Shown here: positions 1 through 64,000 of the stretch, one piece after another
How the letters are laid out: every line of letters begins with the position of its first letter
Position numbering within the stretch: position 1 is the first letter of the stretch
Assembly (NCBI GenBank): GCA_001004885.1
Contig: LCRX01000014.1
Coordinates: forward strand, 1,565-65,564
DNA length: 64,000 nucleotides
DNA from: Candidatus Magasanikbacteria bacterium GW2011_GWA2_56_11
GTDB lineage: Bacteria > Patescibacteriota > Patescibacteriia > Magasanikbacterales > UBA922
Direction: 5' to 3'
Position numbers and translations under genes: made by a program
Notes under the pieces: model-generated
Told to the model about the DNA's origin: nothing
Seen by the model: only the letters and a program-made list of their open reading frames with translations
Database searches by the model: none

Positions 1-74
1 CTTCATAGAATATAACTTATAATATATAAATCTTTCGCCAGTTGTTTTATATACTTCCTTTGACTTCTTCTTTA

Positions 75-393
75 TGCGGGACAGGCACTTAGCTAACGGA
101 TGGAAACATCTGAGGAAAGTCCGCCCTCCCCTCGAAAGAGGACAAAGCCACCCTTTGGGATCCGGCAACGGATGGCAACCGCACAGAAACGAGACCCCCT
201 CGGTCTAGGAGGAGGCACGCGAAGGTCCCGGCAACGGAACTCAGTTAACCTGCCGACGTTGTCCGAGGAATGGCTAAAACGGCGAGCCCTGGCTGGAGCA
301 AGTCATTCGACGCTTAGTTCAATGCTAAGGAGGCCATCGAAGCACTCGCTTGGTAACGGGCCTTACAGAAGGCGGCTTATCCCTGTCCTGCGC
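75..393 (+). ncRNA. rnpB: RNase P RNA, bacterial type A
   Basis: P4 hallmark GAGGAAAGTCCG at 113-124. CTGGAGCAAG at ~293-302. 3' ACAGAAGGCGGCTTATC at ~366-382. P1 pairing gcgggacagg (76-85) with cctgtcctgc (383-392). ORF 100..420 lies inside it and is spurious. Confidence 0.85.
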
Positions 394-438
394 CTTTCTT
401 TCAGAGGGTTTATAAGATAAAAAAGACTCCCGTCAGGC

Positions 439-1431
439 ATGCCTATTGAAGATGGAGGAGCGGCGGTAAGCTTCCGAAACGACAAGGACCTCTATAGCGC
501 ATATCAGAGTGGGCGGGCTCCTGCTGGCGTGACCGCGATGCGGCTGTTTTCCGCGATCCACAACAAGGGAAGCCCGGGGGAGGCCCTGGATTTCGCCTTT
601 CAGGCTGATGTCCTTCCTCTCTATCTTGCCATCTGGGAAGTGAGCGGCCTCAAGTTGGAGTTTGTCTCTGGGAACACAGTCTTTGTGCAATCGAGGGAGG
701 GGCAGACACGATTCGGACCTCCAGAGATTCTCCGGGAGCGCGTGCGATTACGGATGGAAGCGCTCGCCCAGACGCCGAAGGAGCATGGGCAGCTTGCGGA
801 CGCGTATGTGCGGACCGGCCTTGAGCAAGAAGCTATTCCACACTACGAACGCGCGTTCAGATTACAGGATTGCGCCACGCTCGCAAGAAGGAAAGGAGAT
901 CTGCCTCTTGCCGCTGCCTACGCAAGAGATCATGCCCAGAATACAAGGCAGGAAGCGGACTATCGCTGGGCTGGGGGATTGGAGGAGGAGGCGGGGAATT
1001 TCGACGGCGCCTGGGGACTGTACCATATGGGCATGGCACCGGTGGACGCGCTCCGCGCGAAAGCCAGAGCTCTCCATGCTTCGGGAAGGGCCGAGGATGC
1101 TGTCTCCGTCTATCGCGACGGCCTTAAGGCATTCGTGGCTGTCGGGATGGCCGAACATGATAAACAAACCAGGAACGTCCCTTGCAAGCTTAGGTCGTCA
1201 GTACCCGGCGCCGAGGTGCTCACCTTCCTCCTTTGGCTCAGCGGCAAAGAGCCAGAACCGAAAGTGGAGAGGAGGACATGCCCTGACCTGGCTGAAATCG
1301 TGTATCGTCTGATCTGGGGAGAGGCCGAGGTGGCGAGTAAGCATAGCCTTCCACAGGTATACGAGTTCCTTGCCGTGGAGTCACAGCGGTACCGGGAAGC
1401 GGCCAAGCGGACGAAGCGAAAACCAAACTAG
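439..1431 (+). CDS. hypothetical protein (possible TPR-like helical repeats)
   Basis: 330-aa ORF at host-like GC; no recognisable catalytic motifs. Confidence 0.4.
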   Translation: MPIEDGGAAVSFRNDKDLYSAYQSGRAPAGVTAMRLFSAIHNKGSPGEALDFAFQADVLPLYLAIWEVSGLKLEFVSGNTVFVQSREGQTRFGPPEILRERVRLRMEALAQTPKEHGQLADAYVRTGLEQEAIPHYERAFRLQDCATLARRKGDLPLAAAYARDHAQNTRQEADYRWAGGLEEEAGNFDGAWGLYHMGMAPVDALRAKARALHASGRAEDAVSVYRDGLKAFVAVGMAEHDKQTRNVPCKLRSSVPGAEVLTFLLWLSGKEPEPKVERRTCPDLAEIVYRLIWGEAEVASKHSLPQVYEFLAVESQRYREAAKRTKRKPN

Positions 1432-1439
1432 CCCAATAC

Positions 1440-2594
1440 TTGCGCACGGACCCGGATTCCGGAAACCTGACGACCGATTATGAACGACGCGCCATGGCGC
1501 TTATGTCTCTCGGGATAAACCCCTATTCCGGAACGGCAACCAATTATATTGATAAAATTACCGCCAGCTTCACAGACAGCCAGTTCGGCGACGCTGGCCT
1601 CGTGAATGATGACATTTTCGCCCTTTTTCCCCTGCTTCGGGCAGGCTATGCCCCGGGCGACGAAATCATCAAAAAAACAGTGCAATTTATCCTCTCCAAA
1701 CAAGATACCCAAGGCGGCTGGGGCAGCCCGGACATGACCGCGGCCGGCATCCAGGCCCTGACAGCAGTCACAGACCTGCCGGGCGTGGTCCCGGCGATCG
1801 AGCGGGCCAAACAGCACCTCAAGGCAGCGCAAACCAGCTCAGGCCGAATTGGCGACAACAGCTTTGCCACCAGCTGGGCCCTGCAGGCGATGGCGGCGCT
1901 CAATGAATCCGAGTCTGTCTGGACCACCAACGGAAAAACACCGGGCGACTACCTAGCGAGCGTACAAGAATCCGACGGCGGACTCGAGAGCGCTGCCACG
2001 CCCCTCAACGACCGTGTCTGGGCAACGGCGTACGCCATCACCGGCACGCTTAAAAAAACTTGGTACAACGTACTCGCTAATTTTTCGAAGCCGGAAATGC
2101 CAGCCACGGATCACGCTGCCAACTCAGAGGCGGACAGCGGCGCCGCGCCTCCGGCCGCGGCACCGTTTGTTTCGGGTCTGCCGCCGGTGGCAGTTTCAGA
2201 GCTGGCTCTGCCAGCTCTGAACGCCGACGCCCCGCCCACGACCGCGGTCGAAACCATTTTTCCGATCGCGGCACCGACGGAGAAAGATATGCCCAAGACA
2301 GAAGAGCCGGAACCGATCTCGCCGCCGGACCAAACCGCGGCTCAAACCGCGCCGGCGGTGGCGGTAAACCGGCTGCCGCGAACCGAAACCGCGGCCGCAT
2401 TCGCCGGAGTGCAAAATCAGCCTGAACCGGCGCCGGCGGCTCTGCCAGCCACCGATTCCAGCCAGGCTATAGAGGCCAATTCCGGCCTTACACCGCTCCA
2501 AAAAGCCGCCCCGGGCGTCTTCGGCGGGGCGATTACCCTCGCCTCCGGCCTCGGGGCCTACTTGGCTTGGCGCTTCCTGCTGGGTTTGATATAA
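1440..2594 (+). CDS. prenyltransferase/squalene-oxidase-repeat (terpene cyclase-like) surface protein with Pro/Ala-rich linker and C-terminal TM anchor
   Basis: QxxxGGW-type repeat (QDTQGGWG). PA-rich low-complexity linker. C-terminal hydrophobic segment. TTG start. Confidence 0.5.
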   Translation: MRTDPDSGNLTTDYERRAMALMSLGINPYSGTATNYIDKITASFTDSQFGDAGLVNDDIFALFPLLRAGYAPGDEIIKKTVQFILSKQDTQGGWGSPDMTAAGIQALTAVTDLPGVVPAIERAKQHLKAAQTSSGRIGDNSFATSWALQAMAALNESESVWTTNGKTPGDYLASVQESDGGLESAATPLNDRVWATAYAITGTLKKTWYNVLANFSKPEMPATDHAANSEADSGAAPPAAAPFVSGLPPVAVSELALPALNADAPPTTAVETIFPIAAPTEKDMPKTEEPEPISPPDQTAAQTAPAVAVNRLPRTETAAAFAGVQNQPEPAPAALPATDSSQAIEANSGLTPLQKAAPGVFGGAITLASGLGAYLAWRFLLGLI

Positions 2595-2604
2595 TCAATT
2601 GACT

Positions 2605-2991
2605 ATGAAACGGTATACCTACCTTCCGCTCGCTCTTGTCCTGCTCCTATCCGGAGCCGGCTGCGCTGCGCGCTCTGGCGAAACCGGGCAAATACTGCCG
2701 GCGACAAACTTCGTCCTGACGATAACCAAATCAGAAAATAACTCGCGAACGGTGTCCGTACCCGCGGATGGGCAAAAAAGTTTAGCCCAGACGCTGGCCG
2801 CCGCGTCTGTCTCCTACCGGACGGTCCCAGGGCCGGAGGGCGAGCGGATGGCGGAGCTCGACGGCGTACTGGCGACCGCCTCGAAAGCCTGGAACTTGTA
2901 CATTGATGCCAAAAAAGTCGACTGGACAAACCTGGAATCAGTAACCATAAAGCCCGCGCAGCGCATAGAATGGCGCTACGAAACCGAATAA
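2605..2991 (+). CDS. lipoprotein, DUF4430-like
   Basis: Signal peptide with lipobox LLSGAGC. Size and context (next to prenyltransferase-like protein and a membrane S-component) typical of DUF4430 B12-associated proteins. Confidence 0.4.
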   Translation: MKRYTYLPLALVLLLSGAGCAARSGETGQILPATNFVLTITKSENNSRTVSVPADGQKSLAQTLAAASVSYRTVPGPEGERMAELDGVLATASKAWNLYIDAKKVDWTNLESVTIKPAQRIEWRYETE

Positions 2992-2993
2992 AT

Positions 2994-3551
2994 ATGACCG
3001 TTCCGACCATCTCCGCCCTGACCAAAAAGACGACAGTGCCCTTGGTAGCCATCTTATTCCTTATCGGTTTTGCCTCGCGCCTCTTTCCCCATCCGGCCAA
3101 CTTCGCCCCGATTGGCGCCATCGCTCTTTTCGGCGCTCTGTACCTGCCCCGGCGCCTCGCGATCGTGTTGCCGCTTTTGGCGGTCTTTGTGAGCGATCTC
3201 GTGATTGGCTTCTACAGCCTTCCCCTAATGGCAGCGGTCTACGGCAGCTTTGTCCTGACCGCGCTTATCGGGCTTACGATTCGCCGCCGCCGTTCTTTCG
3301 GCGCTGTTGTCCTCGCGACCCTGGCCGGTTCGGCTCTCTTCTTCCTCGTCACCAACGCGGCAGTCTGGGGTTTTGGCACTCTTTATCCGCACACTGGCGC
3401 AGGACTTGGACAAAGTTATATCATGGCCTTGCCTTTCTTCCGCAACAGCCTTCTCGGAGATTTTTTCTACACCGGCATTCTCGTCGGCGGTCTTGAAGCG
3501 TTGCGCCTGGGCAAGAAAAGATTCTTATTCAAACCGGAACAGGCACTCTAA
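2994..3551 (+). CDS. integral membrane protein, ECF-transporter S-component-like
   Basis: Five to six predicted TM helices, about 185 aa, in a cluster with a DUF4430-like lipoprotein. Confidence 0.4.
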   Translation: MTVPTISALTKKTTVPLVAILFLIGFASRLFPHPANFAPIGAIALFGALYLPRRLAIVLPLLAVFVSDLVIGFYSLPLMAAVYGSFVLTALIGLTIRRRRSFGAVVLATLAGSALFFLVTNAAVWGFGTLYPHTGAGLGQSYIMALPFFRNSLLGDFFYTGILVGGLEALRLGKKRFLFKPEQAL

Positions 3552-3568
3552 TCCCAAAATTATAACAA

Positions 3569-3595
3569 AGATCCCTAAACAGGGATCTTTTTGTT
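3569..3595. terminator. rho-independent terminator (bidirectional)
   Basis: agatccct-aaac-agggatct followed by TTTTTGTT; lies between convergent genes. Confidence 0.6.
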
Positions 3596-3609
3596 CTGTC
3601 AGGCTGGTC

Positions 3610-3999
3610 TTACTGCGCCACCGGCGCCGCGTCTAGGCTCTTTGGATTAGGCCCGTACTGGTTGTCTCCGGGCTGGCTGTCGGCCGCCAGAAAAAAAATA
3701 AGTATAATGGACCCGATGACCGGTATAAAACCAATAAGCACCCACCAGCCGCTCCGATTGGTGTCGTGAAGCCGGCGGACGCCGACCGCGAGGCTCGGAA
3801 CTAAAGTGGCCAGGGCGTAAATCCCAACCAGGAAACTGGCGCCCAGTCTGCTCTCCATGATCGAATCCATAGTCGAGAGTATGATCGTTACGAGTACATG
3901 GAACAGAACAAATGTCCAGTATTCCCGACGATTCGACCGGCCGCTAAAAATGGCGTATTTTTTTAATACCGCGAGATATTGATTGAAATTTTCATTCAT
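3610..3999 (-). CDS. DUF805 family inner membrane protein
   Basis: RSNRREYW motif plus three TM helices, typical of DUF805/YhaH. Confidence 0.6.
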   Translation of the reverse strand: MNENFNQYLAVLKKYAIFSGRSNRREYWTFVLFHVLVTIILSTMDSIMESRLGASFLVGIYALATLVPSLAVGVRRLHDTNRSGWWVLIGFIPVIGSIILIFFLAADSQPGDNQYGPNPKSLDAAPVAQ

Positions 4000-4137
4000 A
4001 ATCCTAGATTAAGTCGCCTTTAATAAAGGCCGCGAGCCGCAATCGCCCCTGGCGCCAGGATTCGCCCCAGTCCCCACGGTTAGGTTGGCGCGAATGCCTC
4101 AGCCTGTTCTCGCGGCGGCTAACTTGCGCTGGAACGA

Positions 4138-5559
4138 TTAAAACAGATCGTCATACTCGATGACCTCACCGGAGTCGGTACTAAACCGTTTGTGTTTGCC
4201 GGCCTCGACAGTCGCGGCCGCGGCGGCCGCGTCCGCCTCTTCCGCGGACAATGCCGGCAGTAAGCGCTCAACCGGCAAACCGACCGGCGGCTCGGCCTGC
4301 TTCGAGGCCGCTTTTTGGACCAATGGCGTCTTGACGTGAGACATCGGGAAATGCCAGATAGTCGCCAGCTCTTCGATGTTGAGGACAAACGGCTTGCCCC
4401 CGGCGCCGATTTTGCGTTTTTTATAAGCTTTCATCAGCAATGACTTCTTCCGGGATGATTTTTTACTTGAACCCTTGCCGGCAAACGTGGGTACGATGGA
4501 ATTGGCGCTGGGGATGTTGTATTGCGTAAGGGCGCCCACCAGGGCATTGACCCCGCGCAAGGGATTGAAGACTTCCTTGCGGGCCCCGTACAGGCCGCGT
4601 ATCTTCGTTTTGAAACCGAGTTTGCCGATTTTAGCTTCCATAGCCTCGACCAATTTGCTCATGCCCGGAGTGAGGTACTGGAGCTGGTTCGGCGGACTGT
4701 GGTCCTCGTCATGCCCACTGACAGACTCCCGGCCAAAAACTTGGTCGCCGATACCTTCAAGCATCTTCTGCAGCCCGGATACCGTGTGGTCGATGAGGTT
4801 CAGGTGCGGATGGGATTTTTCACCGATAACTTCTTTGATTTTTTTGATCGCATCCTCTTTCCAATCGTTGCTGATGGGCTCAAGCAAAATTTGAAACCAC
4901 ATCTGTTCACCGGGTCCAATACGGGTGAAACTCTCAAGAAAAGTTCCCATCGGGTCTTTCAGGACCGTATCTTTGGAAATGGCATGCTCGAATTCGCGGT
5001 AGCTGCGGATAGGATAGGCGCTGTTCTCGGCCAGACCAAAATCGCTGATCCAGATGTCGTGGGTGGCGCTGGGATAGCTGTCAGGAATGCCGCCGGTGTA
5101 ATCTTCCACCTCGGTGATTTCCGCATCCGGGTACTGCGCGTAGACAGCCGCCTCGACCAAATCACGGAAGGCCTCCTCGGTCCAGACCAAAAACTGGATA
5201 TACCCCTCGATGCTGATGATCTCGAAGCTGAACCAGCGCTGTTTGTAACCGTCTTTAAGACGGTCTTTCAGGTCCGGCTTGGAAAAGGCGCCCGCGATGT
5301 GAGAAAACATTTGTTCCACCGCTTTGGGGGTCTGGACATTCAGGGGCGGGACGTCAACCGCGAGCAAAATGAACTTCCACTCATGAGTGTTCAGGTCCTG
5401 CTTCAGGTCTTCGTACAAGTGGAAACCGGCGAAAAACAGCAAGTAAGCCAAAACCAGCCAGCCGCCAACTGCCAGCACCTGGCCGATAATCGGCAGCGCC
5501 CCCTGGCCAAAAAAATCCGCCAGCCGGTTAAAATCGAGAAAAAAAATACCAATATCCAT
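4138..5559 (-). CDS. hypothetical membrane-anchored protein
   Basis: 473-aa ORF with N-terminal TM segment and Lys-rich segment; 4-bp gap to the upstream small membrane ORF suggests an operon. Confidence 0.5.
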   Translation of the reverse strand: MDIGIFFLDFNRLADFFGQGALPIIGQVLAVGGWLVLAYLLFFAGFHLYEDLKQDLNTHEWKFILLAVDVPPLNVQTPKAVEQMFSHIAGAFSKPDLKDRLKDGYKQRWFSFEIISIEGYIQFLVWTEEAFRDLVEAAVYAQYPDAEITEVEDYTGGIPDSYPSATHDIWISDFGLAENSAYPIRSYREFEHAISKDTVLKDPMGTFLESFTRIGPGEQMWFQILLEPISNDWKEDAIKKIKEVIGEKSHPHLNLIDHTVSGLQKMLEGIGDQVFGRESVSGHDEDHSPPNQLQYLTPGMSKLVEAMEAKIGKLGFKTKIRGLYGARKEVFNPLRGVNALVGALTQYNIPSANSIVPTFAGKGSSKKSSRKKSLLMKAYKKRKIGAGGKPFVLNIEELATIWHFPMSHVKTPLVQKAASKQAEPPVGLPVERLLPALSAEEADAAAAAATVEAGKHKRFSTDSGEVIEYDDLF

Positions 5560-5562
5560 ATT

Positions 5563-5733
5563 TTAGTGGTGTCCGCCGCCCAGGAGTTTGATGATAATGG
5601 CGTAGACGCCCAAAACCGCGATTACCGTCCACCACCAGCCAAGGGTGCCCGACACATACCCGGCCGTGTAGGCGAGGCCGGTAATAAGCGTCGCTGCCAG
5701 GGCGATAAGGTGCAAAAGCAATTTTTCGGACAT
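5563..5733 (-). CDS. small membrane protein (two TM helices)
   Basis: MSEKLLLHLIALAATL... hydrophobic; immediately upstream of the 473-aa ORF. Confidence 0.4.
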   Translation of the reverse strand: MSEKLLLHLIALAATLITGLAYTAGYVSGTLGWWWTVIAVLGVYAIIIKLLGGGHH

Positions 5734-5870
5734 AAAAAATGGTCTAAGTCTTTGGGGGTCCTCCCTGCAGCCCAAAGCCGGAGTTTAAAGCCTGAAAAAC
5801 CTGGCGTCAAGGTGAACGGGCGGCGACTCAGTCTCTGCCATAACCAGAGTATAACATAAAAAAGATAAAA

Positions 5871-5895
5871 AATCCCCAGTTTCGGGGATTTTTAA
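5871..5895. terminator. rho-independent terminator (bidirectional, downstream of secF)
   Basis: atcccc-agtttc-ggggat flanked by an A-run and a T-run. Confidence 0.55.
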
Positions 5896-5915
5896 GCTTG
5901 AGTCCTGGTTATTCC

Positions 5916-6821
5916 TTATCCGCGGCGCTGCCGCCCTTCCCAGACTACCAGAAGCGGGCTGGCAATAAAAATCGAAGAGTAAGTACCGAAGAAGATGCCG
6001 ATAATCAACGCGAGAGTAAAAAAATGAATTGTCTCCCCGCCGAAGAAGAACAGGGCCGACAGCACCAGAAGAACAGTTACCGAGGTGTTTACAGAGCGCC
6101 AGATAGTCTCGTTGACCGCGACGTTCGCCACTTCCGCGAAATTATTCGCGCTCCGGCGGATGAGATTCTCGCGAATACGGTCGAAAACCACGATGGTATC
6201 GTTGACGGAGTAGCCCAAAATGGTAAGCAGGGCGACGACAAACGGGATATCCACATGGACGTTGAAATAGCGACCTAGCACGGCAAAAACACCCATCGCG
6301 ATGCTGACATCATGGACCAGGGCGACAATAGCGGCTACGCCGTACTTCCAGGAGGCGATCGGCCGCGACACTTTGCGGAAAGCGTAGGCGATATAGGCGA
6401 CAATCGCCACGACTACAGTCAAGCCGGCGAGCCACGCCCGCTCCCGGATAACGGAGCTGACGGCTGGGCCGATGGTTTCCAGCCGCTCTTCCAAAACTTT
6501 GTTATTGTCTTTTTCGTAAGTCTCGCGCACGATTCCTAAAATCTTCTGGTGTTCGTCTTCGGAGATAAAGCGGAGCTTGAGGATGGCGCCTCTGTCCCCG
6601 GTCGGCTGGACGATAACATCTCCCAAACCCAGGGATTCCACTCTTGACTCGATCTCCGGCCCGGCCGGACGGGTCTGTGTAAAGGTAAACTCAAGCAAAG
6701 AGCCGCCGGTAAAGTCTATGCTCGGTTTGAGCCCCCAGACGGCAAGCGCCAACCAGCTCGCGAGCACCAGCAGAGAGGAAAAAATGAAGAAATTGTTCCG
6801 TTTGCCGATGATATTATGCAT
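5916..6821 (-). CDS. secF: protein translocase subunit SecF
   Basis: MHNIIGKRNNFFIF...IDFTGG N-terminus plus C-terminal TM bundle. Start chosen at the conserved Met rather than the longer ORF. Confidence 0.85.
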   Translation of the reverse strand: MHNIIGKRNNFFIFSSLLVLASWLALAVWGLKPSIDFTGGSLLEFTFTQTRPAGPEIESRVESLGLGDVIVQPTGDRGAILKLRFISEDEHQKILGIVRETYEKDNNKVLEERLETIGPAVSSVIRERAWLAGLTVVVAIVAYIAYAFRKVSRPIASWKYGVAAIVALVHDVSIAMGVFAVLGRYFNVHVDIPFVVALLTILGYSVNDTIVVFDRIRENLIRRSANNFAEVANVAVNETIWRSVNTSVTVLLVLSALFFFGGETIHFFTLALIIGIFFGTYSSIFIASPLLVVWEGRQRRG

Positions 6822-6837
6822 AAAACTCTTCTTTACC

Positions 6838-8742
6838 TTATGAACGGTCGCGCTTTCCGCCCAAAAACAGCCAGCCGCCGCTATAATCGGCAAACCAGGC
6901 GGAGACGAAACGCAGAATCACCCGCGTAACGGTAATGGCCGTAAAGAGGCTGACCAGTATGCCGATCGCGAGAGTGATGGCAAACCCCTTGACAAAACTC
7001 GTGCCGAACCAGATAAGAATGGCGCAGGTGATAAGCGTCGATGCGTTGCCGTCGCGGATCGACGTCCAGGCGCGCAAAAAGCCTTCTTCGATCGCGGTTC
7101 TTAAGCTCTTGCCGTGGCGCAATTCTTCCTTGAGCCGCTCGAATATGAGTACGTTGGCATCCACCGCCACTCCCAGGGACATGAGGAAACCGGCGATACC
7201 GGCCAGAGTAATCGTAACGCCGATTAATTTGAAAATAGCCAGCGTGAAGGCGATATAAAGACAAAGAGAAACCACCGAAATCAGGCCGGGCAGCCGGTAA
7301 ATCAAAATCATGAAAATCATGATAAGCAGAGCCCCGATAACGCCGGCTTTCAGGCTCGTAGCGAGAGACTCGGCGCCCAAAGTAGCTCCGATCGCCTGCT
7401 GGGAGATAAGCTCCACCGGTACCGGCAGCGCCCCGGCATTAAGCCTCTGGGCCAAAAGCCTGGCCTCGGTAATAGTGAAATTGCCGCTAATCACGGCGTT
7501 GCCGTCTGCTATGACGGTGTTGACCGTCGGGATGCTTATGGCCTCGCCATCGAGGAAGATGGCGATGGGAGCGCCAATATTGCGCTCGGTAAGATCTTTA
7601 AAGAGGTCGGCGCCTTCACCATTGAATTTGAGAGATACTTGGACGGCGCCTGTCTGCGGGTCGCTCACGACCTCCGCTCGCTCCAGCTGTTTGCCGGAGA
7701 GTCCGGTGGTCTTCCATTCCGAGGCGCTCGGGACGTAATCTTCCGCCGTTTTGGTGCGGACGAGTATGCGCGATACTTCGTATTCCCGGCTTATCCGCTC
7801 GTCTTCTTTAAAAATCACGTGCCAGCCGAATTCGGTCTCCACCGGCCCGATGATTTCGCCTTTTTTCGCGCTGAACAGGGCGTCGGCAAAAGCGCTCGAC
7901 AGCTGTCCGCGGCTTAGCCACCCCAGATCGCCGCCCTGCGATTTGCTGCCCGAGTCGGTGGAATTCTTTTCGGCCAGCTCGGCGAAATTGGCGGCATTAG
8001 CCTGATTGTATAGATCCGCCGCTTTTTGGCGGGCTTCTTCTTTGGTGTATTGCTGTTCGCCCGAGCAATTTCGGGATCCGAGATAGCAAATGAGGATATG
8101 CCTGGCCTTGGCTTGGGGCTCGCCGTCGCGCTCGCCGCCGCGCTTGAGAATATCATAGCCGCGGCTGGTCTCGACCAGGGACTTGGCTACCCCCTGAGGC
8201 GGCGTCTTGGCCGCGACGTCGTATAATTCCGGCTCCAAAGAAAGCGGGCCGACAAATCCGATATAGCCGCCATTGTTCTTACTCTCTTCATGGGCCGAAA
8301 ACTCGCGGGAAAGCGCTGCGAAGTCCTCGCCTTTCTTGGCCCGGGCCAAAATTTCTTCGGCCCTTTTTTTCGCTTCCTGGTTGAATTTATCCAAATCAGC
8401 TTTTTCCTCGGCCGTAAGGTCGCGCGGCGGCTCCCTGTTTTCTTCTTTGAATTCCAAAATCGGGGTCTCGCCGATCATCTTGATCGCCTGGCCAATGTCC
8501 GTTACTCCCGGAAGCTCGACATTAAGGCGGTAGGACTCGCCGACTTGCGACGTTTGCACCGTCGGCTCGCCTACGCCCATGCCGCTGACGCGGCGTTCCA
8601 CGACATCGCGCACGCCCTCCACCGACGCGGCCTGATCGGCCGCCGGTATATCTCTGACATCAGCCTCGTAGATCAGCTGCACTCCGCCCTGCAAATCCAG
8701 CGAGTATTCCGAAAATTCCCCAGCGGAGTTTTCCGCGCACAT
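6838..8742 (-). CDS. secD: protein translocase subunit SecD with two parvulin-type PPIase domains inserted in the periplasmic P1 head
   Basis: LDLQGG P1-base motif, then two PpiC/parvulin domains (signature HILI...GGDLGW...GWHVI), then P1 base and 6 TM helices. TM1 not found in frame, so the N-terminus is uncertain. Confidence 0.8.
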   Translation of the reverse strand: MCAENSAGEFSEYSLDLQGGVQLIYEADVRDIPAADQAASVEGVRDVVERRVSGMGVGEPTVQTSQVGESYRLNVELPGVTDIGQAIKMIGETPILEFKEENREPPRDLTAEEKADLDKFNQEAKKRAEEILARAKKGEDFAALSREFSAHEESKNNGGYIGFVGPLSLEPELYDVAAKTPPQGVAKSLVETSRGYDILKRGGERDGEPQAKARHILICYLGSRNCSGEQQYTKEEARQKAADLYNQANAANFAELAEKNSTDSGSKSQGGDLGWLSRGQLSSAFADALFSAKKGEIIGPVETEFGWHVIFKEDERISREYEVSRILVRTKTAEDYVPSASEWKTTGLSGKQLERAEVVSDPQTGAVQVSLKFNGEGADLFKDLTERNIGAPIAIFLDGEAISIPTVNTVIADGNAVISGNFTITEARLLAQRLNAGALPVPVELISQQAIGATLGAESLATSLKAGVIGALLIMIFMILIYRLPGLISVVSLCLYIAFTLAIFKLIGVTITLAGIAGFLMSLGVAVDANVLIFERLKEELRHGKSLRTAIEEGFLRAWTSIRDGNASTLITCAILIWFGTSFVKGFAITLAIGILVSLFTAITVTRVILRFVSAWFADYSGGWLFLGGKRDRS

Positions 8743-8922
8743 TGACTTTGGGAGTATTCACTGGCATATAAATCGCTCACTAGTGTAGCCGAGGCAGGCT
8801 CACTCGTCAATAGCGGGGTGTGGACGTGTCAGGCCGGCGATTCACGCTCCGTGACAGCGTTTATAATTACTAGCGAGGCCGCAGACGCAAGCTTGCTTGC
8901 ATCTGGGGCGAGCGACGGAATT

Positions 8923-11787
<2,865 letters not shown>

Positions 11788-11928
11788 ATTTGAAGGGCGC
11801 ATAGCCGCTATATAACGGAGATACTGTAGCATTGGCCGACCCATTTGTCCATGGTAAGGCCTACCCTGGGCCAAGCGCCGCCGCTCCCCTGACCGGGCCG
11901 AAAAATCCGCCGGCCGGCGGATTCCCCT

Positions 11929-12273
11929 TTATTCCTGGTAGCCTTTTTGCCCGCGCAGCTCTTTTCGGTCCTGATCGCGCATTTTGCCTTTCATTTTTTC
12001 GAGCTCCACCTTGAAATGGTCCTTCACCTTGTCGATAGCCTTGTACAAGTTCTCTTCCTGCTTGGCCACCCGCAAAATGCGCCCGGGGACGTGGAGATTG
12101 ACCTCGGCGTAATAAATCTGCCCCTTCTGATGGTGGTGGGTGGTAATGCCCACGTCGATTTCCGCTTTGGTAATATTATCGAAATACTTGGCGAGTCCGG
12201 CAATTTTGCTCTCGGCGTAAACTTTGATGGCATCCGTCAGGTCGATGCCGGTACCGTTTAGGGTGATAACCAT
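11929..12273 (-). CDS. hpf: ribosome hibernation promoting factor / RaiA
   Basis: 114 aa, YfiA/HPF fold sequence pattern (ITLNGTGIDLTDAIKVYAE...). Confidence 0.7.
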   Translation of the reverse strand: MVITLNGTGIDLTDAIKVYAESKIAGLAKYFDNITKAEIDVGITTHHHQKGQIYYAEVNLHVPGRILRVAKQEENLYKAIDKVKDHFKVELEKMKGKMRDQDRKELRGQKGYQE

Positions 12274-12309
12274 AGTCGGCAGGTAAAAATGCCCGTGGCG
12301 ATTAAAAAT

Positions 12310-13275
12310 TTAAATGATCTGTATCTCTTCTTCGATGGCAATTCCAAATTTAGTATATACCTTCTCTTTGGTTCGCTCAATCAGCGAGAGCACATCCGCG
12401 GCGGTCGCGGCCCCCAGATTCACGACAAAATTGCCGTGCCGCTCGCTCACCGCGGCCGCGCCGGCGCGCGCGCCTTTCATGCCGGAGGCTTCGATAAGCC
12501 AGCCGGCCGACAGCTTGCCTAGGGTAAAAAAACGCCGGATATCTGCATCCTCCGGGTACATGGTTTCAATTTTATTTTTTATCTCCGGCGAGAGCTGGCT
12601 GATCTCGACATTTTTAAAAATGCACCCGGTCGAAGCATACCCCTGGGGCTGCGTTTTAGTGCGATACTGCAAATTCTCCAGGGCTTTCCTCATCCCTTCT
12701 TTATTCTCGCTTTTTTCGAGGGCCAGCGTCGCCGAGAGAATCACGTCGTGATTGCGTTTGAAAACGCTCTCGCGGTAGCGAAACCCGCACTCGCTCCCGG
12801 GAACCGATACCACCTCGCCACTCCTGTACACCTCGACCGCGCTCACGCTCTCGCCAGTTTCTCCGCCCATGGCGCCGGCATTGCCGCGCACCGCGCCGCC
12901 AATGGTCCCGGGCACGCCGACGCCCCACTCGAAGCCGGTCAGCCCGGCCTGGATTGACTGCCGCGCCACTTCGACAGTGGCGCACCCCGCCCCGGCAGTT
13001 ACCAAGGCACCATTCACTTCGCACATCGCGTTTTTTAAGTTAATCACGACTCCGCGGTAGCCTTCATCCCGGACGAGCAGGTTGCTCCCGCCGCCCAAAA
13101 TGAAATACGCCGCGCCCTCGCCGTCTAACCAGCGCAAGAGCGCGACCAAATTATTCTTGTCCTCGGCAACAACAAAAAAATCCGCCGGGCCGCCGATCTT
13201 AAAAGTCGTGTGCTTGGCGAGCGGTTCGTTGGTCTTCACGCGCCCGAAGCGCTGCAGTTCTTGGTACATAAGCAA
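12310..13275 (-). CDS. murB: UDP-N-acetylenolpyruvoylglucosamine reductase
   Basis: FAD-binding GGGSN motif and MurB C-terminal domain. Confidence 0.85.
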   Translation of the reverse strand: MLMYQELQRFGRVKTNEPLAKHTTFKIGGPADFFVVAEDKNNLVALLRWLDGEGAAYFILGGGSNLLVRDEGYRGVVINLKNAMCEVNGALVTAGAGCATVEVARQSIQAGLTGFEWGVGVPGTIGGAVRGNAGAMGGETGESVSAVEVYRSGEVVSVPGSECGFRYRESVFKRNHDVILSATLALEKSENKEGMRKALENLQYRTKTQPQGYASTGCIFKNVEISQLSPEIKNKIETMYPEDADIRRFFTLGKLSAGWLIEASGMKGARAGAAAVSERHGNFVVNLGAATAADVLSLIERTKEKVYTKFGIAIEEEIQII

Positions 13276-13410
13276 TCAAGCGGTATCTCTATTCCCTACC
13301 GCGCCTCGAGGCTAACGATGCCGGCGGCCGGCGAACATCGGCAGGAAAGTGAGACAGATAAGGTAAACTGAGAGCGGAAAACACGCTACGGCAATTGGCG
13401 GCAAACCCTT

Positions 13411-13443
13411 TTGATTTGCAAAAGTCCCTTATTTTAGTATACT
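13411..13443 (+). promoter_or_regulatory. putative sigma70-like promoter giving a near-leaderless transcript for the ATP-grasp operon
   Basis: TTGCAA (13416-13421), 16-nt spacer, TATACT (13438-13443). Start codon at 13453, so TSS is ~1-3 nt upstream of the ATG. Confidence 0.25.
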
Positions 13444-13452
13444 TTTCCTGCT

Positions 13453-14733
13453 ATGCTGAAACTTGCGGAGGCCCTGGTTTCCCGGCCTGTTGTCTACGTC
13501 ACCCGCGATATCGAACGCGCGCTCGGCCTGCCGCTCAATACGGCCGGTTATCATATTATCTCAAATGAAACGCCCTTTGCCAAGCCAATCGCGGAAAAAT
13601 ACCCGTCCATACTTTTGGTGAAAAGCGAGCGGCTATTGGACACCCACGAACTCCTGGCCAGGCCAGAGGTGCAGAGCTACCTGGCCGAGCTCGCGACGCC
13701 GGCCGTCCTGGTCTTCAAGCCCACCCGCCTGATCGAGCGCCTGGCTGCCCGCTTTGGCTGGCGACTGCTCAACCCCGCGGCGGATTTGGCCGGGCGCGTC
13801 GAAGAAAAAATCTCGCAAGTCGAATGGCTGGGAGCGCTGCGGAAATATTTGCCCCCGCACGAAATTCTGCCGGCCCGCTTGCTCGCGTGGGAAAACAAAC
13901 CGTTCATCCTCCAGTTCAACCGCGCCCATACCGGCAGCGGTACGCTGCTCATCACTGCGGCCGGCGAACTCAGCACGATCCAATCCACCTATCCGGACCG
14001 GCCGGTGCGCCGGACAGAATATGTCCCGGGGCCGATGTTCACGAGCAACAATGTCGTGGCTGACAGCGCCATCCTCCACGGCAATATCAGCTACCAGATC
14101 ACTGGCTTGCCGCCATACACCGACCAGCCGTTTGCCACCGTGGGCAATGATTGGGGCTACGCGCGCGAATTTTTTGCCGCCGCCAAAAACGGCGAAGAAT
14201 TGCTGTCCAAATACCGGGAGATAGTTGACAAGGTCGGCGCAAAACTTCGCGCCGACGGCTGGAAAGGCTTATTCGGCATAGACGTCGCGGTACGGGAAGA
14301 CGGCCGCGATCTTTACCTCATTGAAATCAACGCCCGCCAGCCGGCCTCGACCACCTACGAATCCAAGCTGCAAGAGTGGGCATTTTCCGCCTCCGGCCAG
14401 GAGACCGACAGAAAATCCGCCGCCCGACCGATTACAACTTTTGCGGCCCATCTGGCCAGTCTGCTGGGACTCGACCTGACTGGGTACGAATTAATACCCG
14501 TTGCGAGCGGCGCCCAAATAATCCGGCGCCAGACCGCGGCGCGCAATCTGGACCAGGATGAAATCGCCGGGCGAGGCGAGAAGCTAAGAGCGGCCGGGTA
14601 CACGGTTGTCACCTACGCCAACAGCAAACCCGGAACAGACTTGATCCGGACGCAAAGCCGGGAACAGATCATCTCGGCCCACGGACAACTTAATGCCCGC
14701 GGCAAAGAGATCGCTAACCTGGTAAGTTTATGA
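13453..14733 (+). CDS. ATP-grasp domain protein (unknown ligase)
   Basis: C-terminal KGLFGIDVAV...DGRDLYLIEINARQ ATP-grasp signature. Confidence 0.6.
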   Translation: MLKLAEALVSRPVVYVTRDIERALGLPLNTAGYHIISNETPFAKPIAEKYPSILLVKSERLLDTHELLARPEVQSYLAELATPAVLVFKPTRLIERLAARFGWRLLNPAADLAGRVEEKISQVEWLGALRKYLPPHEILPARLLAWENKPFILQFNRAHTGSGTLLITAAGELSTIQSTYPDRPVRRTEYVPGPMFTSNNVVADSAILHGNISYQITGLPPYTDQPFATVGNDWGYAREFFAAAKNGEELLSKYREIVDKVGAKLRADGWKGLFGIDVAVREDGRDLYLIEINARQPASTTYESKLQEWAFSASGQETDRKSAARPITTFAAHLASLLGLDLTGYELIPVASGAQIIRRQTAARNLDQDEIAGRGEKLRAAGYTVVTYANSKPGTDLIRTQSREQIISAHGQLNARGKEIANLVSL

Positions 14734-15533
14734 ACTCTGGATTGTCGGCTAGCGCCCAAAAAGTAATACAGGACTATCTCCATCTCCCCTTTCCGGGCCG
14801 CGATTTCTCCTGCCCGTACTACAACAACCAGCGAACCAAGGTACGCGCCGCGCTCCGGGTGCTCGTCGGCAAGGGCTCGGCCGAGGATATTGTGGCGGAG
14901 GCGCAGATAATCTCCCTTAGGGACAAGATTAATTTGGATTCCCTGACCGACGAAGTGCTCAAGCGGTTTCTGGTGGAACAAAACATCGGCATTGACTGTT
15001 CGGCACTCGCCTATTACATCCTCGACGCCGAGTGCCGGGCGCGTGGTTTGGGGCCGCTTGGCAAACATCTAAAATTTCCCTACGCCAACAATCCGCTGCG
15101 CCGGCTCCTGATAAAGTTGCGTCCCGTGGAAAATGCCGGCGTGAACACGCTGGCGCATGAGACCAACAGCCTGGAGGTAGCTCTATCCGAACTCCGGCCC
15201 GGCGACATGATAATCATGCTCAATACCGGCTTCGAACACCGCCTTAACCACATCCTGGTCGTCCACGAGGTGGAATACGCCAACGGCGCTTTGTGTTTGA
15301 TCCGGTACACGCACTCTTTCAAGTGGCAAAAGGACGGCCAGTACGGCCATGGCGTGCGCCAGGGAGTGATCGAAGTTGTCGCTCCGACCCAAACCCTGGC
15401 CGAGCAACACTGGCAGGAAACCGGGGACAATGACGAGCGCAACGAAACGCTCGCCCAGCTTAGGCGGGCAAAGACAGTAACCCTGCGGCGATTACGCTGC
15501 CTTGAAACCGAGAATAAAAAGAATCCCGACTGA
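14730..15533 (+). CDS. putative papain-like cysteine peptidase/amidase (NlpC/P60-like Cys-His)
   Basis: IDCSALAYYIL candidate catalytic Cys and a later HRLNHILVVHE region. 4-bp ATGA overlap with the ATP-grasp gene. Confidence 0.35.
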   Translation: MNSGLSASAQKVIQDYLHLPFPGRDFSCPYYNNQRTKVRAALRVLVGKGSAEDIVAEAQIISLRDKINLDSLTDEVLKRFLVEQNIGIDCSALAYYILDAECRARGLGPLGKHLKFPYANNPLRRLLIKLRPVENAGVNTLAHETNSLEVALSELRPGDMIIMLNTGFEHRLNHILVVHEVEYANGALCLIRYTHSFKWQKDGQYGHGVRQGVIEVVAPTQTLAEQHWQETGDNDERNETLAQLRRAKTVTLRRLRCLETENKKNPD

Positions 15534-15550
15534 GTCGGGATTCTTTTTAT
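15522..15550 (+). terminator. rho-independent terminator
   Basis: aatcccgac-tgag-tcgggatt followed by CTTTTTATT. Confidence 0.65.
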
Positions 15551-15667
15551 TCTCGTAACCGCAAACAAATTGCGACCGCGAGATTTTCGGCCGAGGAGTT
15601 AGCGGCCGGGAGGGTCATGGGGACGCCTCACAGGAAGGAACGAAGACGAGAAGGGGCGAGGTGGTTC

Positions 15668-16591
15668 TCAGCCGAGCGTGAGCGGCTCGAAGTACCAGGC
15701 GGCCCCGTCCTCCTCCTGGACGAAGGTCATGTACGGCTGGTTGCCGTTGCCCCCGGCGGCCAGGCCGCGCAGGCGGAAGCCGGGGCGCACATCGGCCACC
15801 TTCCGCTCCGGCCCGTCCTCGGGGATCAGGTACACGCCGTCGGCCTTCTCGCCGACGAACGCGCCACCCAGCCAGCAGGAGAACAGGGACATGTAGCCGA
15901 GGTCCTCGCTGACGGGGTGGAACTCGTCGTCCTGCGGCACGTACATCCAGTACGCGCCGCTCGTCTGCCCGACGAGGAGCTTCCGCACTCCGGCGTGGAC
16001 CGCGATGAGGTCGATGGTCTGGGCGGGCGGCTCCAGGGCGTATTCGAGCTCGGACTCGAGCGTGTCCGCATCGACCACGACCAGGACCGGATCGCCGCTC
16101 GTCACGTCAGGACCGGCCACGAGCAGACACGCGCTCGTTCGGTCGATGTCCACGTCGGTCAGCTCCCTGAGGTTCAGGTGCTTGGCGAGGTCCAGAGGCT
16201 CCCCCTTGTGCAGGACGAGGAAGCCGATCTCGCCCGCCTTCCGCTTGCGGTCGGCGAAGAAGAAGCGTCGCGCCCCGCCCTGCTCCTTGAGCTCGGCCGT
16301 CAGTCCGCCGAGGTGGCGCTTGACGAGCTCAGCCACCTCCTCCGGGGACGGCATCGGGCCGTCGTCGACGGAGTACGTGATCGCGATCATGCCCCCCGCC
16401 ACGTATAGGAAGCGGACGTTGATACCGCCCGCGCCGGTCAGGGGCTCGGGGCAGTAGGCCACGCCGGGGACGATGTCCCCCTGGCTGCCCCACCCGTGGA
16501 GGCAGCCCTGGCTCATGACCAGCTTGGCCGCACCATGAAGACTGTTGAGCGTCGCCGGCAGCACGGCCGGAGCGCGGGAAACGGGATCCAT
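15668..16591 (-). CDS. hypothetical protein (high-GC island gene 1)
   Basis: 307-aa ORF at ~72% GC with GC3-rich codon usage; overlapping opposite-strand ORFs are artefacts of high GC. Confidence 0.5.
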   Translation of the reverse strand: MDPVSRAPAVLPATLNSLHGAAKLVMSQGCLHGWGSQGDIVPGVAYCPEPLTGAGGINVRFLYVAGGMIAITYSVDDGPMPSPEEVAELVKRHLGGLTAELKEQGGARRFFFADRKRKAGEIGFLVLHKGEPLDLAKHLNLRELTDVDIDRTSACLLVAGPDVTSGDPVLVVVDADTLESELEYALEPPAQTIDLIAVHAGVRKLLVGQTSGAYWMYVPQDDEFHPVSEDLGYMSLFSCWLGGAFVGEKADGVYLIPEDGPERKVADVRPGFRLRGLAAGGNGNQPYMTFVQEEDGAAWYFEPLTLG

Positions 16592-16770
16592 TGTTCACCT
16601 CGTTGTTGGCTGTAGACGTACACGCGGCGACTCGCCGGTGCTGAGGCAGACCCTAACACAAAAAGCCGCTTTTGTCCAGTCCAGACCGGCTCATGTGCCC
16701 GAAATCGCCTCCGGCCCACCGAGTTGACAGAGGATTTGTTAACTCTTGTTTACGTCATTTTAAACAAAAT

Positions 16771-16866
16771 ATCCCATAAAAATGGGATATTTTTCTTCTC
16801 CAAACAGCAAACAGTTTACAGTCTGAGGAAGTACGGTCGGGATGACTGTGAGAGTCATCCCGACCG
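16771..16866. terminator. two hairpins between island genes (bidirectional terminator plus a 13-bp perfect stem)
   Basis: atatcccat-aaaa-atgggatat followed by TTTTTC (16771-16800). ggtcgggatgact-gtgag-agtcatcccgacc (16836-16866). Confidence 0.5.
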
Positions 16867-16909
16867 GAGGCCGTCGCGGGAGTGACGGCAGGGGGAAAGG
16901 AACGAAGGT

Positions 16910-17713
16910 CTACTGCGGGCCGACGAAGTCCCAGCTCCGGCCGTCGTGGCTGGCGCGCACCAGCACCGTCGAGCCGTCCGGCGCGTAGGCCGGGCAGGCG
17001 AAGAGCTTGCCATCGAGCGCCGCGATGTCGCGGAACGACCCGCTGCCAGGGTCGAAGCTGACGATCACCTTGCGGGTGGTACCCACCACCTCGCCCCGCC
17101 GCACGCCGGTCAGCACCGCCGACCCGAGATCGCCGAAATCGATGGTCTGGGTTCGCTTCAGCGTTGTCGGGTTGACCTCCATGACGACGTTGTTGCGTCC
17201 CTGTCCGGGCCGGACCCCCTCCTCCTGGCCGATCGCCACCAGGCGGCCGGTCTCGGGGTTGAGATCCAACCCATGAAGCGCGACGAGGTCGAGCTCGGCT
17301 GCGAGGTCCACGGTCTGGCCCCGGATGAAGCACATCCGCCTCACGTCGCCAGGGCATCGCCACTCGTCCACGAAGCAGTGCTTTGCGGCCTGGCCGCTGG
17401 CCTCGATGACCAGGGCGAAGGCGGCGAAGTGCCCCAGAAGGGCGTCTTCGATCTGCTCCTCGGTCAGCCGGCTGTCGAAGCCGAGGGCGTACTCGAAGCA
17501 CAGGAACGGCCCGGCCGCGAGTACCGACCGGATCGAGACGCCGTTGATGGCATCCCGGTCCTCGATCTTGTAAGCCCGTCCGGCGCCGATGAGATCCGGC
17601 GTTCCCCAGCCAGTGAGTCTGATGGGGTCGCAGACCAGACGGGCCGTCCCAGCGAGGATCGTCGGGGTCACCTCGGGCAGGTTCTGCCCCGTAACAATGA
17701 TCTGATTGTTCAA
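16910..17713 (-). CDS. hypothetical protein, possible beta-propeller repeats (high-GC island gene 2)
   Basis: 267 aa; C-terminal PAYAPDGSTVLV-type TolB-like blade motif; ~72% GC. Confidence 0.5.
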   Translation of the reverse strand: MNNQIIVTGQNLPEVTPTILAGTARLVCDPIRLTGWGTPDLIGAGRAYKIEDRDAINGVSIRSVLAAGPFLCFEYALGFDSRLTEEQIEDALLGHFAAFALVIEASGQAAKHCFVDEWRCPGDVRRMCFIRGQTVDLAAELDLVALHGLDLNPETGRLVAIGQEEGVRPGQGRNNVVMEVNPTTLKRTQTIDFGDLGSAVLTGVRRGEVVGTTRKVIVSFDPGSGSFRDIAALDGKLFACPAYAPDGSTVLVRASHDGRSWDFVGPQ

Positions 17714-17862
17714 GTTCCCTCCCGTGTGTAGCCGGCTCCACTGCCAGGCTTTTGGCCGCGATTATAGCTTAAAATAACAAAAAAATCAAGGAGTGGCTGG
17801 GGACAAAACAGGCAAGTCGGCAGATTGTTTTTTTCCCTTACCTCTGCTATTATTCCTCCACT

Positions 17863-18993
17863 ATGGCTCTCCCCTCTTCGGCGCTTGAGCTTTTGCAGCT
17901 AGCCCTGGCTTTCGGACTAGGTTCTTCGGCGATTGCTTTCCTCTGGGCGCCACTGTTGACAAAAACGCTCTACAAATATCGCCTGGTACGAAGCTCCGAG
18001 TACGATGCCACCCTGGCGATGGGAGCGCGGCAATCCAAAGTCGGCGTGCCGATCATGGGCGGACTTCTGGTAATCGTAACCGTAGCCCTCGTTACTATCG
18101 GCTTCAACTGGGTTCGCCGTTTCACGTATGTCCCGGTAGGCGTCATGCTTTTGTCCGCTCTCCTCGGCGGCGTGGACGACGTGCTCAATATCTACGGCGA
18201 AAAGCGCCGCTCGCGCAAACTGGATCACGTGCTGCGCCTCATTCGCGTACACAAAAACTGGGGCTACAAACTCTGGCTGGTTCTCACGCTTCCCTGGGCC
18301 GTGTTCAAGCGCACCTCGCTCTGGCTCGGCTCGCACCCCGGCCGCGGCGTGCACGTGCACGAAAAACTGCTCCTGCAATTTAGCGCCGGCGCCATTACCG
18401 CCTGGTGGGTATACGTCAAGCTCGGCGAACACTGGCGCGAGATTCACGTGCCTTTCGACGGGTTTATCAACATCGGCTGGTGGATCATCCCGCTCATTAT
18501 TTTTTTCGTCATGTTCACGGCCAATGCCGTGAACGTGGCCGACGGGATGGACGGCCTGGCCGGCGGCGCGCTCATCACGACGTTCGCGGCCCTCACTATA
18601 CTCAGCTGGATCGGCGGATACAAAGAAATCATGCTCCTGAACGCCACGGTCGTCGGTGCCCTCCTTACCTATACCTATTTCAACATCAAACCGGCGCGCT
18701 TCCAGATGGGCGACGTCGGCTCGCTCGGGCTGGGAGCGCTCTTGGCCATCAACACGATCGTCATCAACCAGATGCTTCTCCTGCCTTTCCTGGCCTTTAT
18801 CTTCTATGTCGAGCTTGGAAGCGTCGTCATCCAGGTATTCGGGCGGCATCTGCTGGGCCGCCGTATTTTTAAAATGGCCCCGCTCCACCATCACTTTGAG
18901 CTCCGAGGTTGGAGCGAAGAAAAAACCGTGATGCGGTTCTGGATCATTCACGCCGGGGTGGTGCTACTCGGTCTGTGGGTCTCCCTGTTTTAG
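17863..18993 (+). CDS. mraY: phospho-N-acetylmuramoyl-pentapeptide transferase
   Basis: SKVGVPIMGG, NAVNVADGMDGLAGG and HHHFE motifs; 10 TM helices. Confidence 0.8.
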   Translation: MALPSSALELLQLALAFGLGSSAIAFLWAPLLTKTLYKYRLVRSSEYDATLAMGARQSKVGVPIMGGLLVIVTVALVTIGFNWVRRFTYVPVGVMLLSALLGGVDDVLNIYGEKRRSRKLDHVLRLIRVHKNWGYKLWLVLTLPWAVFKRTSLWLGSHPGRGVHVHEKLLLQFSAGAITAWWVYVKLGEHWREIHVPFDGFINIGWWIIPLIIFFVMFTANAVNVADGMDGLAGGALITTFAALTILSWIGGYKEIMLLNATVVGALLTYTYFNIKPARFQMGDVGSLGLGALLAINTIVINQMLLLPFLAFIFYVELGSVVIQVFGRHLLGRRIFKMAPLHHHFELRGWSEEKTVMRFWIIHAGVVLLGLWVSLF

Positions 18994-18999
18994 CCATGT

Positions 19000-19653
19000 A
19001 TGGGCGAATACCTGAAATGGGATGAATACGTGCTCCGCGACTTTTCCGCCCCGGCCGTGAGCGCGAAGTACGACGAAGGATACGTGTTTACCCGCATCGG
19101 CAAGGGAATAATGGACCAGACGCGCAGCCTCCGCGTCGAGCTCTCGAAGTTTGAACTATCGAGCGAAAACCGCCGTATCCTAAAAAAGACGACCGACCTC
19201 ACCGCTTCGCCTGTTCCGCTCCCCTATACCGCTTATGACTGGAAAATCGGCAAGCTGGCCAAAGACTTTTACGAACAAAAATTCGGGGCCGGTACTTTCA
19301 GCGCCAACAAAATCAAAGAACTCCTGACCGATCCCGACAAGAGCAATTTCAACCGCCTATTCGTCTATACCCTCCCCGCCGAGACGGTGGGCTACTGCAT
19401 CGCTTACGAAAACGAGGACCTGCTTCATTACTGCTATCCGTTTTATAATTTAGACGCCGGCCAGCCGAATCTGGGAATGGGAATGATGCTTCGGGCGGTC
19501 CTCTATGCCCAGGGGATCGGCAAAAAATATGTTTACCTGGGTTCGGCCCAGCGCGCGGGCGACACGTACAAGCTGCAATTCGCGGGCCTCGAGTGGTTTG
19601 ACCGCACCGCCTGGCGGACGGACTCCCAAGAGCTAAAAAAATTGCTGACCTAA
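19000..19653 (+). CDS. aminoacyl-tRNA--protein transferase, Ate1/Bpt family (N-end rule)
   Basis: N-terminal RSLRVELSKFELSSENRRILKK (ATE_N-like, lacks Cys cluster). C-terminal HYCYPFY...LGMGMMLRAVLYAQGIGKKYVYLG...YKLQFAGLEWFDRTAW (ATE_C-like). Confidence 0.45.
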   Translation: MGEYLKWDEYVLRDFSAPAVSAKYDEGYVFTRIGKGIMDQTRSLRVELSKFELSSENRRILKKTTDLTASPVPLPYTAYDWKIGKLAKDFYEQKFGAGTFSANKIKELLTDPDKSNFNRLFVYTLPAETVGYCIAYENEDLLHYCYPFYNLDAGQPNLGMGMMLRAVLYAQGIGKKYVYLGSAQRAGDTYKLQFAGLEWFDRTAWRTDSQELKKLLT

Positions 19654-19659
19654 AATTAT

Positions 19660-20127
19660 ATGGATGAAAGCCGATTGCGTTACGCCGACGAAATTGAGCG
19701 CGAACGCCTGGAGCCGGTGATCGCCACCATCGTCGGCCAGGCCGAAAGCGAAATTGACGACGAAAACGGGCGCGAACGCTACTGGCTGCGCTATGGCAGC
19801 CGGACGCTTGATCTATTGTTCGAATACGCGGAACCGGGCGTCGGGTGGATTAGCGACCGGCTGGAGCGAACCGGCAGCGAAGCCGACAGCCGGCCGCAAG
19901 AGGACACTCTCCTCTACGAAGCCGCCAAGCGCCTTATGGAGCAGGTAACGGCGCGCCGAAAACAGCCGCATGAGTTCCGTTATTCGGCGACCAGCGAGAA
20001 AATGATCAAATGGGCCCACAAAGACGGCCGGCATATTTTCCGCTGGGACAGTATCGAGCCCAACGACGACCCGCACCGTCCGCGCACAGATTTTGTCAAA
20101 ACTTTCAACCCGCCGACGCATGACTAA
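19660..20127 (+). CDS. hypothetical protein
   Basis: 155-aa ORF, acidic, between bpt-like gene and murC. Confidence 0.4.
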   Translation: MDESRLRYADEIERERLEPVIATIVGQAESEIDDENGRERYWLRYGSRTLDLLFEYAEPGVGWISDRLERTGSEADSRPQEDTLLYEAAKRLMEQVTARRKQPHEFRYSATSEKMIKWAHKDGRHIFRWDSIEPNDDPHRPRTDFVKTFNPPTHD

Positions 20128-21517
20128 GCACATCCACTTTATTGGCATCTGCGGCGTGGCCATGAGCGCGCTCGCGATTGCTTTCCAAAAACAGGGCTGG
20201 CGCGTCTCTGGCAGCGACGCCGGATTCTACCCGCCGATTTCGACCTTGCTTCGGGAGCACGGCATCTATTTTTATCCCGGCTGGCACCCGGAAAAGATGG
20301 GCGCGCCAAATCTGGCCGTGGTTGGCAACGTCGCGGCTTCGCATAACCCGGAGTGGCTGGCGGTGCAAAAAAATAATATTCCTTACCGCTCTTATCCGGA
20401 AGTGATTGCCGAGTATGTCGTCAAGGCCAACTCGATCGTCGCGGCCGGCACCTACGGCAAAACCACCACGAGCGCGCTCCTGTCCTGGGTGTTGGCCGCC
20501 AACGGCCGCGACCCGAGCTACATGTTCGGCGGGCTCGCGCTCAACGATTTCCCGGCCGCGCACATGGGCGGCTCCGGCTGGAGCGTACTAGAAGGCGACG
20601 AGTACAAAACCGCGCGCTGGGACAACCGGCCGAAATTCGCGCACTACCGGACAACTCACCTCCTTTTGACCGCGCTCTCCTGGGACCATGCCGACCTGTA
20701 CCCGACCGAGGAATCATACTTCGCGGCCTTCCGGAACTTGATCGCTCAAATTCCGCCATCGGGCCTTGTCGTGGCCGGCGTTAACAGCGGCCCGGTGCGC
20801 TCCCTCATCAAGCACGCTCAGGCCAGAACCGTAACCTATGGCCAGGCCGCGGCCGATTATGTCTACTCGAACGTGAGCCAGAGCGCCTCCGGCCTCGAGT
20901 TCACGGTTACGCGCGGCCAAGCGGCCGACCGGATTACGAGTCCGCTGCTCGGCGACTACCAGGCCGAAAATATTACCGGCGTTTTTGCCCTGGCTTCTGA
21001 GACCGGTCTCCCGCCCGCGAAAATAATCACCGCCATCGCCTCATTCCCAGGCCTAAAACGCCGTCTGGAGCGGCGTCTCGCCGGACCGGTCGCGGTGTTT
21101 GACGATATCGCGCACTCTCCGGCCAAGGCCAAGGCGGTATTCTCGACGTTGCGGCAGCTGTATCCGGGCAAAATCATCGCCGTCTTCGAGCCGAACACCG
21201 GCAACCGCCGGCCGGCGGCCGCGCCCGGCTACGAGGCTGCTTTCCAAGAAGCTGACGAGGTCATTGTTCCGAAGCTAACCGCCCTAAAACGCGATCCGAA
21301 CGAGGCGGAAGAAGCTTATGACGGCGGGGATATCGCGCGAATTATCGGCGAAACGCATCCGTCGGCGCGCTATATTCCAAACGACCCGGACGTGGTCGCC
21401 GCGCTTAGGAAAACCGCCAGCCCCGGCGACGTTATCGTCTTTGCCGGCTCGCACGGCTTCCGCGGCATGATCGAGGGCACGGTCCGGGCGCTCGCCGAGT
21501 TATATTCCAATCTCTAA
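20120..21517 (+). CDS. murC: UDP-N-acetylmuramate--L-alanine ligase family (MurC/Mpl)
   Basis: HIHFIGICGVAMSALA...SGSD N-terminus, GTYGKTTT P-loop, Mur ligase middle and C-terminal domains. Confidence 0.75.
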   Translation: MTKHIHFIGICGVAMSALAIAFQKQGWRVSGSDAGFYPPISTLLREHGIYFYPGWHPEKMGAPNLAVVGNVAASHNPEWLAVQKNNIPYRSYPEVIAEYVVKANSIVAAGTYGKTTTSALLSWVLAANGRDPSYMFGGLALNDFPAAHMGGSGWSVLEGDEYKTARWDNRPKFAHYRTTHLLLTALSWDHADLYPTEESYFAAFRNLIAQIPPSGLVVAGVNSGPVRSLIKHAQARTVTYGQAAADYVYSNVSQSASGLEFTVTRGQAADRITSPLLGDYQAENITGVFALASETGLPPAKIITAIASFPGLKRRLERRLAGPVAVFDDIAHSPAKAKAVFSTLRQLYPGKIIAVFEPNTGNRRPAAAPGYEAAFQEADEVIVPKLTALKRDPNEAEEAYDGGDIARIIGETHPSARYIPNDPDVVAALRKTASPGDVIVFAGSHGFRGMIEGTVRALAELYSNL

Positions 21518-21523
21518 AACAAT

Positions 21524-22084
21524 ATGAAAATCCCGCCCGAAGCCAAATGCGTGTTCAAAGGAATTATTTTCGACGTTTACCAGTGGGAACAAAAAATGTT
21601 CGACGGCTCCACAGCCACGTTCGAGATGTTGAAACGGCCGAATACGCTTCAGGTGATTGCCGCTGATGAAAACTATATCTACCTGGGCCAAGAAGAACAG
21701 CCCGGAAAGGGGCCATTTTTTTCGCTTTTTGGCGGTCGGCAAGAACCGGGCGAAGATCCGCTCGCCGGGGCCAAACGGGAACTGCTCGAGGAATCCGGTC
21801 TAGCCGCGGACGATTGGGAGCTTTTAAGCTCGTGCCAACCGTACACCAAACTGGACTGGACTATTTATACCTACGTCGCGCGTAACTGCCGCCAAGTGGC
21901 CGAGCCCACGCTCGATCCCGGAGAAAAGATATCCCGGCATAAAGTTACCTTCGACGAATTCATTGCCACTGCCGTCTCGGATGAATTTTACGGCCGGGAG
22001 CTGGCCTGCGATATCCTCAAAATGCTCCACAAAGACCCGGCCCTGCTTGAAACCTGGAGGAAAAAAATATTCGGCGCCGTATGA
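21524..22084 (+). CDS. NUDIX hydrolase
   Basis: Nudix box GGRQEPGEDPLAGAKRELLEESG. Confidence 0.65.
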   Translation: MKIPPEAKCVFKGIIFDVYQWEQKMFDGSTATFEMLKRPNTLQVIAADENYIYLGQEEQPGKGPFFSLFGGRQEPGEDPLAGAKRELLEESGLAADDWELLSSCQPYTKLDWTIYTYVARNCRQVAEPTLDPGEKISRHKVTFDEFIATAVSDEFYGRELACDILKMLHKDPALLETWRKKIFGAV

Positions 22085-22377
22085 TCTGGCAAGACATCGC
22101 CCTCACCGCGGCCAGCGTGATCTTCTCCATTTCCCTCCTCCCCCAGGTCTATCATGGATTTAAGGAAAAAACCGGGACGATAAAATTTCTCACCTCGGTT
22201 CCCACTTTCATCGGCCTGTACGCCGTTTCGGCCATCTACTGGACTCTGGGGCTGTACTTTTCCGCTGTCGTCTCTTTTATCACCGGCACGCTGTGGTTTT
22301 TGCTGGTTTGCCAGCGGCTGAGGTATAATCAGAAAAAATTAGTTGGCACTGCCGATAAGGCACCGGCTGGCGAGTAA
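22081..22377 (+). CDS. small membrane protein
   Basis: Three hydrophobic helices; overlaps the upstream gene by 4 bp. Confidence 0.4.
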   Translation: MIWQDIALTAASVIFSISLLPQVYHGFKEKTGTIKFLTSVPTFIGLYAVSAIYWTLGLYFSAVVSFITGTLWFLLVCQRLRYNQKKLVGTADKAPAGE

Positions 22378-22447
22378 GGAACTTTATTAGTTCTCCAAAA
22401 ACGATTTACACGGCCGTTATTGAAAAAGAAACCTGGTAAATAAATCT

Positions 22448-22648
22448 ATGACCACCTACGGCTTTGACGAACAAGCCCGGGCCGAAAATATCGCCGCCCG
22501 CGCCAAAATTGAAAAGGAAGAAATTGAAAAAATGAAAGAGAAGTTGTCTCTCTGGAAAAAATTTAAGGCCAAAATCGGGCGGATGCTTGGCCGAGGAGAG
22601 GACAAGAAAAAAATTTCCCAGCTTAGGGATTCAATTGATAAACTCTGA
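22448..22648 (+). CDS. small charged coiled-coil protein
   Basis: 66 aa, KE-rich; 5 bp upstream of the 690-aa ORF. Confidence 0.35.
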   Translation: MTTYGFDEQARAENIAARAKIEKEEIEKMKEKLSLWKKFKAKIGRMLGRGEDKKKISQLRDSIDKL

Positions 22649-22653
22649 TTCGT

Positions 22654-24726
22654 ATGCCAACGGACGAACAGAAAGCGCCCGGCCTTATCCGGGATATCCG
22701 CCAGACGGAAACGGAAAAAACCGAGGGAGCCCCCCGGAGCCTGGCGGAGATCAGACAGGAACTCGGCGAAATGAAAGTCGAACGGCGGGCGCTCCGCCTT
22801 AGGGTAACCGAAGAGGAGCGGGCCGCGGAAGAAGAAATCCGCGCTCGGTTGGAGGAAAAAATAACCGTTCTGGAGCAGGCGTTGGCTGACGACGGCCACG
22901 AAAATTTAGCCGACCTGGCAGACGATTTTGCCGCTTCCGCCGAATTAATCCACGAAGCGCGGCTGGCCGGACTATTTGAATTATTTGAATTGTCCGAGTT
23001 TGACGACCGGCTGGTCGCCTTGTACGATCGGCTGCGGGAAAAAAATCCGTCGCCGGCTGAAGAGACCGAAGGGCTAGCCAGATTCGAAGCCGAGATGAGC
23101 AAGGAATTTCTCCTGCGCGAACTGGAACAGCTTTATAACGATACCACGCAACAGGTGCGCGCTCTCTACGAGCAGATGCAGGCCATGGCTCCCAACGCCG
23201 TCCAAAATTGCGCCGAGGGATTGTGCCGGTGCGCCGACGACTTGTTCAACTTCGAAGTCGGCGGCGTCCTAAGAGTCGATGAATTCGTCGGCTACGTGAA
23301 TGTGCTGCGGGAAAACCATGCCGCCCTGATAAAAGTCGCTGCCGGCCGGGAGGAAGAATTGCCGGAACGTTTTACCACCCTCATGCAGGATGTGGAGAGA
23401 CTGATCGCCAAGCACGAATCCAATCTGGCCGACGTAAAGGCCCTGCTCGAGGGAAAAGAAAATGTCATGAGCTTCGAGCGTTACAACGAGCTCGCCGTGG
23501 AGCTGGCGGCCAACTACAAATATTATATCGAATGGCAGAGGCAAATGGTAAAGCAGTCCCACTCCGAGAGCATCTCGGCCCTGAAAGCCGGCGAAATCAG
23601 GAAAGACGAGGCTAACTGGTCCGGCATCGGCACTACCAAGGACGGCCGGCGTTTCCAAATCGGTCTGCGCGGCAAAAAAGGCTGCGAATACGGACGCTGC
23701 GCGAACTGTTGTCTCTTCCACGGTTCGGCCGACGCTTCGATCACGGCCGCCGATATCGCCACCCAGTTTGACCGGGCTCTCGACCAGGAGGGACTGACAC
23801 CCAGATCGGAGGCGGGCAAACCGGAATGGTCGGGCGAAGGGCAACAGGACATATACCGCATAGACTTCAACGGCAGCGGATCCTTTCTCAACGACGCGGA
23901 AATGCCCCGCGAAGCCAGGCTGGCGATTTTCGACAGACTGGCTAAGCTTCCTTTTACCACGATCCTCATTGAATCCCGGGTAGAGTATATTGACCAGGCC
24001 AAAATCAAAGAACTTCAGGACCGCCTACGGCCCGATCAAAAGCTCGAAATGGCGATCGGTTTGGAGAGCGCCAACAATCTGGTCCGGGAACTGTCGGTCG
24101 CCAAGGGCTACAGTCTGGAGGAATTCGAACGCAGCGTCGAGGTGCTGGCCGCGCAGGGAGTCGATGTGCTGGTATATTCCATTGTCAAGCCCGCGCTTCT
24201 CAAAGAGAAAGAAGCCCTGGAAGACAGTCTGTATACCGGCCGATACCTGGGTGATCTGGCGCAACGGATCAAAGATAAAACCAGCAACCCGGCCTTTTCC
24301 CTGACCATGAAGCTGGAACAGGCTTTCATCCAAAAAGGCGGCTACTTAGACTATCTCCACAACAAAAAGAGAAAGACGGCCGGTCCTGGCGCCGCGGGCA
24401 GCGGTTCGCCGGACAGCGACTCTCTCTACGAGACTCCCTGGTCATTTACCATCGCCAATATCGTGGAGCGGCTCTGCGACGAGGGTATAAATAAACAAAT
24501 TAACATCCAAATCGGCCGCAGCGACGATTTCCCCCCGCCGGTAGATATCACCCGAAACCGGACGCCGGATGGCGTACCTCATAATGAGAGCACGAAAGCC
24601 GTTGATGACGCTATGCAGCAATTCAATATCGATGGCGACGCCGAAAAACTGTCTGCCGCCCTGCTCGCGGTTCAAACCTCACATCCGGAAGTATTCGCGG
24701 CCTGGCAGGCGAAGCTGGAATCCTGA
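22654..24726 (+). CDS. large hypothetical protein: N-terminal coiled-coil region plus C-terminal CX4CX2C radical-SAM-like/TIM-barrel-like segment
   Basis: EEEIRARLEEK-type heptads in the N-terminal half. GCEYGRCANCC cysteine cluster followed ~60 aa later by IDFNGSGSF (GGE-like) and a beta/alpha-patterned region. Confidence 0.5.
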   Translation: MPTDEQKAPGLIRDIRQTETEKTEGAPRSLAEIRQELGEMKVERRALRLRVTEEERAAEEEIRARLEEKITVLEQALADDGHENLADLADDFAASAELIHEARLAGLFELFELSEFDDRLVALYDRLREKNPSPAEETEGLARFEAEMSKEFLLRELEQLYNDTTQQVRALYEQMQAMAPNAVQNCAEGLCRCADDLFNFEVGGVLRVDEFVGYVNVLRENHAALIKVAAGREEELPERFTTLMQDVERLIAKHESNLADVKALLEGKENVMSFERYNELAVELAANYKYYIEWQRQMVKQSHSESISALKAGEIRKDEANWSGIGTTKDGRRFQIGLRGKKGCEYGRCANCCLFHGSADASITAADIATQFDRALDQEGLTPRSEAGKPEWSGEGQQDIYRIDFNGSGSFLNDAEMPREARLAIFDRLAKLPFTTILIESRVEYIDQAKIKELQDRLRPDQKLEMAIGLESANNLVRELSVAKGYSLEEFERSVEVLAAQGVDVLVYSIVKPALLKEKEALEDSLYTGRYLGDLAQRIKDKTSNPAFSLTMKLEQAFIQKGGYLDYLHNKKRKTAGPGAAGSGSPDSDSLYETPWSFTIANIVERLCDEGINKQINIQIGRSDDFPPPVDITRNRTPDGVPHNESTKAVDDAMQQFNIDGDAEKLSAALLAVQTSHPEVFAAWQAKLES

Positions 24727-24829
24727 GAGACCGGGAGAGCGGGAGGTGTATGGACTTTTTCCCTATCGAGCCAAAGATATAAAGACAAAATTTTGCAATA
24801 TTTATTGTAGGGAATTATCAGTTATAAGT

Positions 24830-26119
24830 ATGTCTCACCGCCGCCTGACGATTGTTTCTCTCTTTAGCATTCCACTCCTGGCTTTCGTCTGGCACTTCGC
24901 CACTGAGGCCGTCTCCTGCCCGCTCAACACCGGCCTCCCGTACAAAAAAGCCGGCCAGCCGACAATCTACTATGTTACCCCGGAATGCAGCCGGCGCCCG
25001 TTTGCCAACCCCGCGCTTTTTTTCAGCTACTTTAAAAGCTGGAACGCGGTCGTAACCGCCGATGGCCCGGCGCTCGCGGCGGTGGCGCCGGACAAGCTGG
25101 GGTTTATGCCGTGGGGTCCGCTCTACGATCCAAAGTACGGGGCGCTGGTCAAGACGGTTGCCGACCCCAAGGTTTATCTGATCCTCAACGACAAGAAATT
25201 CTGGATCACGTCCGAAACCGTATTTAGCGCCCTCAATTATAACTGGGGCTGGATAGAGGACGTGGACGCGGCGCTCCTCGCCCAATACGCGGCCGGCGGC
25301 GAGATCGCTTATACCGACCACCATCCGAATTATACCCTGATCAAATACGCGGACAGTCCAAACGTCTACCGGCTGGAACCGGACGCGAGCGATCCCAACC
25401 TCCAGGTGAAATACCATATACCGGACGAGGAGACGTTTGCCAAACTGGGTTTCCGTTTTGATCGCATCGTGGAGATAAAAGATACCGAAGTCTATCCGGA
25501 CAAAAAACCGGCCGGCGCGCCGGGAACCGCCCCCACCAGTACCGTGAGCACGGAAACCGTGCCGGCCGCTCCCCCGGCGCCGGACAGCGAAGCGGACAAA
25601 CCGACAGCATCGCCGCCGGTTTCGACCTTGTCGGGCGTGAGCGCGGAATTTTTGACCTGCCCCACCCAGAGCGAACGCGCGGCTTTTGACGCCGATTTTG
25701 AACTGCGCTTCCTCAACTACCCCGCGACGCCGACCAGTTCCTACCCCAATACGCGCTGGAGCGAGTACCCGTACCAGTGCGACCTGACAGACAAAAATCC
25801 GACGCGGCTCACGACCTACAACACGCTGCGGTTTCTCAAACATCTGGAATTCGACCGACCGCTGCCCTTTACGGCCGGCCGGACGCTGTACGAGTACCTG
25901 ACGCTCAAAACCCTGCCGGCGGACGGCACGATTTACCCCAAACTCGTAATCGAGCCGGTCATAGACTGTAATGTCTATTCCACCGGCGGCCGGGGGGCGC
26001 GTGCCGGCGGCGCGGCGATTCTCAAGGTAACGATGAGCGGCAATTTCTCCCGCCTGTACCCGGTACTCTCCGGCTCAGCAACGGACATACCGGCGTGGCC
26101 GGGGGCGATGCGACCATAG
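24830..26119 (+). CDS. secreted hypothetical protein (signal peptide), probably continuing by frameshift into 26095..26322
   Basis: MSHRRLTIVSLFSIPLLAFVWHFA signal peptide. Pro/Thr-rich linker. Downstream ORF in another frame starts at a G5 homopolymer (~26100). Confidence 0.45.
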   Translation: MSHRRLTIVSLFSIPLLAFVWHFATEAVSCPLNTGLPYKKAGQPTIYYVTPECSRRPFANPALFFSYFKSWNAVVTADGPALAAVAPDKLGFMPWGPLYDPKYGALVKTVADPKVYLILNDKKFWITSETVFSALNYNWGWIEDVDAALLAQYAAGGEIAYTDHHPNYTLIKYADSPNVYRLEPDASDPNLQVKYHIPDEETFAKLGFRFDRIVEIKDTEVYPDKKPAGAPGTAPTSTVSTETVPAAPPAPDSEADKPTASPPVSTLSGVSAEFLTCPTQSERAAFDADFELRFLNYPATPTSSYPNTRWSEYPYQCDLTDKNPTRLTTYNTLRFLKHLEFDRPLPFTAGRTLYEYLTLKTLPADGTIYPKLVIEPVIDCNVYSTGGRGARAGGAAILKVTMSGNFSRLYPVLSGSATDIPAWPGAMRP

Positions 26120-26300
26120 AGGAAATGGGCGCCTGGGCCGCGCAGTTCTACTTCCACGCCTGGGTGGCGCTGTTCTCGGCCAATGCCGACGATCAGACCA
26201 AGCAGCTCGCCCGCACCAGCGCCGAGCAGATTATCGACACGCGCTTCAGCCAGAGCAAATGCCCGACCGATCCGGCGCTCAAAACTATAGTCAATGAAAT

Positions 26301-26319
26301 AAAAAAGGGGCTATGCCCC
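26301..26319 (-). terminator. rho-independent terminator for the minus-strand zinc-ribbon gene
   Basis: ggggc-tat-gcccc followed on the minus strand by TTTTTTATTT. Confidence 0.5.
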
Positions 26320-26343
26320 TAGTGTGCCGCCTTTTCGTCCGGC

Positions 26344-26508
26344 TTATTTTCCTTCGTCCACCACTTCGGCCGCCACTTCGCCGTCGGCGATATTTTCAAT
26401 GCCAAGCGTAATGCCGCACACGTCGCACTCGACGACATCGGCCGGGGCCAAATGCGGGTAACGGGAGACATCAACGTCGTTTTTGCACTCTGGACAAACG
26501 AGGTGCAT
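26344..26508 (-). CDS. zinc-ribbon protein, LysW-like (amino-group carrier protein-like)
   Basis: MHLVCPECKNDVDV...VVECDVCGITLGIE plus acidic C-terminal tail ...EVVDEGK. Confidence 0.35.
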   Translation of the reverse strand: MHLVCPECKNDVDVSRYPHLAPADVVECDVCGITLGIENIADGEVAAEVVDEGK

Positions 26509-26591
26509 AGCGGTAGTATTTAGAAATAAAATAACCGGCCAGATAATACTAGCGCAAACCCGCCAATAATTCAAGTTCTCAAAATTAAGCC

Positions 26592-27482
26592 ATGAAAACG
26601 CCGCAACAAGCCTACCCCGCGCTCGCCCGGGAGCTCGGAGTGAGCGAGGTTTACCTCAAACGGGAAGACCTCCACCACTACGGCTCGCACAAGGGCCGCT
26701 CCATCCCCTACATGGTAGATCAGTACTACCGCAAACAGGGCATCAAGAGCTTCGTTATTTCTTCCTCCGGCAACGCGGCGCTGGCGGCCGTGCGCGCGGC
26801 CGTAAGCCACAACACGAACAAGCCGGCCGACCCGATTACTCTCACGGTTTTTATCGGCCCAAAAATCACGGCCGAAAAACTAAAGCTTTTGGCCAAAGAG
26901 GCCGCTGACCCGCGGATAAAAATCGTCCAGGCAAAGAACCCGAAACAACAGGCCTTCCAAATGGATAAGGCCGGAGAAGCCAAAAATCTGCGCCAGTCCA
27001 CCGACGACCTGGCCCTGGCCGGTTATGCCGAGCTGGCGCGGGAACTGGACAAAATCCCCGGTTTAGCGGCTGTCTTTATTCCCACCTCGTCCGGTACAAC
27101 GGCTCAGGCCTTGGGAGAAGCTTTCGCCAATCTCACCCAAAAACCGCAGATCCACATAGTGCAAACCGCGGCTTGCCACCCGATCGCCGCCCTGCTCGGG
27201 GCAGCCGCCGACGCCACGACTAGCGCCACCAGCCTGGCCGGCGCTATTGTCGACCGGGTAGCTTTCCGCCAAGACAAAGTGGCGGACGCCGTCCGCCGCA
27301 GCCAGGGAGCGGCCTGGATCGTGAAAGACATTGAAATCCACCTGGCCATCGATCTGGTCAAGAGTACGGCCGACATCGCCATCTCGCCCAATAGCGCCCT
27401 CTCGGTCGCCGGCCTGGCCCAAGCCGCCAAAAACGGCGCCGTCTTTGCGGGCGCCGTGGTCTGCCTCATTACCGGCCGCTAA
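26592..27482 (+). CDS. PLP-dependent enzyme, fold type II (Trp-synthase beta / threonine synthase-like)
   Basis: YLKREDLHHYGSHKGRS lysine motif and glycine-rich loops. Confidence 0.55.
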   Translation: MKTPQQAYPALARELGVSEVYLKREDLHHYGSHKGRSIPYMVDQYYRKQGIKSFVISSSGNAALAAVRAAVSHNTNKPADPITLTVFIGPKITAEKLKLLAKEAADPRIKIVQAKNPKQQAFQMDKAGEAKNLRQSTDDLALAGYAELARELDKIPGLAAVFIPTSSGTTAQALGEAFANLTQKPQIHIVQTAACHPIAALLGAAADATTSATSLAGAIVDRVAFRQDKVADAVRRSQGAAWIVKDIEIHLAIDLVKSTADIAISPNSALSVAGLAQAAKNGAVFAGAVVCLITGR

Positions 27483-27483
27483 A

Positions 27484-28185
27484 TCAGGCGGAAAAAATGC
27501 TCACCATATTGGGGCCCTCTGCGGCCTCGGTTTTTTGTCCTTTCCGGCTGTAGTACTGCTCGATAACGGCGAGCCCGGCCTCGGCGGCGAGCGCGGCGAG
27601 TACGACAAAGGTAAAACCGTAGTAATACCGTTCGCCGAGTATCTCTCCCTGGCTGTTCTTCCAGGGAACAATAAAATCATTCTCCCCTATTTTCTGCCAC
27701 TCTCCCCGCCGTATTCTGGCCTGCGCGTCATCCGATTCCAGCAGATTCCAGTTGGTGACGACGAGCGGCGCGCCCGGCTTGGCCAGGCGCTTCATTTCCC
27801 TAAGCGCCTCGATTTGGTTCGCGCGCGTCGGCAGATGGTGGAGCGCGGCGACGCAATAGACGGCGTCAAACTCATGGTCCGGCAGGGGCACCAAGCGCAT
27901 ATCCGCGAGGATATACCGGCCCGAAGGATAAGCGGCACGCGCGAGGACCAAAAGCTCTTCGCTCTGGTCCACGCCGACATAATCCACAGAAACCCCGGCA
28001 AACAGCTGGTTTAGCCGGCCATTGCCGCAGCCCAGATCCAGCACGCGGTCGCCGTCCTTCGCGTAGCGGCCAAGCGGCTTCAGGTCCTCCCACAGCTCCG
28101 CGCGCGTATCCGAAAACAGCGGCGCAATACGATTGTACACCGCGCGATTCTGCTCGACGAATTTGTCGGCTTCGTCTTGGTCCAT
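27484..28185 (-). CDS. class I SAM-dependent methyltransferase
   Basis: VLDLGCGNGRL motif I, acidic motif II. Confidence 0.6.
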   Translation of the reverse strand: MDQDEADKFVEQNRAVYNRIAPLFSDTRAELWEDLKPLGRYAKDGDRVLDLGCGNGRLNQLFAGVSVDYVGVDQSEELLVLARAAYPSGRYILADMRLVPLPDHEFDAVYCVAALHHLPTRANQIEALREMKRLAKPGAPLVVTNWNLLESDDAQARIRRGEWQKIGENDFIVPWKNSQGEILGERYYYGFTFVVLAALAAEAGLAVIEQYYSRKGQKTEAAEGPNMVSIFSA

Positions 28186-28393
28186 ATGTCCACTGGCAAA
28201 TGAGCTGTTGATAAACAACGTACAAGATCAGAGTGTCCGCGTCAAACAGTCCCTGGTTGCTATTAGCCGGCCCGGCGCAAGTCTATTCCGCCCCGGGCCA
28301 GAACGGTGTATAATCATACTAAAATTGCCTCATTTGGTCAAAAAAAGGTCGAACCAAAATTAATTTATCTGGCTAAAGCCTGCTCCCATACAT

Positions 28394-28645
28394 ATGATCA
28401 ACACCAAACACCTCCTCAAAGTCGTCCCGGCATGGATGAGCATAGTTTATACCGTCTGTTACGCCGGAGTCGCCATCTATCCGCCGATTAGGGAAATGTT
28501 CATGAAATACTCCCTGCACGCGTCGGTGTCCTTGACCTCGGATTATTTCGGCCTCGCCTATTTTGTTTCCGGCCTCGTTATCTGGAATATCGCCGCCATC
28601 GCCGGCGCCTGGCTGTTCGCGTTCTTGTTCAACAAAATGAAATAA
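28394..28645 (+). CDS. small membrane protein
   Basis: 83 aa, 2-3 TM helices; lies at the GC transition into the AT-rich block. Confidence 0.3.
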   Translation: MINTKHLLKVVPAWMSIVYTVCYAGVAIYPPIREMFMKYSLHASVSLTSDYFGLAYFVSGLVIWNIAAIAGAWLFAFLFNKMK

Positions 28646-28754
28646 ACTAGGATTACCGCTAACCTCCGCGCCGCCATCCCGCCCCGGCATATGCGCTGCT
28701 GGCGCAGAAGACTGGTATAACACTTCTGGCAGATAAACGCGGTACGGCTGCCGT

Positions 28755-29039
28755 TCAAACGGAGCGGCAAGATTTTAATTTTCTGATTAACGAGCTGGCC
28801 AACCAACCGACTCCGTATAGCAGCGCAGCGTTTATTGCGATCGATAAAACATAGGAAACCGGATTGATGCCCGTGCCTACATTGAGAAAAAATATCCAGG
28901 GCGCGGCAGGTATAATAATCTCGATTCCGCACGACCAATCCCCCCGGGGGCAGTCCTCTAGTAAGCCATAGATACCAAGACCGATAGTTATCGTTAAATA
29001 CAATCCTACGAGGACTGGGCCGATTTTTGTTTTCTTCAT
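28755..29039 (-). CDS. small membrane protein (cassette ORF)
   Basis: 94 aa, hydrophobic. Confidence 0.35.
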   Translation of the reverse strand: MKKTKIGPVLVGLYLTITIGLGIYGLLEDCPRGDWSCGIEIIIPAAPWIFFLNVGTGINPVSYVLSIAINAALLYGVGWLASSLIRKLKSCRSV

Positions 29040-29115
29040 ATAACCGGATAAAAAACGCCAGACAAAAATCTTAACCTTTTTGTCCGCCTTAATTACCTAA
29101 AAAATATCAACCATT

Positions 29116-30249
29116 TTATTTTCGTTCAGGATATATCCGATATTCCAGGCAATGATACTCATTGCCGCCCAGACCTTTTTCGTCATACTCAGTTTCAATT
29201 TTTCCGCCTAGCGACTCAGGAATTTTTCGGCTGGAAATATTTTTATCAGCTACGGGATACAAAAGATAATCGTAATCCAAATTTTCGTCCGCCCACTTTT
29301 TAACTGCGACCATTGCTTCTTTGCCATAACCTTTCCCGTGCGCTGATTTTTTTATCCAAACGCCCATTTCTGGAGTTTTTCCATCAACATGGTGTAGGCC
29401 GGCACAGCCGAAAAATTCCTGAGAGTCTTTTGCGACAATTACAAGTTGAAGATTGCTACCTTCGTTCAAACCTTTTAGAGAATTTTCTATAAATACCTCA
29501 ATTCCCGAAATATCTTTGGCCGGAGCTTCATACATGAAAGTTGTTATTTCTGGTGAAAATTCTCTAAAAATTTCATCCCTATACCGCATTGATATTGGCA
29601 CGAGCAAAAGACGTTCGCTTTCTATGCGCTCTGCCAGTAATCCTTGTTCATTTTTCATAATTGGTTTTTCCATGATAAGAAAAACTCTGGACAATTTAAT
29701 TTCATCTTTGTCCGCTTTTTCTTTTAACAAGAGTATCGCCAACGCTGATCCCATGGCCACAATTTTATTTTTTAAAGCCATTTCAACAGCTCTATCGTAA
29801 TCCACTAAAATTACGTCAATGTCTTCTGGTACATAATCGCCGGAGTCATTTTTTTGATCGAGCTTGGATATGTCTTTGCTGAAAAATAAATGTATTTTAC
29901 GGTTAAGTTGACCGTATGTTTCATAAAAAACGCCGAGTTTTGTTAAAGAATTGCATGTATATCCTGTTTCCTCCTCAAATTCTCTCTTTGCGCCCTCCTC
30001 TATGGTCTCGGCGCTTTGATTATATCCTGAAGGAAATTCTATAACCTCATCATCAACCATATAACGGTACTGCTTGATCATGACAAGCTTTTTATCCTCA
30101 GTCATACCCACAACCATGGCTGAATCTGGACTATCCCAATAAGTCCATTCCCTTTTTTCGCCGTTGGGAAGCTCTACTATGTCCTGCCTTACTTTAAAGT
30201 ACTTAGAATCTAAGGCAAGTTTTGATTGTAGACATTTCCATTTTTTCAT
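29116..30249 (-). CDS. NUDIX hydrolase - GNAT N-acetyltransferase fusion protein
   Basis: N-terminal Nudix box GYNQSAETIEEGAKREFEEETGY. C-terminal RimJ/RimL-like GNAT (QLVIVAKDSQEFFGCAGLHHVD...GKGYGKEAM). Confidence 0.6.
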   Translation of the reverse strand: MKKWKCLQSKLALDSKYFKVRQDIVELPNGEKREWTYWDSPDSAMVVGMTEDKKLVMIKQYRYMVDDEVIEFPSGYNQSAETIEEGAKREFEEETGYTCNSLTKLGVFYETYGQLNRKIHLFFSKDISKLDQKNDSGDYVPEDIDVILVDYDRAVEMALKNKIVAMGSALAILLLKEKADKDEIKLSRVFLIMEKPIMKNEQGLLAERIESERLLLVPISMRYRDEIFREFSPEITTFMYEAPAKDISGIEVFIENSLKGLNEGSNLQLVIVAKDSQEFFGCAGLHHVDGKTPEMGVWIKKSAHGKGYGKEAMVAVKKWADENLDYDYLLYPVADKNISSRKIPESLGGKIETEYDEKGLGGNEYHCLEYRIYPERK

Positions 30250-30442
30250 AATTAATTTTATCGTTTTGGCGGGTCGCAAGAGGGGGGCGAAGGTGACGAA
30301 TCGCGGCCTGCCAAAACACCTACTTCAGTTTCCTTATTAGAGCAGTCGGTCGCGCGCATTTTTTTGTCTTCAGCAGGCATTTTCAACTGTTCCCAAAATG
30401 GGAACGGCTGTGATAACGCCGTGTCCCGTTCCTTCATTTTTG

Positions 30443-30589
30443 CCCAGTAAGTTTTTGGTTGTGGCTATCAGTTAAAACACCAACGATATCCAAAATTGAA
30501 AACCACCATTCTTTTTTATAAATGATTTTCCTTATTTCTTTGCCTTTAAACAAGGCAATATGGTGGTTTGGATTTTGAGTGTCTGACAT
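30443..30589 (-). pseudogene. Bro-N/KilA-N-like domain fragment (remnant cassette ORF, under 60 aa)
   Basis: MSDTQNPNHHIALFKGKEIRKIIYKKEWWFSILDIVGVL matches the Bro-N N-terminal pattern; then stop and frameshifted continuation. Confidence 0.3.
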
Positions 30590-30645
30590 AGTGTAATAAT
30601 TTATTAAATATCGGTTCGGCGGGCATTCTATTCGTATTTGGATTA

Positions 30646-31053
30646 CTAATTTTCTTCGTAAAAAACTTCCAATCTCAAACCATCGGGATCGTGAAAGAAA
30701 ACCGCGTAATACAATTCATCTCCGTAGTCCGGGTAATGTCTTGGTTTTCCGTCAGTATTGGCTTTCATTTTAGTGAGAAGTTTGTATAAATCATCCACAA
30801 TTTTCTTTTTCCCCACGGCCATACCAAGGTGATGAAAACCGACCCTATAATGGTCAAACTTGTCAGCAAAATACTCTTTGTGCCCTTGAAAAATAGCTAA
30901 AAAATACGGAAAGTTTTTTGATTGATAATAAACATGCTGTTTATTTGCGAACGCGATAGTAAAACCGAGGGAGCCAAGCACTTTATCATACCAAAGTTTA
31001 GACTTTCTCAAGTTTTTTACGGTAAGAACGAAATGACTTCTTTTTTCAATCAT
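30646..31053 (-). CDS. VOC family protein (glyoxalase/bleomycin-resistance fold)
   Basis: 135 aa; HHLGMAV...DPDGLRLEVF pattern. Confidence 0.55.
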   Translation of the reverse strand: MIEKRSHFVLTVKNLRKSKLWYDKVLGSLGFTIAFANKQHVYYQSKNFPYFLAIFQGHKEYFADKFDHYRVGFHHLGMAVGKKKIVDDLYKLLTKMKANTDGKPRHYPDYGDELYYAVFFHDPDGLRLEVFYEEN

Positions 31054-31084
31054 ATGTTTTATTCATAATTGTCTGTATTTTATT

Positions 31085-31143
31085 GCGCCTAACGTCCGTG
31101 CATATGCGCGATGTTTCAATATCGTATATACGCTGTTAGGCGC
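31085..31143 (-). repeat. attC-like recombination site (59 bp)
   Basis: GCGCCTAAC ... GTTAGGCGC perfect inverse cores; begins 12 bp after the cupin stop codon. Confidence 0.6.
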
Positions 31144-31154
31144 GGTTTCGCCGA

Positions 31155-31514
31155 TCACAGCACCTCCTCGTCCTCCTTGTGCCACGCCGGATCGACAATA
31201 CAGAGGAACACAAGATCGGTCTTTCCTGAGTTGCGAATATACTGTTGTGTGTTTGGCGGGATATACACGGCCTGGCCCGGACAAACTTTTTTCGACTCCT
31301 CGCCGATCTGCATGACCCCTTCGCCTTCGAGAATGTAATAGACTTCTGACGTCTTCAACTTATGCGGATAAGAGGTTTTTCCCGGCTTGACTACTGCGTG
31401 CGCCAGACTGTAGCGGAGTTCAAGATCGTCTTTCTCCGGATGCAAGAGTTCGCGCAGGATTGTATTGTCTCCGGCGATGAACTCTTCACAATCTTTTAGA
31501 TCTTTGATAAACAT
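31155..31514 (-). CDS. cupin domain protein
   Basis: 119 aa, conserved cupin Gly/His pattern. Confidence 0.55.
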   Translation of the reverse strand: MFIKDLKDCEEFIAGDNTILRELLHPEKDDLELRYSLAHAVVKPGKTSYPHKLKTSEVYYILEGEGVMQIGEESKKVCPGQAVYIPPNTQQYIRNSGKTDLVFLCIVDPAWHKEDEEVL

Positions 31515-31528
31515 AGGCGAAACAATTT

Positions 31529-31601
31529 CAGCTAATGTTTGCGCGATATGACGTGCGGAGCATATGGGCGGGTGGCGCGAACCGTGTACACGCTTAGGAC
31601 G
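31529..31601 (-). repeat. attC-like site (degenerate cores)
   Basis: cagctaatgtttgcgcg ... gtgtacacgcttaggacg inverted ends; followed by GNRA hairpin gggcGAAAgccc. Confidence 0.45.
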
Positions 31602-31642
31602 TGATAAGGGCGAAAGCCCCGCAGCGATATCGCCGTACCCGT

Positions 31643-32773
31643 TTATTTCATGAAAATATCAATATATTTTCGATAGACAAATGCGCGGTCGTAGGTTTCT
31701 TTGGCGTCTTTCAATTCAAGAATATCAAGGTTCATAAATCTGTCGATAAGTTTTTGGGATCCAACGCGAGAAAATTTGGTCCACTCCATTATTGTTTTAC
31801 TTGAGACAATCGGCTGAGCATACAATTTTCGTAATACCAAAACACCGCTTGCCGACTCTCTCTTCGCCAGGGATTGAATTTTTGCCATGTCGTTTTCTCG
31901 AAGTTTGGTAATTTGTTTTGATACGGATATTGAATCGTTGGCTGTTTCAATGACGCCATCAAGAAAAAAATCAATCCACGATTCAACCTCGCCAAAATGA
32001 TAATCATGCAGTTTTTGGTAGTAAATTTTTTGATGTTTTTTAAAATATGACGATAAAAATAATACCGGCCGCTCAAGCATGTTGCGGTGGCAAAGAAGCA
32101 TGGTTATCAATAAGCGGCCGGCTCTTCCGTTGCCATCAAGAAACGGGTGTATCGTTTCAAATTGGGCGTGAGTAAGGGCGGCGTGGATTAAGGGAAGAGC
32201 TAATTTTTCGTTGTGTAAGAATTTTTCCAGATCATTCAAAGCCCTGTTCATCTCACTCACTGTCGGCGGGACAAATGAAGCATTATTCGGCGTCGTTCCG
32301 CCAATCCAGTTCTGTGATTTGCGGAATTCGCCCGGATCGGCAAAATGAGTGGCGCGGGCATCAGTCATCAATTGCGCGTGTATTTCGCGGATCAATCGCA
32401 AAGAGAGCGGAAAATCTTTTAGTCGTTCAACACCGTAGTTGAGTGCTTTGATGTAGAACAAAATATCGTCAGCATCAGTTTTTTTAACCGTTACGCCGGC
32501 ATTCATTTCTATCGCATCGGCCATACTGGCCTTAGTGCCCTCAATTTGAGAAGAGGAAGCCGCGTCTTTAGCGACGAACATGGAAAGAAAAAAGTCCACA
32601 TCAGGCAGGGTGTGGGTTATACCGTCCAGTTTACCGATTAAGCGGTCCGCTTCTGCCGCTTTAATCAGTATGGCCTGTGATAATTCGAGCAATCCTTTAG
32701 GGGGGAACGGACGTGGCACAAAGGCGGTAAAACCCTCTGTTTGTTTGACATTTTGACCGATTTCAATTTTCAT
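31643..32773 (-). CDS. Fic family protein (AMPylator) with winged-helix domains
   Basis: Fic motif HPFLDGNGRAGR. Confidence 0.8.
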   Translation of the reverse strand: MKIEIGQNVKQTEGFTAFVPRPFPPKGLLELSQAILIKAAEADRLIGKLDGITHTLPDVDFFLSMFVAKDAASSSQIEGTKASMADAIEMNAGVTVKKTDADDILFYIKALNYGVERLKDFPLSLRLIREIHAQLMTDARATHFADPGEFRKSQNWIGGTTPNNASFVPPTVSEMNRALNDLEKFLHNEKLALPLIHAALTHAQFETIHPFLDGNGRAGRLLITMLLCHRNMLERPVLFLSSYFKKHQKIYYQKLHDYHFGEVESWIDFFLDGVIETANDSISVSKQITKLRENDMAKIQSLAKRESASGVLVLRKLYAQPIVSSKTIMEWTKFSRVGSQKLIDRFMNLDILELKDAKETYDRAFVYRKYIDIFMK

Positions 32774-32805
32774 AGATAGTTTACTAGTTTTTTATGATAT
32801 AAACT

Positions 32806-32834
32806 ATCTTATACCTTAGTTTATATGTTGTCAA
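32806..32834 (-). promoter_or_regulatory. sigma70-like promoter for fic with overlapping 10-bp inverted repeat (possible operator)
   Basis: Minus strand TTGACA, 17 nt, TAAGAT. Inverted repeat agatagttta/taaactatct (32775-32809) overlaps the -10 and TSS. Confidence 0.35.
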
Positions 32835-33045
32835 GAGATGAAAACTAAGTATTTTTTTATTCGCTTAGAAGAGCGAATAATGGCCCTCCGGTTCTTTCTT
32901 TTTTGGCCCAAATGTCAACGCATTCATCTTAACCATTAGCGGCCATTATGCGATAAGGAAATTTTCTTACCTTTTTTAAATGTTCTTCCAGAGTATATCC
33001 AATTAATGAATTGGCGCCGAATGCGTATAGGCTGTGAGCAAAATA

Positions 33046-33660
33046 TCACAAGCAGTAATTAATCAAAAAAATATCCATCTCTTGATTTTTGGCGATATTG
33101 TTTAAAAAATAAGCCAGTTTGAATCTTAAATTGCCATCCCATATAATATTTTCGATTCTGCACTGGCCGAACTCCGACAAGGTTTCAAATGTAAAACTTT
33201 TTGGAATTTTAATAACTACATTAGGCGTAATGTATCGTTTAGTTAGATTAAACATTTCTCGCGTGCTTGGTTGCGTATCATCAATGTTGTTTGCGTGAGT
33301 AGGAGGATTTACCCCTTGCATATTCCATTCGGGGTCAAGTATTGCCACATCAGCTGGCAAGCTTTTTAATAAATCAGGATCGAGCGCATCGCCAACGATG
33401 AAGTTAGTCCTCTCTTCTACCCCATATAATACAGCGTTCTTTTTGGCGTCCTCTATCCTTGATGGAATTATATCAACGCCACATGCGCTTTTTAAATGTT
33501 TTGCTAATTGCACGACAATCATGCCGGTGGCGCAACATAGTTCAACTGCGGTTTTAAATTGCGCTAGACTTTTGGCTATGTGTTCACCCACAAATTCAGG
33601 GCAGCTCATATCATAAGCATCCCGATCGGAGAATATATTTTTTGTGAATTTTTTCTTCAT
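33046..33660 (-). CDS. SAM-dependent methyltransferase, Tgs1/RNA-cap guanine-N2 MTase-like
   Basis: VELCCATGMIVVQLA...GVDI...DAKKNAVLYGV...FIVGDALD pattern. Confidence 0.5.
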   Translation of the reverse strand: MKKKFTKNIFSDRDAYDMSCPEFVGEHIAKSLAQFKTAVELCCATGMIVVQLAKHLKSACGVDIIPSRIEDAKKNAVLYGVEERTNFIVGDALDPDLLKSLPADVAILDPEWNMQGVNPPTHANNIDDTQPSTREMFNLTKRYITPNVVIKIPKSFTFETLSEFGQCRIENIIWDGNLRFKLAYFLNNIAKNQEMDIFLINYCL

Positions 33661-33716
33661 AATTCAAGTACGCGCTTTTTCCTGGACCCCACACACGCTG
33701 TTATACTATGTATCGC

Positions 33717-34337
33717 TCAAACCGTCATCTCTACGGCAAAAAGTTCTTTTCTGCATGTGGTCATAATACCGACATGGCAAGCAGCGACCTTGGTGGCCGT
33801 AAATTTTAACGGCAAGATTTCCTGCCCCGCTGCTTCTTTGGTTCGGATTGTAATGTGCGGATCAAAAGCCTCGAAACTGTGAGACGCTGCGAATTTATTT
33901 ATCCAGTCTGGTTCAGCCACTTCCTCGCCCGTTCTTGAGAAAAGCGATCCTTTCGTGCAGTCATATGAAAAGTATTGTCGAAGCCCGTTCATAAGATTCT
34001 CATGAAGCCGCTGTAATTCAGAGGATTTTCTTGCGCGGACGGCATAGATTTTAGATCCATCGGATTTTTCTGCGTAATATAACTCCGCTAGCTCAACGAG
34101 AATCGGACTAAAGTTTTTTACTATACCTTCGACAATACTTTTCACGGTTTCGAGGCTGTCGTCTTCAATGCCACCCATAGCCAATGACATGTGCGGCAGG
34201 AAATCATCTTTCGCCAGCGGACCCCAAGCCGCATTTCTAGTTGCTGCTTGCTGGTTAATATCAATTATCTTTTCCATTACATCTAGGGGCGGAAGAATGG
34301 CCACATCTATTGCTAACTTTTTAGAGATTGTGTTCAT
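33717..34337 (-). CDS. 2H phosphoesterase superfamily protein (LigT / 2'-5' RNA ligase-like)
   Basis: Two H-x-T/S-x motifs (PHMSLA and PHITIR). Confidence 0.5.
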   Translation of the reverse strand: MNTISKKLAIDVAILPPLDVMEKIIDINQQAATRNAAWGPLAKDDFLPHMSLAMGGIEDDSLETVKSIVEGIVKNFSPILVELAELYYAEKSDGSKIYAVRARKSSELQRLHENLMNGLRQYFSYDCTKGSLFSRTGEEVAEPDWINKFAASHSFEAFDPHITIRTKEAAGQEILPLKFTATKVAACHVGIMTTCRKELFAVEMTV

Positions 34338-34370
34338 AGGATTACGCAGAGAGAGATACTTCGCCTAACG

Positions 34371-34489
34371 TTCGCGCCGATGCAAAGTTGCTGCGCGGTA
34401 CAATTTAACGCGGGGCGCTCTAGCGCGCAACAATTTGGATGAGCACGCCCACAAGGAGCGAACTGCGCATGCGCTGTTGTACGATGACC
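34371..34489 (-). repeat. attC-like site
   Basis: + strand cgcctaacgttcgcg ... cgctgttgtacgatgac. Cassette orientation: TACAAC...cgcgaacGTTAGGCG. Confidence 0.5.
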
Positions 34490-34496
34490 ACTTTTT

Positions 34497-34670
34497 CTAT
34501 TTCTTTTTTAAACCGTTCTTTTGCGCGTAAGCTCGTGCTGCTGCAGCGCTCGAACCGCCAGTATATTTCGGTTTAGTTTTTATACTGGCAGAAACAGTTA
34601 CGCCGTCTGTATCTGTTTCTATAGTTATTGAATTGCCTTTGTTGTCGGAATAAGTTTCGATTTTACCCAT
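34497..34670 (-). CDS. small cassette ORF (57 aa, below ORF-track cutoff)
   Basis: MGKIETYSDNKGNSITIETDTDGVTVSASIKTKPKYTGGSSAAAARAYAQKNGLKKK between two attC-like sites. Confidence 0.25.
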   Translation of the reverse strand: MGKIETYSDNKGNSITIETDTDGVTVSASIKTKPKYTGGSSAAAARAYAQKNGLKKK

Positions 34671-34717
34671 ATTGTCTAGATTAAAAGTGATTTAAGTGAT
34701 ATAGAAAAAGTGGCTTT

Positions 34718-34915
34718 CGCGCAACGTTCGTGTGTATGTGAAGTTTTCATCCCGTTTTAACGGAATTACTTTAATTATCAAACACACCTTTTTTAATAAA
34801 CTCCACCCAAATCCTCATCCCTTAAACAGAGAGGATTTAGGTGGAGGAAAATTGGCGCTCTTTAAGGATTTAATTAACGCCAATTTTCCGTGGCCAGATA
34901 TGCGTTGTTATGTCC
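34718..34915 (-). repeat. attC-like site (long, ~200 bp, with 16-bp internal hairpin)
   Basis: cgcgcaacgttcgtgtgtatg ... gatatgcgttgttatgtcc ends. Internal stem ctccacccaaatcctc/gaggatttaggtggag. Confidence 0.45.
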
Positions 34916-34945
34916 TGTAAAAAAAATTTTGCCAAGCTTTTTCTG

Positions 34946-35197
34946 TTATTCTTCAGTGTTTACTCCTACTCCATCATAATATGGCTCATCATCGGCATTG
35001 CAAGATACAAAATTAAGTTCTATACCTCCTTCAAATTTAATAGTAACACCCCCTGAATTATCGAGTTCAAATCCCACTACTACTTTCCCCATTAAAGTCC
35101 CGAGCCGCTTTTCTAATCTCCTCGCGGGTGTATCTTTCTCAACTACCTCCTCAACTACCTCGACTTTTGATATTTCCCTAGGATTTCCTTCAGACAT
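34946..35197 (-). CDS. small acidic hypothetical protein (cassette ORF)
   Basis: 83 aa. Confidence 0.35.
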   Translation of the reverse strand: MSEGNPREISKVEVVEEVVEKDTPARRLEKRLGTLMGKVVVGFELDNSGGVTIKFEGGIELNFVSCNADDEPYYDGVGVNTEE

Positions 35198-35233
35198 ACA
35201 TTAATTATTTAATGATTAAAAATTTTTATTATG

Positions 35234-35340
35234 GCGTATAACGTCGTGTGCATGCGATATGGCACAATGATATATTTTACTCATCATTGTGCCATATGGG
35301 CGAGGCTTCAGCCGAGTCGCATGCACGCTATTATGTGATG
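35234..35340 (-). repeat. attC-like site
   Basis: gcgtataacgtcgtgtgcatgcg ... gcatgcacgctattatgtg ends; central 11-bp hairpin tggcacaatga/tcattgtgcca. Confidence 0.5.
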
Positions 35341-35345
35341 TCGCG

Positions 35346-36041
35346 CTAATTTTTCTGCTCTTTAAAAGAGATATCCTTCATTAAAGTATCAAGTCCATCG
35401 GCCTTGCTGTAACTTACAACCGCTTGGAGGTGATAATCGCCAAATGCATTCGGTACAAAATATTCCAGTCGACTGATTTGCCCCTGGTCAAACATTTTCT
35501 CGAAATAGTCTGTTTTTACACGCAATGCATTTTTGCCATTCACGCTTACTTTTTGCGCGGTGGCATTTTTATTTTCGTAACCAAGCGCCTTTATTATTTC
35601 AGATTCTGACTGGTTAAAGTTAATGCATTCAAAACAAGTAGTGCTGTAATCTGCTGCTGCCGGAGCAAAATCTTTCGTTTCCCACCAAAGTTGCGGCGTT
35701 GATGGAGCATTATCAACGCTTGTATATTTTTCATTTGCAAAGCCAATTTTAAATAGCTTTCCTATGCCGTCTTTGTGTGTCTCATCTGTAAATTTTGGTG
35801 TGCCCCACGAATTGTTATAACAGAAAGAAAGATTTTGCGATTCATACATTGTCCAGTTTTGGGGACATTCTACTTTTGTTTCTGTGCGCTCGACTGTCTT
35901 TTCACTTACAACTCGTGTTGAGGTAATGTCGGGTGCTGTCTCAGCATTTCTATTTTGCCAAAGAAAAATGCCACCGCCTACAACGACGACTGTAACTATA
36001 ACAGCAAGGCCGATTGTCCATGGATTAGTTTTGTACTCCAT
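35346..36041 (-). CDS. membrane-anchored/secreted hypothetical protein (cassette ORF)
   Basis: 231 aa, N-terminal TM, Cys-containing extracytoplasmic domain. Confidence 0.45.
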   Translation of the reverse strand: MEYKTNPWTIGLAVIVTVVVVGGGIFLWQNRNAETAPDITSTRVVSEKTVERTETKVECPQNWTMYESQNLSFCYNNSWGTPKFTDETHKDGIGKLFKIGFANEKYTSVDNAPSTPQLWWETKDFAPAAADYSTTCFECINFNQSESEIIKALGYENKNATAQKVSVNGKNALRVKTDYFEKMFDQGQISRLEYFVPNAFGDYHLQAVVSYSKADGLDTLMKDISFKEQKN

Positions 36042-36100
36042 AATGTTTTGGTTAAGAATTAAACCTACTTTAATGTAAAAGAAAAATTAGCGCAATTTCG

Positions 36101-36163
36101 CATAACCTTCGCGTCTCATCTACTGTAGAGCGCTTGCGGAATGGCGGGTAGACGCTGTTATGT
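36101..36163 (-). repeat. attC-like site (~63 bp)
   Basis: Cassette orientation: (stop)TAACagcgtc ... gagacgcgaagGTTATGCG. The Nudix stop codon lies inside the R''-like core. Confidence 0.5.
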
Positions 36164-36682
36164 GATGTGCATCCCGGAGCCAACATTATTTGAAAAATAG
36201 TCAACACATTCTTTGGTAGATTTTAGAAAAATATCAGGAAAATCAGCTAATTTCTTAAGTAACTCCTCTCTAGAGAACCATTTTATTTGTTCGACTTCTT
36301 CCTTTTGGATTGTAAACTCATGAATATCTTTATCTAACAAGGCAAAATACCACTGTACAAAATGTTTATGTTTACCGTCATTCATTTTATAAAACGCCTT
36401 TTCGAAGTGACAGTTATTTAAACCAATTTCTTCCTCGGCCTCCTTAATGATATTTGATTCATAGGTTTCTCCCTGGTCAATGGTCCCTGCAACGGCAGGC
36501 CCCCATTTTCCGGGGTCATGCTTTTTGTTGAATGATCGTTGGGCTAGGAGGGTGTCACCTTTAGAATTCTGAATCCATAAGGCCGAGACGCGATAGATGT
36601 CTTCTGGTTTCAAAGTTCCTCGCTCTTTCAATCCAATGACGCTATCCTTTTCATCGACAATTATAATTTTTGCCTTACTCAT
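36158..36682 (-). CDS. NUDIX hydrolase
   Basis: Nudix box GTIDQGETYESNIIKEAEEEIGL. Confidence 0.6.
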   Translation of the reverse strand: MSKAKIIIVDEKDSVIGLKERGTLKPEDIYRVSALWIQNSKGDTLLAQRSFNKKHDPGKWGPAVAGTIDQGETYESNIIKEAEEEIGLNNCHFEKAFYKMNDGKHKHFVQWYFALLDKDIHEFTIQKEEVEQIKWFSREELLKKLADFPDIFLKSTKECVDYFSNNVGSGMHIT

Positions 36683-36731
36683 ATTCGTTTACAATTCAAT
36701 GCTTTCTTGCGAAAAGCTCCGGGCAGCATAT

Positions 36732-36861
36732 CACATAACGTTCGCGCGTATCGATGTTCACTGGCTGTATAATATCGCGAAGCGGTACAGCCAGCAAATA
36801 TGGGCGGAGGCTTGCGGAGGAACGGAGCAAGCCGTAGCCGCATACACGCTGTTAGCTGATG
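36732..36861 (-). repeat. attC-like site
   Basis: Cassette orientation: catcAGCTAACagcgtgtatg ... catcgatacgcgcgaacGTTATGTG; central 8-bp hairpin. Confidence 0.5.
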
Positions 36862-36904
36862 TAAATAAATTCAATGAGCGAAGCGAATATTATTCAGACA
36901 AATT

Positions 36905-37513
36905 TTAAAAAAATCCCAAGAGATTGAAAAACAATCTAACAGAAAAAATGATAATCACTAACGATGCCAGGAAATTGAAACTAGCGATTATTTTTTTGTT
37001 GCCGGTTTTATTGATCGCTGAACCTAGATAGACGACTACAACGAAACAAAGAAATGATCCGATTGACAAAGATAGTGAGTTAGCTATGATTGTTTGAAAG
37101 ATATGCTCTTTTATGTTTAGAAAGGAAGTTGCGACTCCAATAAAATAAACATAAGTAAGAGGAGATAGCGCACAGAGAACCATTCCATTTAGAAAGGATT
37201 GTTTTTCAATCGGGTTGTCACTATTACTTAACTTTCCAAGACTTTTTAGAAAACCTGTTATTCCAACGAATAACATATAGCCGACGCCGACCATTCCGAT
37301 ACCATAATACAGCCAAGGAATTTTTATAAATTGACTGATTCCAAAGTAGCTCAATACAAGAATAATAAAGTTCATTGTCGCTACACCAGATGCCAAAACA
37401 ATCCCTTGGCGTTTTTTACCAAGAAGCGAAGTTTGTAATACTGTTGTTTGAATCACACCTGGGGAGGCGGCGGCGCTAAAACCGATTATAAAGCTTGAAA
37501 GTAATAGTGACAT
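36905..37513 (-). CDS. LysE/RhtB family amino-acid exporter
   Basis: 202 aa, 6 TM helices, LysE-type N-terminal pattern. Confidence 0.6.
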   Translation of the reverse strand: MSLLLSSFIIGFSAAASPGVIQTTVLQTSLLGKKRQGIVLASGVATMNFIILVLSYFGISQFIKIPWLYYGIGMVGVGYMLFVGITGFLKSLGKLSNSDNPIEKQSFLNGMVLCALSPLTYVYFIGVATSFLNIKEHIFQTIIANSLSLSIGSFLCFVVVVYLGSAINKTGNKKIIASFNFLASLVIIIFSVRLFFNLLGFF

Positions 37514-37570
37514 TTTTTAAAATTTGTCTGAATAATTTTTCGGCCACAGCCGAAAAGAATTTATTTATTT

Positions 37571-37673
37571 CAGCTAACGTTTCGGCATATCTGATGTTTG
37601 CCGTAGCGTAGCGGAGGCAAATATGGGTGGAGGCTTTTGTAAAAAGCCGTAACCAGATATGCCGAACATCTCA
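37571..37673 (-). repeat. attC-like site
   Basis: cagctaacgtttcggcatatctg ... cagatatgccgaacatc inverted arms; the HNH stop codon abuts the site. Confidence 0.5.
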
Positions 37674-38264
37674 ATCAATACCTTCAGTTTTTAACAGTGC
37701 TTTAACGCATAACGAGTATTCTTTGTCTTCTTCTGCCTCTGGTTTTATGCTTTCTAATACTGCTTCTTTTGCACTATCTTCTAGCTTTGCACATGCTCCA
37801 ATAACTTTTTTGAGCAAATTGATTCTATCTTGTCGTCTTTCAATTAAAGCTGGGCGGTTTAGGTGCACGCCGCTTTGCTCTTCAATGGTAATTTTTCCTT
37901 TTGTTGAATTATCCTTATGTGCAAAGAAAGCTCCCAATACGACTATATGTGTTTCGGGGTCTTCATCGTATGGATTAAGGATTGGATTTGCTTCATCATA
38001 TTTGTCAGATTTATAGCCGTTGCAACGTGCACAGACGTATCCTAAATTTCCCCAATCAAATTCTAAGCCTGGGAATTTTGACTTTGGCTTTATGTGTTCA
38101 ATGTCACCGTAGTAAGTATGGGATACTTTGCTTTCGCAATACATGCATTTATCATGACTGGCCAAGATGAGAACCGCCTTGTTGTCAGGGTGTTTATAAT
38201 TTGTTCTCAATGCCTCTTGATTTGGGCATTGTGGTCTACTTAGTTTGATCATTTGAATTTTCAA
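37671..38264 (-). CDS. HNH endonuclease (PtuB-like)
   Basis: CMYCESK...GDIEHIKPKS...CARCNGYK HNH/zinc motif; overlaps the ATPase gene by 29 bp. Confidence 0.6.
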   Translation of the reverse strand: MKIQMIKLSRPQCPNQEALRTNYKHPDNKAVLILASHDKCMYCESKVSHTYYGDIEHIKPKSKFPGLEFDWGNLGYVCARCNGYKSDKYDEANPILNPYDEDPETHIVVLGAFFAHKDNSTKGKITIEEQSGVHLNRPALIERRQDRINLLKKVIGACAKLEDSAKEAVLESIKPEAEEDKEYSLCVKALLKTEGID

Positions 38265-39480
38265 TTAAGCTGTAAACGGCTTCGGGCATGATTTTCTCTA
38301 GTCCCATTTCCTTTAACTCATTGCGCATTTGAGTAAATTTTTCTTTGGTAATGCTTTCTTTCGAGTATTTTGCGACTATCTCATTCAACTTATCTTCTAC
38401 CCATATTGGCATTGTAAAGGCCACGCCCAAAACTTCATCCAATATTTCCGCCGCTGTCTTTGCTTTATTTATGAAGTCTAGTCGTTCACTGACAATTTTA
38501 TTGTTTTCGTTATATCTCAAGGCGTATACATTTGATTCTTTAACTGAACCAACAATGAGCGGATTATGAGTAGAGACGATAAAGCGTGTATTTGGAAACG
38601 CCCCAAGGAAGTCTGGCAATATTTGCCGTTGCATTGTCGGATGAAGATGATTTTCAACTTCATCTATTAAAACAGTAAAATTGGGATTATCTTTTTCCTC
38701 TGTGGCATAAAAATAAATTTGCCAAGCAAGGTCTATTATTGCGCTTATTCCACCAGATGAAGCATCAATAACAAACTCACCTGATGTACAAATCAGTAGA
38801 ACCTCTGAGTTTCGTATAGCAAATTTTTGAAAACCTAAAGTTTTGGGCAGTACTTTTTTAAGTACCTCTTGAAAACCATTGTAATATTCGAGAAGGGTTT
38901 CATTCGCATCCATATCTTTGTTGCCTTGGCCAAAAATACTCCAGCAAATGAGAGCTTCTTTTATATGAAAACTACTTGGAACGTCATTTCCGCCACCATA
39001 TCTACTTTTGTTACTATTCCAAACTTTATCGAAAGCCTGTTTTTTGTTGATTGTATTTGCGGTTGGAATTTGAGTTACTTTTTGGTATCTGAATATTGAT
39101 CTATGTGAGGGGATGAAAAAGCACTTTACTCCTTGTTGCCCCTCGATTTGCATGTTGTATTGTGCCTCGTTTTGTTCTTTTGGCACCTTCAATATAGCTT
39201 TTTGTCCATCACTATAATTTAATTCACCTTTAGTATCTTTTGGCTCCTCATCTTCCACCCAAAAGGAAGAGAACCATTTCCAAACCTTGGTTTTTATGTC
39301 CTTTTTTGGAGTTGCTAAGGATTTTGCATCCCAACCGCAATGTCTTGCTAAAAGATGCAACAGAGTTGTTTTACCACTTGCATTTGCGCCTGTTAAAATA
39401 GTCAACCGATCATGGAAATCTATTTCGATATTTTCAAATTGTTGCCACTCCGCTGTAATTTTTAATTTTTTGAAATCCAT
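38236..39480 (-). CDS. AAA_21/ABC-type ATPase (PtuA/OLD-like)
   Basis: Walker A GANASGKTT. Walker B VLIDEVENHLHP. STHNP motif. Confidence 0.65.
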   Translation of the reverse strand: MDFKKLKITAEWQQFENIEIDFHDRLTILTGANASGKTTLLHLLARHCGWDAKSLATPKKDIKTKVWKWFSSFWVEDEEPKDTKGELNYSDGQKAILKVPKEQNEAQYNMQIEGQQGVKCFFIPSHRSIFRYQKVTQIPTANTINKKQAFDKVWNSNKSRYGGGNDVPSSFHIKEALICWSIFGQGNKDMDANETLLEYYNGFQEVLKKVLPKTLGFQKFAIRNSEVLLICTSGEFVIDASSGGISAIIDLAWQIYFYATEEKDNPNFTVLIDEVENHLHPTMQRQILPDFLGAFPNTRFIVSTHNPLIVGSVKESNVYALRYNENNKIVSERLDFINKAKTAAEILDEVLGVAFTMPIWVEDKLNEIVAKYSKESITKEKFTQMRNELKEMGLEKIMPEAVYSLIENSNDQTK

Positions 39481-39501
39481 AGATTGATCCTACTGCAAAA
39501 C

Positions 39502-40440
39502 CTATTTTTTAAATTCTCTGAAGTACTTGCCGAATACTTTCTGGAACAAAACTGTTTTTTCATAAAGCCAAGCAAAATATTTTTCTGCTTCGGCTTGGTC
39601 AAATACGCCTGAAACTTCCTTTTTAATTTTTATACGGGAGGCGACGGCCGCATCCACCCATTCGATAGACTCGCCAATTTCTTTTTCAATTTCTGCTTTT
39701 CGTTCGCGTAAAAAAATAAATAAGTCTTTATTTCTGCTGATATAAATCTCACAGCCAATCAAGTTTTCACGAGAGTTAATAGTTAGTGCTACATGGCCGT
39801 CTGAACTGCCCATGCTAACATCGTACCAATGTTGAGGGCGAGGAGTTTGTAGTCGGATTTGGGTGTCGTTTTCTCGTACATAATTTTTGAATTTGTTCCA
39901 AAATTCAAGCTGTTGCAATTTTGTATCAGTTAGCTCGCCATTTGATGGACTTGTCTTAATTGCCTTTGCCCATTCATTTGGACTAACCATAATCTCAAAT
40001 TTTGGCGCAGGATTCGAGCCTTCTATTTGCCAAAGTTCAATTTTTATCAAAAAGAAACCGATATTTTCATCTGTATGTTCGTTAAGCCAATCGATCGCTT
40101 TTTGATGTTCATCGCGTACATCTTTAACAATCCAAATAATTATTTCCGCATCGTATCCCGACGCATAAGTAATAATTTTTCCTAAATGATCGTGGTTGGT
40201 ATCTTCGAGCTGATTTTCGATTATAATCTTTCTCCCTGACGCTTCTTCTTCGGCGAGGATATCAACGCTAAATTTTCCCACGCTCGCTTCGGTTTTGATA
40301 AGTTTTATATCAACGCCTATTTCTTCACTCAAGGCATCAAGATTTTCTTGCTGTGCGAGCCAGTTAGTAAAATCAATGGCTTCGTGACTCCAGACATCGC
40401 GTAGTTCAACTTTATTTAGTTTAGATAGTGATTTTTTCAT
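39502..40440 (-). CDS. DUF4268-like protein with possible PD-(D/E)xK nuclease core
   Basis: 312 aa; VDILAEEE...IIIENQL motif; 21 bp upstream of the ATPase gene with no attC between them. Confidence 0.45.
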   Translation of the reverse strand: MKKSLSKLNKVELRDVWSHEAIDFTNWLAQQENLDALSEEIGVDIKLIKTEASVGKFSVDILAEEEASGRKIIIENQLEDTNHDHLGKIITYASGYDAEIIIWIVKDVRDEHQKAIDWLNEHTDENIGFFLIKIELWQIEGSNPAPKFEIMVSPNEWAKAIKTSPSNGELTDTKLQQLEFWNKFKNYVRENDTQIRLQTPRPQHWYDVSMGSSDGHVALTINSRENLIGCEIYISRNKDLFIFLRERKAEIEKEIGESIEWVDAAVASRIKIKKEVSGVFDQAEAEKYFAWLYEKTVLFQKVFGKYFREFKK

Positions 40441-40607
40441 AGTGTAAATTTACTTACTGTTATTGTATTCGTTTTCCCCTTATAAATAAATCGTTTTCGG
40501 AGCAAAGCGGAGAAAACACCTTATATCCCCTTTAAAAATAAAGAAAAAGAAATTTGAAAATTTTTTAAAACAATTGGGCGATAGCCCAAAAAAGAAAAGG
40601 AATATTT

Positions 40608-40750
40608 CAGCTAATGTTCGCGTGTATGAGAAGTTTCGCCGACTTCCTTACTCTTAATTATAGAGGAGGCGAAATTTGGGTGAAAGAAAAAGTGCAGCCG
40701 CTGAAAAATATTAACGCACTTTTTCTTAAACCTCATACACCCTGTTAGGC
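40608..40750 (-). repeat. attC-like site (~143 bp) after the first cassette
   Basis: Cassette orientation: (stop TAA inside) GCCTAACagggtgtatgag ... ctcatacacgcgaacATTAGCTG. Confidence 0.55.
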
Positions 40751-41080
40751 GATGTATTCTTTTTCTTTGTTATCATCTTTATTTTTATTTTTTTCATCAT
40801 AGTACTCATAATTTTTCTTATTGCCCCAAACTCTAAATTTGGCAACCATAAAACCACTGATGATAAGTGCCACTCCTATTTTCCAGTTTATAAAGAGAAA
40901 AATTAATCCTGCGATTACTAATTCTCCAGTAATCACGCTTAATAGAGGATTTGGTCCCAAAGGAAAAACGTGCAATAGCGTGCCAATGATGAAAAGCACT
41001 ATTGATACTTGCCAGTTGAAAAAAATAAAAACGATTGCGGCGATTGCCATCAGATACTTTATTGCGTTTAGAATTTTCAT
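40745..41080 (-). CDS. small membrane protein (first cassette after attI-like site)
   Basis: 111 aa, 3 TM helices, Lys/Asp-rich tail; stop codon inside GCCTAAC. Confidence 0.4.
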   Translation of the reverse strand: MKILNAIKYLMAIAAIVFIFFNWQVSIVLFIIGTLLHVFPLGPNPLLSVITGELVIAGLIFLFINWKIGVALIISGFMVAKFRVWGNKKNYEYYDEKNKNKDDNKEKEYIA

Positions 41081-41104
41081 AATTTTATCTTAAAAGAAAA
41101 AGAA

Positions 41105-41131
41105 TATTTCACCTAACTGGCCGTTATAACC
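41105..41131 (-). other. attI-like site (GTTAGGT core) between cassette 1 and the recombinase gene
   Basis: Minus strand GTTATAACggccaGTTAGGTgaaatatt. The gaaat(a/t) motif after the core is shared with the R' ends of attC sites at 40608 and 37571. Confidence 0.4.
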
Positions 41132-41206
41132 AATGTTTTTTAATTAACAGCCAAAATTTGTATGATAAACGAATAGATGCTAGGCTTAGGTTACTTTTCA
41201 AAAAAC

Positions 41207-42019
41207 ATGGCAAACCTAATCGAAATTCTAACACGAGAGATAAAATTGCGCAATTACAGCCCAAAAACGCTGGCGGCCTATGTTTTTGTTGTCAGGGACA
41301 TCTATGCCTTTCACCAGCGGCCGCCAAAGGAACTCACAACTGAAGATATAAAGGACTACCTCCTGGCCAAGCAAAAAAAAGGCCTGTCAAGCCAGACCGT
41401 CGCCCTTTATGCCAACGCGCTCAACTTTCTCTATGGCGAGGTGTACAAACGCCCCAACTTTGTCCGGATTAAACACCCCAAACGGTCCTCACGGCTCCCG
41501 GTGGTGCTGCGCCGGGACGAAATCGAGCGATTGTTGGCTGTCATCAAAAATATTAAGCACCGAACGCTGGTGGCGCTGGCCTATGGCGCCGGACTCCGAG
41601 TGGGCGAGGCGGTGCGTCTCAGGGTCGCGGACATTGACCTTGACGAGCTCACGATAACCGTGCGCCAAGGAAAGGGTAAAAAAGACAGGCTGACCGTTCT
41701 ATCCGCAAGTCTGACGCCGGACTTGCGTGAATTTATGACTGGCAAAACTGGCCAAGCGTATATTTTCGGCAGCGAACGGGGCGGCCGTTTAACCGAAGCC
41801 ACCGCGCAAAAAGTATTCGTCCGCGCGCTCCAAAAAGCCGGCGTTGTAAAGCCGGCCACCTTCCATTCGCTGCGCCACTCCTTCGCCACTCACCTCTTGG
41901 AAAACGGCGTGGACGTGCGCTATGTGCAAGAGCTATTGGGACACGCCAATATCCGCACCACGCAAATTTATACCAAAGTAACGAATCCAAGGCTCAAAAA
42001 TATCAAAAGCCCCCTATGA
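41207..42019 (+). CDS. tyrosine site-specific recombinase, XerC/XerD-like (candidate cassette integrase; lacks IntI additional domain)
   Basis: R...K...HSLRHSFATHLL...LLGHANIRTTQIYTKV catalytic motifs. ~42 aa between K-box and HxxR (XerD length, not IntI). 4-bp ATGA overlap with elp3. Confidence 0.8.
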   Translation: MANLIEILTREIKLRNYSPKTLAAYVFVVRDIYAFHQRPPKELTTEDIKDYLLAKQKKGLSSQTVALYANALNFLYGEVYKRPNFVRIKHPKRSSRLPVVLRRDEIERLLAVIKNIKHRTLVALAYGAGLRVGEAVRLRVADIDLDELTITVRQGKGKKDRLTVLSASLTPDLREFMTGKTGQAYIFGSERGGRLTEATAQKVFVRALQKAGVVKPATFHSLRHSFATHLLENGVDVRYVQELLGHANIRTTQIYTKVTNPRLKNIKSPL

Positions 42020-43680
42020 CCCCGGCCGAACAAATCTTGACGGCCGTCATGGCCACGCGTCCGACCACCAAAACCCAATTTGACCAAGCCCGGGCGGGTA
42101 TTTGCGGCCAGCTCAAAATTCAGCAGATGCCGAATCGCGAACTTTTGGAAGCCTACCGGCGCCTGGTCAAAAAGAAAAAGATTGTCGCGGACAAAATCAT
42201 AGAAAATTTTTTGCGTAAAGCCGAAATCCGCAGCCTCTCGGGCATCGCGGTCGTTACCTCGCTCCTCAAGCCCTACGCCTGCCCGGGAGAATGCGTCTAC
42301 TGCCCGACCGAGAAGAGAATGCCCAAGAGCTATATCGCCACCGAGCCGGCCGCGGCGCGAGCGCTCGCCCTCAAATTCAGCCCCTACGAGCAGATGCGCC
42401 AGCGCGTTCTCATGCTCGAAAAAAACGGACACCGGACGGACAAGATTGAGTATATAGTCAAGGGCGGAACGTGGAATGCCTATACCCTCGGTTACCAGTA
42501 CTGGTTTATCCTCGAGTCTTTCCGGGCGGCCAACGAGATACGCCGGCGCAATCCGCCGGCGGCGCAGTACTCCGAGCATACCCCGGTCAGCGAGCTGCAA
42601 GAGGCCTTGGAGCGCGAGCAAAGGCGCAACGAAACCGCCAAGCACCGGATTATCGGGCTCACCCTTGAAACTCGGCCCGACGCCATTTCTCCCCGAACTA
42701 TAGGCCATCTGCGCCGGCAGGGCTGCACGCGGGTAGAGCTCGGACTCCAGGCGCCGGACGACCGGATACTCGCGCTCATTAAACGTGGGCACACCGTGGA
42801 GCAGTTTCGCGCGGCTATGCTTCTTTTGCGCCAGGCCGGATTCAAGGTGGATCTGCATTTCATGCCGGATCTGCCCGGCACTACGCCCGCGCATGATGTC
42901 GAGATGTACGCGTCTCTCTTTAGCGATCCGGGCCTCAAGCCGGACATGGTGAAGATTTATCCGAGCATGGTCGTCAAATCGGCCGAACTTTACCAGTGGT
43001 TCCTCGACGGCCGGTACAAACCGTATGGCGACACGCCGGAGCTGGCCGAGGCGCTGATCAAAATGAAGCTCGCGACCCCGCGCTACTGCCGCCTCTCGCG
43101 GCTCATCCGCGATATCCCGGCCAACGAAATCTCCGGCGGCAACGCGGTAACCAATCTGCGCGAACTTTTGGCCGCGCGCCTCAAAAAAGATAATAAACGC
43201 TGCGTCTGCCTGCGCTGCCGCGAGATCGGCCGGCAGCAGCCCTTATCCCCTCCTGACTCCGCGCCGGAACTCTTTATTGACAAATACAAAACTACCGGCG
43301 GCACCGAATATTTTTTAAGTTTTGAAGACCAAAAACGCACCGCTGTCTTCGGCTTTTTGCGCTTGCGCCTGCCGGACTTGGGCCAAACGGCAGCCGTACC
43401 GGCGCTAAAAAAACTTTATGAGTCGTTGCCGGAGATAAGGCAGGCCGCCTTTATCCGCGAGCTGCACGTCTACGGGCAGCTGGTCGGCATCGGCCAACGC
43501 GACCATAAGTCCAGCCAGCACAAAGGAGTGGGGAAAAAACTCATGGCCGCGGCCGAAAGAATTGCCCGCCGGGGCGGGTACCGGAAAATTGCCGTCATCT
43601 CGGGCGTGGGAGTCCGCGATTATTATCGCCGCCTGGGCTACCGCAAAAGTGGCAGCTACCTGGCAAAAAAACTGGCTTGA
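42016..43680 (+). CDS. elp3: Elp3-like tRNA modification enzyme (radical SAM + GNAT)
   Basis: CPGECVYCP radical SAM cluster. IEYIVKGGTWNAY. C-terminal QHKGVGKKLMAAAERIARRGGYRKIAVISGVGVRDYYRRLGY GNAT domain. Confidence 0.8.
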   Translation: MTPAEQILTAVMATRPTTKTQFDQARAGICGQLKIQQMPNRELLEAYRRLVKKKKIVADKIIENFLRKAEIRSLSGIAVVTSLLKPYACPGECVYCPTEKRMPKSYIATEPAAARALALKFSPYEQMRQRVLMLEKNGHRTDKIEYIVKGGTWNAYTLGYQYWFILESFRAANEIRRRNPPAAQYSEHTPVSELQEALEREQRRNETAKHRIIGLTLETRPDAISPRTIGHLRRQGCTRVELGLQAPDDRILALIKRGHTVEQFRAAMLLLRQAGFKVDLHFMPDLPGTTPAHDVEMYASLFSDPGLKPDMVKIYPSMVVKSAELYQWFLDGRYKPYGDTPELAEALIKMKLATPRYCRLSRLIRDIPANEISGGNAVTNLRELLAARLKKDNKRCVCLRCREIGRQQPLSPPDSAPELFIDKYKTTGGTEYFLSFEDQKRTAVFGFLRLRLPDLGQTAAVPALKKLYESLPEIRQAAFIRELHVYGQLVGIGQRDHKSSQHKGVGKKLMAAAERIARRGGYRKIAVISGVGVRDYYRRLGYRKSGSYLAKKLA

Positions 43681-43798
43681 AAGCGCGCCGATAACCGATT
43701 ACTTCTCCGGTTTCCGTACCGCCCAGTTTATCATTTTTTATTGACAAAAAGCCCCGAACGTGGTTAGCTAGCGCTGTCATGCTAAAGGAGCAAGAAGA

Positions 43799-44104
43799 AT
43801 GGAAGCTGCCGATGTGCTGTCCAAGGTGGTCATCTGGCTCTTCGCGGGGATGTACTTCGCCGGGATGGCCGGCCTCGCGATTTACAGCCTGTGGTTCGTC
43901 TTCTCCAGGCTGAAGCGCCGGTGGTCGCAACTCCCGGATCTCCCCCTGGCGCGAAAGCCGGGAAACCTTGACCCGGGCCGGCTCCACGGTCGCCAAAGCT
44001 GGCCCTGCCCCTACTGCCGCCTTCCCGCGGGTTTCGAGCCGGATCTAGGCATGTTCCGGTGCGACCCCTGTCGCGTCTCCTTCCGCCGTTACGACGCGGC
44101 CTGA
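43799..44104 (+). CDS. small membrane protein with C-terminal CxxC...CxxC zinc ribbon
   Basis: Strong SD AAGGAG 8 nt upstream; 2 TM helices; CPYC...CDPC. Confidence 0.45.
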   Translation: MEAADVLSKVVIWLFAGMYFAGMAGLAIYSLWFVFSRLKRRWSQLPDLPLARKPGNLDPGRLHGRQSWPCPYCRLPAGFEPDLGMFRCDPCRVSFRRYDAA

Positions 44105-44185
44105 CATGGGCGGCTCCCGTCTTCCTTGGACCGGAGCCGCCACAACTCATCCGGCCACGGCTGCCTATATAGGCAGTTTTTATTT

Positions 44186-45082
44186 TTAAGCGAAAGCCAA
44201 AACGATCACCCCCGCCGCCACGCAGGCGGTCGCCGCCAGCTTAAGCAGCAAATTCCGGCGGTCGGTCTCCTCCCGGAGAGCCTCGGGGCGGTAGCGGGAA
44301 ATGAGCGCCGAAACGGCAAAAACGAACAGGGCTTGGAAACCCTCGAGCGAGAGCACCAGCGCGGCCGGACCGAGCGACAGCGCCCACTGATTGAGGAGAA
44401 TGCCGGCGTAGTCAATAAAAGTGGCGGCGGCCACCATGCCAAACAGAGGCGCCGACATTGACTTTACTGTCGCGGTAAAATCCCGCCGAAACGGACGCCA
44501 GGCAAAGAACACCAGAGAGACCAAAAGCTTAATCACGCTTATCAGCACAAACAGCGAACTGAAAGAAACGTATTGCGTAATGTAGCGCACCATCACCACG
44601 TACCCGGCCGACTCCAGACAGGCGAGCACCATCCAGAACAGGGCCCGAGAGAAAACGACCTGCCGCCCGCCAAAATGCAACGAGGCCAGGATTGCCCCGC
44701 CCAGAAGGAGAGTCAGGGCCAGGAGCTGGCCGCTGTTCAATTTTTCCCCGATCGTCACCCAGGCCAGCCCCAAAGTAAAAAGCGGAATCAGATTCCACCA
44801 GATGTTGATCCGGCTCACCTCCTCGATTTCCAGCGCCTTGAAATAACAAATAATGCCGAGCGTGTAGCCCACGCCTGCGAGTATGACCCACCTCATCACG
44901 GCCCATTCCGGCCACGCAAAATCAATAAACGGCAGGAGGGCGAGACTAAAAAGTCCGATAATGTCGGTGAGGACAAAATAGACAAAAATATTTTTGATAC
45001 GATTGCCGACAATAAATTTGTCGCCGATGCAGGCCAATCCCCACAGGGCATGCGCCCCGAGAGCGAGCGGTATCCAGAGCAT
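44186..45082 (-). CDS. EamA/DMT family transporter
   Basis: 10 TM helices, duplicated EamA pattern. Confidence 0.6.
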   Translation of the reverse strand: MLWIPLALGAHALWGLACIGDKFIVGNRIKNIFVYFVLTDIIGLFSLALLPFIDFAWPEWAVMRWVILAGVGYTLGIICYFKALEIEEVSRINIWWNLIPLFTLGLAWVTIGEKLNSGQLLALTLLLGGAILASLHFGGRQVVFSRALFWMVLACLESAGYVVMVRYITQYVSFSSLFVLISVIKLLVSLVFFAWRPFRRDFTATVKSMSAPLFGMVAAATFIDYAGILLNQWALSLGPAALVLSLEGFQALFVFAVSALISRYRPEALREETDRRNLLLKLAATACVAAGVIVLAFA

Positions 45083-45088
45083 AGACGG

Positions 45089-46321
45089 TCAGCGGGTTAA
45101 ATAATCTCGCCCCTTAAGTTCGGGCGGCAGATATTCCTGCTCCACCGGCTCATCGTAATCCGGATTGTATTTGTAATCCCGTCCGTAGCCGATATCTTTC
45201 ATGAACTTCGTCGGCGCGTTGCGCAGGTGCAGAGGCACTCCTAGATGCGACGTCTCGCGCGCGTCGCGCGCCGCCTTCTCGTAGGCCGCATAGAGCAGAT
45301 TGGATTTTTTCGACCGGGCGCAGTATGCGACTGCCTGGGCCAGATGAACCGCGCACTCCGGCAGTCCGATCTTATGGCAGGCGTCATAGGCGGCGTTCGC
45401 CTGGATAAGCGCCTCGCCGTTGGCGAGGCCGATATCCTCGCTCGCGAACCGCAGCACCCGGCGGGCGACATAGAGCGGATCGGCTCCGCCCTCAAGCATC
45501 CGGGCCAGCCAGTAAAGAGCGGCGCTGGCATCGGAACCGCGCATGGATTTGTGCAAAGCCGAGATAAGATTGTAAAATTCCTCGCCGTTTTTATCAAATA
45601 CCAAGTGCACCCGCTGCATTGCTTCCTTGAAATCATCGGCGGTCAGTTTCACCTTTCCTTTGACCGCTTGCGGCTTGGATTTAACGGCGAGCTCGAGTCC
45701 GTTCAACGCCCGGCGCGCGTCGCCGCCCGCGAGCGCGGCGAGAAACCGGAGCGCCTCGCGATCCGCCGCCGCGCCGCTCTCCCCGAGGCCGCGCTCTTTG
45801 TCGCCGAGCGCCCGCTCAAGCAGTTTCAAAATATCATCTTCGCTCAGGCGCTCCAAGACGAAAACCTGCGAGCGGGACAAGAGCGCCCCGATGATTTCAA
45901 ACGACGGATTTTCGGTCGTCGCGCCAATGAGGGTAATAATCCCCTTTTCCACGTATGGTAAAAGCGCGTCCTGCTGCGCCTTGTTCCAACGATGGATTTC
46001 GTCCACGAATAAAACCGTACGCTGGCCAAAAGCCTGGCGGTTTTCCTCGGCCTGCCTCACGGCCTTGCCCAGATCGGCTTTCCCGCTCTCGACGGCGGAC
46101 AAACTAACGAAGGCCGACTGGGTCTGGCGCGCGATAATATGCGCGAGCGTAGTCTTGCCTACACCCGGGGGTCCCCAAAGTATGAGCGAAGACAACTCGT
46201 CATTCTCGACCAGCGTGCGCAAAAGTTTCCCCGGGCCGACAATATGTTCCTGGCCCGCAAACTCGTCGAACGCGCGCGGGCGCATGCGATCAGCCAGCGG
46301 GGGTGAGGGCGGTGTTTTCAT
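45089..46321 (-). CDS. rarA: replication-associated recombination protein A (AAA ATPase)
   Basis: LWGPPGVGKTT Walker A, VLFVDEIHR Walker B, MgsA C-terminal domain. Confidence 0.8.
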   Translation of the reverse strand: MKTPPSPPLADRMRPRAFDEFAGQEHIVGPGKLLRTLVENDELSSLILWGPPGVGKTTLAHIIARQTQSAFVSLSAVESGKADLGKAVRQAEENRQAFGQRTVLFVDEIHRWNKAQQDALLPYVEKGIITLIGATTENPSFEIIGALLSRSQVFVLERLSEDDILKLLERALGDKERGLGESGAAADREALRFLAALAGGDARRALNGLELAVKSKPQAVKGKVKLTADDFKEAMQRVHLVFDKNGEEFYNLISALHKSMRGSDASAALYWLARMLEGGADPLYVARRVLRFASEDIGLANGEALIQANAAYDACHKIGLPECAVHLAQAVAYCARSKKSNLLYAAYEKAARDARETSHLGVPLHLRNAPTKFMKDIGYGRDYKYNPDYDEPVEQEYLPPELKGRDYLTR

Positions 46322-47438
46322 ACGCAGTTCTAAAAAAATCCCGGGCGCGGCCGATTACAGCCACGTTTTTGGCGCCGGCGTCTTTTACCAAATGAATATT
46401 CTCCGGTGCAATGCCGCCGATCGCTACCAGGGGGATAGTCACAGCCGGTACAGCCTCTAGGACCGCCTCCAGTCCGACCGGTTCGCGCTCGGCCTTGGCC
46501 GCTGTCCTGAATACCGGGCCGAGACTGGCATAGTCCGCCCCGTCTCTTTGGGAAGCAAGCAGCTGGTCGAGCGACTGATTCGATCGCCCGATAATTTTTG
46601 CACTTCCCACCAGGCGCCGCGCCGCGGCCACATTCATGTCCTGGCCGATGTGCACGCCCGCAACCGGGAGCCGGGCCGCGATATCCGGGTAGTCGTTCAG
46701 TATGAACACGGGCGGTTCGTGAACCCTGGGCGCACGAGCGCTTTGCTCCTGAATATACGCGCAGAGTTTGCGGGCTTTATCAAACACCTCTGCCGGAGAG
46801 CTGGTTTTGTCCCTCAATTGTACCACCCGGGCGCCCTGCTCGATAAACCAGATAAGGTCGGCGACATTTGCGGACAAAGGATAAACTATGCCCCGTTCAA
46901 AATACTTGCGCAGCCAGTAGTGCGGCGTGCGCGCCAGGAGCTGGTACTCCAAAGTATATACCCGATACCGGATATCTTCCAGACGAAAAACTGCGCCCGG
47001 AGCGTACAATTTTCCGAACTCTTCCAATACCCGCAGCGCCTCGGCCACGCGGCGGCTGTTGGCCCGGATGATAGACCACAAAGACGGGCGCTCGAGAGCA
47101 GGTCCGGTCATCCGGCCGGAGCCGACATCTACTCCCCGGCGGGCGCGCACCATCCCGGCCGGCCCGAAATCTGCCTCCAGCTCCGGCAGGCGATGGCGCA
47201 GTTCTTTGGCGACCGAGCTCAAAGTGCTGTCCCGGAGCCCAAACCGGGCGCTATCTTCGAGCACGCGCAAACCTTCGTACACCCGGGCAAAATTTGCGTC
47301 TATTAGCGAAAAATCACGGTTCATAGCCGGCTTGATTAACCAGTGCGCCCATGTTACCATACCCTTGTAAGGCGTGTAAACGTAATTTTGCTCTATGAAA
47401 CTCCCCCCGAATTCCCTCATTGCCTCGGGTCCGGTCAT
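46290..47438 (-). CDS. thiE: thiamine-phosphate synthase (ThiE) with ~200-aa N-terminal uncharacterised domain
   Basis: C-terminal VVQLRDK...VAGVHIGQDM...IGRS...VAIGGI ThiE TIM-barrel motifs. Start codon uncertain (ORF extends to 47651 but overlaps divergent nudix gene). Confidence 0.55.
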   Translation of the reverse strand: MTGPEAMREFGGSFIEQNYVYTPYKGMVTWAHWLIKPAMNRDFSLIDANFARVYEGLRVLEDSARFGLRDSTLSSVAKELRHRLPELEADFGPAGMVRARRGVDVGSGRMTGPALERPSLWSIIRANSRRVAEALRVLEEFGKLYAPGAVFRLEDIRYRVYTLEYQLLARTPHYWLRKYFERGIVYPLSANVADLIWFIEQGARVVQLRDKTSSPAEVFDKARKLCAYIQEQSARAPRVHEPPVFILNDYPDIAARLPVAGVHIGQDMNVAAARRLVGSAKIIGRSNQSLDQLLASQRDGADYASLGPVFRTAAKAEREPVGLEAVLEAVPAVTIPLVAIGGIAPENIHLVKDAGAKNVAVIGRARDFFRTAYENTALTPAG

Positions 47439-47784
47439 TATCGAAGACGGCCGGGTGCTTCTGAACCGCGAACAAAAGGACACCGGCGTTACCCCCTGGA
47501 TGTTTCCGGGCGGCGAAGTGGAAGATTTTGACATTTCCCTCGAAGAGGCCTGCCGGCGCGAAGTGAAAGAAGAAATGAATCTCGAGGTGGAAATCATCCG
47601 GCCGCTCCGGCCGGTAATGCTCCACGAGAACGGCCGCGTTATTATTCTCATCCATTACCTGGCCAAACGCCGCGGCGAAGTTACGCCCGGAGCCAATATC
47701 GTTGAGTGGGCCTGGCACGACATCAATCAATTGCCGGCTAACTGCGCGCCCAATGTATACGAGGTAGTCAAAAGCCTTGACTGA
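47395..47784 (+). CDS. NUDIX hydrolase
   Basis: GGEVEDFDISLEEACRREVKEEMNL Nudix box. Confidence 0.55.
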   Translation: MKLPPNSLIASGPVIIEDGRVLLNREQKDTGVTPWMFPGGEVEDFDISLEEACRREVKEEMNLEVEIIRPLRPVMLHENGRVIILIHYLAKRRGEVTPGANIVEWAWHDINQLPANCAPNVYEVVKSLD

Positions 47785-47900
47785 GAAAAACGGCCAAACT
47801 ATGATTTTCGAATCCCTCGAATTCAAATAAACACGACCGGAACTCGCCCGATGTACTGCCGTCGGTGAGCCTGATTCGTGTTTATTTTTTTTACCGCGTT

Positions 47901-49151
47901 ATGAACAAAATTCCGCTCCAAAATTTTGATCCGGAGGTCGCCGGGGCGATACGGCACGAACTGGCGCGCCAGGAATCCGGCCTCGAAATGATCCCGTCGG
48001 AAAACTTCGTTTCCCTGGCGGTTCTCGAGGCTCTGGGTTCGGTAACTACCAACAAATATTCGGAAGGTTATCCGGGCAACCGCTATTACGGCGGCTGCGA
48101 GTACATCGACATTATTGAGCAGCTGGCCATCGACCGGGCCAAGCAGCTTTTCGGCGCCGAGCACGTGAACGTGCAGCCGCTATCGGGCGCGCCGGCTAAT
48201 ATCGCGGTTTATCTCGGACTCATGGAGCCGGGAGATACTATTCTCGGCATGGACCTGTCGCACGGCGGGCACCTCACCCACGGCCATCCGGTAACCTACA
48301 TGGCCAAGATCTTCAACTTTATCCGGTACAAAACCGACGCCGAGGGCAAGATAGACCTGGATCACTTGCGCCAGATGGCGCTCGAGCACCGGCCAAAAGT
48401 AATCCTCGTGGGCTACAGCGCCTATTCCCGGGACATTGACTATGCCGCCGTCAAGCAAATCGCCGAGGAGGTCGGCGCCATTACCATCGCGGATATCGCC
48501 CACATCGCCGGCATCATTGCCGCCGGCCACATGAATAATCCGGTGCCGCTGTTCGACGTGGTTTTGACCACGACGCACAAGACTCTGCGCGGACCGCGCG
48601 GCGGCATGATAATGTGCCGGGAAAAATTCGCCAAAATCCTCGACAAGGCTGTCTTCCCCGGCTTCCAGGGCGGACCGCACGAAAACGTGATCGCGGCCAA
48701 AGCCGTGGCTTTCAAAGAAGCGCTGCAGCCGGACTTCAAAACCTACGCCAAGCAAATACTGCTCAACGCCAAAACGCTGGAGCGCAAATTTCGGGAGTAC
48801 GGCTACCGGATTATGTTCGGCGGCACCGACAACCACTTGCTCCTGGTGGACGTTACGCCCCAAGGATTGACCGGCAAGGAAGCCCAGCTGGCCTTCGACA
48901 AGGCCGGCATTACGCTCAACAAAAACATGATTCCCGACGATCCGCGCTCGCCGATGAACCCCTCCGGCATCCGCTTCGGCACGCCGGCCCTGACCACGCG
49001 CGGCATGAAAGAGCCAGAAATGGAGCTGATTGCCGGCATGATGAACGAGGTGGTGGAACACCGCGCCGATGACGCTTATCTCCTGGGCGTCAAAGAACGC
49101 GTCGGCGAGCTGACCCGCCGCTTCCCCCTTTATCCGGAACTGGCGCGCTAA
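47901..49151 (+). CDS. glyA: serine hydroxymethyltransferase
   Basis: MIPSENF, PLP-lysine region TTTHKTLRGPRGG; full-length SHMT. Confidence 0.9.
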   Translation: MNKIPLQNFDPEVAGAIRHELARQESGLEMIPSENFVSLAVLEALGSVTTNKYSEGYPGNRYYGGCEYIDIIEQLAIDRAKQLFGAEHVNVQPLSGAPANIAVYLGLMEPGDTILGMDLSHGGHLTHGHPVTYMAKIFNFIRYKTDAEGKIDLDHLRQMALEHRPKVILVGYSAYSRDIDYAAVKQIAEEVGAITIADIAHIAGIIAAGHMNNPVPLFDVVLTTTHKTLRGPRGGMIMCREKFAKILDKAVFPGFQGGPHENVIAAKAVAFKEALQPDFKTYAKQILLNAKTLERKFREYGYRIMFGGTDNHLLLVDVTPQGLTGKEAQLAFDKAGITLNKNMIPDDPRSPMNPSGIRFGTPALTTRGMKEPEMELIAGMMNEVVEHRADDAYLLGVKERVGELTRRFPLYPELAR

Positions 49152-49153
49152 CT

Positions 49154-49606
49154 ATGGAGTACGTCTCCCGCTCTCCCGAGGAAACCCGGCAAATAGCGGC
49201 CCGGCTCGCCGCCGCGCTTCGGGGCGGCGATGTTGTCGCCTTGTCCGGCGACCTCGGCGCCGGCAAGACCACTTTCGTCCAAGGTCTGGCTCGGGCGCTC
49301 GGCGTCGCGGCCGAAATAACCAGCCCGACGTTTACGCTCATGAATGTTTATAGCCTTGTTGGACCCGACCCCACCCTCAAATATCTGGTACACATAGATA
49401 CCTACCGGCTGAAAAACGAAGACGAGCTCTTGGCTGTCGGCGCCGAAGACTACATCGGGGACCCGGCGAGCCTGTGCCTCATCGAATGGCCGGAAAAAAT
49501 ACCGGGGCTGCTTCGGGGCAAAAACCTGGCCACCGTTTCTTTGGCGCATACAGATCCGGCGACACGCACTATTTGTATAACAAAAAAACACCTGTCCGGT
49601 GTCTAG
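49154..49606 (+). CDS. tsaE: tRNA threonylcarbamoyladenosine biosynthesis protein TsaE
   Basis: LSGDLGAGKTTF P-loop, SPTFTL motif, 150 aa. Confidence 0.7.
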   Translation: MEYVSRSPEETRQIAARLAAALRGGDVVALSGDLGAGKTTFVQGLARALGVAAEITSPTFTLMNVYSLVGPDPTLKYLVHIDTYRLKNEDELLAVGAEDYIGDPASLCLIEWPEKIPGLLRGKNLATVSLAHTDPATRTICITKKHLSGV

Positions 49607-50181
49607 CTTGGTTGAGGGTGCGGGGGATGGACGCAGCGACTCGCGAAGCCAGCTGTTGCCGGCAATCGGCGTGAACGCTGTGTCCAATCCCCCAAACCCC
49701 TCCTTTGTTCCGGGCTCCGGTACTCGCCAGCCTTTGGTCGGCCGGTGAGCCTTTGGTCCTATGCGCTTTTCGCGCCTGGTTCTCCCGCGCCGCAGCGCGG
49801 GTTATGTCTCTCTTGTAGGCGGGCGACTAAAATTGTCGCCGCCCCCCTACACATTCAAGGTGGACCCCCTCTCACCTTTGGCCCCGAGAGGCCACGTGGT
49901 TGCCGCTTGGAACTAACGACCGCCGTCCGCGAGGGACGAGCGGCGCAGGTCGCAGAGCATGGCCAGATATTAGCAGCTAATGCTAGCTTATTCAAGGACC
50001 TTTATTCCGGGGTTATCCACAACGAGGCAGAGCGCTCTTTCGCCGGCAAAGACAAGGCAGTCTTATCATATAATGCCGTCCGAAAAAGCGGATACAAAAA
50101 AACCGCCTCTAGCGGAATTTCGATTACGCATCCACCTCTGCGACCCAAACTAATTCCCGCCCGCAAACAACACCTCTGGCG

Positions 50182-51489
50182 CTAGACCCTAGTCAAAGAA
50201 TCAAACTCGCGAGCCATTAATAACCCCCGCGCCAAGACCACCTCGCGGAGCGTTTTTCCCTCCGCCTGCGCCTGTTTCACCGCGGCGCTAACAGCGTCAT
50301 AACCCAGCCGCGGCGTCAGGAGCGTGGCGAGCGCGTTTGCGGCCTCGAGCCACCGGTGACAAGTCTGGGTGTTTGCCCGAAGAGTTTTAACGCATTTATC
50401 AGTAAACTGCCGCACCACCTCGGCAGTCGCCGTTAACGACTCCAACAGGCGATCGGCGATAATCGGGCCCATCACTCCCAACTCCAGCTGGGCGGCCTGC
50501 GCCGCCTGTTGAATGGTTTCATTGTTGCCGCTCAGCATAAAATACAGCTGATTTACGGCTTCGGGCAGCACCGGATTCACTTTGCCCGGCATAATGCTCG
50601 ACCCGGACTGCAGCGGCGAAAGCTCGATTTCGCCGAGCCCCCCGCGCGGGCCGCTGGCCAAAAGACGCAAATCATTCGCTATCCTGGACAGATCAATGCC
50701 GAGAGCTGTCAGACTTTGAGAAAGCATGACAAAATCCGTCTGGCTGCTGGTCTGGGCCATTAAATTCGGCGCCGGCTTGACTCTAAGCCCGGTGAGAGAA
50801 CGCAAATGTTTGTAAACTTCCCGGATATAACGCGGCGAGGCGTTCAGGGAATTACCGATCGCGGTTCCCCCCAGGTTCAATTCCAACAAAAAAGGCCGCA
50901 CCTCCTCGAGCCGCCGGATATCGCGCTCCACAGAAGCGGCATAGGCGGCGAATTCCGCGCCCAATGTTGTCGGCACCGCGTCCTGCAAATGCGTGCGGCC
51001 AAGTTTGCGCAAGTCCTTGTACTCCTTGGCCTTGTCCGCCAAAGCGGCGGCCAAGCCTCGCGACTCGAGCAGCACCGTGCCGAGCAAATTCAGGCCAGCT
51101 ATCCGCAGGGCCGAAGGATTAACGTCGTTGGTGGATTGGGATAAGTTGACGTGGTCGTTGGGATGCACCGCCGCTTTCCGCTTCAATATCTGCGTCGCCC
51201 GCCCGGCTATCACCTCGTTCACGTTCATGTTTATGGAAGTGCCGGCTCCGCCCTGGAGCGCGGGCAGAGAAAATTCATGGTCCAGCCGGCCGGAAATTAT
51301 TTCGTCCGCGGCTCGCGCTATAGAGCGCGCTACCAAAGACGGCAGCTTCCCCCCGGCCGCGTTCGCCAAAGCGGCGGCTTTTTTTATGACGGCCAAACTG
51401 GATATAAATTCCCGGTGTACGCTCCGCGTAGTAAAAGGAAAATTCCTTTTGGCGGCGGCCGTTTCCGGACCGCTGTACTTTGCCCTCAT
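50182..51489 (-). CDS. class II fumarase / aspartate ammonia-lyase family
   Basis: GSSIMPGKVNP signature. Confidence 0.8.
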   Translation of the reverse strand: MRAKYSGPETAAAKRNFPFTTRSVHREFISSLAVIKKAAALANAAGGKLPSLVARSIARAADEIISGRLDHEFSLPALQGGAGTSINMNVNEVIAGRATQILKRKAAVHPNDHVNLSQSTNDVNPSALRIAGLNLLGTVLLESRGLAAALADKAKEYKDLRKLGRTHLQDAVPTTLGAEFAAYAASVERDIRRLEEVRPFLLELNLGGTAIGNSLNASPRYIREVYKHLRSLTGLRVKPAPNLMAQTSSQTDFVMLSQSLTALGIDLSRIANDLRLLASGPRGGLGEIELSPLQSGSSIMPGKVNPVLPEAVNQLYFMLSGNNETIQQAAQAAQLELGVMGPIIADRLLESLTATAEVVRQFTDKCVKTLRANTQTCHRWLEAANALATLLTPRLGYDAVSAAVKQAQAEGKTLREVVLARGLLMAREFDSLTRV

Positions 51490-51495
51490 ACGACC

Positions 51496-52614
51496 CTATT
51501 TAATGTTAAACCATATCCGGTAAAGCCGAAGCGCGCACCACTCCTTGCACCGCTGCCAGCGGCCGCGCCGGCCCCACTTTTCCTCGTCCAGGGTGAGCGA
51601 ATCTTTCTGCCAGCCGGCGACAATGCGCTGCAGTTGGCGGACGAACCGCTTGTCCCTAACCTGCAGATTGGCTTCGTGATTGTAGTGAAAACTGGGGTAA
51701 TCGATGTTGCTGCTGCCGATCATAGCCCAGTCGTCGTCCATGATCACGCCCTTGCCGTGCATCATTTTCCGCAGCATATGCACATGCACGCCGTAGCGGC
51801 GCATGATAGCGAACCAGGCATAAGCGACGTAGGTCGCCAGGCGCAAATCGCTGCGCAGAGGTATGAGCAGATCCACCCGAATGCCGCGTTTTTTGGCGGC
51901 CCACAGCGCCCGCAGGAAAGACCGGTCCGGAAAATAATAGGGCGAAAATAATATTACGCGTTCGCGCGCCTTGCTCAGCGCTTCAATATATTTTTGTTTC
52001 ACGGTCGAGACCGCCAAATCCGGCCGGTCGCAGATCACGTCCGAGTACCGCTGCCGCACGCGAAAACTGTAACGCAAAAGATGTTTCACCGTTTCTTTGT
52101 CGCCGCCGCACAAAATGTAAGAGCGGGCAAAGGCGCGCAGCAGCGAACGCACCACCTGCCCCCGCACCTCCACTTGAATGTCAAGCCAGTCGCGCATGTA
52201 GTGGCCGACATTCACGCCGCCGATGTAGCCGGTGCGCTCGTCCACGATAAGCAGCTTGCGGTGCGTGCGCGAGGCGAACATACCCCACCAGACCAGCGAC
52301 CAGCGTTTGCGATCCTGGAAAAACCGGATATCCACGCCGCGGGAACGCAGTTCCTCCACGCGCCGCCGCGACAGTCCCAGGCTCCCCCAATAGTCCACGA
52401 TTAGCCGCACGCTCACCCCGGCCTGGGCTTTTTTTTCGAATAATTCAAAAAAACGCTTCCCGGCCAGATCGTCGAGAAGCATGTACACTTCCCAATAAAT
52501 CGAATGCTGCGCCCCGGCAATGGCGCGGTACATGGCCTCCCAGGCCTCGCTGGTGGTCGCGTAGATTTTGTAGGCGGAAACAGACATAAACAAACAACAA
52601 GCGGCCGATAACAA
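51496..52614 (-). CDS. cls: phospholipase D family / cardiolipin synthase
   Basis: Two HKD motifs (HRKLLIVD..., HGKGVIMDD...). Confidence 0.7.
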   Translation of the reverse strand: MLSAACCLFMSVSAYKIYATTSEAWEAMYRAIAGAQHSIYWEVYMLLDDLAGKRFFELFEKKAQAGVSVRLIVDYWGSLGLSRRRVEELRSRGVDIRFFQDRKRWSLVWWGMFASRTHRKLLIVDERTGYIGGVNVGHYMRDWLDIQVEVRGQVVRSLLRAFARSYILCGGDKETVKHLLRYSFRVRQRYSDVICDRPDLAVSTVKQKYIEALSKARERVILFSPYYFPDRSFLRALWAAKKRGIRVDLLIPLRSDLRLATYVAYAWFAIMRRYGVHVHMLRKMMHGKGVIMDDDWAMIGSSNIDYPSFHYNHEANLQVRDKRFVRQLQRIVAGWQKDSLTLDEEKWGRRGRWQRCKEWCALRLYRIWFNIK

Positions 52615-52700
52615 GGACCCGGTTATCTGCCGCCGGAAACTGACCCTATTTCACTCTATCCGGCCTTCTTGCTGGCGTCAAGCTGCCGGGCTACGCCCGA

Positions 52701-54332
52701 CTAAGCCAGACAGGCTCCGATAAAATCGCGGAATAACGGGTGCGGACGGAACGGCCGGGACTGAAATTCGGGGTGAAACTGCGTGCCGACGAAAAAAGGA
52801 TGTTCGGCGAGTTCGACTATCTCCACCAAATCAGATTCAGGGTTGATGCCCACCACCCGCAAACCGGCCGCATCTATCGCCTCGCGATATTCATTATTGA
52901 ATTCATAGCGGTGGCGGTGGCGCTCGGAAACCAAGTCCGCCCCGTAAGCCGCGTGCGTTTTGGTACCGCGGCGCAGGGCGCAGTCGTAAGCGCCCAGGCG
53001 CATAGTGCCGCCGTAACGATTGTTCCGGACGTTCGCCGCCTGGTTGGGGTTGATATGAATGACCGGTTCGGCGGTGTCGGGGCTGACCTCCACGGTATGG
53101 GCCGTTTTTTTGCCCAAAACGTGGCGCACGAACTCGATCGAAGCCAGCTGCATGCCATAGCACAAACCCAGGTAAGGCTTTTTCTCCTCGCGCGCGAACT
53201 TTATCGCCCGGATAATACCTTCAATGCCCCGGCTGCCGAAACCGCCCGGCACGATAAGGCCGTCATACCCGGCCAGTTCTTTAACCTTGGCCGGGTTAGC
53301 CTCATACCGCTCGGAGTCGATCCACTCGAGCACCGGCTTGGCCCGATGGTGCCAGGAAGCGTGTTTAATAGCCTCAATCACCGAATGATAGGAGTCGGCC
53401 AGGGTAAAATCGCCGGTGCCGAAGTATTTGCCGACGACCGCGATTTTAACTTCGCGCTCCGGCTGCAGGATACGGTGGACAAAGTCGTGCCACTTTTTCA
53501 TGTCCGTCTGCCGCCTCTTCATGCCGAGCACCTTGAGCAGCTTATTGCCCACGTCCTGCTCCTCGAGCTTCACCGGTATCTGGTATATAGACGGCACGTC
53601 CGGGGCGGAGATGCAATTCTCCCTGGATACCCCGCAAAAAACCGCCAGCTTTTCCAGCCGCGGCTTGTCGAGCTCCAGCCGGCCGCGCGCCACGATCATA
53701 TCCGCGTTGATGCCCACGCTGTTAAGCGCGCGCGAAGCGTGCTGCGTCGGCTTAGTCTTCATTTCGCCGATATGCGCCGGCACCGGCAAATAACTCACGA
53801 GTACAAAAGCCACGTCAGCCGGACTCTGCAGCTTCATCATGCGGGCCGCCTCCAAAAACAGCAGGTTCTCATACTCGCCGACCGTACCGCCGATCTCGAC
53901 AATGGTGATGTGCGCGTCGTGCCGCTTGGCCGCCTCGCGGATACGACGGATAATCTCCTCTGGAATATGCGGCACCACCTGCACGCACCGTCCTTTGTAC
54001 TTCATTTGCCGTTCGTTCTCGATCACTTTCAGGTATACCCGTCCGGTCGTCATGTAATTATTGGAGTCCAAGTCCGTGTCCAGAAACCGTTCGTAGTTGC
54101 CCATGTCCTGGTCGGTTTCGTCGCCGTCGTTGGTCACGAACACCTCGCCATGCTCGATCGGATTCATCGTGCCGGCGTCGACATTCACGTAAGGATCAGC
54201 CTTGAGCGCGGTAACCCGCAGTCCCTTGGCCTTGTAGATGGCGCCGAGCGAGGCCGAGGTTACTCCCTTGCCGACGCCCGAGAGGACGCCGCCGACGACG
54301 AAAATGAACTTACGCTGAATCGAGGCGGGCAT
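52701..54332 (-). CDS. pyrG: CTP synthase
   Basis: N-terminal synthetase GGVLSGVGKG, C-terminal GATase with GLCYGMQ catalytic Cys. Confidence 0.9.
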   Translation of the reverse strand: MPASIQRKFIFVVGGVLSGVGKGVTSASLGAIYKAKGLRVTALKADPYVNVDAGTMNPIEHGEVFVTNDGDETDQDMGNYERFLDTDLDSNNYMTTGRVYLKVIENERQMKYKGRCVQVVPHIPEEIIRRIREAAKRHDAHITIVEIGGTVGEYENLLFLEAARMMKLQSPADVAFVLVSYLPVPAHIGEMKTKPTQHASRALNSVGINADMIVARGRLELDKPRLEKLAVFCGVSRENCISAPDVPSIYQIPVKLEEQDVGNKLLKVLGMKRRQTDMKKWHDFVHRILQPEREVKIAVVGKYFGTGDFTLADSYHSVIEAIKHASWHHRAKPVLEWIDSERYEANPAKVKELAGYDGLIVPGGFGSRGIEGIIRAIKFAREEKKPYLGLCYGMQLASIEFVRHVLGKKTAHTVEVSPDTAEPVIHINPNQAANVRNNRYGGTMRLGAYDCALRRGTKTHAAYGADLVSERHRHRYEFNNEYREAIDAAGLRVVGINPESDLVEIVELAEHPFFVGTQFHPEFQSRPFRPHPLFRDFIGACLA

Positions 54333-54395
54333 AGATGGAAAGCGCTATTTAATTATCGCCGTTTTGTTAAAGACACTTTTGAACTGATACTAAGT

Positions 54396-54482
54396 TATTA
54401 GCAATTCTATTCTCTAAGTCGAGCCGAAACATAGACTGATTTTTACGGCCCCAATGTCTGAGCCTGCAAGAGCGAGTTGACT
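54396..54482 (-). repeat. palindromic repeat element, copy A (inverted relative to copies B and C)
   Basis: Reverse complement near-identical to 55049-55137. Confidence 0.8.
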
Positions 54483-54487
54483 TTGGA

Positions 54488-54934
54488 TTAGACTTCGGAG
54501 ACGATGACCGTAATTTCGGCCTCCAGTCCGTGGCCGAAGCGGATAGTTACCCGGTGCTCGCCCAGCGATTTGATCGGCTCGGACGAAGCAATCTGCCGCG
54601 GCGAAACCTGAATGCCGGCTTCGCGCTTGATAGCTTGGGCGATTTTGGCGCCGCTTAGGGCGGCATAAAGGGTACCTTCATGGTTGACCTTTTCTACCAG
54701 GTCAATTTCGACTCCATCAAGCCGGGCCGCGTCGCGCTGCAGATGCCGGAGTTCGGTCTCCATTCCCCGGCGCCGCCGATCCTCTTCGGCCTGGACATGG
54801 GCGACTGCCTGGTCCGTGGCCGCCGTCGCTAATTTACGGCTTAACAAAAAATTGCGGGCGAAACCGTCCGCCACTTCTTTCACTTCGCCTTTTTTCCCTG
54901 TCCCGGGCACGTCCTTGAGCAGGAGTACTTTCAT
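54488..54934 (-). CDS. rplI: 50S ribosomal protein L9
   Basis: MKVLLLKDV...[10 protein letters not shown]-terminal domain and L9 C-terminal domain. Confidence 0.8.
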
Positions 54935-55014
54935 ACCTCGAAAGTATAACCAGGGGTTGAATTTTTGGCAAGGGACTGCTAGTATAGGGTCATCTAAAGA
55001 ACTCATGGCGAGCC

Positions 55015-55137
55015 CCCCTTCGCCTCAAACAGAGACTGGTTTTCACGGCTCCAAAACTCGCTCTTGCAGGCTCAGACATTGGGGCCGTAAAAATCAGTCT
55101 ATGTTTCGGCTCGACTTAGAGAATAGAATTGCTAATA
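55015..55137 (+). repeat. palindromic repeat element, copy B (~120 bp)
   Basis: Internal hairpin arms aaacagagactggttttcacggcccc / ggggccgtaaaaatcagtctctgttt; abuts era start. Confidence 0.8.
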
Positions 55138-55152
55138 ACTTAGTATCAGCAG

Positions 55153-55896
55153 ATGACGCGGGACATTATCCACGGAGTGATCAACACGCCCGAAGGCCAG
55201 GCCGTTATCATTGATACGCCGGGAATTTTCAAAGACCGAAAAAGTTCGTTGACCGCCAAGCTCATAAACAAGGCCAAGGAGGCCATCGCTGGCGTGGACG
55301 TGATAATTTATGTTGTCGACCCTACGCGGGAAATCGGCGCCGAGGAGCGCTACACATACGGGCTTATCCGGCACCTTGGCGTGCCAAAAATACTGGTCAT
55401 CAATAAAAGCGATTTGCCGAAAAATGAACGGCCGTTCCAGGCGGATTACGAAGCCTGGAGCGATAACTTTGACGCGGTTTTTTCCCTGTCGGCTCTGCGC
55501 GCGAGCCACATCAAGCCGCTTATTGATAAGCTCATCTCTCTTATGGCAGAGGGCGAGCCGCTCTACCCGCCCGAACAGCTGACCAACGTGAACAACTACT
55601 TCTGGGTAGCGGAAATCATCCGGGAAAAAGTCTTCTCCGTCTTCGACAAAGAAGTCCCCTACTCGATGACCGTTGAGACCGACAATATAGAAGACAAGTC
55701 GGATGTGATCGTTATTTCCGCGCGCATCCTCACCGACGAAGCGCGCTACAAAAAAATTATCATCGGCGCCCGCGGCGCCAAAATAAAAGAGATCGGCCAA
55801 CTGGCTCGACGCGAGTTGGAGCAGGCCCTGAACAAGAAGGTCTATCTGGAACTCGAGGTGGAGGTAGACAAGCACTGGGTGGAGCGGATGGAGTAG
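55153..55896 (+). CDS. era: GTPase Era, N-terminally truncated (G1 P-loop missing)
   Basis: Starts at G2/G3 region (IIDTPGIF), has NKSD G4 and C-terminal KH domain, but no GxxxxGKS. Upstream sequence is the repeat element with stops in all frames. Confidence 0.6.
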   Translation: MTRDIIHGVINTPEGQAVIIDTPGIFKDRKSSLTAKLINKAKEAIAGVDVIIYVVDPTREIGAEERYTYGLIRHLGVPKILVINKSDLPKNERPFQADYEAWSDNFDAVFSLSALRASHIKPLIDKLISLMAEGEPLYPPEQLTNVNNYFWVAEIIREKVFSVFDKEVPYSMTVETDNIEDKSDVIVISARILTDEARYKKIIIGARGAKIKEIGQLARRELEQALNKKVYLELEVEVDKHWVERME

Positions 55897-55971
55897 TCAA
55901 ATTGACAAAGGCAGACGGAGACTTTACACTACCTATACCTAATGAACTCATGCGCGAGTTTCCCCCCTTTC

Positions 55972-56092
55972 GCCTCAAACAGAGACTGGTTTTCACGGCC
56001 CCAAAACTCGCTCTTGCAGGCTCAGACATTGGGGCCGTAAAAATCAGTCTCTGTTTCGGCTCGACTTAGAGAAGAGAATTGCTAATAACGCA
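55972..56092 (+). repeat. palindromic repeat element, copy C
   Basis: ~95% identical to copy B over ~120 bp. Confidence 0.8.
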
Positions 56093-56122
56093 CTATCAGT
56101 TCAATTTTTAAAGGAGGGAAAT

Positions 56123-56374
56123 ATGAATGAAGATTTATTAATCCAGGAAGTGGTCAAGCTGCGGGAAAACGTAGACCAGATAAAAGAGAACATGCTAACC
56201 AAAACGGATAAGCCTGAAATCATGTCGGCCCTGGACGCGGTGATGAAGTCAAATCAAGATATTAAACAAGAATTGGTCTTTATCGGTTCGCATCTGGATC
56301 GACACGAAAAACGGCTGGACGACCACGAAGTCCCGATCGCCAAACTTCAACTGGACATCAATCCTGCGTGCTAA
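56123..56374 (+). CDS. small coiled-coil hypothetical protein
   Basis: SD AGGAGGG 7 nt upstream; 83 aa. Confidence 0.4.
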   Translation: MNEDLLIQEVVKLRENVDQIKENMLTKTDKPEIMSALDAVMKSNQDIKQELVFIGSHLDRHEKRLDDHEVPIAKLQLDINPAC

Positions 56375-56393
56375 TCCGCTCTGGCGTTGCCTT

Positions 56394-57095
56394 ATGGAGT
56401 TACCAAACCCGAACAGCGGCAAACGGCTCGAGATCACGGTCGAAGGCGCCACTTATGCCCGCTATCCGGTAAAGACTCATGTCGTCAAAACCGGCGACGA
56501 CCTGGCCGGAATTATAGAGCAGTACGCCGGCCCCCACCTCCGACCGGACGACCTGGTTTTTTTGAGTGAAAAAATCGTCGCCATATCCCAGGGGCGCTCT
56601 TACCCGATCAAGGACATCCACCCCACGAAACTGGCTACCTGGCTCTCGAAAAAAGTCCACCGCTCCCCTTACGGCATCGGCCTCGGCAGCCCCTGGACAA
56701 TGCAGCTGGCCTTGAAGGAAGTCGGCCATTTGCGCATCTTCCTGGCTATCCTCGCCTACCTGCTTACGCGCCCTTTTGGCCTCCGCGGAGCTTTTTACGT
56801 CGTCGCCGGCCGCACCGTGGCCGCTATCGACGGCCCCTGCGACTATACGCTGCCGCCGTACAATGAATACGCCAAACTGGGCCCGGCCAAGCCCCACGAA
56901 GTCGCGCGCGCTCTCAAGGAAAAAACCGGCCACGAGGTGGTGATTATAGATGCCAACGACCTGGGCGTGAACATCCTGGGAAAATCCGACAAAAACCTCG
57001 CCGACCGGGTGCTGGCGGCAATATTCCGGGATAATCCGCTCGGACAGACCAGCGAACAGACGCCGGTTTGCATCGTCCGAAAGTTAGCCGGTTAA
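56394..57095 (+). CDS. CofE-like F420-0:gamma-glutamyl ligase family protein
   Basis: GDDLAGII...DDLVFLSEKIVAISQGR and VVIIDANDLG motifs. Confidence 0.55.
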   Translation: MELPNPNSGKRLEITVEGATYARYPVKTHVVKTGDDLAGIIEQYAGPHLRPDDLVFLSEKIVAISQGRSYPIKDIHPTKLATWLSKKVHRSPYGIGLGSPWTMQLALKEVGHLRIFLAILAYLLTRPFGLRGAFYVVAGRTVAAIDGPCDYTLPPYNEYAKLGPAKPHEVARALKEKTGHEVVIIDANDLGVNILGKSDKNLADRVLAAIFRDNPLGQTSEQTPVCIVRKLAG

Positions 57096-57103
57096 TTTGT
57101 CTT

Positions 57104-57505
57104 ATGGATGATCAGCTGGCGAAACAGATAGAGGATTTGGAACTTTCTCTGCTCCGGCCCGAGGTACGCCGCTCGGCGAAAAAAATAAAAGAATTGCTCG
57201 CCGATGACTTTGTCGAATTCGGAATGTTCGGAAAGCAATATACCAAGCTGGATTTTGTGGAAACGTTGCCGAATTCCGAGGAAGAAAAATTTGAAAAATA
57301 CGACGCCTCCGACTTTGCCGCCCGCGAAATTGCGCCCGACACGGTACTTCTGACGTACGCGGCCACGATAGAATTTTTGAAAACAAACGAAAAAATTTTT
57401 ACTCTCCGCAGCTCAATTTGGCAAAAAAGGTCCGGCAAGTGGCAGATGATTTTCCATCAAGGAACGGTGATCCTAAAAGGCCAGGGCCGTCTTTACGCCC
57501 AATAG
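57104..57505 (+). CDS. DUF4440/SnoaL-like (NTF2 fold) protein
   Basis: ~134 aa, NTF2-like pattern. Confidence 0.4.
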   Translation: MDDQLAKQIEDLELSLLRPEVRRSAKKIKELLADDFVEFGMFGKQYTKLDFVETLPNSEEEKFEKYDASDFAAREIAPDTVLLTYAATIEFLKTNEKIFTLRSSIWQKRSGKWQMIFHQGTVILKGQGRLYAQ

Positions 57506-57522
57506 GAATTCAATCTTTTCTT

Positions 57523-57873
57523 ATGGTTACCAAACGTTTCCACACCATTTTCGACATGGAGTACTGCAATGAAAATATCAACAACCGCGCCAAAGTGCGG
57601 GAATTTGTCGAAAGGCTGGCCGCGGCCGTGGACATGAGCATCCTGGAAGGGCCGATCATCGCGGAGGGTATCGAGAAAAACCCCGGCCTGAGCGCACTCG
57701 TGATCGTGGACTTTTCCCACATCTCCATCCATACCTTTACCAAATACCAAGAAGCGCTGATAGACGTATTTTCCTGCAAGGAATACGACCGGGACAGCGT
57801 CCGGCACGTAGCCGAGGAATTTTTCTCTACCCCTCAGACCAGTATCCGGCAAAAAGAGGTTTGGTGGGGCTGA
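57523..57873 (+). CDS. speH: pyruvoyl-dependent S-adenosylmethionine decarboxylase proenzyme (SpeH-type)
   Basis: VIVDFSHISIHTF self-cleavage site region and IDVFSCKE pattern. Confidence 0.55.
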   Translation: MVTKRFHTIFDMEYCNENINNRAKVREFVERLAAAVDMSILEGPIIAEGIEKNPGLSALVIVDFSHISIHTFTKYQEALIDVFSCKEYDRDSVRHVAEEFFSTPQTSIRQKEVWWG

Positions 57874-57886
57874 CAAACCCATACCT

Positions 57887-58822
57887 ATGCGCGCCAAAAA
57901 TATCGTCGAGGTTACGGACTTTACTCCTGCCGAGTGGAAGCGGCTGATCGGCGAAACCGTTAAGTTCAAAAAAAACCGGCACCGCCAGCCAAAAGCGTTA
58001 AAAAATAAGCGCATCGGACTCATGTTCGACAGCAATTCGCTGCGCACCAAAATTTCTTTTGAAACTGCTTGTTATCTCCTGGGCGGCGACAGCTACTTCA
58101 TAGACATCCACAATGTCACGCACGAAAAAGACGGCGTCAAGCGGGAGACATTCGAGGATATTATAGACACCCTCGATCGGATGGTTGACGCTTACGTAGT
58201 GCGCGATTATTCCCGACAGATGCTCGACGTCCTCAAACGAAAGACCAATCCGCCTTTCATCAATGGTTTTTGTGAGATCGGCCACCCCAGCCAGGCGCTG
58301 GCGGACATGGCGGTAATCAAGTGGAAGAAGGGCACGGTCCAAGGCTTGAACTATGCCGGCGTCTGCCCCGAAGCCGGCAGCGGCGTGCTGGAATCATTTA
58401 TTTACGCCGTTCTTCTGTTGGGAGAACGGATAACCATTATTACTCCAAGCGGAAAATTGAAAGGTAAAAACAAAGATTTTGGCGCCACCGCCGCCCGGCT
58501 GTCCGAGAAGTACGGCGGATCGCTCCGGGTGACAAACGAAATCAAGGAAACGGTCATCGGGGCGGACGTGCTCTATGCGGACGAATGGTGGGAAAACACC
58601 AAAAATTTTCTCCGAAAAAAAATGGGGCGCTACCGCGTGGATGATCACTTTCTCGCCGGCAGTAAGCCAAATCTTTCGATCCTCCACTGCCTGCCGGCGC
58701 ACCCGGGACGCGAGATCACCGAGGCGGTAATGCGCGGACCGCAATCACTTATCTTTGACGAGGCGGAATTCCGCGTCTACTCGGCCATGAGCCTGCTCTC
58801 TTACCTGGCCGCCGGCCGCTAA
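57887..58822 (+). CDS. ornithine/putrescine carbamoyltransferase family protein
   Basis: SLRTK (STRTR-like), HPSQALAD, HCLPAH motifs. Confidence 0.7.
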   Translation: MRAKNIVEVTDFTPAEWKRLIGETVKFKKNRHRQPKALKNKRIGLMFDSNSLRTKISFETACYLLGGDSYFIDIHNVTHEKDGVKRETFEDIIDTLDRMVDAYVVRDYSRQMLDVLKRKTNPPFINGFCEIGHPSQALADMAVIKWKKGTVQGLNYAGVCPEAGSGVLESFIYAVLLLGERITIITPSGKLKGKNKDFGATAARLSEKYGGSLRVTNEIKETVIGADVLYADEWWENTKNFLRKKMGRYRVDDHFLAGSKPNLSILHCLPAHPGREITEAVMRGPQSLIFDEAEFRVYSAMSLLSYLAAGR

Positions 58823-58841
58823 ACCCAACCTTGAACCGACA

Positions 58842-58868
58842 TAAAAAGAGCCGTTCGGCTCTTTTTAT
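58842..58868. terminator. bidirectional rho-independent terminator
   Basis: AAAAAG-agagcc-gttc-ggctct-TTTTAT. Confidence 0.6.
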
Positions 58869-58878
58869 GTCCTTGTGT

Positions 58879-59370
58879 TCAAGAACTGCGGCGCCCCGGC
58901 CGCCGGCCGGACTTCTTCAAGATTGCCATCTCCACCGCCGACATACCCCAGCCATAGCCGTGATTCTGGTGATTATTGCCGGCGCGCGCCAGGGCTTGCT
59001 TTTCATTGAGGCAAGTAAGAACGCCGAACATAACCGGCACGCCAGTGTCCACGTTAAGCCGGGCGATGCCCTGCGTTACCGCCTCGGCAATGTACTCGAA
59101 ATGCATTGTCTCGCCCTTGATCAAACACCCCAGACAAATCACGACGTCCACCCGACCGTGTTTGATAATGTGGTAAGCCGCGTAGGTCAATTCGTACGCG
59201 CCCGGCACCTCGACGACGGTGATATTTTGCTCTTTCACTCCGCAGCTGTAAAGCGCCTCGCGGCAGCGGGCCAAAAGCGACGCGGTTATCTCTCCGTTCC
59301 AGCGGCTGACCGCGATGCCAATTCTCAATTTTTTTCCGTCAAGCGAAGAAAAACTAACGCCCTTGGCCAT
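58879..59370 (-). CDS. ribH: 6,7-dimethyl-8-ribityllumazine synthase
   Basis: Full-length lumazine synthase pattern (RIGIAVSRWN...VPVMFGVLT). Confidence 0.85.
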   Translation of the reverse strand: MAKGVSFSSLDGKKLRIGIAVSRWNGEITASLLARCREALYSCGVKEQNITVVEVPGAYELTYAAYHIIKHGRVDVVICLGCLIKGETMHFEYIAEAVTQGIARLNVDTGVPVMFGVLTCLNEKQALARAGNNHQNHGYGWGMSAVEMAILKKSGRRPGRRSS

Positions 59371-59402
59371 AAAAATATCGTTATTAACAAAAAACGACCT
59401 GT

Positions 59403-59993
59403 TTATACCTTGGCGGCCAACCTCTCCGCGTACTTGGCAATCATGTCCGCTTCCAAATTTACCCGGTCGCCGGGAACCAGGCGCCCCAAGGTAGTGCGCT
59501 CGATCGTATCCTGAACTAACGCCACGGTGAACAAGTCATCCGCGACCCGGGCCACGGTAAGACTAACGCCGTCCACCGCCACCGAACCTTGCGCGACCAG
59601 GTAGCGATCCAACCCGGCCGGCGGCTTTATAGCCACCAGATAACCCAAAGAGGCATCCACGGATACGACCGTGCCTGTTCCGTCAACATGTCCGTAAACA
59701 AAATGCCCGCCCAGCCGCTGCCCGAGGCTGAGCGACCTTTCCAGGTTGACCGCGTCCCCGGTCGTTTTTTGCCCCAGTGTGGTTTTATTCAGCGTCTCTG
59801 GCATAACCTCAAACTCGATCTTGCCGTCCGGCAGCGACCGACGCACAGACAAACAAACCCCGGCGACGGCGATGCTTTCACCCGGCACTATGTCTCTTAG
59901 CCCGCCCGGGGCCTCCAGAGTCAAAAACCGGGGTGCGGCCGGGGGATGAAAAGCGCAAACGCGTCCAACCGCTTCGATAATTCCGGTAAACAT
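59403..59993 (-). CDS. ribE: riboflavin synthase alpha subunit
   Basis: MFTGII start and duplicated lumazine-binding domains. Confidence 0.8.
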   Translation of the reverse strand: MFTGIIEAVGRVCAFHPPAAPRFLTLEAPGGLRDIVPGESIAVAGVCLSVRRSLPDGKIEFEVMPETLNKTTLGQKTTGDAVNLERSLSLGQRLGGHFVYGHVDGTGTVVSVDASLGYLVAIKPPAGLDRYLVAQGSVAVDGVSLTVARVADDLFTVALVQDTIERTTLGRLVPGDRVNLEADMIAKYAERLAAKV

Positions 59994-60002
59994 AGGCTGA
60001 TG

Positions 60003-60359
60003 CTACTTTCCGCGCTCGGCAAACAAATCCCGGATCAATACCAAATCGCTTTCGATTTTGTCGTGGAGCTCGCCGGGGGAATCATAGCTCTCGATTTCGC
60101 TGATTTTCTGAATCGGCTCCACCGCTACGCGGCTGCCGTAAAAATCCGCCCCGGAGTAGTTCATGAAGAACACTTCCACCTTCCACGGCTCGCTGTGAAT
60201 TACCAGCGCTGCCTGGTAAGTAGCGCGATTAAGCGTCGCCCAGGCAGCGTAAACCCCGGGGGGCAGAGGCACCTCCGACCGGCGCACATTCAGATTGGCC
60301 GTGGGAAACCCGGTGAGCTTGGCGGCGCCGTCGCCGCGGATAACAATGCTCGTGATCAT
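60003..60359 (-). CDS. riboflavin kinase domain protein
   Basis: GFPTANL motif; 118 aa, kinase domain only. Confidence 0.55.
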   Translation of the reverse strand: MITSIVIRGDGAAKLTGFPTANLNVRRSEVPLPPGVYAAWATLNRATYQAALVIHSEPWKVEVFFMNYSGADFYGSRVAVEPIQKISEIESYDSPGELHDKIESDLVLIRDLFAERGK

Positions 60360-61624
60360 AACTTTTTTTGCAGAATTTCCATTGCCTTCTCCACTCCTTT
60401 ATCCGTGTAATCTTCGCGGTCCGTGCCGGTTTCACCCGGCTTTTGTTCGAACATCTCGTCCACCGTAATGTCGGGATCGATCCCGATGCCGTCAATCTCG
60501 CGATTTTTGGGCGTAAGCCACTTGGCAATGGTCAGCTTCAACGCCGAACCGTCGGGCAGCGGCTCGAAGTCCTGGACCGAACCTTTGCCGAATGTTTTGG
60601 CGCCTACTATATCGGCCACGCCATGATCCTGCAGGGCGCCGGCCACAATCTCGGCTCCCGAGGCTGTGCCTTCGTCTACGAGCACGACCGTGGGCACCCC
60701 GGCAAACCGGTGCAGGCCGCTGGTTTTATACTCGTTAATTTCATTGTTAACGAATCGTTCACGCACGATAACCCCCTCCTCCACCCACTCGCTCGCCACC
60801 AAGATAGAACGGTCCAAAAAGCCGCCGGGGTTGCTCCGCAAATCCAGGATAATGCCGCGCGGTTTAAAGGCCGCGATTTCGCCCGCGATCTTATTAAACT
60901 CCTGGCTGGTGGTCTCGTTGAAGTAGCTGACGCGCAAATAGGCGATTCCATCGGCCTTTTTCTCCCATGTTACCGACGGTACGTTAATTTTTTCCCGGGT
61001 TATCTCCACCTCTCGCGTTTCGCTCTCGCCTCCCCGGAGGATCAGCAGCTTAACGGCCGTGCCCCTCGGGCCGCGAATTTTGCCGACAGCCTCGTCGAGA
61101 GACAAACCGAAAGTCTCTTGGCCGTTGATCGTGAAGATTTTATCCTTGGCCCTGAGGCCGGCTTTTTCCGCCGGCGAACCGGGCAGGGGCGCGATGACGA
61201 TAAGTTGTTCTTCCTTGAGGCCGATCTCGGCTCCGATTCCTTCAAACTCTCCGGACAGGTCTTTGGCAAACTCCTCGGCCTTCTGCGGCGGAAAGTAGGC
61301 CGAATAGGGGTCATGAAGAGACCGGACCATGCCCTCGACTGAACCGTAAAACAAATCCACGTCTCCGACCGGTTGGTTGACGTATTTAGCCTTGATCTTG
61401 TCCCAGACTTCCCAGTATTGCGTGAAACTGACGGCAGACGATCGCGACTGGCCGTATAGATCGAGCACCTGGGTAATCTCCACATCCCGCGAATCGGCGA
61501 AAAGAGTCTCCCGCAAATTCACGCCAAATCCGGCCGCGGCGCCCAAAGCAAAAAATAATGCCGCGAGCGCGGGACGGCCCAGGGAGCGGTTCGCCGAACT
61601 GGAAGTCTCATGATGTTCAGACAT
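60356..61624 (-). CDS. ctpA: carboxyl-terminal processing protease (S41) with PDZ domain
   Basis: PDZ segment, S41 core TASGAEIVAGALQDH...GKGSVQ. Confidence 0.8.
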   Translation of the reverse strand: MSEHHETSSSANRSLGRPALAALFFALGAAAGFGVNLRETLFADSRDVEITQVLDLYGQSRSSAVSFTQYWEVWDKIKAKYVNQPVGDVDLFYGSVEGMVRSLHDPYSAYFPPQKAEEFAKDLSGEFEGIGAEIGLKEEQLIVIAPLPGSPAEKAGLRAKDKIFTINGQETFGLSLDEAVGKIRGPRGTAVKLLILRGGESETREVEITREKINVPSVTWEKKADGIAYLRVSYFNETTSQEFNKIAGEIAAFKPRGIILDLRSNPGGFLDRSILVASEWVEEGVIVRERFVNNEINEYKTSGLHRFAGVPTVVLVDEGTASGAEIVAGALQDHGVADIVGAKTFGKGSVQDFEPLPDGSALKLTIAKWLTPKNREIDGIGIDPDITVDEMFEQKPGETGTDREDYTDKGVEKAMEILQKKL

Positions 61625-61643
61625 AATAATTGTGGCCTATAAT

Positions 61644-62927
61644 TTATTCACTGCGGGTAATTTGGGCGCCCAGTTTTTGGAGTGTTGACTCGAGATGGGG
61701 ATAACCGCGGTCAATATGTTCCACGCTTTCCACGGTTGTCCTCCCGGCAGCCGCCAGGCCGGCGGCGACATAAGCCATGCCGGCTCTGAGATCCGGAGCC
61801 TGGAGCGGACGGCCCTCGAGCGGCGTCCGCCCGTTCACCACCACGCGGTGCGGGTCGGCTATGATAATGTTGGCGCCCATGCCGTTGAGGTAGTCCGCGA
61901 AAAACATGCGGCCGGGGTACATTTTCTCAAAAAACAGCGTTGCCCCTTTGGCCTGAGTGGCAAGCACGATCGCCAGACTCATCATATCGGTGGGAAAACA
62001 GGGCCACGGCTGCGAATAAATGCCCTTGGTGCGCGCCCACGCCTGGTTCTCCACCGTTAGCCGCTGCCGCTTGGGCACTACCAGATCGGCGCCGTCAGCC
62101 TGAGTGCGTATGCCCAGCTGGCGAAAAAAGTACAGAATGGATTTTAGATCCTCGTGCCTCACGTCTTTCACCGTCAGTTCGCCGCCGGTTACCGCCGACA
62201 GCACTATCATCGTTCCGACATAGACGTAATCCGGCGGCACCGGCACTGTCGCCCCTCGGAGTTCGGCCACGCCGCGTATCTCCAGCCGGTTGGTGCCGAC
62301 GCCTTTTATATCGGCGCCCATGACCGAGAGCATCTCGCACAAAGCCTGGACATGCGGCTCGGAAGCCGCATTCGTTATGGTCGTGCGGCCGGGCGCCAAT
62401 ACGGCGGCGAGGAGTACGTTTTCAGTGGCCGTAACGCTAGGCTCGTACAAGAACACCTCGGCCCCGCGCAACTTTCCCGACAAAGAAAAAGACTCGAAAG
62501 ACAGCCAGCGGAACTTGGCTCCCAGCTGGCGCAGCCCGTCGAAATGGGCGGTCATTTCCCGCGGTCCGATTTTGTCCCCGCCGGGTAAAAAACTAGTCAC
62601 CTGTCCCTGGCGTGCGAGAAGCGGACCCAAAAACATATTCGACGCTCGCATTTTTTGCGCCGCCTCCCGCTCGATGCCAGCGGCGGAAACGGCGGGGGTG
62701 TGCACGGTCAACCGTCCTGTCTCGGGCCGATAGTCCACTTTGGCGCCCAGCTCTTTCATGATCCCCAGCATCACGGTTACATCGCTGATAGCCGGCACGT
62801 TTTCGAACGTAACCGGTTCGGCGGTCAGCAAAGTCGCCGGGATCATTTTCAGAATCGCGTTCTTGTTCCCGATAGGTTTGACAACGCCGCCCAACGGACG
62901 CCCGCCCTCAATGATGAACTTGGACAT
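61644..62927 (-). CDS. murA: UDP-N-acetylglucosamine 1-carboxyvinyltransferase
   Basis: MSKFIIEGGRPLGG start and EPSP-synthase fold repeats. Confidence 0.9.
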   Translation of the reverse strand: MSKFIIEGGRPLGGVVKPIGNKNAILKMIPATLLTAEPVTFENVPAISDVTVMLGIMKELGAKVDYRPETGRLTVHTPAVSAAGIEREAAQKMRASNMFLGPLLARQGQVTSFLPGGDKIGPREMTAHFDGLRQLGAKFRWLSFESFSLSGKLRGAEVFLYEPSVTATENVLLAAVLAPGRTTITNAASEPHVQALCEMLSVMGADIKGVGTNRLEIRGVAELRGATVPVPPDYVYVGTMIVLSAVTGGELTVKDVRHEDLKSILYFFRQLGIRTQADGADLVVPKRQRLTVENQAWARTKGIYSQPWPCFPTDMMSLAIVLATQAKGATLFFEKMYPGRMFFADYLNGMGANIIIADPHRVVVNGRTPLEGRPLQAPDLRAGMAYVAAGLAAAGRTTVESVEHIDRGYPHLESTLQKLGAQITRSE

Positions 62928-63110
62928 ACCGGCATTGAATAATGGCTGAATATTCAGTATAATTATACTCAGTGCTTACGAAAAAAGCAACTCTTATCCC
63001 CCGGCAAGTTTTTTATGGCACTGCGCTTATTTCCGCGCCGGCAGCCGCACTCGAGGCCGCGGCGCGACGGCATTGATTTCCGCATTACCCGGCCTATCCG
63101 CATTTCCATA

Positions 63111-64000
63111 ATGCTCGGTTTATTTTTAGTTTTTTTCACGTTTTCCCCAGCCGTTATTCTTTATACTGCCGGCTATCGCTTCAGCTGGCAGGACAAAGCT
63201 ATTAAAAAAACCGGCGTCATCAGCCTCGACGCCGAACCAACTGACGCCGAGGTGCTAATAAACGGCATCGCCGTCAAAGGAAAAATGCCGCTGAGACTGG
63301 CCAACCGCGCCCCTGGATCTTACCGCCTGGTTATCCGTCGAGAGGGCTATATTCCCTGGAGCACGGACATAGTCGTCGCGAGCAACCAGACAACCTTTAT
63401 CAAAGACGTACGCCTGTTTAAACAGTCCAAGCCAGAGCGTTTTTCCCTTCTTTCCGATCCGGTAGAGGCCGTATATGCCGCTCCCGACGCCGACTCGCTT
63501 CTGGCCCTAACCTACACGACAAGCACCTGGCGAATCATGCATGTCAAACCAAGCGCGCAAAAAACAACGTCCCTGGCGGAAGTCCCCCGCACGGCTCTGC
63601 CGCCGACCGTCTCGCTCTCGCCGGATCGCACCGCCGCTCTGATTATCTCCGGCGATGACGCCGGCCGGCCGGAACTTACCCTTATAGACATGGAAAGGCC
63701 GGAGACCAAAAAAACAGTGGCCTTTGGGGGAAACCAGTCGCCCCGGTACCAATGGTCGCAAACCGGGCCGGCAGGAAGGTTATTTATCGAGGCCAACGGC
63801 ACGCTCGAAATAGTGAGTCCCGGAGAGCCGCAGAAAATAGTCGGATCAGTTTCCTCCCCTGTCTGGTTTGCCGAAAGCCAATCTAAAATCTGGACTCTTC
63901 AAGGCACCACCCTCACTAGCCTTGTGAACGGCCGGGACGAAGCGGCCTACACGATTGCCCGGCCGGCGGAAAGCATCATAGACGCCAATCAACACCGCAT
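63111..64000 (+). CDS. PEGA domain-containing membrane protein (partial, runs off window end)
   Basis: N-terminal TM, PEGA module (VLINGIAVKGKMPLRLANRAPGSYRLVIRREGYIPW); no stop before 64000. Confidence 0.5.
   Translation, partial: MLGLFLVFFTFSPAVILYTAGYRFSWQDKAIKKTGVISLDAEPTDAEVLINGIAVKGKMPLRLANRAPGSYRLVIRREGYIPWSTDIVVASNQTTFIKDVRLFKQSKPERFSLLSDPVEAVYAAPDADSLLALTYTTSTWRIMHVKPSAQKTTSLAEVPRTALPPTVSLSPDRTAALIISGDDAGRPELTLIDMERPETKKTVAFGGNQSPRYQWSQTGPAGRLFIEANGTLEIVSPGEPQKIVGSVSSPVWFAESQSKIWTLQGTTLTSLVNGRDEAAYTIARPAESIIDANQHR

Follow-up and report, generated by a model that had tools for sequence, protein, structure and literature searches.

How folding helpers receive the unfolded proteins that come out of SecYEG is still an open question. 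The reference for the accessory translocon component is provided by canonical SecDF structures, which we take to be those of Thermus thermophilus (PDB 3AQP and 5YHF) and Deinococcus (5XAN and 5XAP); we know of no solved SecDF that contains a parvulin. The P1 head has a cavity that contacts precursor proteins, and the head swings between Super-F, F and I forms (PMC5974789). In monoderms the parvulin foldase is PrsA, in which active-site mutations barely affect secretion (PMC12445088). In other work, the two parvulin domains of SurA have been placed on the P1 head of SecDF by a combination of AlphaFold and EM (PMC9987972), and PpiD-YfgM has been located at SecYEG (PMC9643414). The evidence so far, both for PpiD-YfgM at SecY and for the docking of SurA parvulins on the P1 head of SecDF, is biochemical or of low resolution. 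Here we describe a SecD from Candidatus Magasanikbacteria GW2011_GWA2_56_11 in which two parvulin domains are part of the SecD polypeptide itself.

The secD gene and its neighbourhood

The open reading frame (6838..8742, minus strand; 634 amino acids plus stop) is a bona fide SecD, matching TIGR01129 with 371.3 bits against a cut-off of 244.4 over residues 15-610 in an NCBIfam profile search. Pfam assigns SecD_1st to residues 42-102, SecDF_P1_head to 345-441 (profile positions 18-114) and SecD_SecF_C to 443-613 of the whole protein, and in addition finds two stretches each of Rotamase_3 and Rotamase (whole-protein E of 3e-44 and 3e-41, respectively). The sequence contains each of the motifs LDLQGG, GYIGFV, HILI, GGDLGW and GWHVIF. 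P1 base, P1 head and TM2-6 align well with canonical SecD/SecDF (phmmer E 5e-72; Foldseek E 1e-20), and the order P1 base, P1 head, five TM helices is found both by Pfam and by alignment to residues 160-423 of 3AQP. The full-length AlphaFold model places the SecD helices at residues 453-614. The conserved transmembrane aspartate of the AVDAN motif is also shared with the canonical proteins; it corresponds to D528 of AVDANVLIFER, the proton-pathway Asp, and is invariant in the homologue alignment. The features of the locus are listed in Table 1.

Table 1. Features of the secA-secD-secF locus; positions refer to the window, the whole 64-kb stretch of DNA that was analysed
Feature	Residues	Position	Strand	Evidence
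secF, directly downstream of secD; likely start ATG 6821 (MHNIIGK...)		5916..6821	-	SecD_SecF_C (E 1.8e-56), Sec_GG
P1 base, C-terminal part, and TM2-TM6		6886..7407	-	Pfam, T. thermophilus alignment, homologues, AlphaFold model
P1 head subdomain	341-445	7408..7722	-	SecDF_P1_head; aligns from T. thermophilus residue 160 on
Return strand REYEVSRILVRT, predicted degenerate xHILx beta1 (His replaced by Arg325)	319-330	7753..7788	-	Two AlphaFold models
Parvulin domain 2, complete, canonical order	206-316	7795..8127	-	Pfam, alignment, Foldseek
Parvulin domain 1, alpha1 to beta4', without N-terminal beta1	108-205	8128..8421	-	Pfam, Pin1/Par10 alignment
P1 base, N-terminal part (LDLQGG ... PILEFKEE)	14-104	8431..8703	-	SecD_1st; aligns to T. 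thermophilus SecDF 36-117
True secD 5' end MPVNTPKVNVRGKLRWGIFGILA, cytoplasmic N-terminus and start of TM1, in another frame		8699..8767	-	Three-frame translation, homologue N-termini
secA, directly upstream of secD		8923..11874	-	Translation: SecA motifs, C-terminal CPCGSGKKYKRCHGA zinc-finger tail

The gene lies in a three-gene secA-secD-secF cluster, the adjacency of secF and the upstream secA being further points of likeness to canonical systems. The secF frame as called mechanically reaches 6893. No second parvulin gene is present in the 64-kb window, which elsewhere carries a compositionally foreign segment of 14 kb.

The 5' end of secD is damaged in this assembly. The true start is an ATG at 8767, in a different frame from the called ORF, and the frame opened there reads on to a stop at 8660. 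About 120 nt have been deleted between this 5' end and "...LDLQGG", and since the deleted length is 2 mod 3, the two parts are joined out of frame. Approximately 40 residues that are present in every homologue, comprising the remainder of TM1 and a linker, are gone (an intact homologue N-terminus reads, for example, "IRGKIRWGIAGIFALL...RLGLDLQGG"), and homologues are 676-687 amino acids in length versus 634 here. TM1 does not occur in ORF 6838..8742 and is found in all 42 aligned homologues; without TM1 the copy as assembled would have no means of putting P1 on the outer side of the membrane, and it is therefore either mis-assembled or inactive. If the deletion and frameshift were real, this secD would be a pseudogene and the architecture described here would be that of its relatives alone, a reading that we think somewhat unlikely. 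It would account for the separate frames occupied by the SecD N-terminus (MPVNTPKVNVRGKLRWGIFGIL) and by LDLQGG..., for the absence of some 40 universal residues and for the non-hydrophobic beginning of the called ORF, MCAENSAGEFSEYS. However, the other 620 residues are fully intact: no additional stop or frameshift interrupts them, and all family-invariant positions are retained. The adjoining secF is intact as well. This suggests that the lesion arose very recently or, as a simpler explanation, that short reads were locally misassembled in a metagenome bin of the 2015 era.

Two parvulin domains in P1

The parvulin insert of about 240 residues replaces a base-to-head connector of about 40 residues in Thermus SecDF (118-159), so that two parvulin folds are found where canonical SecD/SecDF has a short connection. 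The original prediction of two Rotamase/PpiC domains after LDLQGG had named a domain search as the test that could refute it; Pfam recovered Rotamase/PpiC twice inside the extracytoplasmic P1 of SecD, with scores far beyond chance. The proposed site of insertion needs correction, in that the module does lie within P1, but at the connection between base and head and not in the head fold. Likewise, the chain does run on into TM2-6 as had been proposed, but the P1 head comes first, followed by the rest of the base.

Each of the two domains, taken alone, exceeds the Pfam gathering threshold for Rotamase (21.7 bits). Residues 206-320 match at 90.7 bits (E 1.3e-25; Rotamase_3 E 1.4e-30) over profile positions 1-94 of 97, and residues 100-205 at 59.3 bits (E 7.5e-16) over positions 12-94 of 97, the beta1 strand being missing; the description of the second domain as complete and of the first as partial was thus accurate.

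The catalytic set of parvulins consists of two histidines, on beta1 and beta4, a Cys or Asp, and a Ser or Thr (H59, C113, S154/T152 and H157 in Pin1). Domain 2 contains a complete set, namely H215 (8098-8100), D263 (7954-7956), T303 and H308 (7819-7821), which correspond in the Pin1/Par10 alignment to H59, C113, T152 and H157; in the same alignment L273 and F285 map to the hydrophobic pocket. Among 43 sequences (59-66% identity), H215, H308 and a cysteine pair of domain 2, C219 and C226, are invariant, and D263 and T303 are at least 90% conserved. The active site of domain 2 therefore appears complete and Par10-like, and the domain may well be catalytic. Domain 1 lacks the catalytic set: it has no beta1 His, carries D197 at the His position of its beta4' (GYDIL), where most homologues have Asn, and has R325 in the return strand. 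It also has GGYIG in place of GGDLG. With both catalytic histidines replaced, domain 1 is predicted to be catalytically dead.

Two AlphaFold models agree on the parvulin folds. The insert has a pLDDT above 90 in the full-length model, and 91.7 (pTM 0.75) when modeled by itself; strands 195-218 and 306-329 are unbroken in both and form a long two-stranded beta-ribbon that runs through both parvulin domains. The full-length model has a pTM of only 0.44 and does not fix where the module lies relative to head, base and SecYEG. The models predict that residues 321-329 extend beta4 of domain 2 and pair with beta4' of domain 1, supplying the strand that domain 1 lacks. The module would then comprise two interlocked parvulin folds, an outer degenerate one (108-203 plus 321-329) and an inner canonical one (212-312); this nested pairing is proposed from AlphaFold together with the pattern of residue retention. 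The predicted structure has the parvulin fold, a four-stranded sheet with helices, and Foldseek matches it to the PPIase domains of Pin1, PrsA and SurA-P2 at TM-scores of 0.79-0.87 (rmsd 1.9-3 A). Against the PPIase domains of Pin1 and PrsA, to which the score is normalised, domain 2 reaches TM-scores of 0.84-0.87 at an rmsd of about 2 A.

Distribution and permuted relatives

The same Pfam set is found in 120 of the 120 best homologues, which share 60-67% identity. In an alignment of representatives, comprising the window ORF and 149 representatives of 50%-identity clusters, a parvulin directly precedes the head in 66 of 150 sequences. For a SecDF fusion of the Peregrinibacteria type, 118 of 120 homologues likewise have Rotamase. 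A scan with a generic parvulin motif, which is not a census, yielded at least 16 genome loci labelled Magasanik-, Uhr-, Moran-, Parcu- or Gracilibacteria or Patescibacteria; loci L016-L080 of that scan are ordinary PpiC/SurA-like parvulins and not SecD. Parvulin-SecD is not rare; Magasanik-, Uhr-, Moran-, Parcu-, Peregrini- and Gracilibacteria have it, SecDF fusions included. The view that this is not a standard SecD architecture holds with respect to E. coli or Thermus, from which it differs, but not for several CPR groups, in which it is the common form.

Any metagenome bin carries a risk of artefactual fusion, through a chimeric contig or through read-through of separate secD and prsA or ppiC genes. 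We regard such an origin as extremely improbable here, because the parvulins are internal to P1, with SecD sequence on both flanks in a single frame, and because hundreds of independent assemblies (NCBI, JGI, ENA, Logan), which do not go back to one contaminated source, show it too. The Pfam set shared by all 120 homologues and its recurrence in distant CPR lineages likewise argue against an assembly chimera.

The literature searched contains no account of parvulins fused to SecD, nor of a permuted parvulin, an absence that is no proof. None of the curated NCBIfam SecD/SecDF models contains a parvulin, and the insert alone matches only SurA, PrsA and PpiC models. The 993-position SecDF model NF009585, which aligned through residues 234-611, was considered as a curated parvulin-containing SecDF and rejected, since the insert alone matches no SecD/SecDF model and no long SecDF representative reaches the NF009585 cut-off.

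Eleven SecDs with a single parvulin have the order GGDLG ... G[YWF]H[IV][IV] ... linker ... xHILx, their parvulin being circularly permuted, with beta4 preceding the xSHILx beta1 strand. When the trailing strand is moved to the front, the canonical parvulin HMM match grows from about 27-110 to about 3-107 in 10 of the 11. The permuted single form explains the "partial" look of domain 1. Most of the forms compared, single and double, retain the histidine pair (xHILx and G[YFW]Hxx), down to 36-40% identity, even where the permutation puts the two histidines on separated segments. The ancestor appears to have had one parvulin, circularly permuted (alpha1...beta4, linker, beta1), and the Magasanikbacteria module appears to derive from it by duplication or nesting. 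The double form may go back either to a duplicated permuted unit or to a P1-P2 tandem like that of SurA, to which it has a colinear match.

Comparison with parvulin chaperones and possible function

The module shares with PrsA the location of a parvulin PPIase outside the cytoplasmic membrane of a cell without an outer membrane, and domain 2 superposes on the PPIase domains of Staphylococcus aureus and Bacillus anthracis PrsA (TM 0.83-0.84). It differs in having no lipoprotein anchor, anchoring being through SecD itself, and in that the parvulin of PrsA is single whereas those described here are in tandem and nested.

SurA likewise has two parvulins in succession; its first is inactive and its second active, the pattern predicted here from the residues. 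The insert is colinear with SurA residues 193-384 (NF008038, 86 bits), and the top Foldseek match is 1M5Y. In contrast, the two domains are oriented differently relative to each other (TM 0.36 and an rmsd of about 14 A when both are superposed), our protein lacks SurA's core N/C chaperone domain, and beta1 of its first domain follows the second domain. SurA is a soluble periplasmic protein of diderms, whereas the insert is part of the membrane protein SecD; the fusion can be viewed as a covalent equivalent of the contact between SurA and the SecDF P1 head.

The likeness to PpiD-YfgM is one of concept, a parvulin chaperone at the translocon exit (PMC9643414, PMC8669966). PpiD differs in being a separate single-pass protein that binds SecY and not SecD, and it carries an inactive parvulin within a chaperone domain like that of SurA. 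Around the parvulins of SecD, Pfam detected neither a SurA-like N/C domain nor any other chaperone domain (E up to 0.1), and NCBIfam models for PrsA, SurA and PpiD match over the parvulin parts only, far below their cut-offs (86 versus 394 for SurA). The parvulins, internal to SecD P1, have no export or anchor signal of their own of the PrsA (lipobox), SurA (signal peptide) or PpiD (N-terminal TM) type.

We consider it probable that this SecD, with its two-parvulin module at the base-head connection, is a translocon-tethered foldase or holdase resembling PrsA or PpiD. From its architecture, conservation, residue pattern and predicted topology we infer catalysis, contact with substrate and coupling to head movement. 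In such a scheme, SecDF, the proton-driven export motor, acquired a parvulin module where the base of P1 joins the mobile head. The head would take up polypeptide emerging from SecYEG and then swing, while the attached parvulins would bind the chain in its unfolded state, with prolyl cis/trans isomerisation perhaps catalysed by the inner domain. The module would thus act in cis where the lipoprotein PrsA of monoderms, or PpiD and SurA of diderms, act in trans.

The parvulin domain of PpiD and the P1 parvulin domain of SurA are catalytically inactive. PrsA active-site mutants still secrete (PMC12445088). In view of both observations, a complete active site is no proof that isomerase activity is the relevant function. 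The module could instead bind or hold substrate without catalysis, or serve the P1 head simply as a spacer or structural extension, with no isomerase role, an alternative to which we assign a low probability. In keeping with it, domain 1 has lost its catalytic histidines and is nevertheless kept in all homologues, resembling the inactive domains of PpiD and SurA P1, and unrelated low-complexity Glu-rich inserts occupy the same site in other SecDs (P0144, P0150 and P0159), indicating that the site tolerates non-enzymatic filler. Purely structural domains, however, usually lose their catalytic residues, as domain 1 did, whereas domain 2 has kept the invariant and conserved residues described above, and the histidine pair persists in distant single and double forms, permuted ones included.

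A conserved covalent fusion of parvulins to SecD P1 across CPR bacteria offers independent evolutionary support for a functional link between parvulins and SecDF, and in parvulin-SecD the link between parvulins and the translocon could be tested within one compact polypeptide. Genome-reduced CPR cells may have consolidated envelope proteostasis into the translocon. A broader proposal, which we put forward tentatively and think rather doubtful as a whole, is that CPR bacteria have replaced free PrsA, PpiD and SurA with a foldase built into SecDF, in which the proton-driven P1 swing is mechanically coupled to capture, prolyl isomerisation and release of the chain as it emerges ("pull-and-fold"), that the fusion is Rosetta-stone evidence for parvulins at the P1 head generally, and that it is the first circularly permuted, nested parvulin topology. 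The circularly permuted parvulin and the nested pair of an active within an inactive domain, both predicted, are in addition a structural curiosity.

Parvulin Domains Inside SecD

The secD ORF encodes 634 amino acids, and its product has 100% identity with the protein of Candidatus Magasanikbacteria bacterium GW2011_GWA2_56_11 that is annotated "Protein translocase subunit SecD." It scores 371 bits against the NCBIfam SecD model TIGR01129 (cut-off 244). Scanned alone with Pfam, residues 100–205 (domain 1) match Rotamase with E 7.5e-16 over only profile positions 12–94 of 97, and residues 206–320 (domain 2) match it with E 1.3e-25 over positions 1–94 and Rotamase_3 with E 1.4e-30. These results bear out the original prediction of two parvulins inside SecD, a partial one followed by a complete one; its sequence details were all correct.

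Features of the secD region and of the low-GC island
Feature	Coordinates	Strand or reference	Remark
secA	8923-11874	-	one flank of secD
secD	6838-8742	-	between secA and secF
secF	5916-6821/6893	-	other flank of secD
SecD_1st	residues 42-102	secD ORF	Pfam
Rotamase/Rotamase_3	two stretches	secD ORF	Pfam
SecDF_P1_head	residues 345-441	secD ORF	Pfam
SecD_SecF_C	residues 443-613	secD ORF	Pfam
AAA_21/AAA_15 ATPase	38236-39480	-	
HNH endonuclease	37671-38264	-	overlaps ATPase end, next in order

Residues 14–100 and 348–611 of the ORF product align with residues 36–117 and 160–423 of Thermus thermophilus SecDF (PDB 3AQP). From the breaks in this alignment (117 and 160) it follows that an insert of about 240 residues takes the place of the Thermus connector of about 40 residues, which connects the N-terminal base of the extracytoplasmic P1 domain, at its final strand ("LEFR/LEFKE"), to the P1 head. 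The match to the Pfam head model begins at model position 18. The base and transmembrane segments had been expected to resume past the insert; TM2–6 are present, but the head comes first, and the remaining base lies between it and TM2. In SecD P1 generally, the base-to-head site is a hot-spot for insertions, and in some other SecDs it holds just four residues. Others (P0144, P0150, and P0159) have Glu/Lys-rich low-complexity inserts of 60–100 amino acids there, and forms of ~780–830 amino acids (P0172, P0178, P0181, and similar proteins) have an extra, unassigned region of ~170 amino acids ahead of the parvulin.

Among the papers covered by a full-text literature search, none described a SecD–parvulin fusion or a permuted parvulin, and the curated NCBIfam SecD/SecDF models do not include the insert; we therefore regard the fusion as a probably undescribed variant of SecD. 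The combined architecture was also absent from solved structures searched with Foldseek. Proteins of this kind are already public, annotated plainly as SecD or SecDF, and their precomputed Pfam matches already show Rotamase.

Fold and Active Site of the Insert

AlphaFold was run on the full-length product (mean pLDDT 80.8, pTM 0.44; insert pLDDT >90) and, independently, on residues 92–352 alone (pLDDT 91.7, pTM 0.75). Both models contain long unbroken strands at 195–218, where domain 1 beta4' passes directly into domain 2 beta1 (RHILI), and at 306–329, where domain 2 beta4 (GWHVIF) passes directly into "EYEVSRILVRT." The two histidines of a parvulin sit on beta1 and beta4, which are adjacent and antiparallel; the ribbon would thus supply the H215/H308 pair to domain 2, and residues 321–329 would supply the missing beta1 of domain 1, Arg325 taking the place of the His. 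This modeled nested pairing (domain 1 beta4' with 321–329, domain 2 beta1 with beta4) is supported by the residue pattern, since His is kept on both domain 2 strands and lost on both domain 1 strands. Compared with solved structures by Foldseek, the whole model matches SecDF (E 1e-20), and the predicted structure matches the PPIase domains of Pin1, PrsA, and SurA-P2 (TM 0.79–0.87, rmsd 2–3 Å). SurA also matches the tandem, but its inter-domain geometry differs (TM 0.36, rmsd ~14 Å).

In an alignment with human Pin1 and E. coli Par10, domain 2 residues H215, D263, T303, F305, and H308 correspond to H59, C113, T152, S154, and H157 of Pin1; Asp is the usual bacterial alternative at the C113 position, Par10 also has Phe at the S154 position, and L273 and F285 occupy hydrophobic proline pocket positions. 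Among 43 aligned sequences (59–66% identity), neither H215 nor H308 varies, and conservation of D263 and T303 is at least 90%. The beta1–alpha1 loop, which in Pin1 bears phosphate-binding basic residues, lacks these residues in domain 2, so phospho-specificity is not expected. In the same loop (window 8065-8088, minus strand), a Cys pair, C219/C226, in the motif "HILICYLGxxxC" is invariant in 43 of 43 aligned Magasanikbacteria-type sequences; an extracytoplasmic disulphide may link the two residues where Pin1 has its phosphate-binding loop. Domain 1 lacks the N-terminal beta1, has GGYIG instead of GGDLG, and has GYDIL (GYNIL in most homologues) instead of GxHxx. We predict from these residues that domain 1 is inactive and domain 2 competent.

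Relatives, Origin, and Possible Role

The same Pfam set is found in all 120 of the 120 best homologues (60–67% identity, 651–716 amino acids). An exhaustive HMMER search covered 1.84 billion cluster representatives, from which the best 150 were taken; 149 of these were aligned with the ORF product and scanned with HMMs of five segments. Within this best-match set, a parvulin stands immediately ahead of the head in 66 of the 150 aligned sequences (65 representatives and the ORF itself), and Pfam confirmed Rotamase in nine of ten sampled representatives. There are three forms: double parvulin (~650–705 amino acids), to which the ORF belongs; single parvulin (~530–625 amino acids); and a SecD–SecF fusion with parvulin (~1000–1100 amino acids). 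In fusions of the Peregrinibacteria type, Rotamase occurs in 118 of 120 best matches. Two such fusions, P0292 and P0296 (962 and 978 amino acids; 56–57% identical to the homologue P0153), have no Rotamase Pfam match, which suggests that some lineages have lost the parvulin secondarily.

The single form is ordered alpha1...GGDLG...G[YWF]H[IV][IV] (beta4), Glu/Gly-rich linker, xSHILx (beta1), and thus reads as a circularly permuted parvulin with both histidines kept; when the trailing strand is placed first, canonical parvulin HMM coverage grows from ~27–110 to ~3–107 in 10 of 11 single forms. In the double form the order is [alpha..beta4' degenerate]-[SHILI..GGDLG..GYHII]-[SRILV degenerate]; it looks like a duplicated permuted unit in which one nested canonical domain then remained active. 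Alternatively, given its colinear match to SurA P1–P2, it may derive from a tandem of that kind.

At least 16 genome loci have a SecD ORF of base–parvulin–head–TM order, under the names Candidatus Magasanikbacteria, Uhrbacteria, Moranbacteria, Parcubacteria, Gracilibacteria, and "Patescibacteria group"; the Moranbacteria locus has the single-parvulin form. The long SecDF fusion was found in Candidatus Peregrinibacteria, Gracilibacteria, and Patescibacteria. Among the matches listed, credibly named sources are all from the Candidate Phyla Radiation (CPR)/Patescibacteria. Magasanikbacteria-like parvulin-SecD genes with 42–64% identity to the window segment also occur under the labels "uncultured Gammaproteobacteria," "Candidatus Binatia," or "Kapabacteria" (loci L001, L002, L005, and L014 and protein P0018); these public records are probably mislabelled or mis-binned.

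SecDF is driven by proton-motive force. Its P1 head swings among Super-F, F, and I positions, and precursor proteins cross-link to an amphiphilic cavity in this head (PMC5974789). The E. coli translocon recruits parvulin-containing chaperones: PpiD–YfgM binds SecY (PMC9643414, PMC8669966), and SurA, whose two parvulin domains AlphaFold places on the SecDF P1 head, binds periplasmic holo-translocon domains (PMC9987972). The lipoprotein PrsA carries out post-translocational folding in monoderms (PMC12445088). We infer that CPR bacteria have hard-wired a parvulin module onto one of the two base–head linking segments, which would put it at the channel exit, beside the substrate-binding head. There it would bind unfolded segments as they emerge, domain 2 speeding prolyl isomerisation and domain 1 serving as scaffold or additional binding surface. 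A module acting purely as a holdase or structural element is the main rival; it seems less likely, since the His pair is strictly retained even across circular permutation. The original interpretation of a parvulin-bearing SecD is supported and sharpened.

The secD 5' End and a Low-GC Island

Homologues begin M..(K/R)..R.K(I/L)RWG(I/V).GI....L, followed by TM1 and a linker of ~25 residues ending "(R/N)LGLDLQGG." Here an ATG at 8767 opens MPVNTPKVNVRGKLRWGIFGILAGFAGRSAADLRG and a stop in one frame, and "EYSLDLQGG..." runs on in another; about 40 residues are missing at the 5' end, through a deletion of length 2 mod 3. The called ORF has an internal ATG as its start and no TM1, so that SecD as assembled could not export P1. 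A local assembly error is more likely than a pseudogene, because the remaining 620 residues are intact and every invariant position is kept. At the secA–secD spacer (window ~8843-8949, minus strand), the last 27 nt of secA, AAATATAAGCGCTGTCACGGCGCTTGA (KYKRCHGA and stop), recur imperfectly ~70 nt downstream as AATTATAAACGCTGTCACGGAGCGTGA (NYKRCHGA and stop), which may be a small duplication scar. The co-occurrence of this repeat with the secD deletion suggests that the interval is rearranged or poorly assembled.

Elsewhere, window positions 28000-42000 form an island of ~14 kb with GC 0.37–0.45, against 0.52–0.63 in the rest of the window, that was probably acquired horizontally or is a mis-joined contig segment. 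Its large ORFs, from ~29 to 40.5 kb, are all on the minus strand and encode accessory functions (NUDIX+GNAT, Fic/DOC, methyltransferase, 2'-5' RNA-ligase-like, NUDIX, LysE, and DUF4268). The overlapping ATPase and HNH genes (37671-39480) resemble the Septu (PtuA/PtuB) anti-phage defence system.

Follow-up and report, generated by a model that had tools for sequence, protein, structure and literature searches.

Broadly speaking, the analysed stretch (64,000 nucleotides of a Patescibacteria chromosome, hereafter the window) holds about a dozen foreign gene cassettes parted by DNA hairpin sites (Table 1). These lie in a low-GC block (28760-41117, 39.4% GC vs. 57.4% and 56.8% in the flanks), close to the ~38% within ~59% GC of the original prediction, and all substantial ORFs of the block are, as also predicted, on the minus strand, with predicted functions unrelated to each other. 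The genes, among them GNAT, glyoxalase, cupin, NUDIX, Fic and Septu, correspond to the usual cargo of chromosomal integrons; PtuA and PtuB constitute a Septu defence system. The Fic and methyltransferase genes have no hairpin between them, and the two fragments of the broken gene match a 236-aa ORF of the L013 array region at 58-78%.

Two 7-copy repeat families (..GCCTAAC-GTTCGCGC.. and ..ACACGCT-GTTAGGCGATGT..) underlie the predicted repeat array, which is real: the block includes 8 complete hairpin elements on the plus strand and 3 partial ones (J, D and the outer arm at 28649-28663). Every match in profile searches of the window was located between 31080 and 40756, with none in the remaining 50 kb. 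The prediction needs correcting in that no hairpin is recognisable at 28.76-31.08 kb; the outer arm beyond is degenerate (profile score of 1.7 bits, very weak, with a weak fold). Likewise, only two ORF stop codons, rather than “several”, lie inside a core (those of the genes that terminate at 36158 and 40745).

Table 1. Features of the cassette block and its surroundings. Element cores run from the T of TAAC to the A of GTTA.
Feature	Position	Strand	Details
Distal array end (probable, tentative)	28649..28760	+	L-type arm GGATTACCGC-TAAC (28649-28663), then GC-rich, poorly folding remnant; from sequence reading
Distal low-GC block	28755..31053	-	94-aa membrane protein at 28755-29039
NUDIX-GNAT fusion	29116-30279	-	distal low-GC block
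Broken gene, two fragments	30258-30589	-	distal low-GC block
Glyoxalase-fold protein	30646-31053	-	distal low-GC block
Element B (attC analogue)	31082..31146	+	core 31090-31138; dG -14.6, z -5.0
Cupin cassette gene	31155..31514	-	cassette 50% GC
Element C	31525..31604	+	core 31533-31596; R core degenerate (CTTA)
Fic gene, SoFic-type	31643-32773	-	within 31643..33660
Methyltransferase gene	33046-33660	-	within 31643..33660
Element D	33680..33711 (33700)	+	R end only, …CACACGCT-GTTATACT; 10.8 bits
2'-5' RNA ligase superfamily cassette gene	33717..34337	-	
Element E	34358..34487	+	core 34366-34479; dG circular form -40.7 vs. -26.2 in array context
57-aa cassette gene	34497..34670	-	no function assigned
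Element F	34714..34918	+	core 34722-34910; about 190 nt; interior 82% identical to L018:1145-1336, 72% to L100:4627-4812
83-aa cassette gene	34946..35197	-	no function assigned
Element G	35231..35341	+	core 35239-35333; dG -29.7, z -6.9; circular form -44.9
231-aa cassette gene	35346..36041	-	N-terminal membrane anchor; no function assigned
Element H	36095..36168	+	core 36103-36160; GTTA core contains NUDIX gene stop codon
NUDIX hydrolase cassette gene	36158..36682	-	
Element I	36728..36862	+	core 36736-36854; Y-shaped: R stem, 3-nt bulge, inner stem, two terminal hairpins
LysE-type translocator cassette gene	36905..37513	-	
Element J	37567..37665 (37575-37665)	+	L end and inner stem normal, R end without GTTA core; dG -23.2
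Three-gene cassette	37671..40440	-	PtuB, PtuA, DUF4268/PDC-S11
PtuB (HNH)	37671-38264	-	220 bits
PtuA (ATPase)	38236-39480	-	574 bits
DUF4268/PDC-S11 protein	39502-40440	-	PDC-S11 401 bits
Element K	40604..40755	+	core 40612-40747
111-aa membrane protein gene	40745..41080	-	31% GC; first, recombinase-proximal cassette
Double-stranded dif-like site (attI analogue)	41106..41134	+	ATTTCACCTAA-CTGGCCG-TTATAACCAAT; proposed crossover at TAA|C
Tyrosine recombinase, Patescibacteria Xer-like clade	41177..42019	+	divergent from array

The recombinase likely starts at ATG 41207, where its homologues begin, and retains the catalytic residues (R141, K166/169, H230, R233, H256, Y265); its predicted ATGA overlap with elp3 was recovered at 42016-42019 (neighbouring Elp3 at 509 bits). 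Its assignment as a non-IntI enzyme holds, as the IntI additional domain is absent and the protein falls in a clade separate from six true IntIs (36% identity, vs. 40% to archaeal XerA-like proteins, which cluster nearest). The spacing from the catalytic lysine to HxxR had been given as ~42 aa and is in fact 61-64 aa (K166/K169 to H230), while the conclusion drawn from it, that there is no insertion, was right.

The repeats fold and covary, as had been expected. Across 31 elements from 17 loci, 86% of cells were paired vs. 73.5% in shuffles (0 of 500 attained the observed value); the inner stem was 92% paired with two-sided changes in 8 of its 11 pairs, and sliding the register lowered pairing to 28-50%. 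Of the two strands, the element strand gave the more stable fold in 27 of 32 elements (p = 3e-5), and G·T cells outnumbered A·C cells 66 to 18. Since this folded strand is antisense to the ORFs, the bias argues against a role at the mRNA level. Generic intergenic repeats (REP/MITE-like palindromes or transcription terminators) in an acquired island, with no part in site-specific recombination, could also appear as hairpins downstream of ORFs, and two terminator-like sites do lie close to the array end. Such repeats would not be expected to be confined to arrays, to show wobble bias on the antisense strand, to have conserved cores and arms matching a recombinase-type site, or to have cores that coincide with the breakpoints of cassettes recurring in more than one array, and no Rfam match was obtained; the distribution and strand bias largely refute this explanation, the least probable of those considered.

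Sequence outside the element itself bears on the crossover. When the 28 nt past the 4-nt core were compared with the far end of the same cassette, 15-20 of 28 positions matched (background about 8), and pairs taken across a hairpin scored 6-12. Each cassette carries a private stem extension of ~20 nt, split at TAAC/GTTA, and rebuilding the circular form of four cassettes stabilised the hairpin by 13-15 kcal/mol. Conserved single-base bulges were absent from the inner stem of the 31 elements, whereas a canonical attC beside a true IntI (L057:307-372) had three on its 3' arm. Recombinase and sites therefore fit each other, with neither an IntI additional domain nor conserved inner-stem bulges.

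To evaluate how these elements are distributed, we used hairpin-end profiles against 73 loci encoding a recombinase relative (at least 45% identical). These yielded 115 matches in 249 kb upstream, on the recombinase strand, vs. none in 415 kb downstream and none on the opposite strand, so that, together with the empty 50 kb of the window, the repeats are not a genome-wide family. Of the 33 loci whose upstream sequence spanned 1 kb or more, 28 contained elements (22 of 27 once profile-seed loci were omitted), and contigs ended <700 bp upstream of the recombinase gene in 36 of 73 loci, vs. 11 at the downstream end. This recurrence in fixed orientation argues against chance adjacency, and hence against an ordinary CALIN mobilised in trans by a canonical IntI located elsewhere, next to an unrelated Xer-like gene; a CALIN beside the housekeeping Xer had been the second of the two predicted readings. 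CALINs occur frequently among bacteria and archaea (PMC9668308) and the core motifs agree with RYYYAAC/GTTRRRY, but the informative loci come from many lineages, the hairpin arms match the double-stranded site beside the recombinase gene, and the profiles found no match in the flanks of six true IntI genes. In addition, arrays with the same site grammar accompany two more distantly related recombinases (40-44% identical), one from a Spirochaetia MAG and one from Saccharibacillus kuerlensis, and a single such hairpin was found in Paenibacillus sp. NFR01. The CALIN explanation is accordingly very improbable and largely refuted.

The array terminates at ATTTCACC-TAAC (41106-41117), 59 nt from ATG 41177 or 89 nt from ATG 41207. 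Over 43 loci, the site at this position has the consensus ATTTCnnaYAAC-TnGTTTn-TATncGAAnT, i.e., inverted 11-bp arms (ATTTCnnnTAA and TATnnGAAnT) flanking a 7-bp centre. The stretch next to the recombinase gene invariably read, across about 43 loci, as an L-type arm, 7-nt centre and right arm, and never as a hairpin. This structure fits the cassette orientation that had been assumed, in which an ORF is followed by its own hairpin and the newest cassette is recombinase-proximal.

Taken together, the sequence evidence leads us to interpret the locus, with a probability of about 0.7, as an integron-like gene-capture platform run by the adjacent Xer/XerA-like tyrosine recombinase rather than by IntI; the linkage (28/33 loci) and fixed orientation support the predicted cassette platform with a Xer-family enzyme. 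It is not a classical integron, as it lacks both the IntI domain and extrahelical bases, and, given that the same recombinase-array pairing recurs in most related genomes examined, it seems to constitute a distinct, hitherto undescribed form of integron; we found no published description of such a system in the literature. The primary site beside the recombinase gene is an ordinary double-stranded dif-like core site, and the terminal element of each cassette (60-200 nt) combines two complementary copies of a dif-like site in inverted orientation. In the proposed mechanism, the ORF-complementary strand, when single-stranded, would fold into a Y-shaped hairpin mimicking the double-stranded site, with the outer stem nnnTAAC/GTTAnnn as one arm, the 11-bp inner stem with its conserved TAT as the other, and a 3-nt bulge on the cleaved strand. 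Insertion would then proceed beside the recombinase gene by a one-strand exchange at TAA|C between hairpin and double-stranded site, and excision by a one-strand exchange between two hairpins, with replication finishing the event, a logic analogous to integron attC x attI recombination and to CTX-phage integration at dif. The anatomy, covariation, strand bias, conserved linkage and orientation of recombinase and array, core-split private stem extensions and movement of cassettes between arrays are directly documented, whereas the mechanism via a single strand, the precise point of cleavage and the catalytic role of this recombinase are inferred.

The platform may be the dif module itself, since a recombinase gene with an adjoining dif site is a known arrangement (XerS/difSL; PMC5357621). 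If the enzyme were the sole chromosome-dimer-resolving Xer of Patescibacteria and the adjoining site the chromosomal dif, the hairpin-bearing cassettes would have hijacked dif like CTX phage and piled up there; the mechanism overlaps with that of a gene-capture platform and the purpose of the enzyme differs. We consider this possible but doubtful. The family to which the recombinase belongs is very large, counting 7870 proteins at E<=1e-20, and is conserved across the classes of Patescibacteria (61-99% identity among the best 120 listed), as expected of a housekeeping Xer; the ‘Cand’ subgroup has been described as that of Xer-related recombinases from candidate phyla (PMC8138268). The nearness to archaeal XerA-like proteins, the classical dif architecture of the primary site, and the insertion of CTX phage as a folded single strand at dif by single strand exchange (PMC3442271) are likewise consistent with it. 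Conversely, GC skew kept its sign across the locus in 7 of the 9 loci with sufficient flanking sequence, this window included, which places the site usually off the skew switch, where dif is expected; moreover, the cassettes are without replication, phage or transfer genes, and near-universal, orientation-locked arrays resemble a host-maintained platform.

Array content is not static, as arrays differ between related genomes and the same cassette occupies different positions. One cassette is first in its array at L010:5417-6318 and internal at L125:66-979 (89% identity), another is at positions 2 and 3 (L018:598-1150 and L091:221-772, 89%), and L096 and L103 have in common a hairpin plus two genes (86%). 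Homology of common cassettes ends at the TAAC/GTTA cores, and in 2 of 3 comparisons the hairpin interiors differ on both sides, which a strict integron model (hairpin always travelling with its gene) does not predict and which would need extra R-end crossovers via top-strand or double-stranded events. The interiors belong to a few types, 72-88% conserved across species and unlinked to flanking genes, which hints at a further function. The two shared cassettes with differing interiors, whose homology is bounded by GTTA...TAAC, and interiors behaving as independent conserved modules, could alternatively reflect double-stranded module shuffling as in Acinetobacter pdif modules, with L and R ends as duplex Xer sites in alternating orientation, genes and interiors as separate modules, and the hairpin form irrelevant; indeed, the L end (ATTTCnnnTAA-9/10 nt-GTATCnGAWGT) and the R end (GAACCnGATAC-6 nt-TTAnnnGATGT) each read as a complete two-armed site. 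Yet duplex sites need neither the strong covariation that keeps both ends of an element complementary nor the excess of G·T over A·C and the stability gap that point to one folded strand, the arm at the recombinase-proximal site is without exception L-type (ATTTC) rather than R-type (ACATC), and the private stem extensions make sense only in a folded circular form. Duplex shuffling is thus unlikely.

Compared with classical integrons (IntI/attI/attC, including sedentary chromosomal and archaeal integrons; Ghaly et al., 2022, PMC9668308), the gene-capture platform has in common a divergent recombinase gene with an adjoining double-stranded primary site, an array of small genes of unrelated function in a single orientation, each with an imperfect palindrome (RYYYAAC...GTTRRRY-type cores) behind it, a folded strand complementary to the ORF, a hairpin mimicking a two-armed core site (R box and L box), the recombinase-proximal position of the newest cassette, and similar cassette functions, defence systems included. 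It differs in the clade and domain content of its recombinase, in the lack of L-box extrahelical bases, the cleaved arm carrying a 3-nt bulge, in an outer-stem T·T/T·G mismatch that is conserved, in the private stem extensions, in Y-shaped interiors of few conserved types that are not always inherited with the gene, and in a primary site that is a plain dif-like palindrome. With CTX-phage-type IMEX, in which XerC catalyses a single strand exchange between folded single-stranded attP and dif (PMC3442271, PMC5357621), it shares a Xer-family enzyme without IntI domain, a hairpin substrate with imperfect central region, built from a pair of dif-like sites that are inverted and spaced by about 100 nt, a double-stranded dif-type target, and completion expected by replication. 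Unlike these elements, its units are single genes or small operons that lack phage and replication functions, many of them sit one behind the other in an array of locked orientation, one recombinase is present rather than XerC plus XerD, and the site is usually away from the GC-skew switch. Acinetobacter pdif modules (PMC7399989) are also discrete gene modules bounded by inverted Xer-type sites, stacked in arrays and found in different contexts, but their sites are plain 28-bp XerC/XerD duplexes on plasmids, whereas the paired sites here are complementary, covarying and folding, in a chromosomal array anchored to a recombinase gene. Finally, single-recombinase xer/dif modules (XerS/difSL, some archaeal xerA/dif; PMC5357621) similarly have a two-armed site adjoining their own Xer-like gene, and cassette arrays or hairpin sites are not described for them. 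Beyond the Patescibacteria, the same site grammar reaches Paenibacillaceae isolates.

The recombinase encoded at 41177-42019 (+ strand, 280 aa; its homologues start at a position matching the ATG at 41207, which is therefore its probable start) has a complete catalytic set (R-K-H-R-H-Y), and these residues are invariant in 24 homologues. Among profile models, it scored above the cut-off of the archaeal XerA-type model (NF040815, 224.1 bits, cut-off 220) and below that of the integron-integrase model (TIGR02249, 224 bits, cut-off 265), which it matched in two stretches. Its best solved relative is VchIntIA (2a3v, 169 bits), followed by XerA structures (146-148 bits) and XerD (90 bits), and the VchIntIA match is also split (query 22-187 to 13-181, query 204-280 to 241-317), with 16 query residues facing 59 in IntI at the gap, so that IntI residues 182-240 are skipped. 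When aligned with six true IntIs found among the distant matches, the window recombinase lacked the ~43-aa additional domain present in all six, as did every Patescibacteria, archaeal, Firmicute and Spirochaete relative in the alignment. A rough neighbour-joining tree of 40 sequences (distance method, no bootstrap) placed the Patescibacteria proteins in a clade of their own, which is separate from the IntI clade and has archaeal XerA-like proteins as its nearest neighbours, in line with the "Cand" subgroup described for Xer-related recombinases (PMC8138268).

The protein thus has what is expected of a Xer recombinase (full catalytic set, no extra domains), and it departs from integron integrases both in the missing IntI-specific domain near patch III and in its grouping. 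The original prediction of a non-IntI, Xer-like enzyme is borne out, whereas the ~42-aa spacing it gave between the catalytic lysine and HxxR has to be revised to 61-64 aa. The recombinase stop codon overlaps (ATGA) a full-length Elp3 gene at 42016-43680 (+; radical SAM/GNAT tRNA-modification enzyme, 509 bits). This pairing is not conserved: a related recombinase locus, L001, has a glycosyltransferase in that place, so that the coupling to elp3 is local to the window genome.

Upstream of this gene, the block at 28,760-41,117 has a GC content of 39.4% between flanks of 57.4% and 56.8%, and all of its substantial ORFs lie on the minus strand and encode small proteins with unrelated functions. 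The flanks include SecA, SecD, MurA, MurC and Prc protease genes, which indicate a bacterial host, and the relatives of the recombinase place this host among Patescibacteria (CPR). The gap in GC content between cargo (39%) and host (57%) points to uptake from other lineages, and the cassettes include defence genes, namely Septu (PtuA, PtuB), a PDC-S11 candidate and a SoFic-type Fic.

Features of the window array and cassettes shared between related arrays (L numbers designate related recombinase loci, with coordinates within each locus)
Feature	Location	Detail
111-aa membrane protein	block gene	
Three-gene unit: Septu pair PtuA (574 bits) and PtuB (220 bits), DUF4268/PDC-S11 protein	window 37671-40440	
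LysE, NUDIX, 2'-5' RNA-ligase-like protein	block genes	
Methyltransferase	block gene	
SoFic-type Fic protein	window 31643-32773	
Cupin, glyoxalase-fold protein, NUDIX-GNAT fusion	block genes	
Several proteins without assigned function	block	
Primary dif-like site	window 41106-41134	ATTTCACCTAA-CTGGCCG-TTATAACCAAT
Shared cassette 1	L010:5417-6318 vs. L125:66-979	89% identical; first in one array, followed by a further hairpin in the other
Shared cassette 2	L018:598-1150 vs. L091:221-772	89% identical; positions 2 and 3
Shared cassette 3	L096:1176-2549 vs. L103:6476-7838	86% identical; hairpin and two genes

The block contains two 7-copy repeat families on the + strand (..GCCTAAC-GTTCGCGC.. and ..ACACGCT-GTTAGGCGATGT..), which we mapped by hand and with nhmmer profiles of the two element ends. 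These profiles replaced a naive hairpin scan (TAAC...GTTA, ungapped stems), which was too noisy in AT-rich loci and, in a strict version, missed the imperfect stems of the window itself. The mapping yielded eight complete elements (B, C, E, F, G, H, I and K, lettered from distal to recombinase-proximal), which span 49-189 nt from core to core, a hairpin without distal core (J) and an R end, i.e., the GTTA side, alone (D), with a degenerate arm at 28649-28663 as the probable outer boundary of the array. The elements fold as Y-shaped hairpins (z-scores -1.7 to -6.9 with DNA energy parameters), in which the outer stem (nnnTAAC/GTTAnnn) is separated by a 3-nt bulge (GTT) on the 5' arm from an ~11-bp inner stem, topped by two terminal hairpins. 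The elements share with attC sites the R''/R' cores (RYYYAAC/GTTRRRY) and a covarying 11-bp inner stem, and Rfam searches returned nothing relevant for them even at permissive thresholds. In the outermost 2.3 kb of the block (28.76-31.08 kb), neither the window mapping nor the end profiles recovered a recognisable hairpin, and a broken gene is present: two short ORFs at 30258-30589 (-) are fragments, 58-78% identical, of a 236-aa protein that is intact in the array region of locus L013. This is consistent with old cassettes decaying.

To evaluate the association between hairpins and recombinase, we searched 160 related loci from genomes and metagenomes with both end profiles, and based the linkage counts on the 73 loci whose recombinase was at least 45% identical. 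The contig encoding a 99%-identical recombinase (P0001) was absent from the metagenome matches. Overall, 115 matches were recovered upstream of the recombinase and on its own strand (249 kb), as opposed to none downstream (415 kb) and none on the opposite strand. Among the 33 loci in which 1 kb or more was available upstream, 28 had elements (22 of 27 once the profile-seed loci were left out). Unrelated loci gave just five weak single matches in about 0.9 Mb, and the flanks of the six true IntI genes gave none. The contig ended less than 700 bp upstream of the gene in 36 of the 73 loci and at the downstream end in 11, as expected from the effect of a repeat-rich, population-variable array on an assembler, and two contigs (L004 and L007) begin at the core itself. 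Given this one-sided distribution and the high proportion of informative loci with elements, a CALIN adjoining a housekeeping gene by chance is not tenable. Neither are the repeats a dispersed REP/MITE family, the outcome that the original prediction had set against itself, since every match in the 64-kb window fell within 31,080-40,756 and the sequence downstream of related recombinases was free of them.

We next examined covariation across 31 elements from 17 loci. Paired cells amounted to 86% vs. 73.5% in shuffles (0 of 500 shuffles reached 86%), and pairing fell to 28-50% when the register was slid. The inner stem was 92% paired, with both-sided changes in 8 of 11 pairs, while the outer stem retained a T·T mismatch in 24 and a T·G pair in 26 of the 31 elements. 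In 27 of 32 cases the element strand was the more stable of the two (p = 3e-5), with 66 G·T vs. 18 A·C cells. This folded strand is complementary to the ORF sense strand, which makes a role at the mRNA level unlikely, and it corresponds in polarity to the "bottom strand" of integrons. A canonical attC (L057:307-372), which served as control and has the same position relative to a true IntI, folds on that strand too. That attC has three single-base bulges on its 3' arm. In contrast, the 31 elements show no conserved single-base bulge in the inner stem, their asymmetry being the 3-nt bulge on the 5' arm, so that the extrahelical bases expected on the 3' arm of an attC bottom strand are missing. 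Their absence coincides with that of the IntI additional domain in this system, and in the 2006 VchIntIA-VCR structure of MacDonald and co-workers this domain reportedly contacts the extrahelical bases.

Directly upstream of the recombinase, about 43 loci share a site of the form ATTTCnnaYAAC-TnGTTTn-TATncGAAnT, and arrays always abut it, as they do attI in integrons. Its two inverted ~11-bp arms and ~7-bp centre (ATTTCnnaYAA-CTnGTTT-nTATncGAAnT, compared with 6-8 bp for dif centres) correspond to the architecture of dif-type core sites, in which two inverted ~11-bp arms surround a central region (PMC5357621). The hairpins use the same grammar: the outer stem pairs the arm ATTTCnnnTAA with TTAnnnGATGT, and the inner stem has a conserved TAT followed by GAWGT, with the opposite strand reading as an arm-like ACTTCnnATAC. 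The folded element thus imitates the double-stranded site, just as attC mimics attI in integrons and as a hairpin mimics dif in CTX phage (PMC3442271).

Elements made of two inverted dif-like sites also match the anatomy of CTX-type IMEX (mobile elements exploiting host Xer), with covariation and strand bias as the only pointers here to a single-strand route. The recombinase could accordingly be a housekeeping Xer exploited by such elements, which would change the purpose of the enzyme and leave the working of the array unchanged. This reading is kept alive by the size and conservation of the recombinase clade, which is very large, and by the known occurrence of a recombinase gene with an adjacent site for XerS and some XerA (PMC5357621). 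However, phage or replication genes are absent from the cassettes, and in 7 of 9 loci, the window among them, the GC skew has one sign on either side of the recombinase and its site, which does not place the site at a terminus; this is a weak indication, as each flank covered just 8 kb and an archaeal dif site may lie elsewhere than at 180 degrees (PMC5357621). We consider this reading less likely than that of an integron-like cassette platform, which would work like both integrons and CTX-phage integration. Relative to integrons, the system differs in two defining features, i.e., a recombinase outside the IntI clade and without the IntI domain, and hairpins without extrahelical bases.

Arrays of different organisms have three cassettes in common, with the TAAC/GTTA cores as the limits of homology, and the content of the window array differs from that of L001, whose recombinase is 78% identical. 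For seven cassettes, comparing the 28 nt beyond the 4-nt core at one end with the reverse complement of the opposite end gave 15-20 matching positions (background about 8, pairs across a hairpin 6-12), so that each cassette has its own ~20-nt extension of the outer stem, split in the linear array form. Rebuilding the circular form made the hairpin 13-15 kcal/mol more stable in four cassettes. The recombinase-proximal junction is in all loci an L-type arm (ATTTCnnnTAAC), i.e., of the TAAC side, fused to the centre and right arm, and was never a hairpin or an R-type arm (ACATC) in any locus inspected. Together with the private extensions, this fits an exchange at TAA|C on the + strand, whereby a cassette would consist of a gene with its hairpin downstream, and the newest cassette would adjoin the recombinase. 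The order first proposed, an ORF followed by its hairpin, agrees with this junction. The opposite orientation (hairpin lying between its gene and the recombinase, crossover at G|TTA), considered because of the position of the bulge on the 5' arm, was rejected for insertion on the same ground.

Two of the three shared cassettes are flanked on both sides by hairpin interiors that differ between the arrays, which implies that the R-end core must sometimes be a crossover as well and that genes and interiors assort separately; such exchanges may occur, at least occasionally, via top-strand or duplex events. The interiors themselves fall into few types, conserved at 72-88% nucleotide identity across organisms with recombinases only ~50% identical, and independent of the flanking genes (e.g., window 34722-34910, L018:1145-1336 and L100:4627-4812, with no homology in either flank). 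Arm mimicry accounts only partly for their conserved unpaired motifs (GAWGTT ... AAWWTGGG). Separately, two cassettes, in L018 (1332-1360 and 2125-2152) and L096 (251-280 and 1160-1190), have terminal inverted repeats ~98% identical over ~48 nt, enclosing proteins only 35% identical over part of their length, i.e., the ends are far better conserved than the cargo.

A ~140-nt non-coding leader lies between the DUF4268/PDC-S11 gene start and the cassette end (window 40441-40600) and is 91% identical to the equivalent region of L010 (about 4182-4344), where no similarity to the DUF4268/PDC-S11 protein was found in the adjacent gene; this leader could be a promoter or regulatory module moving along with cassettes. 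Some cassettes (L001:1-668, L018:1-600) are high-GC (61%), with the gene on the + strand, against the usual orientation, and their own promoter-like TTGACA-17-TAtAAT; in L018, the adjoining "hairpin" has shrunk to CAAC-12 nt-GTTA. The interior of hairpin K in the window contains a promoter-like TTCACC-16-TATAAT (40657-40684, -) directed into the next cassette. This hints that hairpin interiors might drive downstream cassettes, although a promoter scan around the array end was without enrichment (1 site vs. 3.3 expected from shuffles).

Beyond Patescibacteria, arrays of the same hairpin grammar adjoin 366-381-aa recombinase relatives (40-44% identical, no additional domain) in a Spirochaetia MAG (L034) and in Saccharibacillus kuerlensis DSM 22868 (L032), and one such hairpin was detected in Paenibacillus sp. 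NFR01 (L026:11380-11510) within the 1 kb of available flank, an example of the grammar in these loci being ATTTCCGATAAC-GTTC-CTGTATTCACG...CGTGAATATTAT-GTTAGGTGATGT. Cassettes and recombinase gene are co-directional in the three loci. In S. kuerlensis, three near-identical hairpin copies (L032:10900-12700) each lie downstream of a + strand ORF, with a dif-like site near 10930 (GTTTCTTATAAC-GTCTTAT-TTACGAACTT); the L032 and L026 relatives are 379-381 aa long, 44% identical, without IntI domain and co-directional with the cassettes. The Spirochaetia locus has at least four complete hairpins (L034:4553-10169) downstream of the short, 366-aa recombinase and on the opposite strand, with + strand cassette ORFs between them, i.e., an "inverted integrase" geometry of the same grammar. 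The cultured S. kuerlensis DSM 22868 and Paenibacillus sp. NFR01 are possible laboratory models, which makes experiments feasible.

The definition of integrons rests on IntI and its additional domain. We give about even odds (0.5) to a distinct integron class that extends over several phyla, comprising Patescibacteria and relatives from Paenibacillaceae and Spirochaetia, in which a Xer/XerA-like recombinase without the IntI domain would recombine bulged hairpins lacking extrahelical bases with a dif-like site beside its own gene. Either cassette capture would have been invented independently in such a class, or the class would be an intermediate between Xer/dif and IntI/attC that has survived. 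It is an open question how the recombination of folded single strands evolved from a Xer-like ancestor (PMC4792948), and a Xer-like enzyme without the domain, tied to hairpin-bounded arrays, provides an alternative or intermediate answer that can be tested. Such a class would also mean that most Patescibacteria have a cassette platform missed by IntI-based surveys, and that these small-genome, episymbiotic bacteria, usually held to be gene-poor, keep a dedicated store of exchangeable genes. Where a search depends on an IntI call, these loci would at best be classed as CALINs, surveys keeping only IntI-containing elements (e.g., PMC12259885) would leave the system unreported, and assembly breaks in about half of the contigs hide the array further. 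Our literature coverage, in which no description of such a system in Patescibacteria was found, is incomplete, and an earlier one is possible; we thus present an integron variant and do not claim that it is categorically new.

Finally, the window carries at 77-390 (+) a full-length RNase P RNA that scores as the archaeal type (RF00373, 125.8 bits). The archaeal host that this suggested was ruled out by the SecA, SecD, MurA, MurC and Prc genes, and the archaeal likeness of this RNA in a genome from Patescibacteria may merit a separate look.

Follow-up and report, generated by a model that had tools for sequence, protein, structure and literature searches.

A probable sedentary chromosomal integron with a compact IntI-like recombinase in a Patescibacteria (CPR) genome

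The window analysed here is a stretch of 64,000 nucleotides from a contig of Candidatus Magasanikbacteria bacterium GW2011_GWA2_56_11, and it contains about 11 gene cassettes bounded by attC sites, with all cassette ORFs on one strand (Table 1). The GC content is 39.5% in the array, 57% in the flanks and 53% in the integrase gene; the cassettes have a foreign base composition and form an island of 40% GC within a Patescibacteria (CPR) genome of 57% GC. The relatives of RarA belong to Magasanikbacteria / Patescibacteria, which supports a host close to Magasanikbacteria. The membrane protein of cassette 1 had no Pfam match and the TAA stop of its ORF falls within the R'' box. In a 99.1% identical strain the first cassette is the same, meaning that no cassette turnover was observed directly. 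The leader of cassette 2 (roughly 165 nt, 40441-40606) is conserved in the alignment. No attC was detected between the methyltransferase and Fic genes of cassette 9, and none was recognisable between the ORFs of the distal block, which encode a VOC/glyoxalase protein, a 51-aa product, a NUDIX-GNAT fusion and a 94-aa membrane protein.

The array ends at a conserved attI-like core site composed of two inverted arms flanking a centre of 6-7 nt; the core arms match the R arms of the attC sites, and the array joins at TAA↓C (C = 41117). This junction adjoins a divergent tyrosine recombinase gene whose stop codon overlaps with the beginning of the next gene downstream, which encodes an ELP3-like radical-SAM protein. 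The layout xTTTCnnnYAAC↓T-N5-6-TATRCGAA precedes the start codon by 68-157 nt in at least 23 CPR relatives. The TTGTAT-17 nt-TAGGCT sequence may function as a promoter, and in relatives the arm motif occurs a third time within its spacer (GTTATRCGAA).

Table 1. Features of the cassette array and the adjoining recombinase locus (positions in the window)
Feature	Position	Strand	Evidence and remarks
E0, possible relic terminal attC	28657-28704	-	73% GC; covariance model 9.3 bits, E = 7.6; right-arm matrix 10.7
Distal low-GC block	28755..31053	-	four co-oriented ORFs
attC E1	31087-31141	-	55 nt, shortest element; array fold z = -2.9; covariance model 49.3 bits; arm matrix
Cassette 10 ORF	31155..31514	-	cupin
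attC E2	31530-31600	-	71 nt, decayed; fold z = +1.8; left-arm matrix 12.2
Cassette 9	31643..33660	-	two genes
SoFic-type Fic protein, cassette 9	31643-32773	-	PADLOC SoFic 351 bits
Methyltransferase, cassette 9	33046-33660	-	
E3, truncated attC	about 33661-33706	-	right-arm matrix 16.1, no left partner
Cassette 8 ORF	33717..34337	-	2'-5' RNA ligase superfamily
attC E4	34363-34482	-	120 nt; arm matrix
Cassette 7 ORF	34497..34670	-	57 aa, no assigned family (ORF list, Pfam)
attC E5	34719-34913	-	195 nt; arm matrix
Cassette 6 ORF	34946..35197	-	83 aa, no assigned family (ORF list, Pfam)
attC E6	35236-35336	-	101 nt; array fold z = -5.5
Cassette 5 ORF	35346..36041	-	231 aa, N-terminal transmembrane segment, no family match
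attC E7	36100-36163	-	64 nt; covariance model 30.5 bits; arm matrix
Cassette 4 ORF	36158..36682	-	NUDIX hydrolase (Pfam)
attC E8	36733-36857	-	125 nt; arm matrix
Cassette 3 ORF	36905..37513	-	LysE-type exporter (Pfam)
attC E9	37572-37668	-	97 nt, R'' degenerate; fold z = -5.0
Cassette 2	37671..40606	-	three genes (PADLOC + Pfam)
Septu PtuB, cassette 2	37671-38264	-	PADLOC 220 bits
Septu PtuA, cassette 2	38236-39480	-	PADLOC 574 bits
PDC-S11/DUF4268, cassette 2	39502-40440	-	PADLOC 401 bits
attC E10, after cassette 1	40609-40750	-	142 nt; fold z = -5.5; arm matrix
Cassette 1 ORF	40745..41080	-	111 aa membrane protein
attI-like core site	41106..41133	.	ATTTCACCTAA - C TGGCCG - TTATAACCAA
Promoter-like TTGTAT-17 nt-TAGGCT, upstream of integrase	41158..41186	+	17-nt spacing conserved across relatives
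Compact IntI-like / XerA-like tyrosine recombinase	41207..42019	+	270 aa; Pfam Phage_int_SAM_4 + Phage_integrase

Nine co-oriented inter-gene elements of 55-195 nt and one half-site occupy positions 31085-40750, with coordinates and lengths measured from 7-mer to 7-mer. Written on the + strand, which is complementary to the cassette orientation, their sequence is xxCTAAC-GTTC-GCGTGTATG ... CATACACGC-T-GTTAGxx. The four boxes (R''-L''-variable-L'-R') described in an earlier note on this DNA are all present where that note placed them, and its lengths are reproduced once 2-nt flanks are added. There is one site per cassette boundary, in a single orientation and 3' of co-oriented ORFs. Each is an imperfect palindrome in which a TAAC/GTTA R box is followed inwards by an asymmetric internal loop and then by an L stem of 11 bp that encloses a variable centre. 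The putative protein-binding arm of the R box reaches about 11 nt, is Xer-like ((A)TTTCnnnTAAC) and contains conserved T.G / TxT mismatches; the shared GAAAT(A/T) extension reported earlier exists (repeat families D3/D8) and is part of this longer arm, which recurs at the attI sites of relatives. The internal loop is a conserved 4x1 structure (GTTC opposite T), the L stem is variable in sequence yet co-varying and fully paired, and the extrahelical bases of classical attC are missing from the folded sites. The centre usually comprises two hairpins with the linker (A/T)ATGGGYGRAG.

The mutual complementarity of L''/L' and R''/R' proposed in the earlier note is borne out by compensatory substitutions in an alignment of 25 elements from 12 loci: double-sided changes occur in 10 of the 11 L-stem pairs and in 14 of 18 pairs overall, with 87% of cells paired, while none of 500 shuffles matched the observed value and register slides lowered pairing to 22-47%. 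Scores of at least 16 with the arm weight matrices are confined to the + strand within 31085-40752 (background maximum in the other roughly 50 kb of the window, both strands, 14.0 left and 11.3 right), and the matrices recovered arms outside the training set, E9-left (26.9) and E3-right (16.1). A structure-aware scan of about 1 Mb (the window plus 80 loci) yielded 34-36 elements vs 0 in composition-matched shuffles. Some copies are degenerate. E2 has preserved its left arm and the TATGGGCGG motif in the centre, with a weak or degenerate L stem and R'', and E3 has the R''/L'' half without the L'/R' half. E3 and E0, the latter at the composition boundary of the island, are additions to the earlier list, and neither gave a significant fold in the fold test. 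Since several sites are decayed (E0, E2, E3 and R'' of E9), part of the array may be frozen.

Palindromes situated between genes and 3' of ORFs could be structured intergenic repeats without a recombination role (REP/BIME-like, miniature transposable elements or transcription terminators), and E2, E4 and E7 fold no better than shuffled sequence in the array context. This explanation is, however, highly improbable. The elements are restricted to one island and one strand, lack T-tracts, are tied to one recombinase family across phyla and matched neither viral contigs nor any Rfam family. Their length varies, as the earlier note had considered typical of attC and not of REP (55-195 nt in the window, 53-198 nt among 106 metagenomic copies), which excludes a dispersed repeat of constant length. 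Furthermore, flank complementarity changes partner exactly at TAA↓C.

The two ends of each cassette are complementary over 20-28 nt and meet at TAA↓C. The right flank of a site matches the left flank of the next at 14-17 of 20 positions, compared with 4-9 of 20 for the left flank of the same site; the complementarity between neighbouring sites also appears as inverted repeats I1, I2, I4, I5, I8, I12 and I24. Because the crossover is placed at TAA↓C, the outer R' bases would travel with the next cassette; the cassette ends would join only in the excised circle, lengthening the R stem to 20-28 bp. Consequently, the hairpin is predicted to be far more stable in the circular-cassette form: E7 folds at -26.4 kcal/mol (z = -5.5) as a circle vs -12.8 kcal/mol (z = -0.1) in the array and E6 at -40.7 kcal/mol (z = -7.3) vs -29.8 kcal/mol, with -39.2 kcal/mol (z = -6.8) for circular E8. 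The bottom strand is more stable than the top by only 1.8-2.7 kcal/mol, so the strand assignment is weak.

The array-linked recombinase is not a canonical IntI. It scores 224.1 bits with the XerA-type NCBIfam model NF040815, passing the cut-off of 220, and also 224.1 bits with the IntI model TIGR02249, under the cut-off of 265 and in two stretches (control IntIs, 444-464 bits). Its best PDB match is VchIntIA (2A3V), again in two stretches that skip IntI4 residues 181-241; by profile and PDB comparison, the IntI-specific domain of roughly 43 residues is absent. According to Messier & Roy 2001 (cited in PMC9668308), IntI needs this domain for its activity. The catalytic-region columns R131, H220, R223, H246 and Y255 are invariant in 14 relatives, and the GKGxKxR-to-HxLRH spacing is 58-59 residues in the family and 60-62 in XerA. 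In a rough NJ tree without branch support, characterised XerAs fall outside the clade joining the compact recombinases and canonical IntI. The protein is 65-70% identical across CPR classes, a conservation similar to that of RarA, which would also fit a housekeeping Xer role.

Some 20 other CPR loci have members of the same attC family upstream of a recombinase relative, the strand being the same in L011, L013, L014, L016, L019, L020, L021, L023, L038, L046, L081 and L083-L086; E5 is 82% identical over its full length to a 202-nt attC in L023, and E9 96% identical over 99 nt to one in L083. An inverted arrangement occurs in Spirochaetia, Paenibacillaceae and Flavobacteriia. A metagenome search run from the attC left arm alone matched at least 120 contigs, and 69 of the 80 fetched carry a complete site. 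Among the 30 best relatives, the contig breaks off within 700 nt on the upstream side of the gene in 18 and within 700 nt on the downstream side in 2; three contigs begin exactly at ..TAAC↓T. The pairing of attC with a compact recombinase recurs in many uncultured and some cultured bacteria, with conserved linkage and orientation.

This recurrence bears on whether the array could be a CALIN, a group of attC sites without an integrase of its own, beside the host's housekeeping Xer; the true integrase would then have been lost or would be a canonical IntI encoded at another locus. The XerA-type profile match, the failure with the IntI model and the core-gene-like conservation would agree with that, and a canonical IntI in trans is conceivable since the view covers 64 kb of the genome; no other tyrosine recombinase occurs in the window, so a second one would lie outside it. 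It is nonetheless unlikely, as adjacency, distance and orientation are repeated in about 20 independent loci that differ in their downstream genes, the array invariably terminates at the conserved core whose arms match the attC R arms, all six attC-seeded contigs that reach a recombinase contain the same family in the same arrangement, and a canonical-length IntI was found in 0 of the 80 attC-seeded loci.

Alternatively, the recombinase might be a chromosome-dimer resolvase and its 'attI' a dif site, at which IMEX-like elements exploiting Xer are stacked. XerS/difSL and XerH/difH likewise have the recombination site beside the recombinase gene. The layout of the site, with a centre of 6-7 nt between two inverted arms of about 10 nt, is dif-like, the protein is XerA-like by NCBIfam, and DPANN relatives have perfect palindromic cores next to the gene; those fetched contained no attC of this family. 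Yet the GC skew does not change sign across the locus (-0.045 / -0.068 in the window), nor does it in L011, L013, L017, L038 and L046, indicating that neither a skew switch nor the terminus coincides with the site. In the complete 984-kb Wolfebacteria genome CP011209 the locus lies at 108-129 kb, and promoter-poor single-gene cassettes with hairpins of variable length are the pattern of integrons. A dif site is thus quite unlikely.

Altogether, the elements are probably attC-type sites delimiting the cassettes of a sedentary chromosomal integron carried by a CPR genome and served by an IntI-like enzyme without the IntI-specific domain; boxes, length, orientation and attI-like junction, every structural point that could be tested, agree with the attC reading of the earlier note. 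In our reading, the locus is an integron variant that combines a compact integrase with attC sites devoid of extrahelical bases, and a literature search found no description of such a variant. Catalysis by the 270-aa recombinase is inferred, and so are the single-stranded nature of its substrate, the exact position of cleavage and the strand that reacts. The enzyme would bind folded single-stranded attC and also the double-stranded, Xer-like attI core beside its own promoter, and strand exchange at TAA↓C would lead to insertion, excision and shuffling of cassettes. The strand may be chosen through the 3-nt loop asymmetry together with the T.G / TxT mismatches that are conserved within the R arm, dispensing with the extrahelical bases read by the missing domain.

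Among known systems, the locus resembles sedentary chromosomal integrons such as the Vibrio cholerae superintegron (VCR-type attC, VchIntIA) in the divergent integrase gene and attI at the array head, in cassettes that are co-oriented, mostly carry a single gene and are each followed by an imperfect R''-L''...L'-R' palindrome with a conserved AAC/GTT core, in the relatedness of the site sequences within an array, in foreign-composition cassettes with defence systems among the cargo, and in VchIntIA as the best solved-structure match. It differs in the 270-aa integrase without the IntI-specific domain (IntI4 residues about 181-241), in the fully paired L stem, where asymmetry resides in the 4x1 loop and not in extrahelical bases, and in R arms of about 11 nt with cassette ends pairing over 20-28 nt. 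The loci L040 (Spirochaetia), L037/L031 (Paenibacillaceae) and those of Flavobacteriia, where the attC family lies downstream of the recombinase and occupies the opposite strand, are comparable to the inverted-integrase integrons of Spirochaetes (Treponema denticola type); unlike the latter, their recombinases are of the 270-aa type without the insertion, and the window has the classical divergent arrangement.

As in archaeal integrons (Ghaly et al. 2022, PMC9668308), attC arrays are found in uncultured lineages with small genomes. There, most arrays lack a detectable IntI (75 genomes, 539 attC sites and only six IntIs), the IntI-specific domain being required to call an integrase (PMC9668308), whereas the array-linked enzyme described here has no such domain. 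Archaeal XerA shares the profile match and a close GKGxKxR-HxLRH spacing, although characterised XerAs are placed outside the compact recombinase and IntI clade in the rough, unsupported NJ tree. The attI is, as in XerS/difSL and XerH/difH, a two-arm core with a 6-7 nt centre beside the gene; unlike in these systems and XerA/dif, it is not at a GC-skew switch, a mobile cassette supplies one core arm and the partner sites are hairpins of variable length. Acinetobacter pdif modules and IMEX of the CTX-phage type are also moved by Xer-type recombinases, and CTX phage uses a single-stranded folded hairpin (attP) as recombination substrate. In contrast to pdif, with 28-bp duplex sites in alternating orientation, this locus comprises co-oriented hairpins of 55-195 nt in a one-ended array beside a dedicated recombinase.

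The elements of 31085-40750, which an earlier note had read from the sequence as attC sites with outer boxes R'' and R' and inner boxes L'' and L', were all recovered and their lengths and boxes measured. On the + strand each has the form xxCTAAC-GTTC-GCGTGTATG ... CATACACGC-T-GTTAGxx, the complement of the string that the note had given in cassette orientation. The nine elements measure 55, 71, 120, 195, 101, 64, 125, 97 and 142 nt from 7-mer to 7-mer, a half-site (E3) and a weak relic (E0) accompany them, and decay is evident in several of the sites. Each co-oriented cassette has a single attC at its 3' end and the array starts at an attI beside the integrase gene, the exceptions to the rule of one gene and one site being two multi-gene cassettes, the half-site and an attC-free distal block. 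Sites were called by paired weight matrices together with a stem count; the matrices were trained on the attC family of the window, and other attC types, such as the 191-nt repeats of locus L017, lie outside the characterised set. Arm scores of 16 or more were confined to the + strand of 31085-40752, the top background score elsewhere in the 64 kb being 14.0, and a structure-aware scan of ~1 Mb returned 34-36 sites vs 0 in composition-matched shuffles. Two other procedures were dropped: a covariance model of the arms recovered only the two short sites because it did not span the 60-160-nt centres, and a generic search for 'AAC...GTT plus stem' gave too much noise and overlooked genuine sites, since the R boxes found together in the array derive from different cassettes. 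A scan against Rfam, which contains no attC family, gave 0 matches to the attC elements.

The complementarity of the boxes was examined in 25 sites, of which the window supplied six and 11 other loci the remaining 19; the two arms of a site were picked independently of each other. Arms-only constructs were aligned, since MAFFT misaligned the arms of full-length elements. The gapless alignment fits a single geometry consisting of a 7-bp R helix, an internal loop of 4 nt (GTTY) vs 1 nt (T), and an 11-bp L helix. In this register 87% of the cells are paired, compared with 22-47% when the register is slid, and the observed pairing and covariation values were reached by 0 of 500 shuffles; the inverse complementarity claimed for both pairs of boxes is thus borne out. 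The R helix is 82% paired, its AAC/GTT being invariant or almost so, and the L helix is 91% paired with compensatory changes in 10 of its 11 pairs, indicating that L'' and L' are kept as structure and not as sequence.

The outer R positions are often mismatched inside one in-array element. The right flank of a site (20 nt beyond GTTA) agrees with the left flank of the next site (20 nt beyond TAAC) at 14-17 positions, vs only 4-9 for the left flank of the element itself. This pattern implies that each cassette has its own long terminal inverted repeat and that the pairing partner changes at TAA|C, which would explain the mismatches, the outer positions then belonging to the neighbouring cassette. 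Such a switch is the prediction of the integron model for a crossover in R'. The predicted hairpin of element E7 improves from -12.8 kcal/mol (z = -0.1) in the array to -26.4 kcal/mol (z = -5.5) as an excised circle and that of E6 from -29.8 to -40.7 kcal/mol; E8 in circular form reaches -39.2 kcal/mol (z = -6.8), and the rebuilt circular-form hairpins have fold z values ranging from -5.5 to -7.3. These folds and the co-adapted cassette ends lend indirect support to the idea that an integrase would recombine the sites in folded single-stranded form. That the elements are REP-like or terminator repeats is extremely unlikely, as they are confined to one island, with strong arm matches on one strand, vary in length (from 55 to 195 nt among the window elements and from 53 to 198 nt among 106 sites of metagenomes), switch pairing partner at TAA|C and are linked to a recombinase family; variable length and distinctness from REP elements had both been anticipated in the earlier note. 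An identity as pdif modules (28-bp duplex XerC/D sites in alternating orientation) was rejected on the single orientation and long hairpins of the window sites.

The + strand folds better than its complement by 1.8-2.7 kcal/mol only, which makes the assignment of the reactive strand weak. Extrahelical bases marking the reactive strand are absent, the L stem being uninterrupted, with all 11 pairs formed in most sites, and the sole conserved asymmetry is the internal loop that separates the R from the L boxes (4 nt vs 1 nt). Most CPR attC centres consist of a first hairpin, a single-stranded (A/T)ATGGGYGRAG and a second hairpin, as in elements E8, E9 and E10. The loop of the first hairpin is often GGTATAAT and its tip often a GCGAAGC-type mini-hairpin; the stems vary between sites while the central motifs stay constant. 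Element E10 also contains a promoter-like TTCACC-16-TATAAT on the - strand.

Features of the window and of compared loci (L-numbers), with their coordinates
Feature	Position	Remarks
Palindrome	15509-15555	perfect, 22-nt arms, CGAGAATAAAAAGAATCCCGA...TCGGGATTCTTTTTATTCTCG; high-GC part
DUF5676 two-transmembrane gene	28394-28645 (+)	51% GC
E0	28657-28704	weak GC-rich relic
Hairpin	30258-30310	ATCGTTTTGGCGGG...CCTGCCAAAACACC; directly upstream of NUDIX-GNAT ORF
SoFic protein	31643-32773	351 bits; cassette shared with a methyltransferase
E3	~33661-33706	right half-site only
attC centre, E8	36775-36830	
attC centre, E9	37595-37650	
attC centre, E10	40650-40700	
Septu PtuA, PtuB and PDC-S11/DUF4268	37671-40440	574, 220 and 401 bits; one three-gene cassette
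Leader of cassette 2	40441-40606 (-)	~150-165 nt, 5' end of the cassette
Further cargo		cupin, 2'-5' RNA-ligase-like, NUDIX hydrolase, LysE exporter, VOC protein, NUDIX-GNAT fusion, several small proteins of no family
Array end (attI core)	41106-41133	ATTTCACCTAA|C-TGGCCG-TTATAACCAA; 74-101 nt upstream of the divergent recombinase gene
Promoter-like TTGTAT-17 nt-TAnnnT	41158-41186	upstream of the recombinase gene; also in L002, L007, L011, L012, L014, L015
ELP3-like radical-SAM/GNAT gene	42016-43680	starts 4 nt before the recombinase stop codon
Leader homologues	L014 4207-4362 and 95-253	91% identical
Leader homologue	L083 7793-7964	87% identical
191-nt repeats, three copies	L017 7712-9881	95-98% identical; upstream of recombinase
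DPANN palindromic cores	L033 ~2700-2740; L077 ~9860-9900	e.g. TGCGTATAA-GGTACA-TTATACGCA

The 270-aa tyrosine recombinase beside the array (41207-42019) contains Phage_int_SAM_4 and Phage_integrase domains (the latter at 155 bits). It passes the XerA-type model NF040815 (224.1 bits, cut-off 220) and fails the IntI model TIGR02249 (224.1 bits, cut-off 265), on which its match is split in two stretches; two canonical IntIs taken as controls (L048 and L069, from Lyngbya and Steroidobacteraceae) reached 444 and 464 bits in one full-length stretch, and six other array-linked short enzymes 184-219 bits. The best solved structure is VchIntIA (169 bits), ahead of XerA (147 bits). The alignment with VchIntIA jumps from IntI4 residue 181 to 241, where the query has 17 residues, indicating that the IntI-specific domain (around patch III) is absent. 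The catalytic residues R131, H220, R223, H246 and Y255 are invariant in 14 relatives, and relatives across CPR are 65-70% identical. A rough neighbour-joining tree without branch support places the short enzymes and DPANN relatives as sister to canonical IntI, with the characterised XerAs outside. The position of the ELP3-like gene, which overlaps the end of the recombinase gene, suggests on sequence grounds that the two are co-transcribed; the genes downstream of the recombinase are different in every relative examined.

The attI layout xTTTCnnnYAAC|T-N5-6-TATRCGAA recurs in at least 23 loci, and its consensus, TTTCnnnTAA-CTnnnn(n)-TTATRCGAA, fits the layout expected of a Xer/dif site, two inverted arms of ~11 bp around a 6-8 bp centre. 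This layout is what suggests a dif site with stacked Xer-exploiting elements, but the sign of the GC skew is constant on both sides, in the window as well as in five relatives with 10-kb flanks, and the proposal is considered very unlikely. The spacer of the promoter-like sequence upstream of the recombinase gene is conserved as GTTATRCGAA, a further copy of the recombinase arm motif, which suggests autoregulation or an accessory binding site. A conserved TTGTATRTTATRCGAA in the same upstream region was also tried as dif and rejected: it partially resembles E. coli dif, yet fits better a -35/17 nt/-10 promoter with an arm-like motif in the spacer, and the locus lies away from any GC-skew switch.

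The association between array and recombinase was examined in 80 genome loci with recombinase relatives. Where upstream sequence was available, sites of the window attC family were found upstream of the relative and on the same strand in L011, L013, L014, L016, L019, L020, L021, L023, L038 and L046, as well as in L081 (integrase 78% identical, single cassette) and L083-L086, and in relatives they sit between called genes of divergent strand. A recombinase gene next to an attI and a cassette array occurs in the window and in ~20 further loci. In other loci the arrangement is inverted and the array, on the opposite strand, lies downstream of the recombinase gene; these are a Spirochaetia MAG (L040), Saccharibacillus kuerlensis (L037, with three attC sites of 100 nt behind three co-directional ORFs), Paenibacillus sp. 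NFR01 and several Flavobacteriia. In a metagenome search started from the left arm alone, at least 120 contigs matched and, among the matches listed, a complementary right arm follows at 53-198 nt in 69 of the 80 contigs fetched, for a total of 106 sites. Six of these 80 contigs include a recombinase, and in each of the six it is of the window-type family and in the expected arrangement. Viral contigs (IMG/VR) gave 0 matches to the attC arm. As only 64 kb of the genome is covered, the array might be taken for a CALIN beside an unrelated Xer recombinase; however, the distance and orientation between array and recombinase recur and the attI and attC arms are alike, and this explanation is unlikely.

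Among the 30 best relatives, the contig ends less than 700 nt upstream of the gene in 18 and equally close downstream in two, and three relatives' contigs start exactly at ..TAAC|T; the attI/array site is a recurrent break point in CPR genome assemblies. The loci of DPANN and Methanosarcinales relatives showed no attC of the window family. Beside the DPANN genes, near-perfect palindromic cores share the arm consensus with the CPR attI and could be dif sites or empty attI sites. In Candidatus Wolfebacteria (CP011209, L017) the 191-nt repeats match the attC arm matrices only partially and may represent a longer attC subtype.

The array is an island of 39.5% GC in a genome of 57% GC, with a recombinase gene of 53% GC, and all its cassette ORFs are on the - strand. 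RarA relatives put the host in Patescibacteria near Magasanikbacteria. The cassettes include Septu, PDC-S11 and SoFic as anti-phage cargo, which makes the array a store of defence genes as well, in an episymbiont lineage. In the comparison with the fetched loci, what the window has in common with them at high identity is limited to attC sites, one leader and two gene fragments; no complete cassette recurs. Locus L087 (ENA ERZ28563792), a second sample's version of 40572-51340, aligns in two pieces (99.1% identical over 40572-48519, 95.3% over 48600-51340); these two near-identical strains have the same first cassette, with no turnover seen, and the L087 contig ends 37 nt past the first attC, within the repeated leader.

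Every copy of the cassette-2 leader adjoins the R' end of an attC and is followed by defence-type genes that differ between the copies: PDC-S11/Septu in the window, in L014 a putative DNA methyltransferase (so judged by eye from its sequence), and in L083 a type IIG restriction enzyme. The leader, which had 0 Rfam matches, has two hairpins, TTGGGCTATCGCCCAA, which resembles a terminator, and GGTGTTTTCTCCGC..CTCCGAAAACGAT; it may be a portable promoter or regulatory module of defence cassettes. The hairpin upstream of the NUDIX-GNAT ORF shares with that of the leader the frame ATCGTTTT...AAAACACC. The DUF5676 gene, just past the relic attC and on the opposite strand, has a homologue (65% amino-acid identity) that is an ordinary cassette gene in L084, and may be a reversed or stranded cassette. 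Elsewhere in the window, the long palindrome looks like a bidirectional terminator.

The attC reading of the earlier note was right in kind. Integrons and attC sites are well known; their pairing with a domain-less integrase is apparently undescribed, as the literature searched, with incomplete coverage, for integrons or attC in CPR, Patescibacteria and DPANN and for a link with XerA yielded no account of an attC array paired with an integrase that lacks the IntI domain, or of an integron in CPR. The IntI-specific domain is used to define integron integrases and is a detection criterion in IntegronFinder (PMC9668308, PMC9024848). In archaea, a study that called an integrase only when it had the domain reported attC arrays in 75 genomes but no more than six IntIs (PMC9668308); in permafrost metagenomes, no attC was recognised on 97% of the contigs that carried 'integron-type' recombinases (PMC13323075); and in Firmicutes complete integrons were reported to be almost absent (PMC9024848). 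At about even confidence, it is proposed that a large unrecognised branch of integrons exists, with ~270-aa integrases sister to canonical IntI that never had or have lost the IntI-specific domain, an attI with a Xer-type core and attC sites without extrahelical bases, near-universal in CPR/Patescibacteria and present also in Paenibacillaceae, Flavobacteriia and Spirochaetia. If arrays are consistently wired to a domain-less recombinase, the domain would be unneeded for the integron lifestyle, current surveys would be missing a whole branch, and integrons would reach into CPR, which make up a very large part of bacterial diversity, as well as into Firmicutes. Such a branch could supply what is missing from many attC clusters classed as 'integrase-less' and from 'integron-type recombinases without attC', offering an explanation of the archaeal and permafrost gaps. 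Cultured carriers (Saccharibacillus kuerlensis DSM 22868, Paenibacillus sp. NFR01 and several Flavobacteriaceae) make the question testable.

By analogy with IntI and Xer chemistry, a mechanism can be outlined in which the recombinase would recognise arms of ~10-11 nt (consensus TTTCGnATAA). The R arms of the folded attC would be the equivalents of these arms and the L stem would stand in for the second one. TAA and the TATG-like L core lie ~7 nt apart on the R''/L'' side, close to the 8 of attI, and ~10 nt apart on the R'/L' side, which implies a 3-nt bulge in the folded attC that could serve as strand marker in place of extrahelical bases. Strand exchange at TAA|C would then bring a circular cassette in at attI or release it from between two adjacent sites. 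The compact-integrase branch may preserve an intermediate between gene-adjacent Xer sites and classical integrons. At attI, two arms in inverted orientation would bind the recombinase, while a third overlaps its promoter-like sequence, and this arm copy may be an accessory site comparable to DR1/DR2 of attI1.
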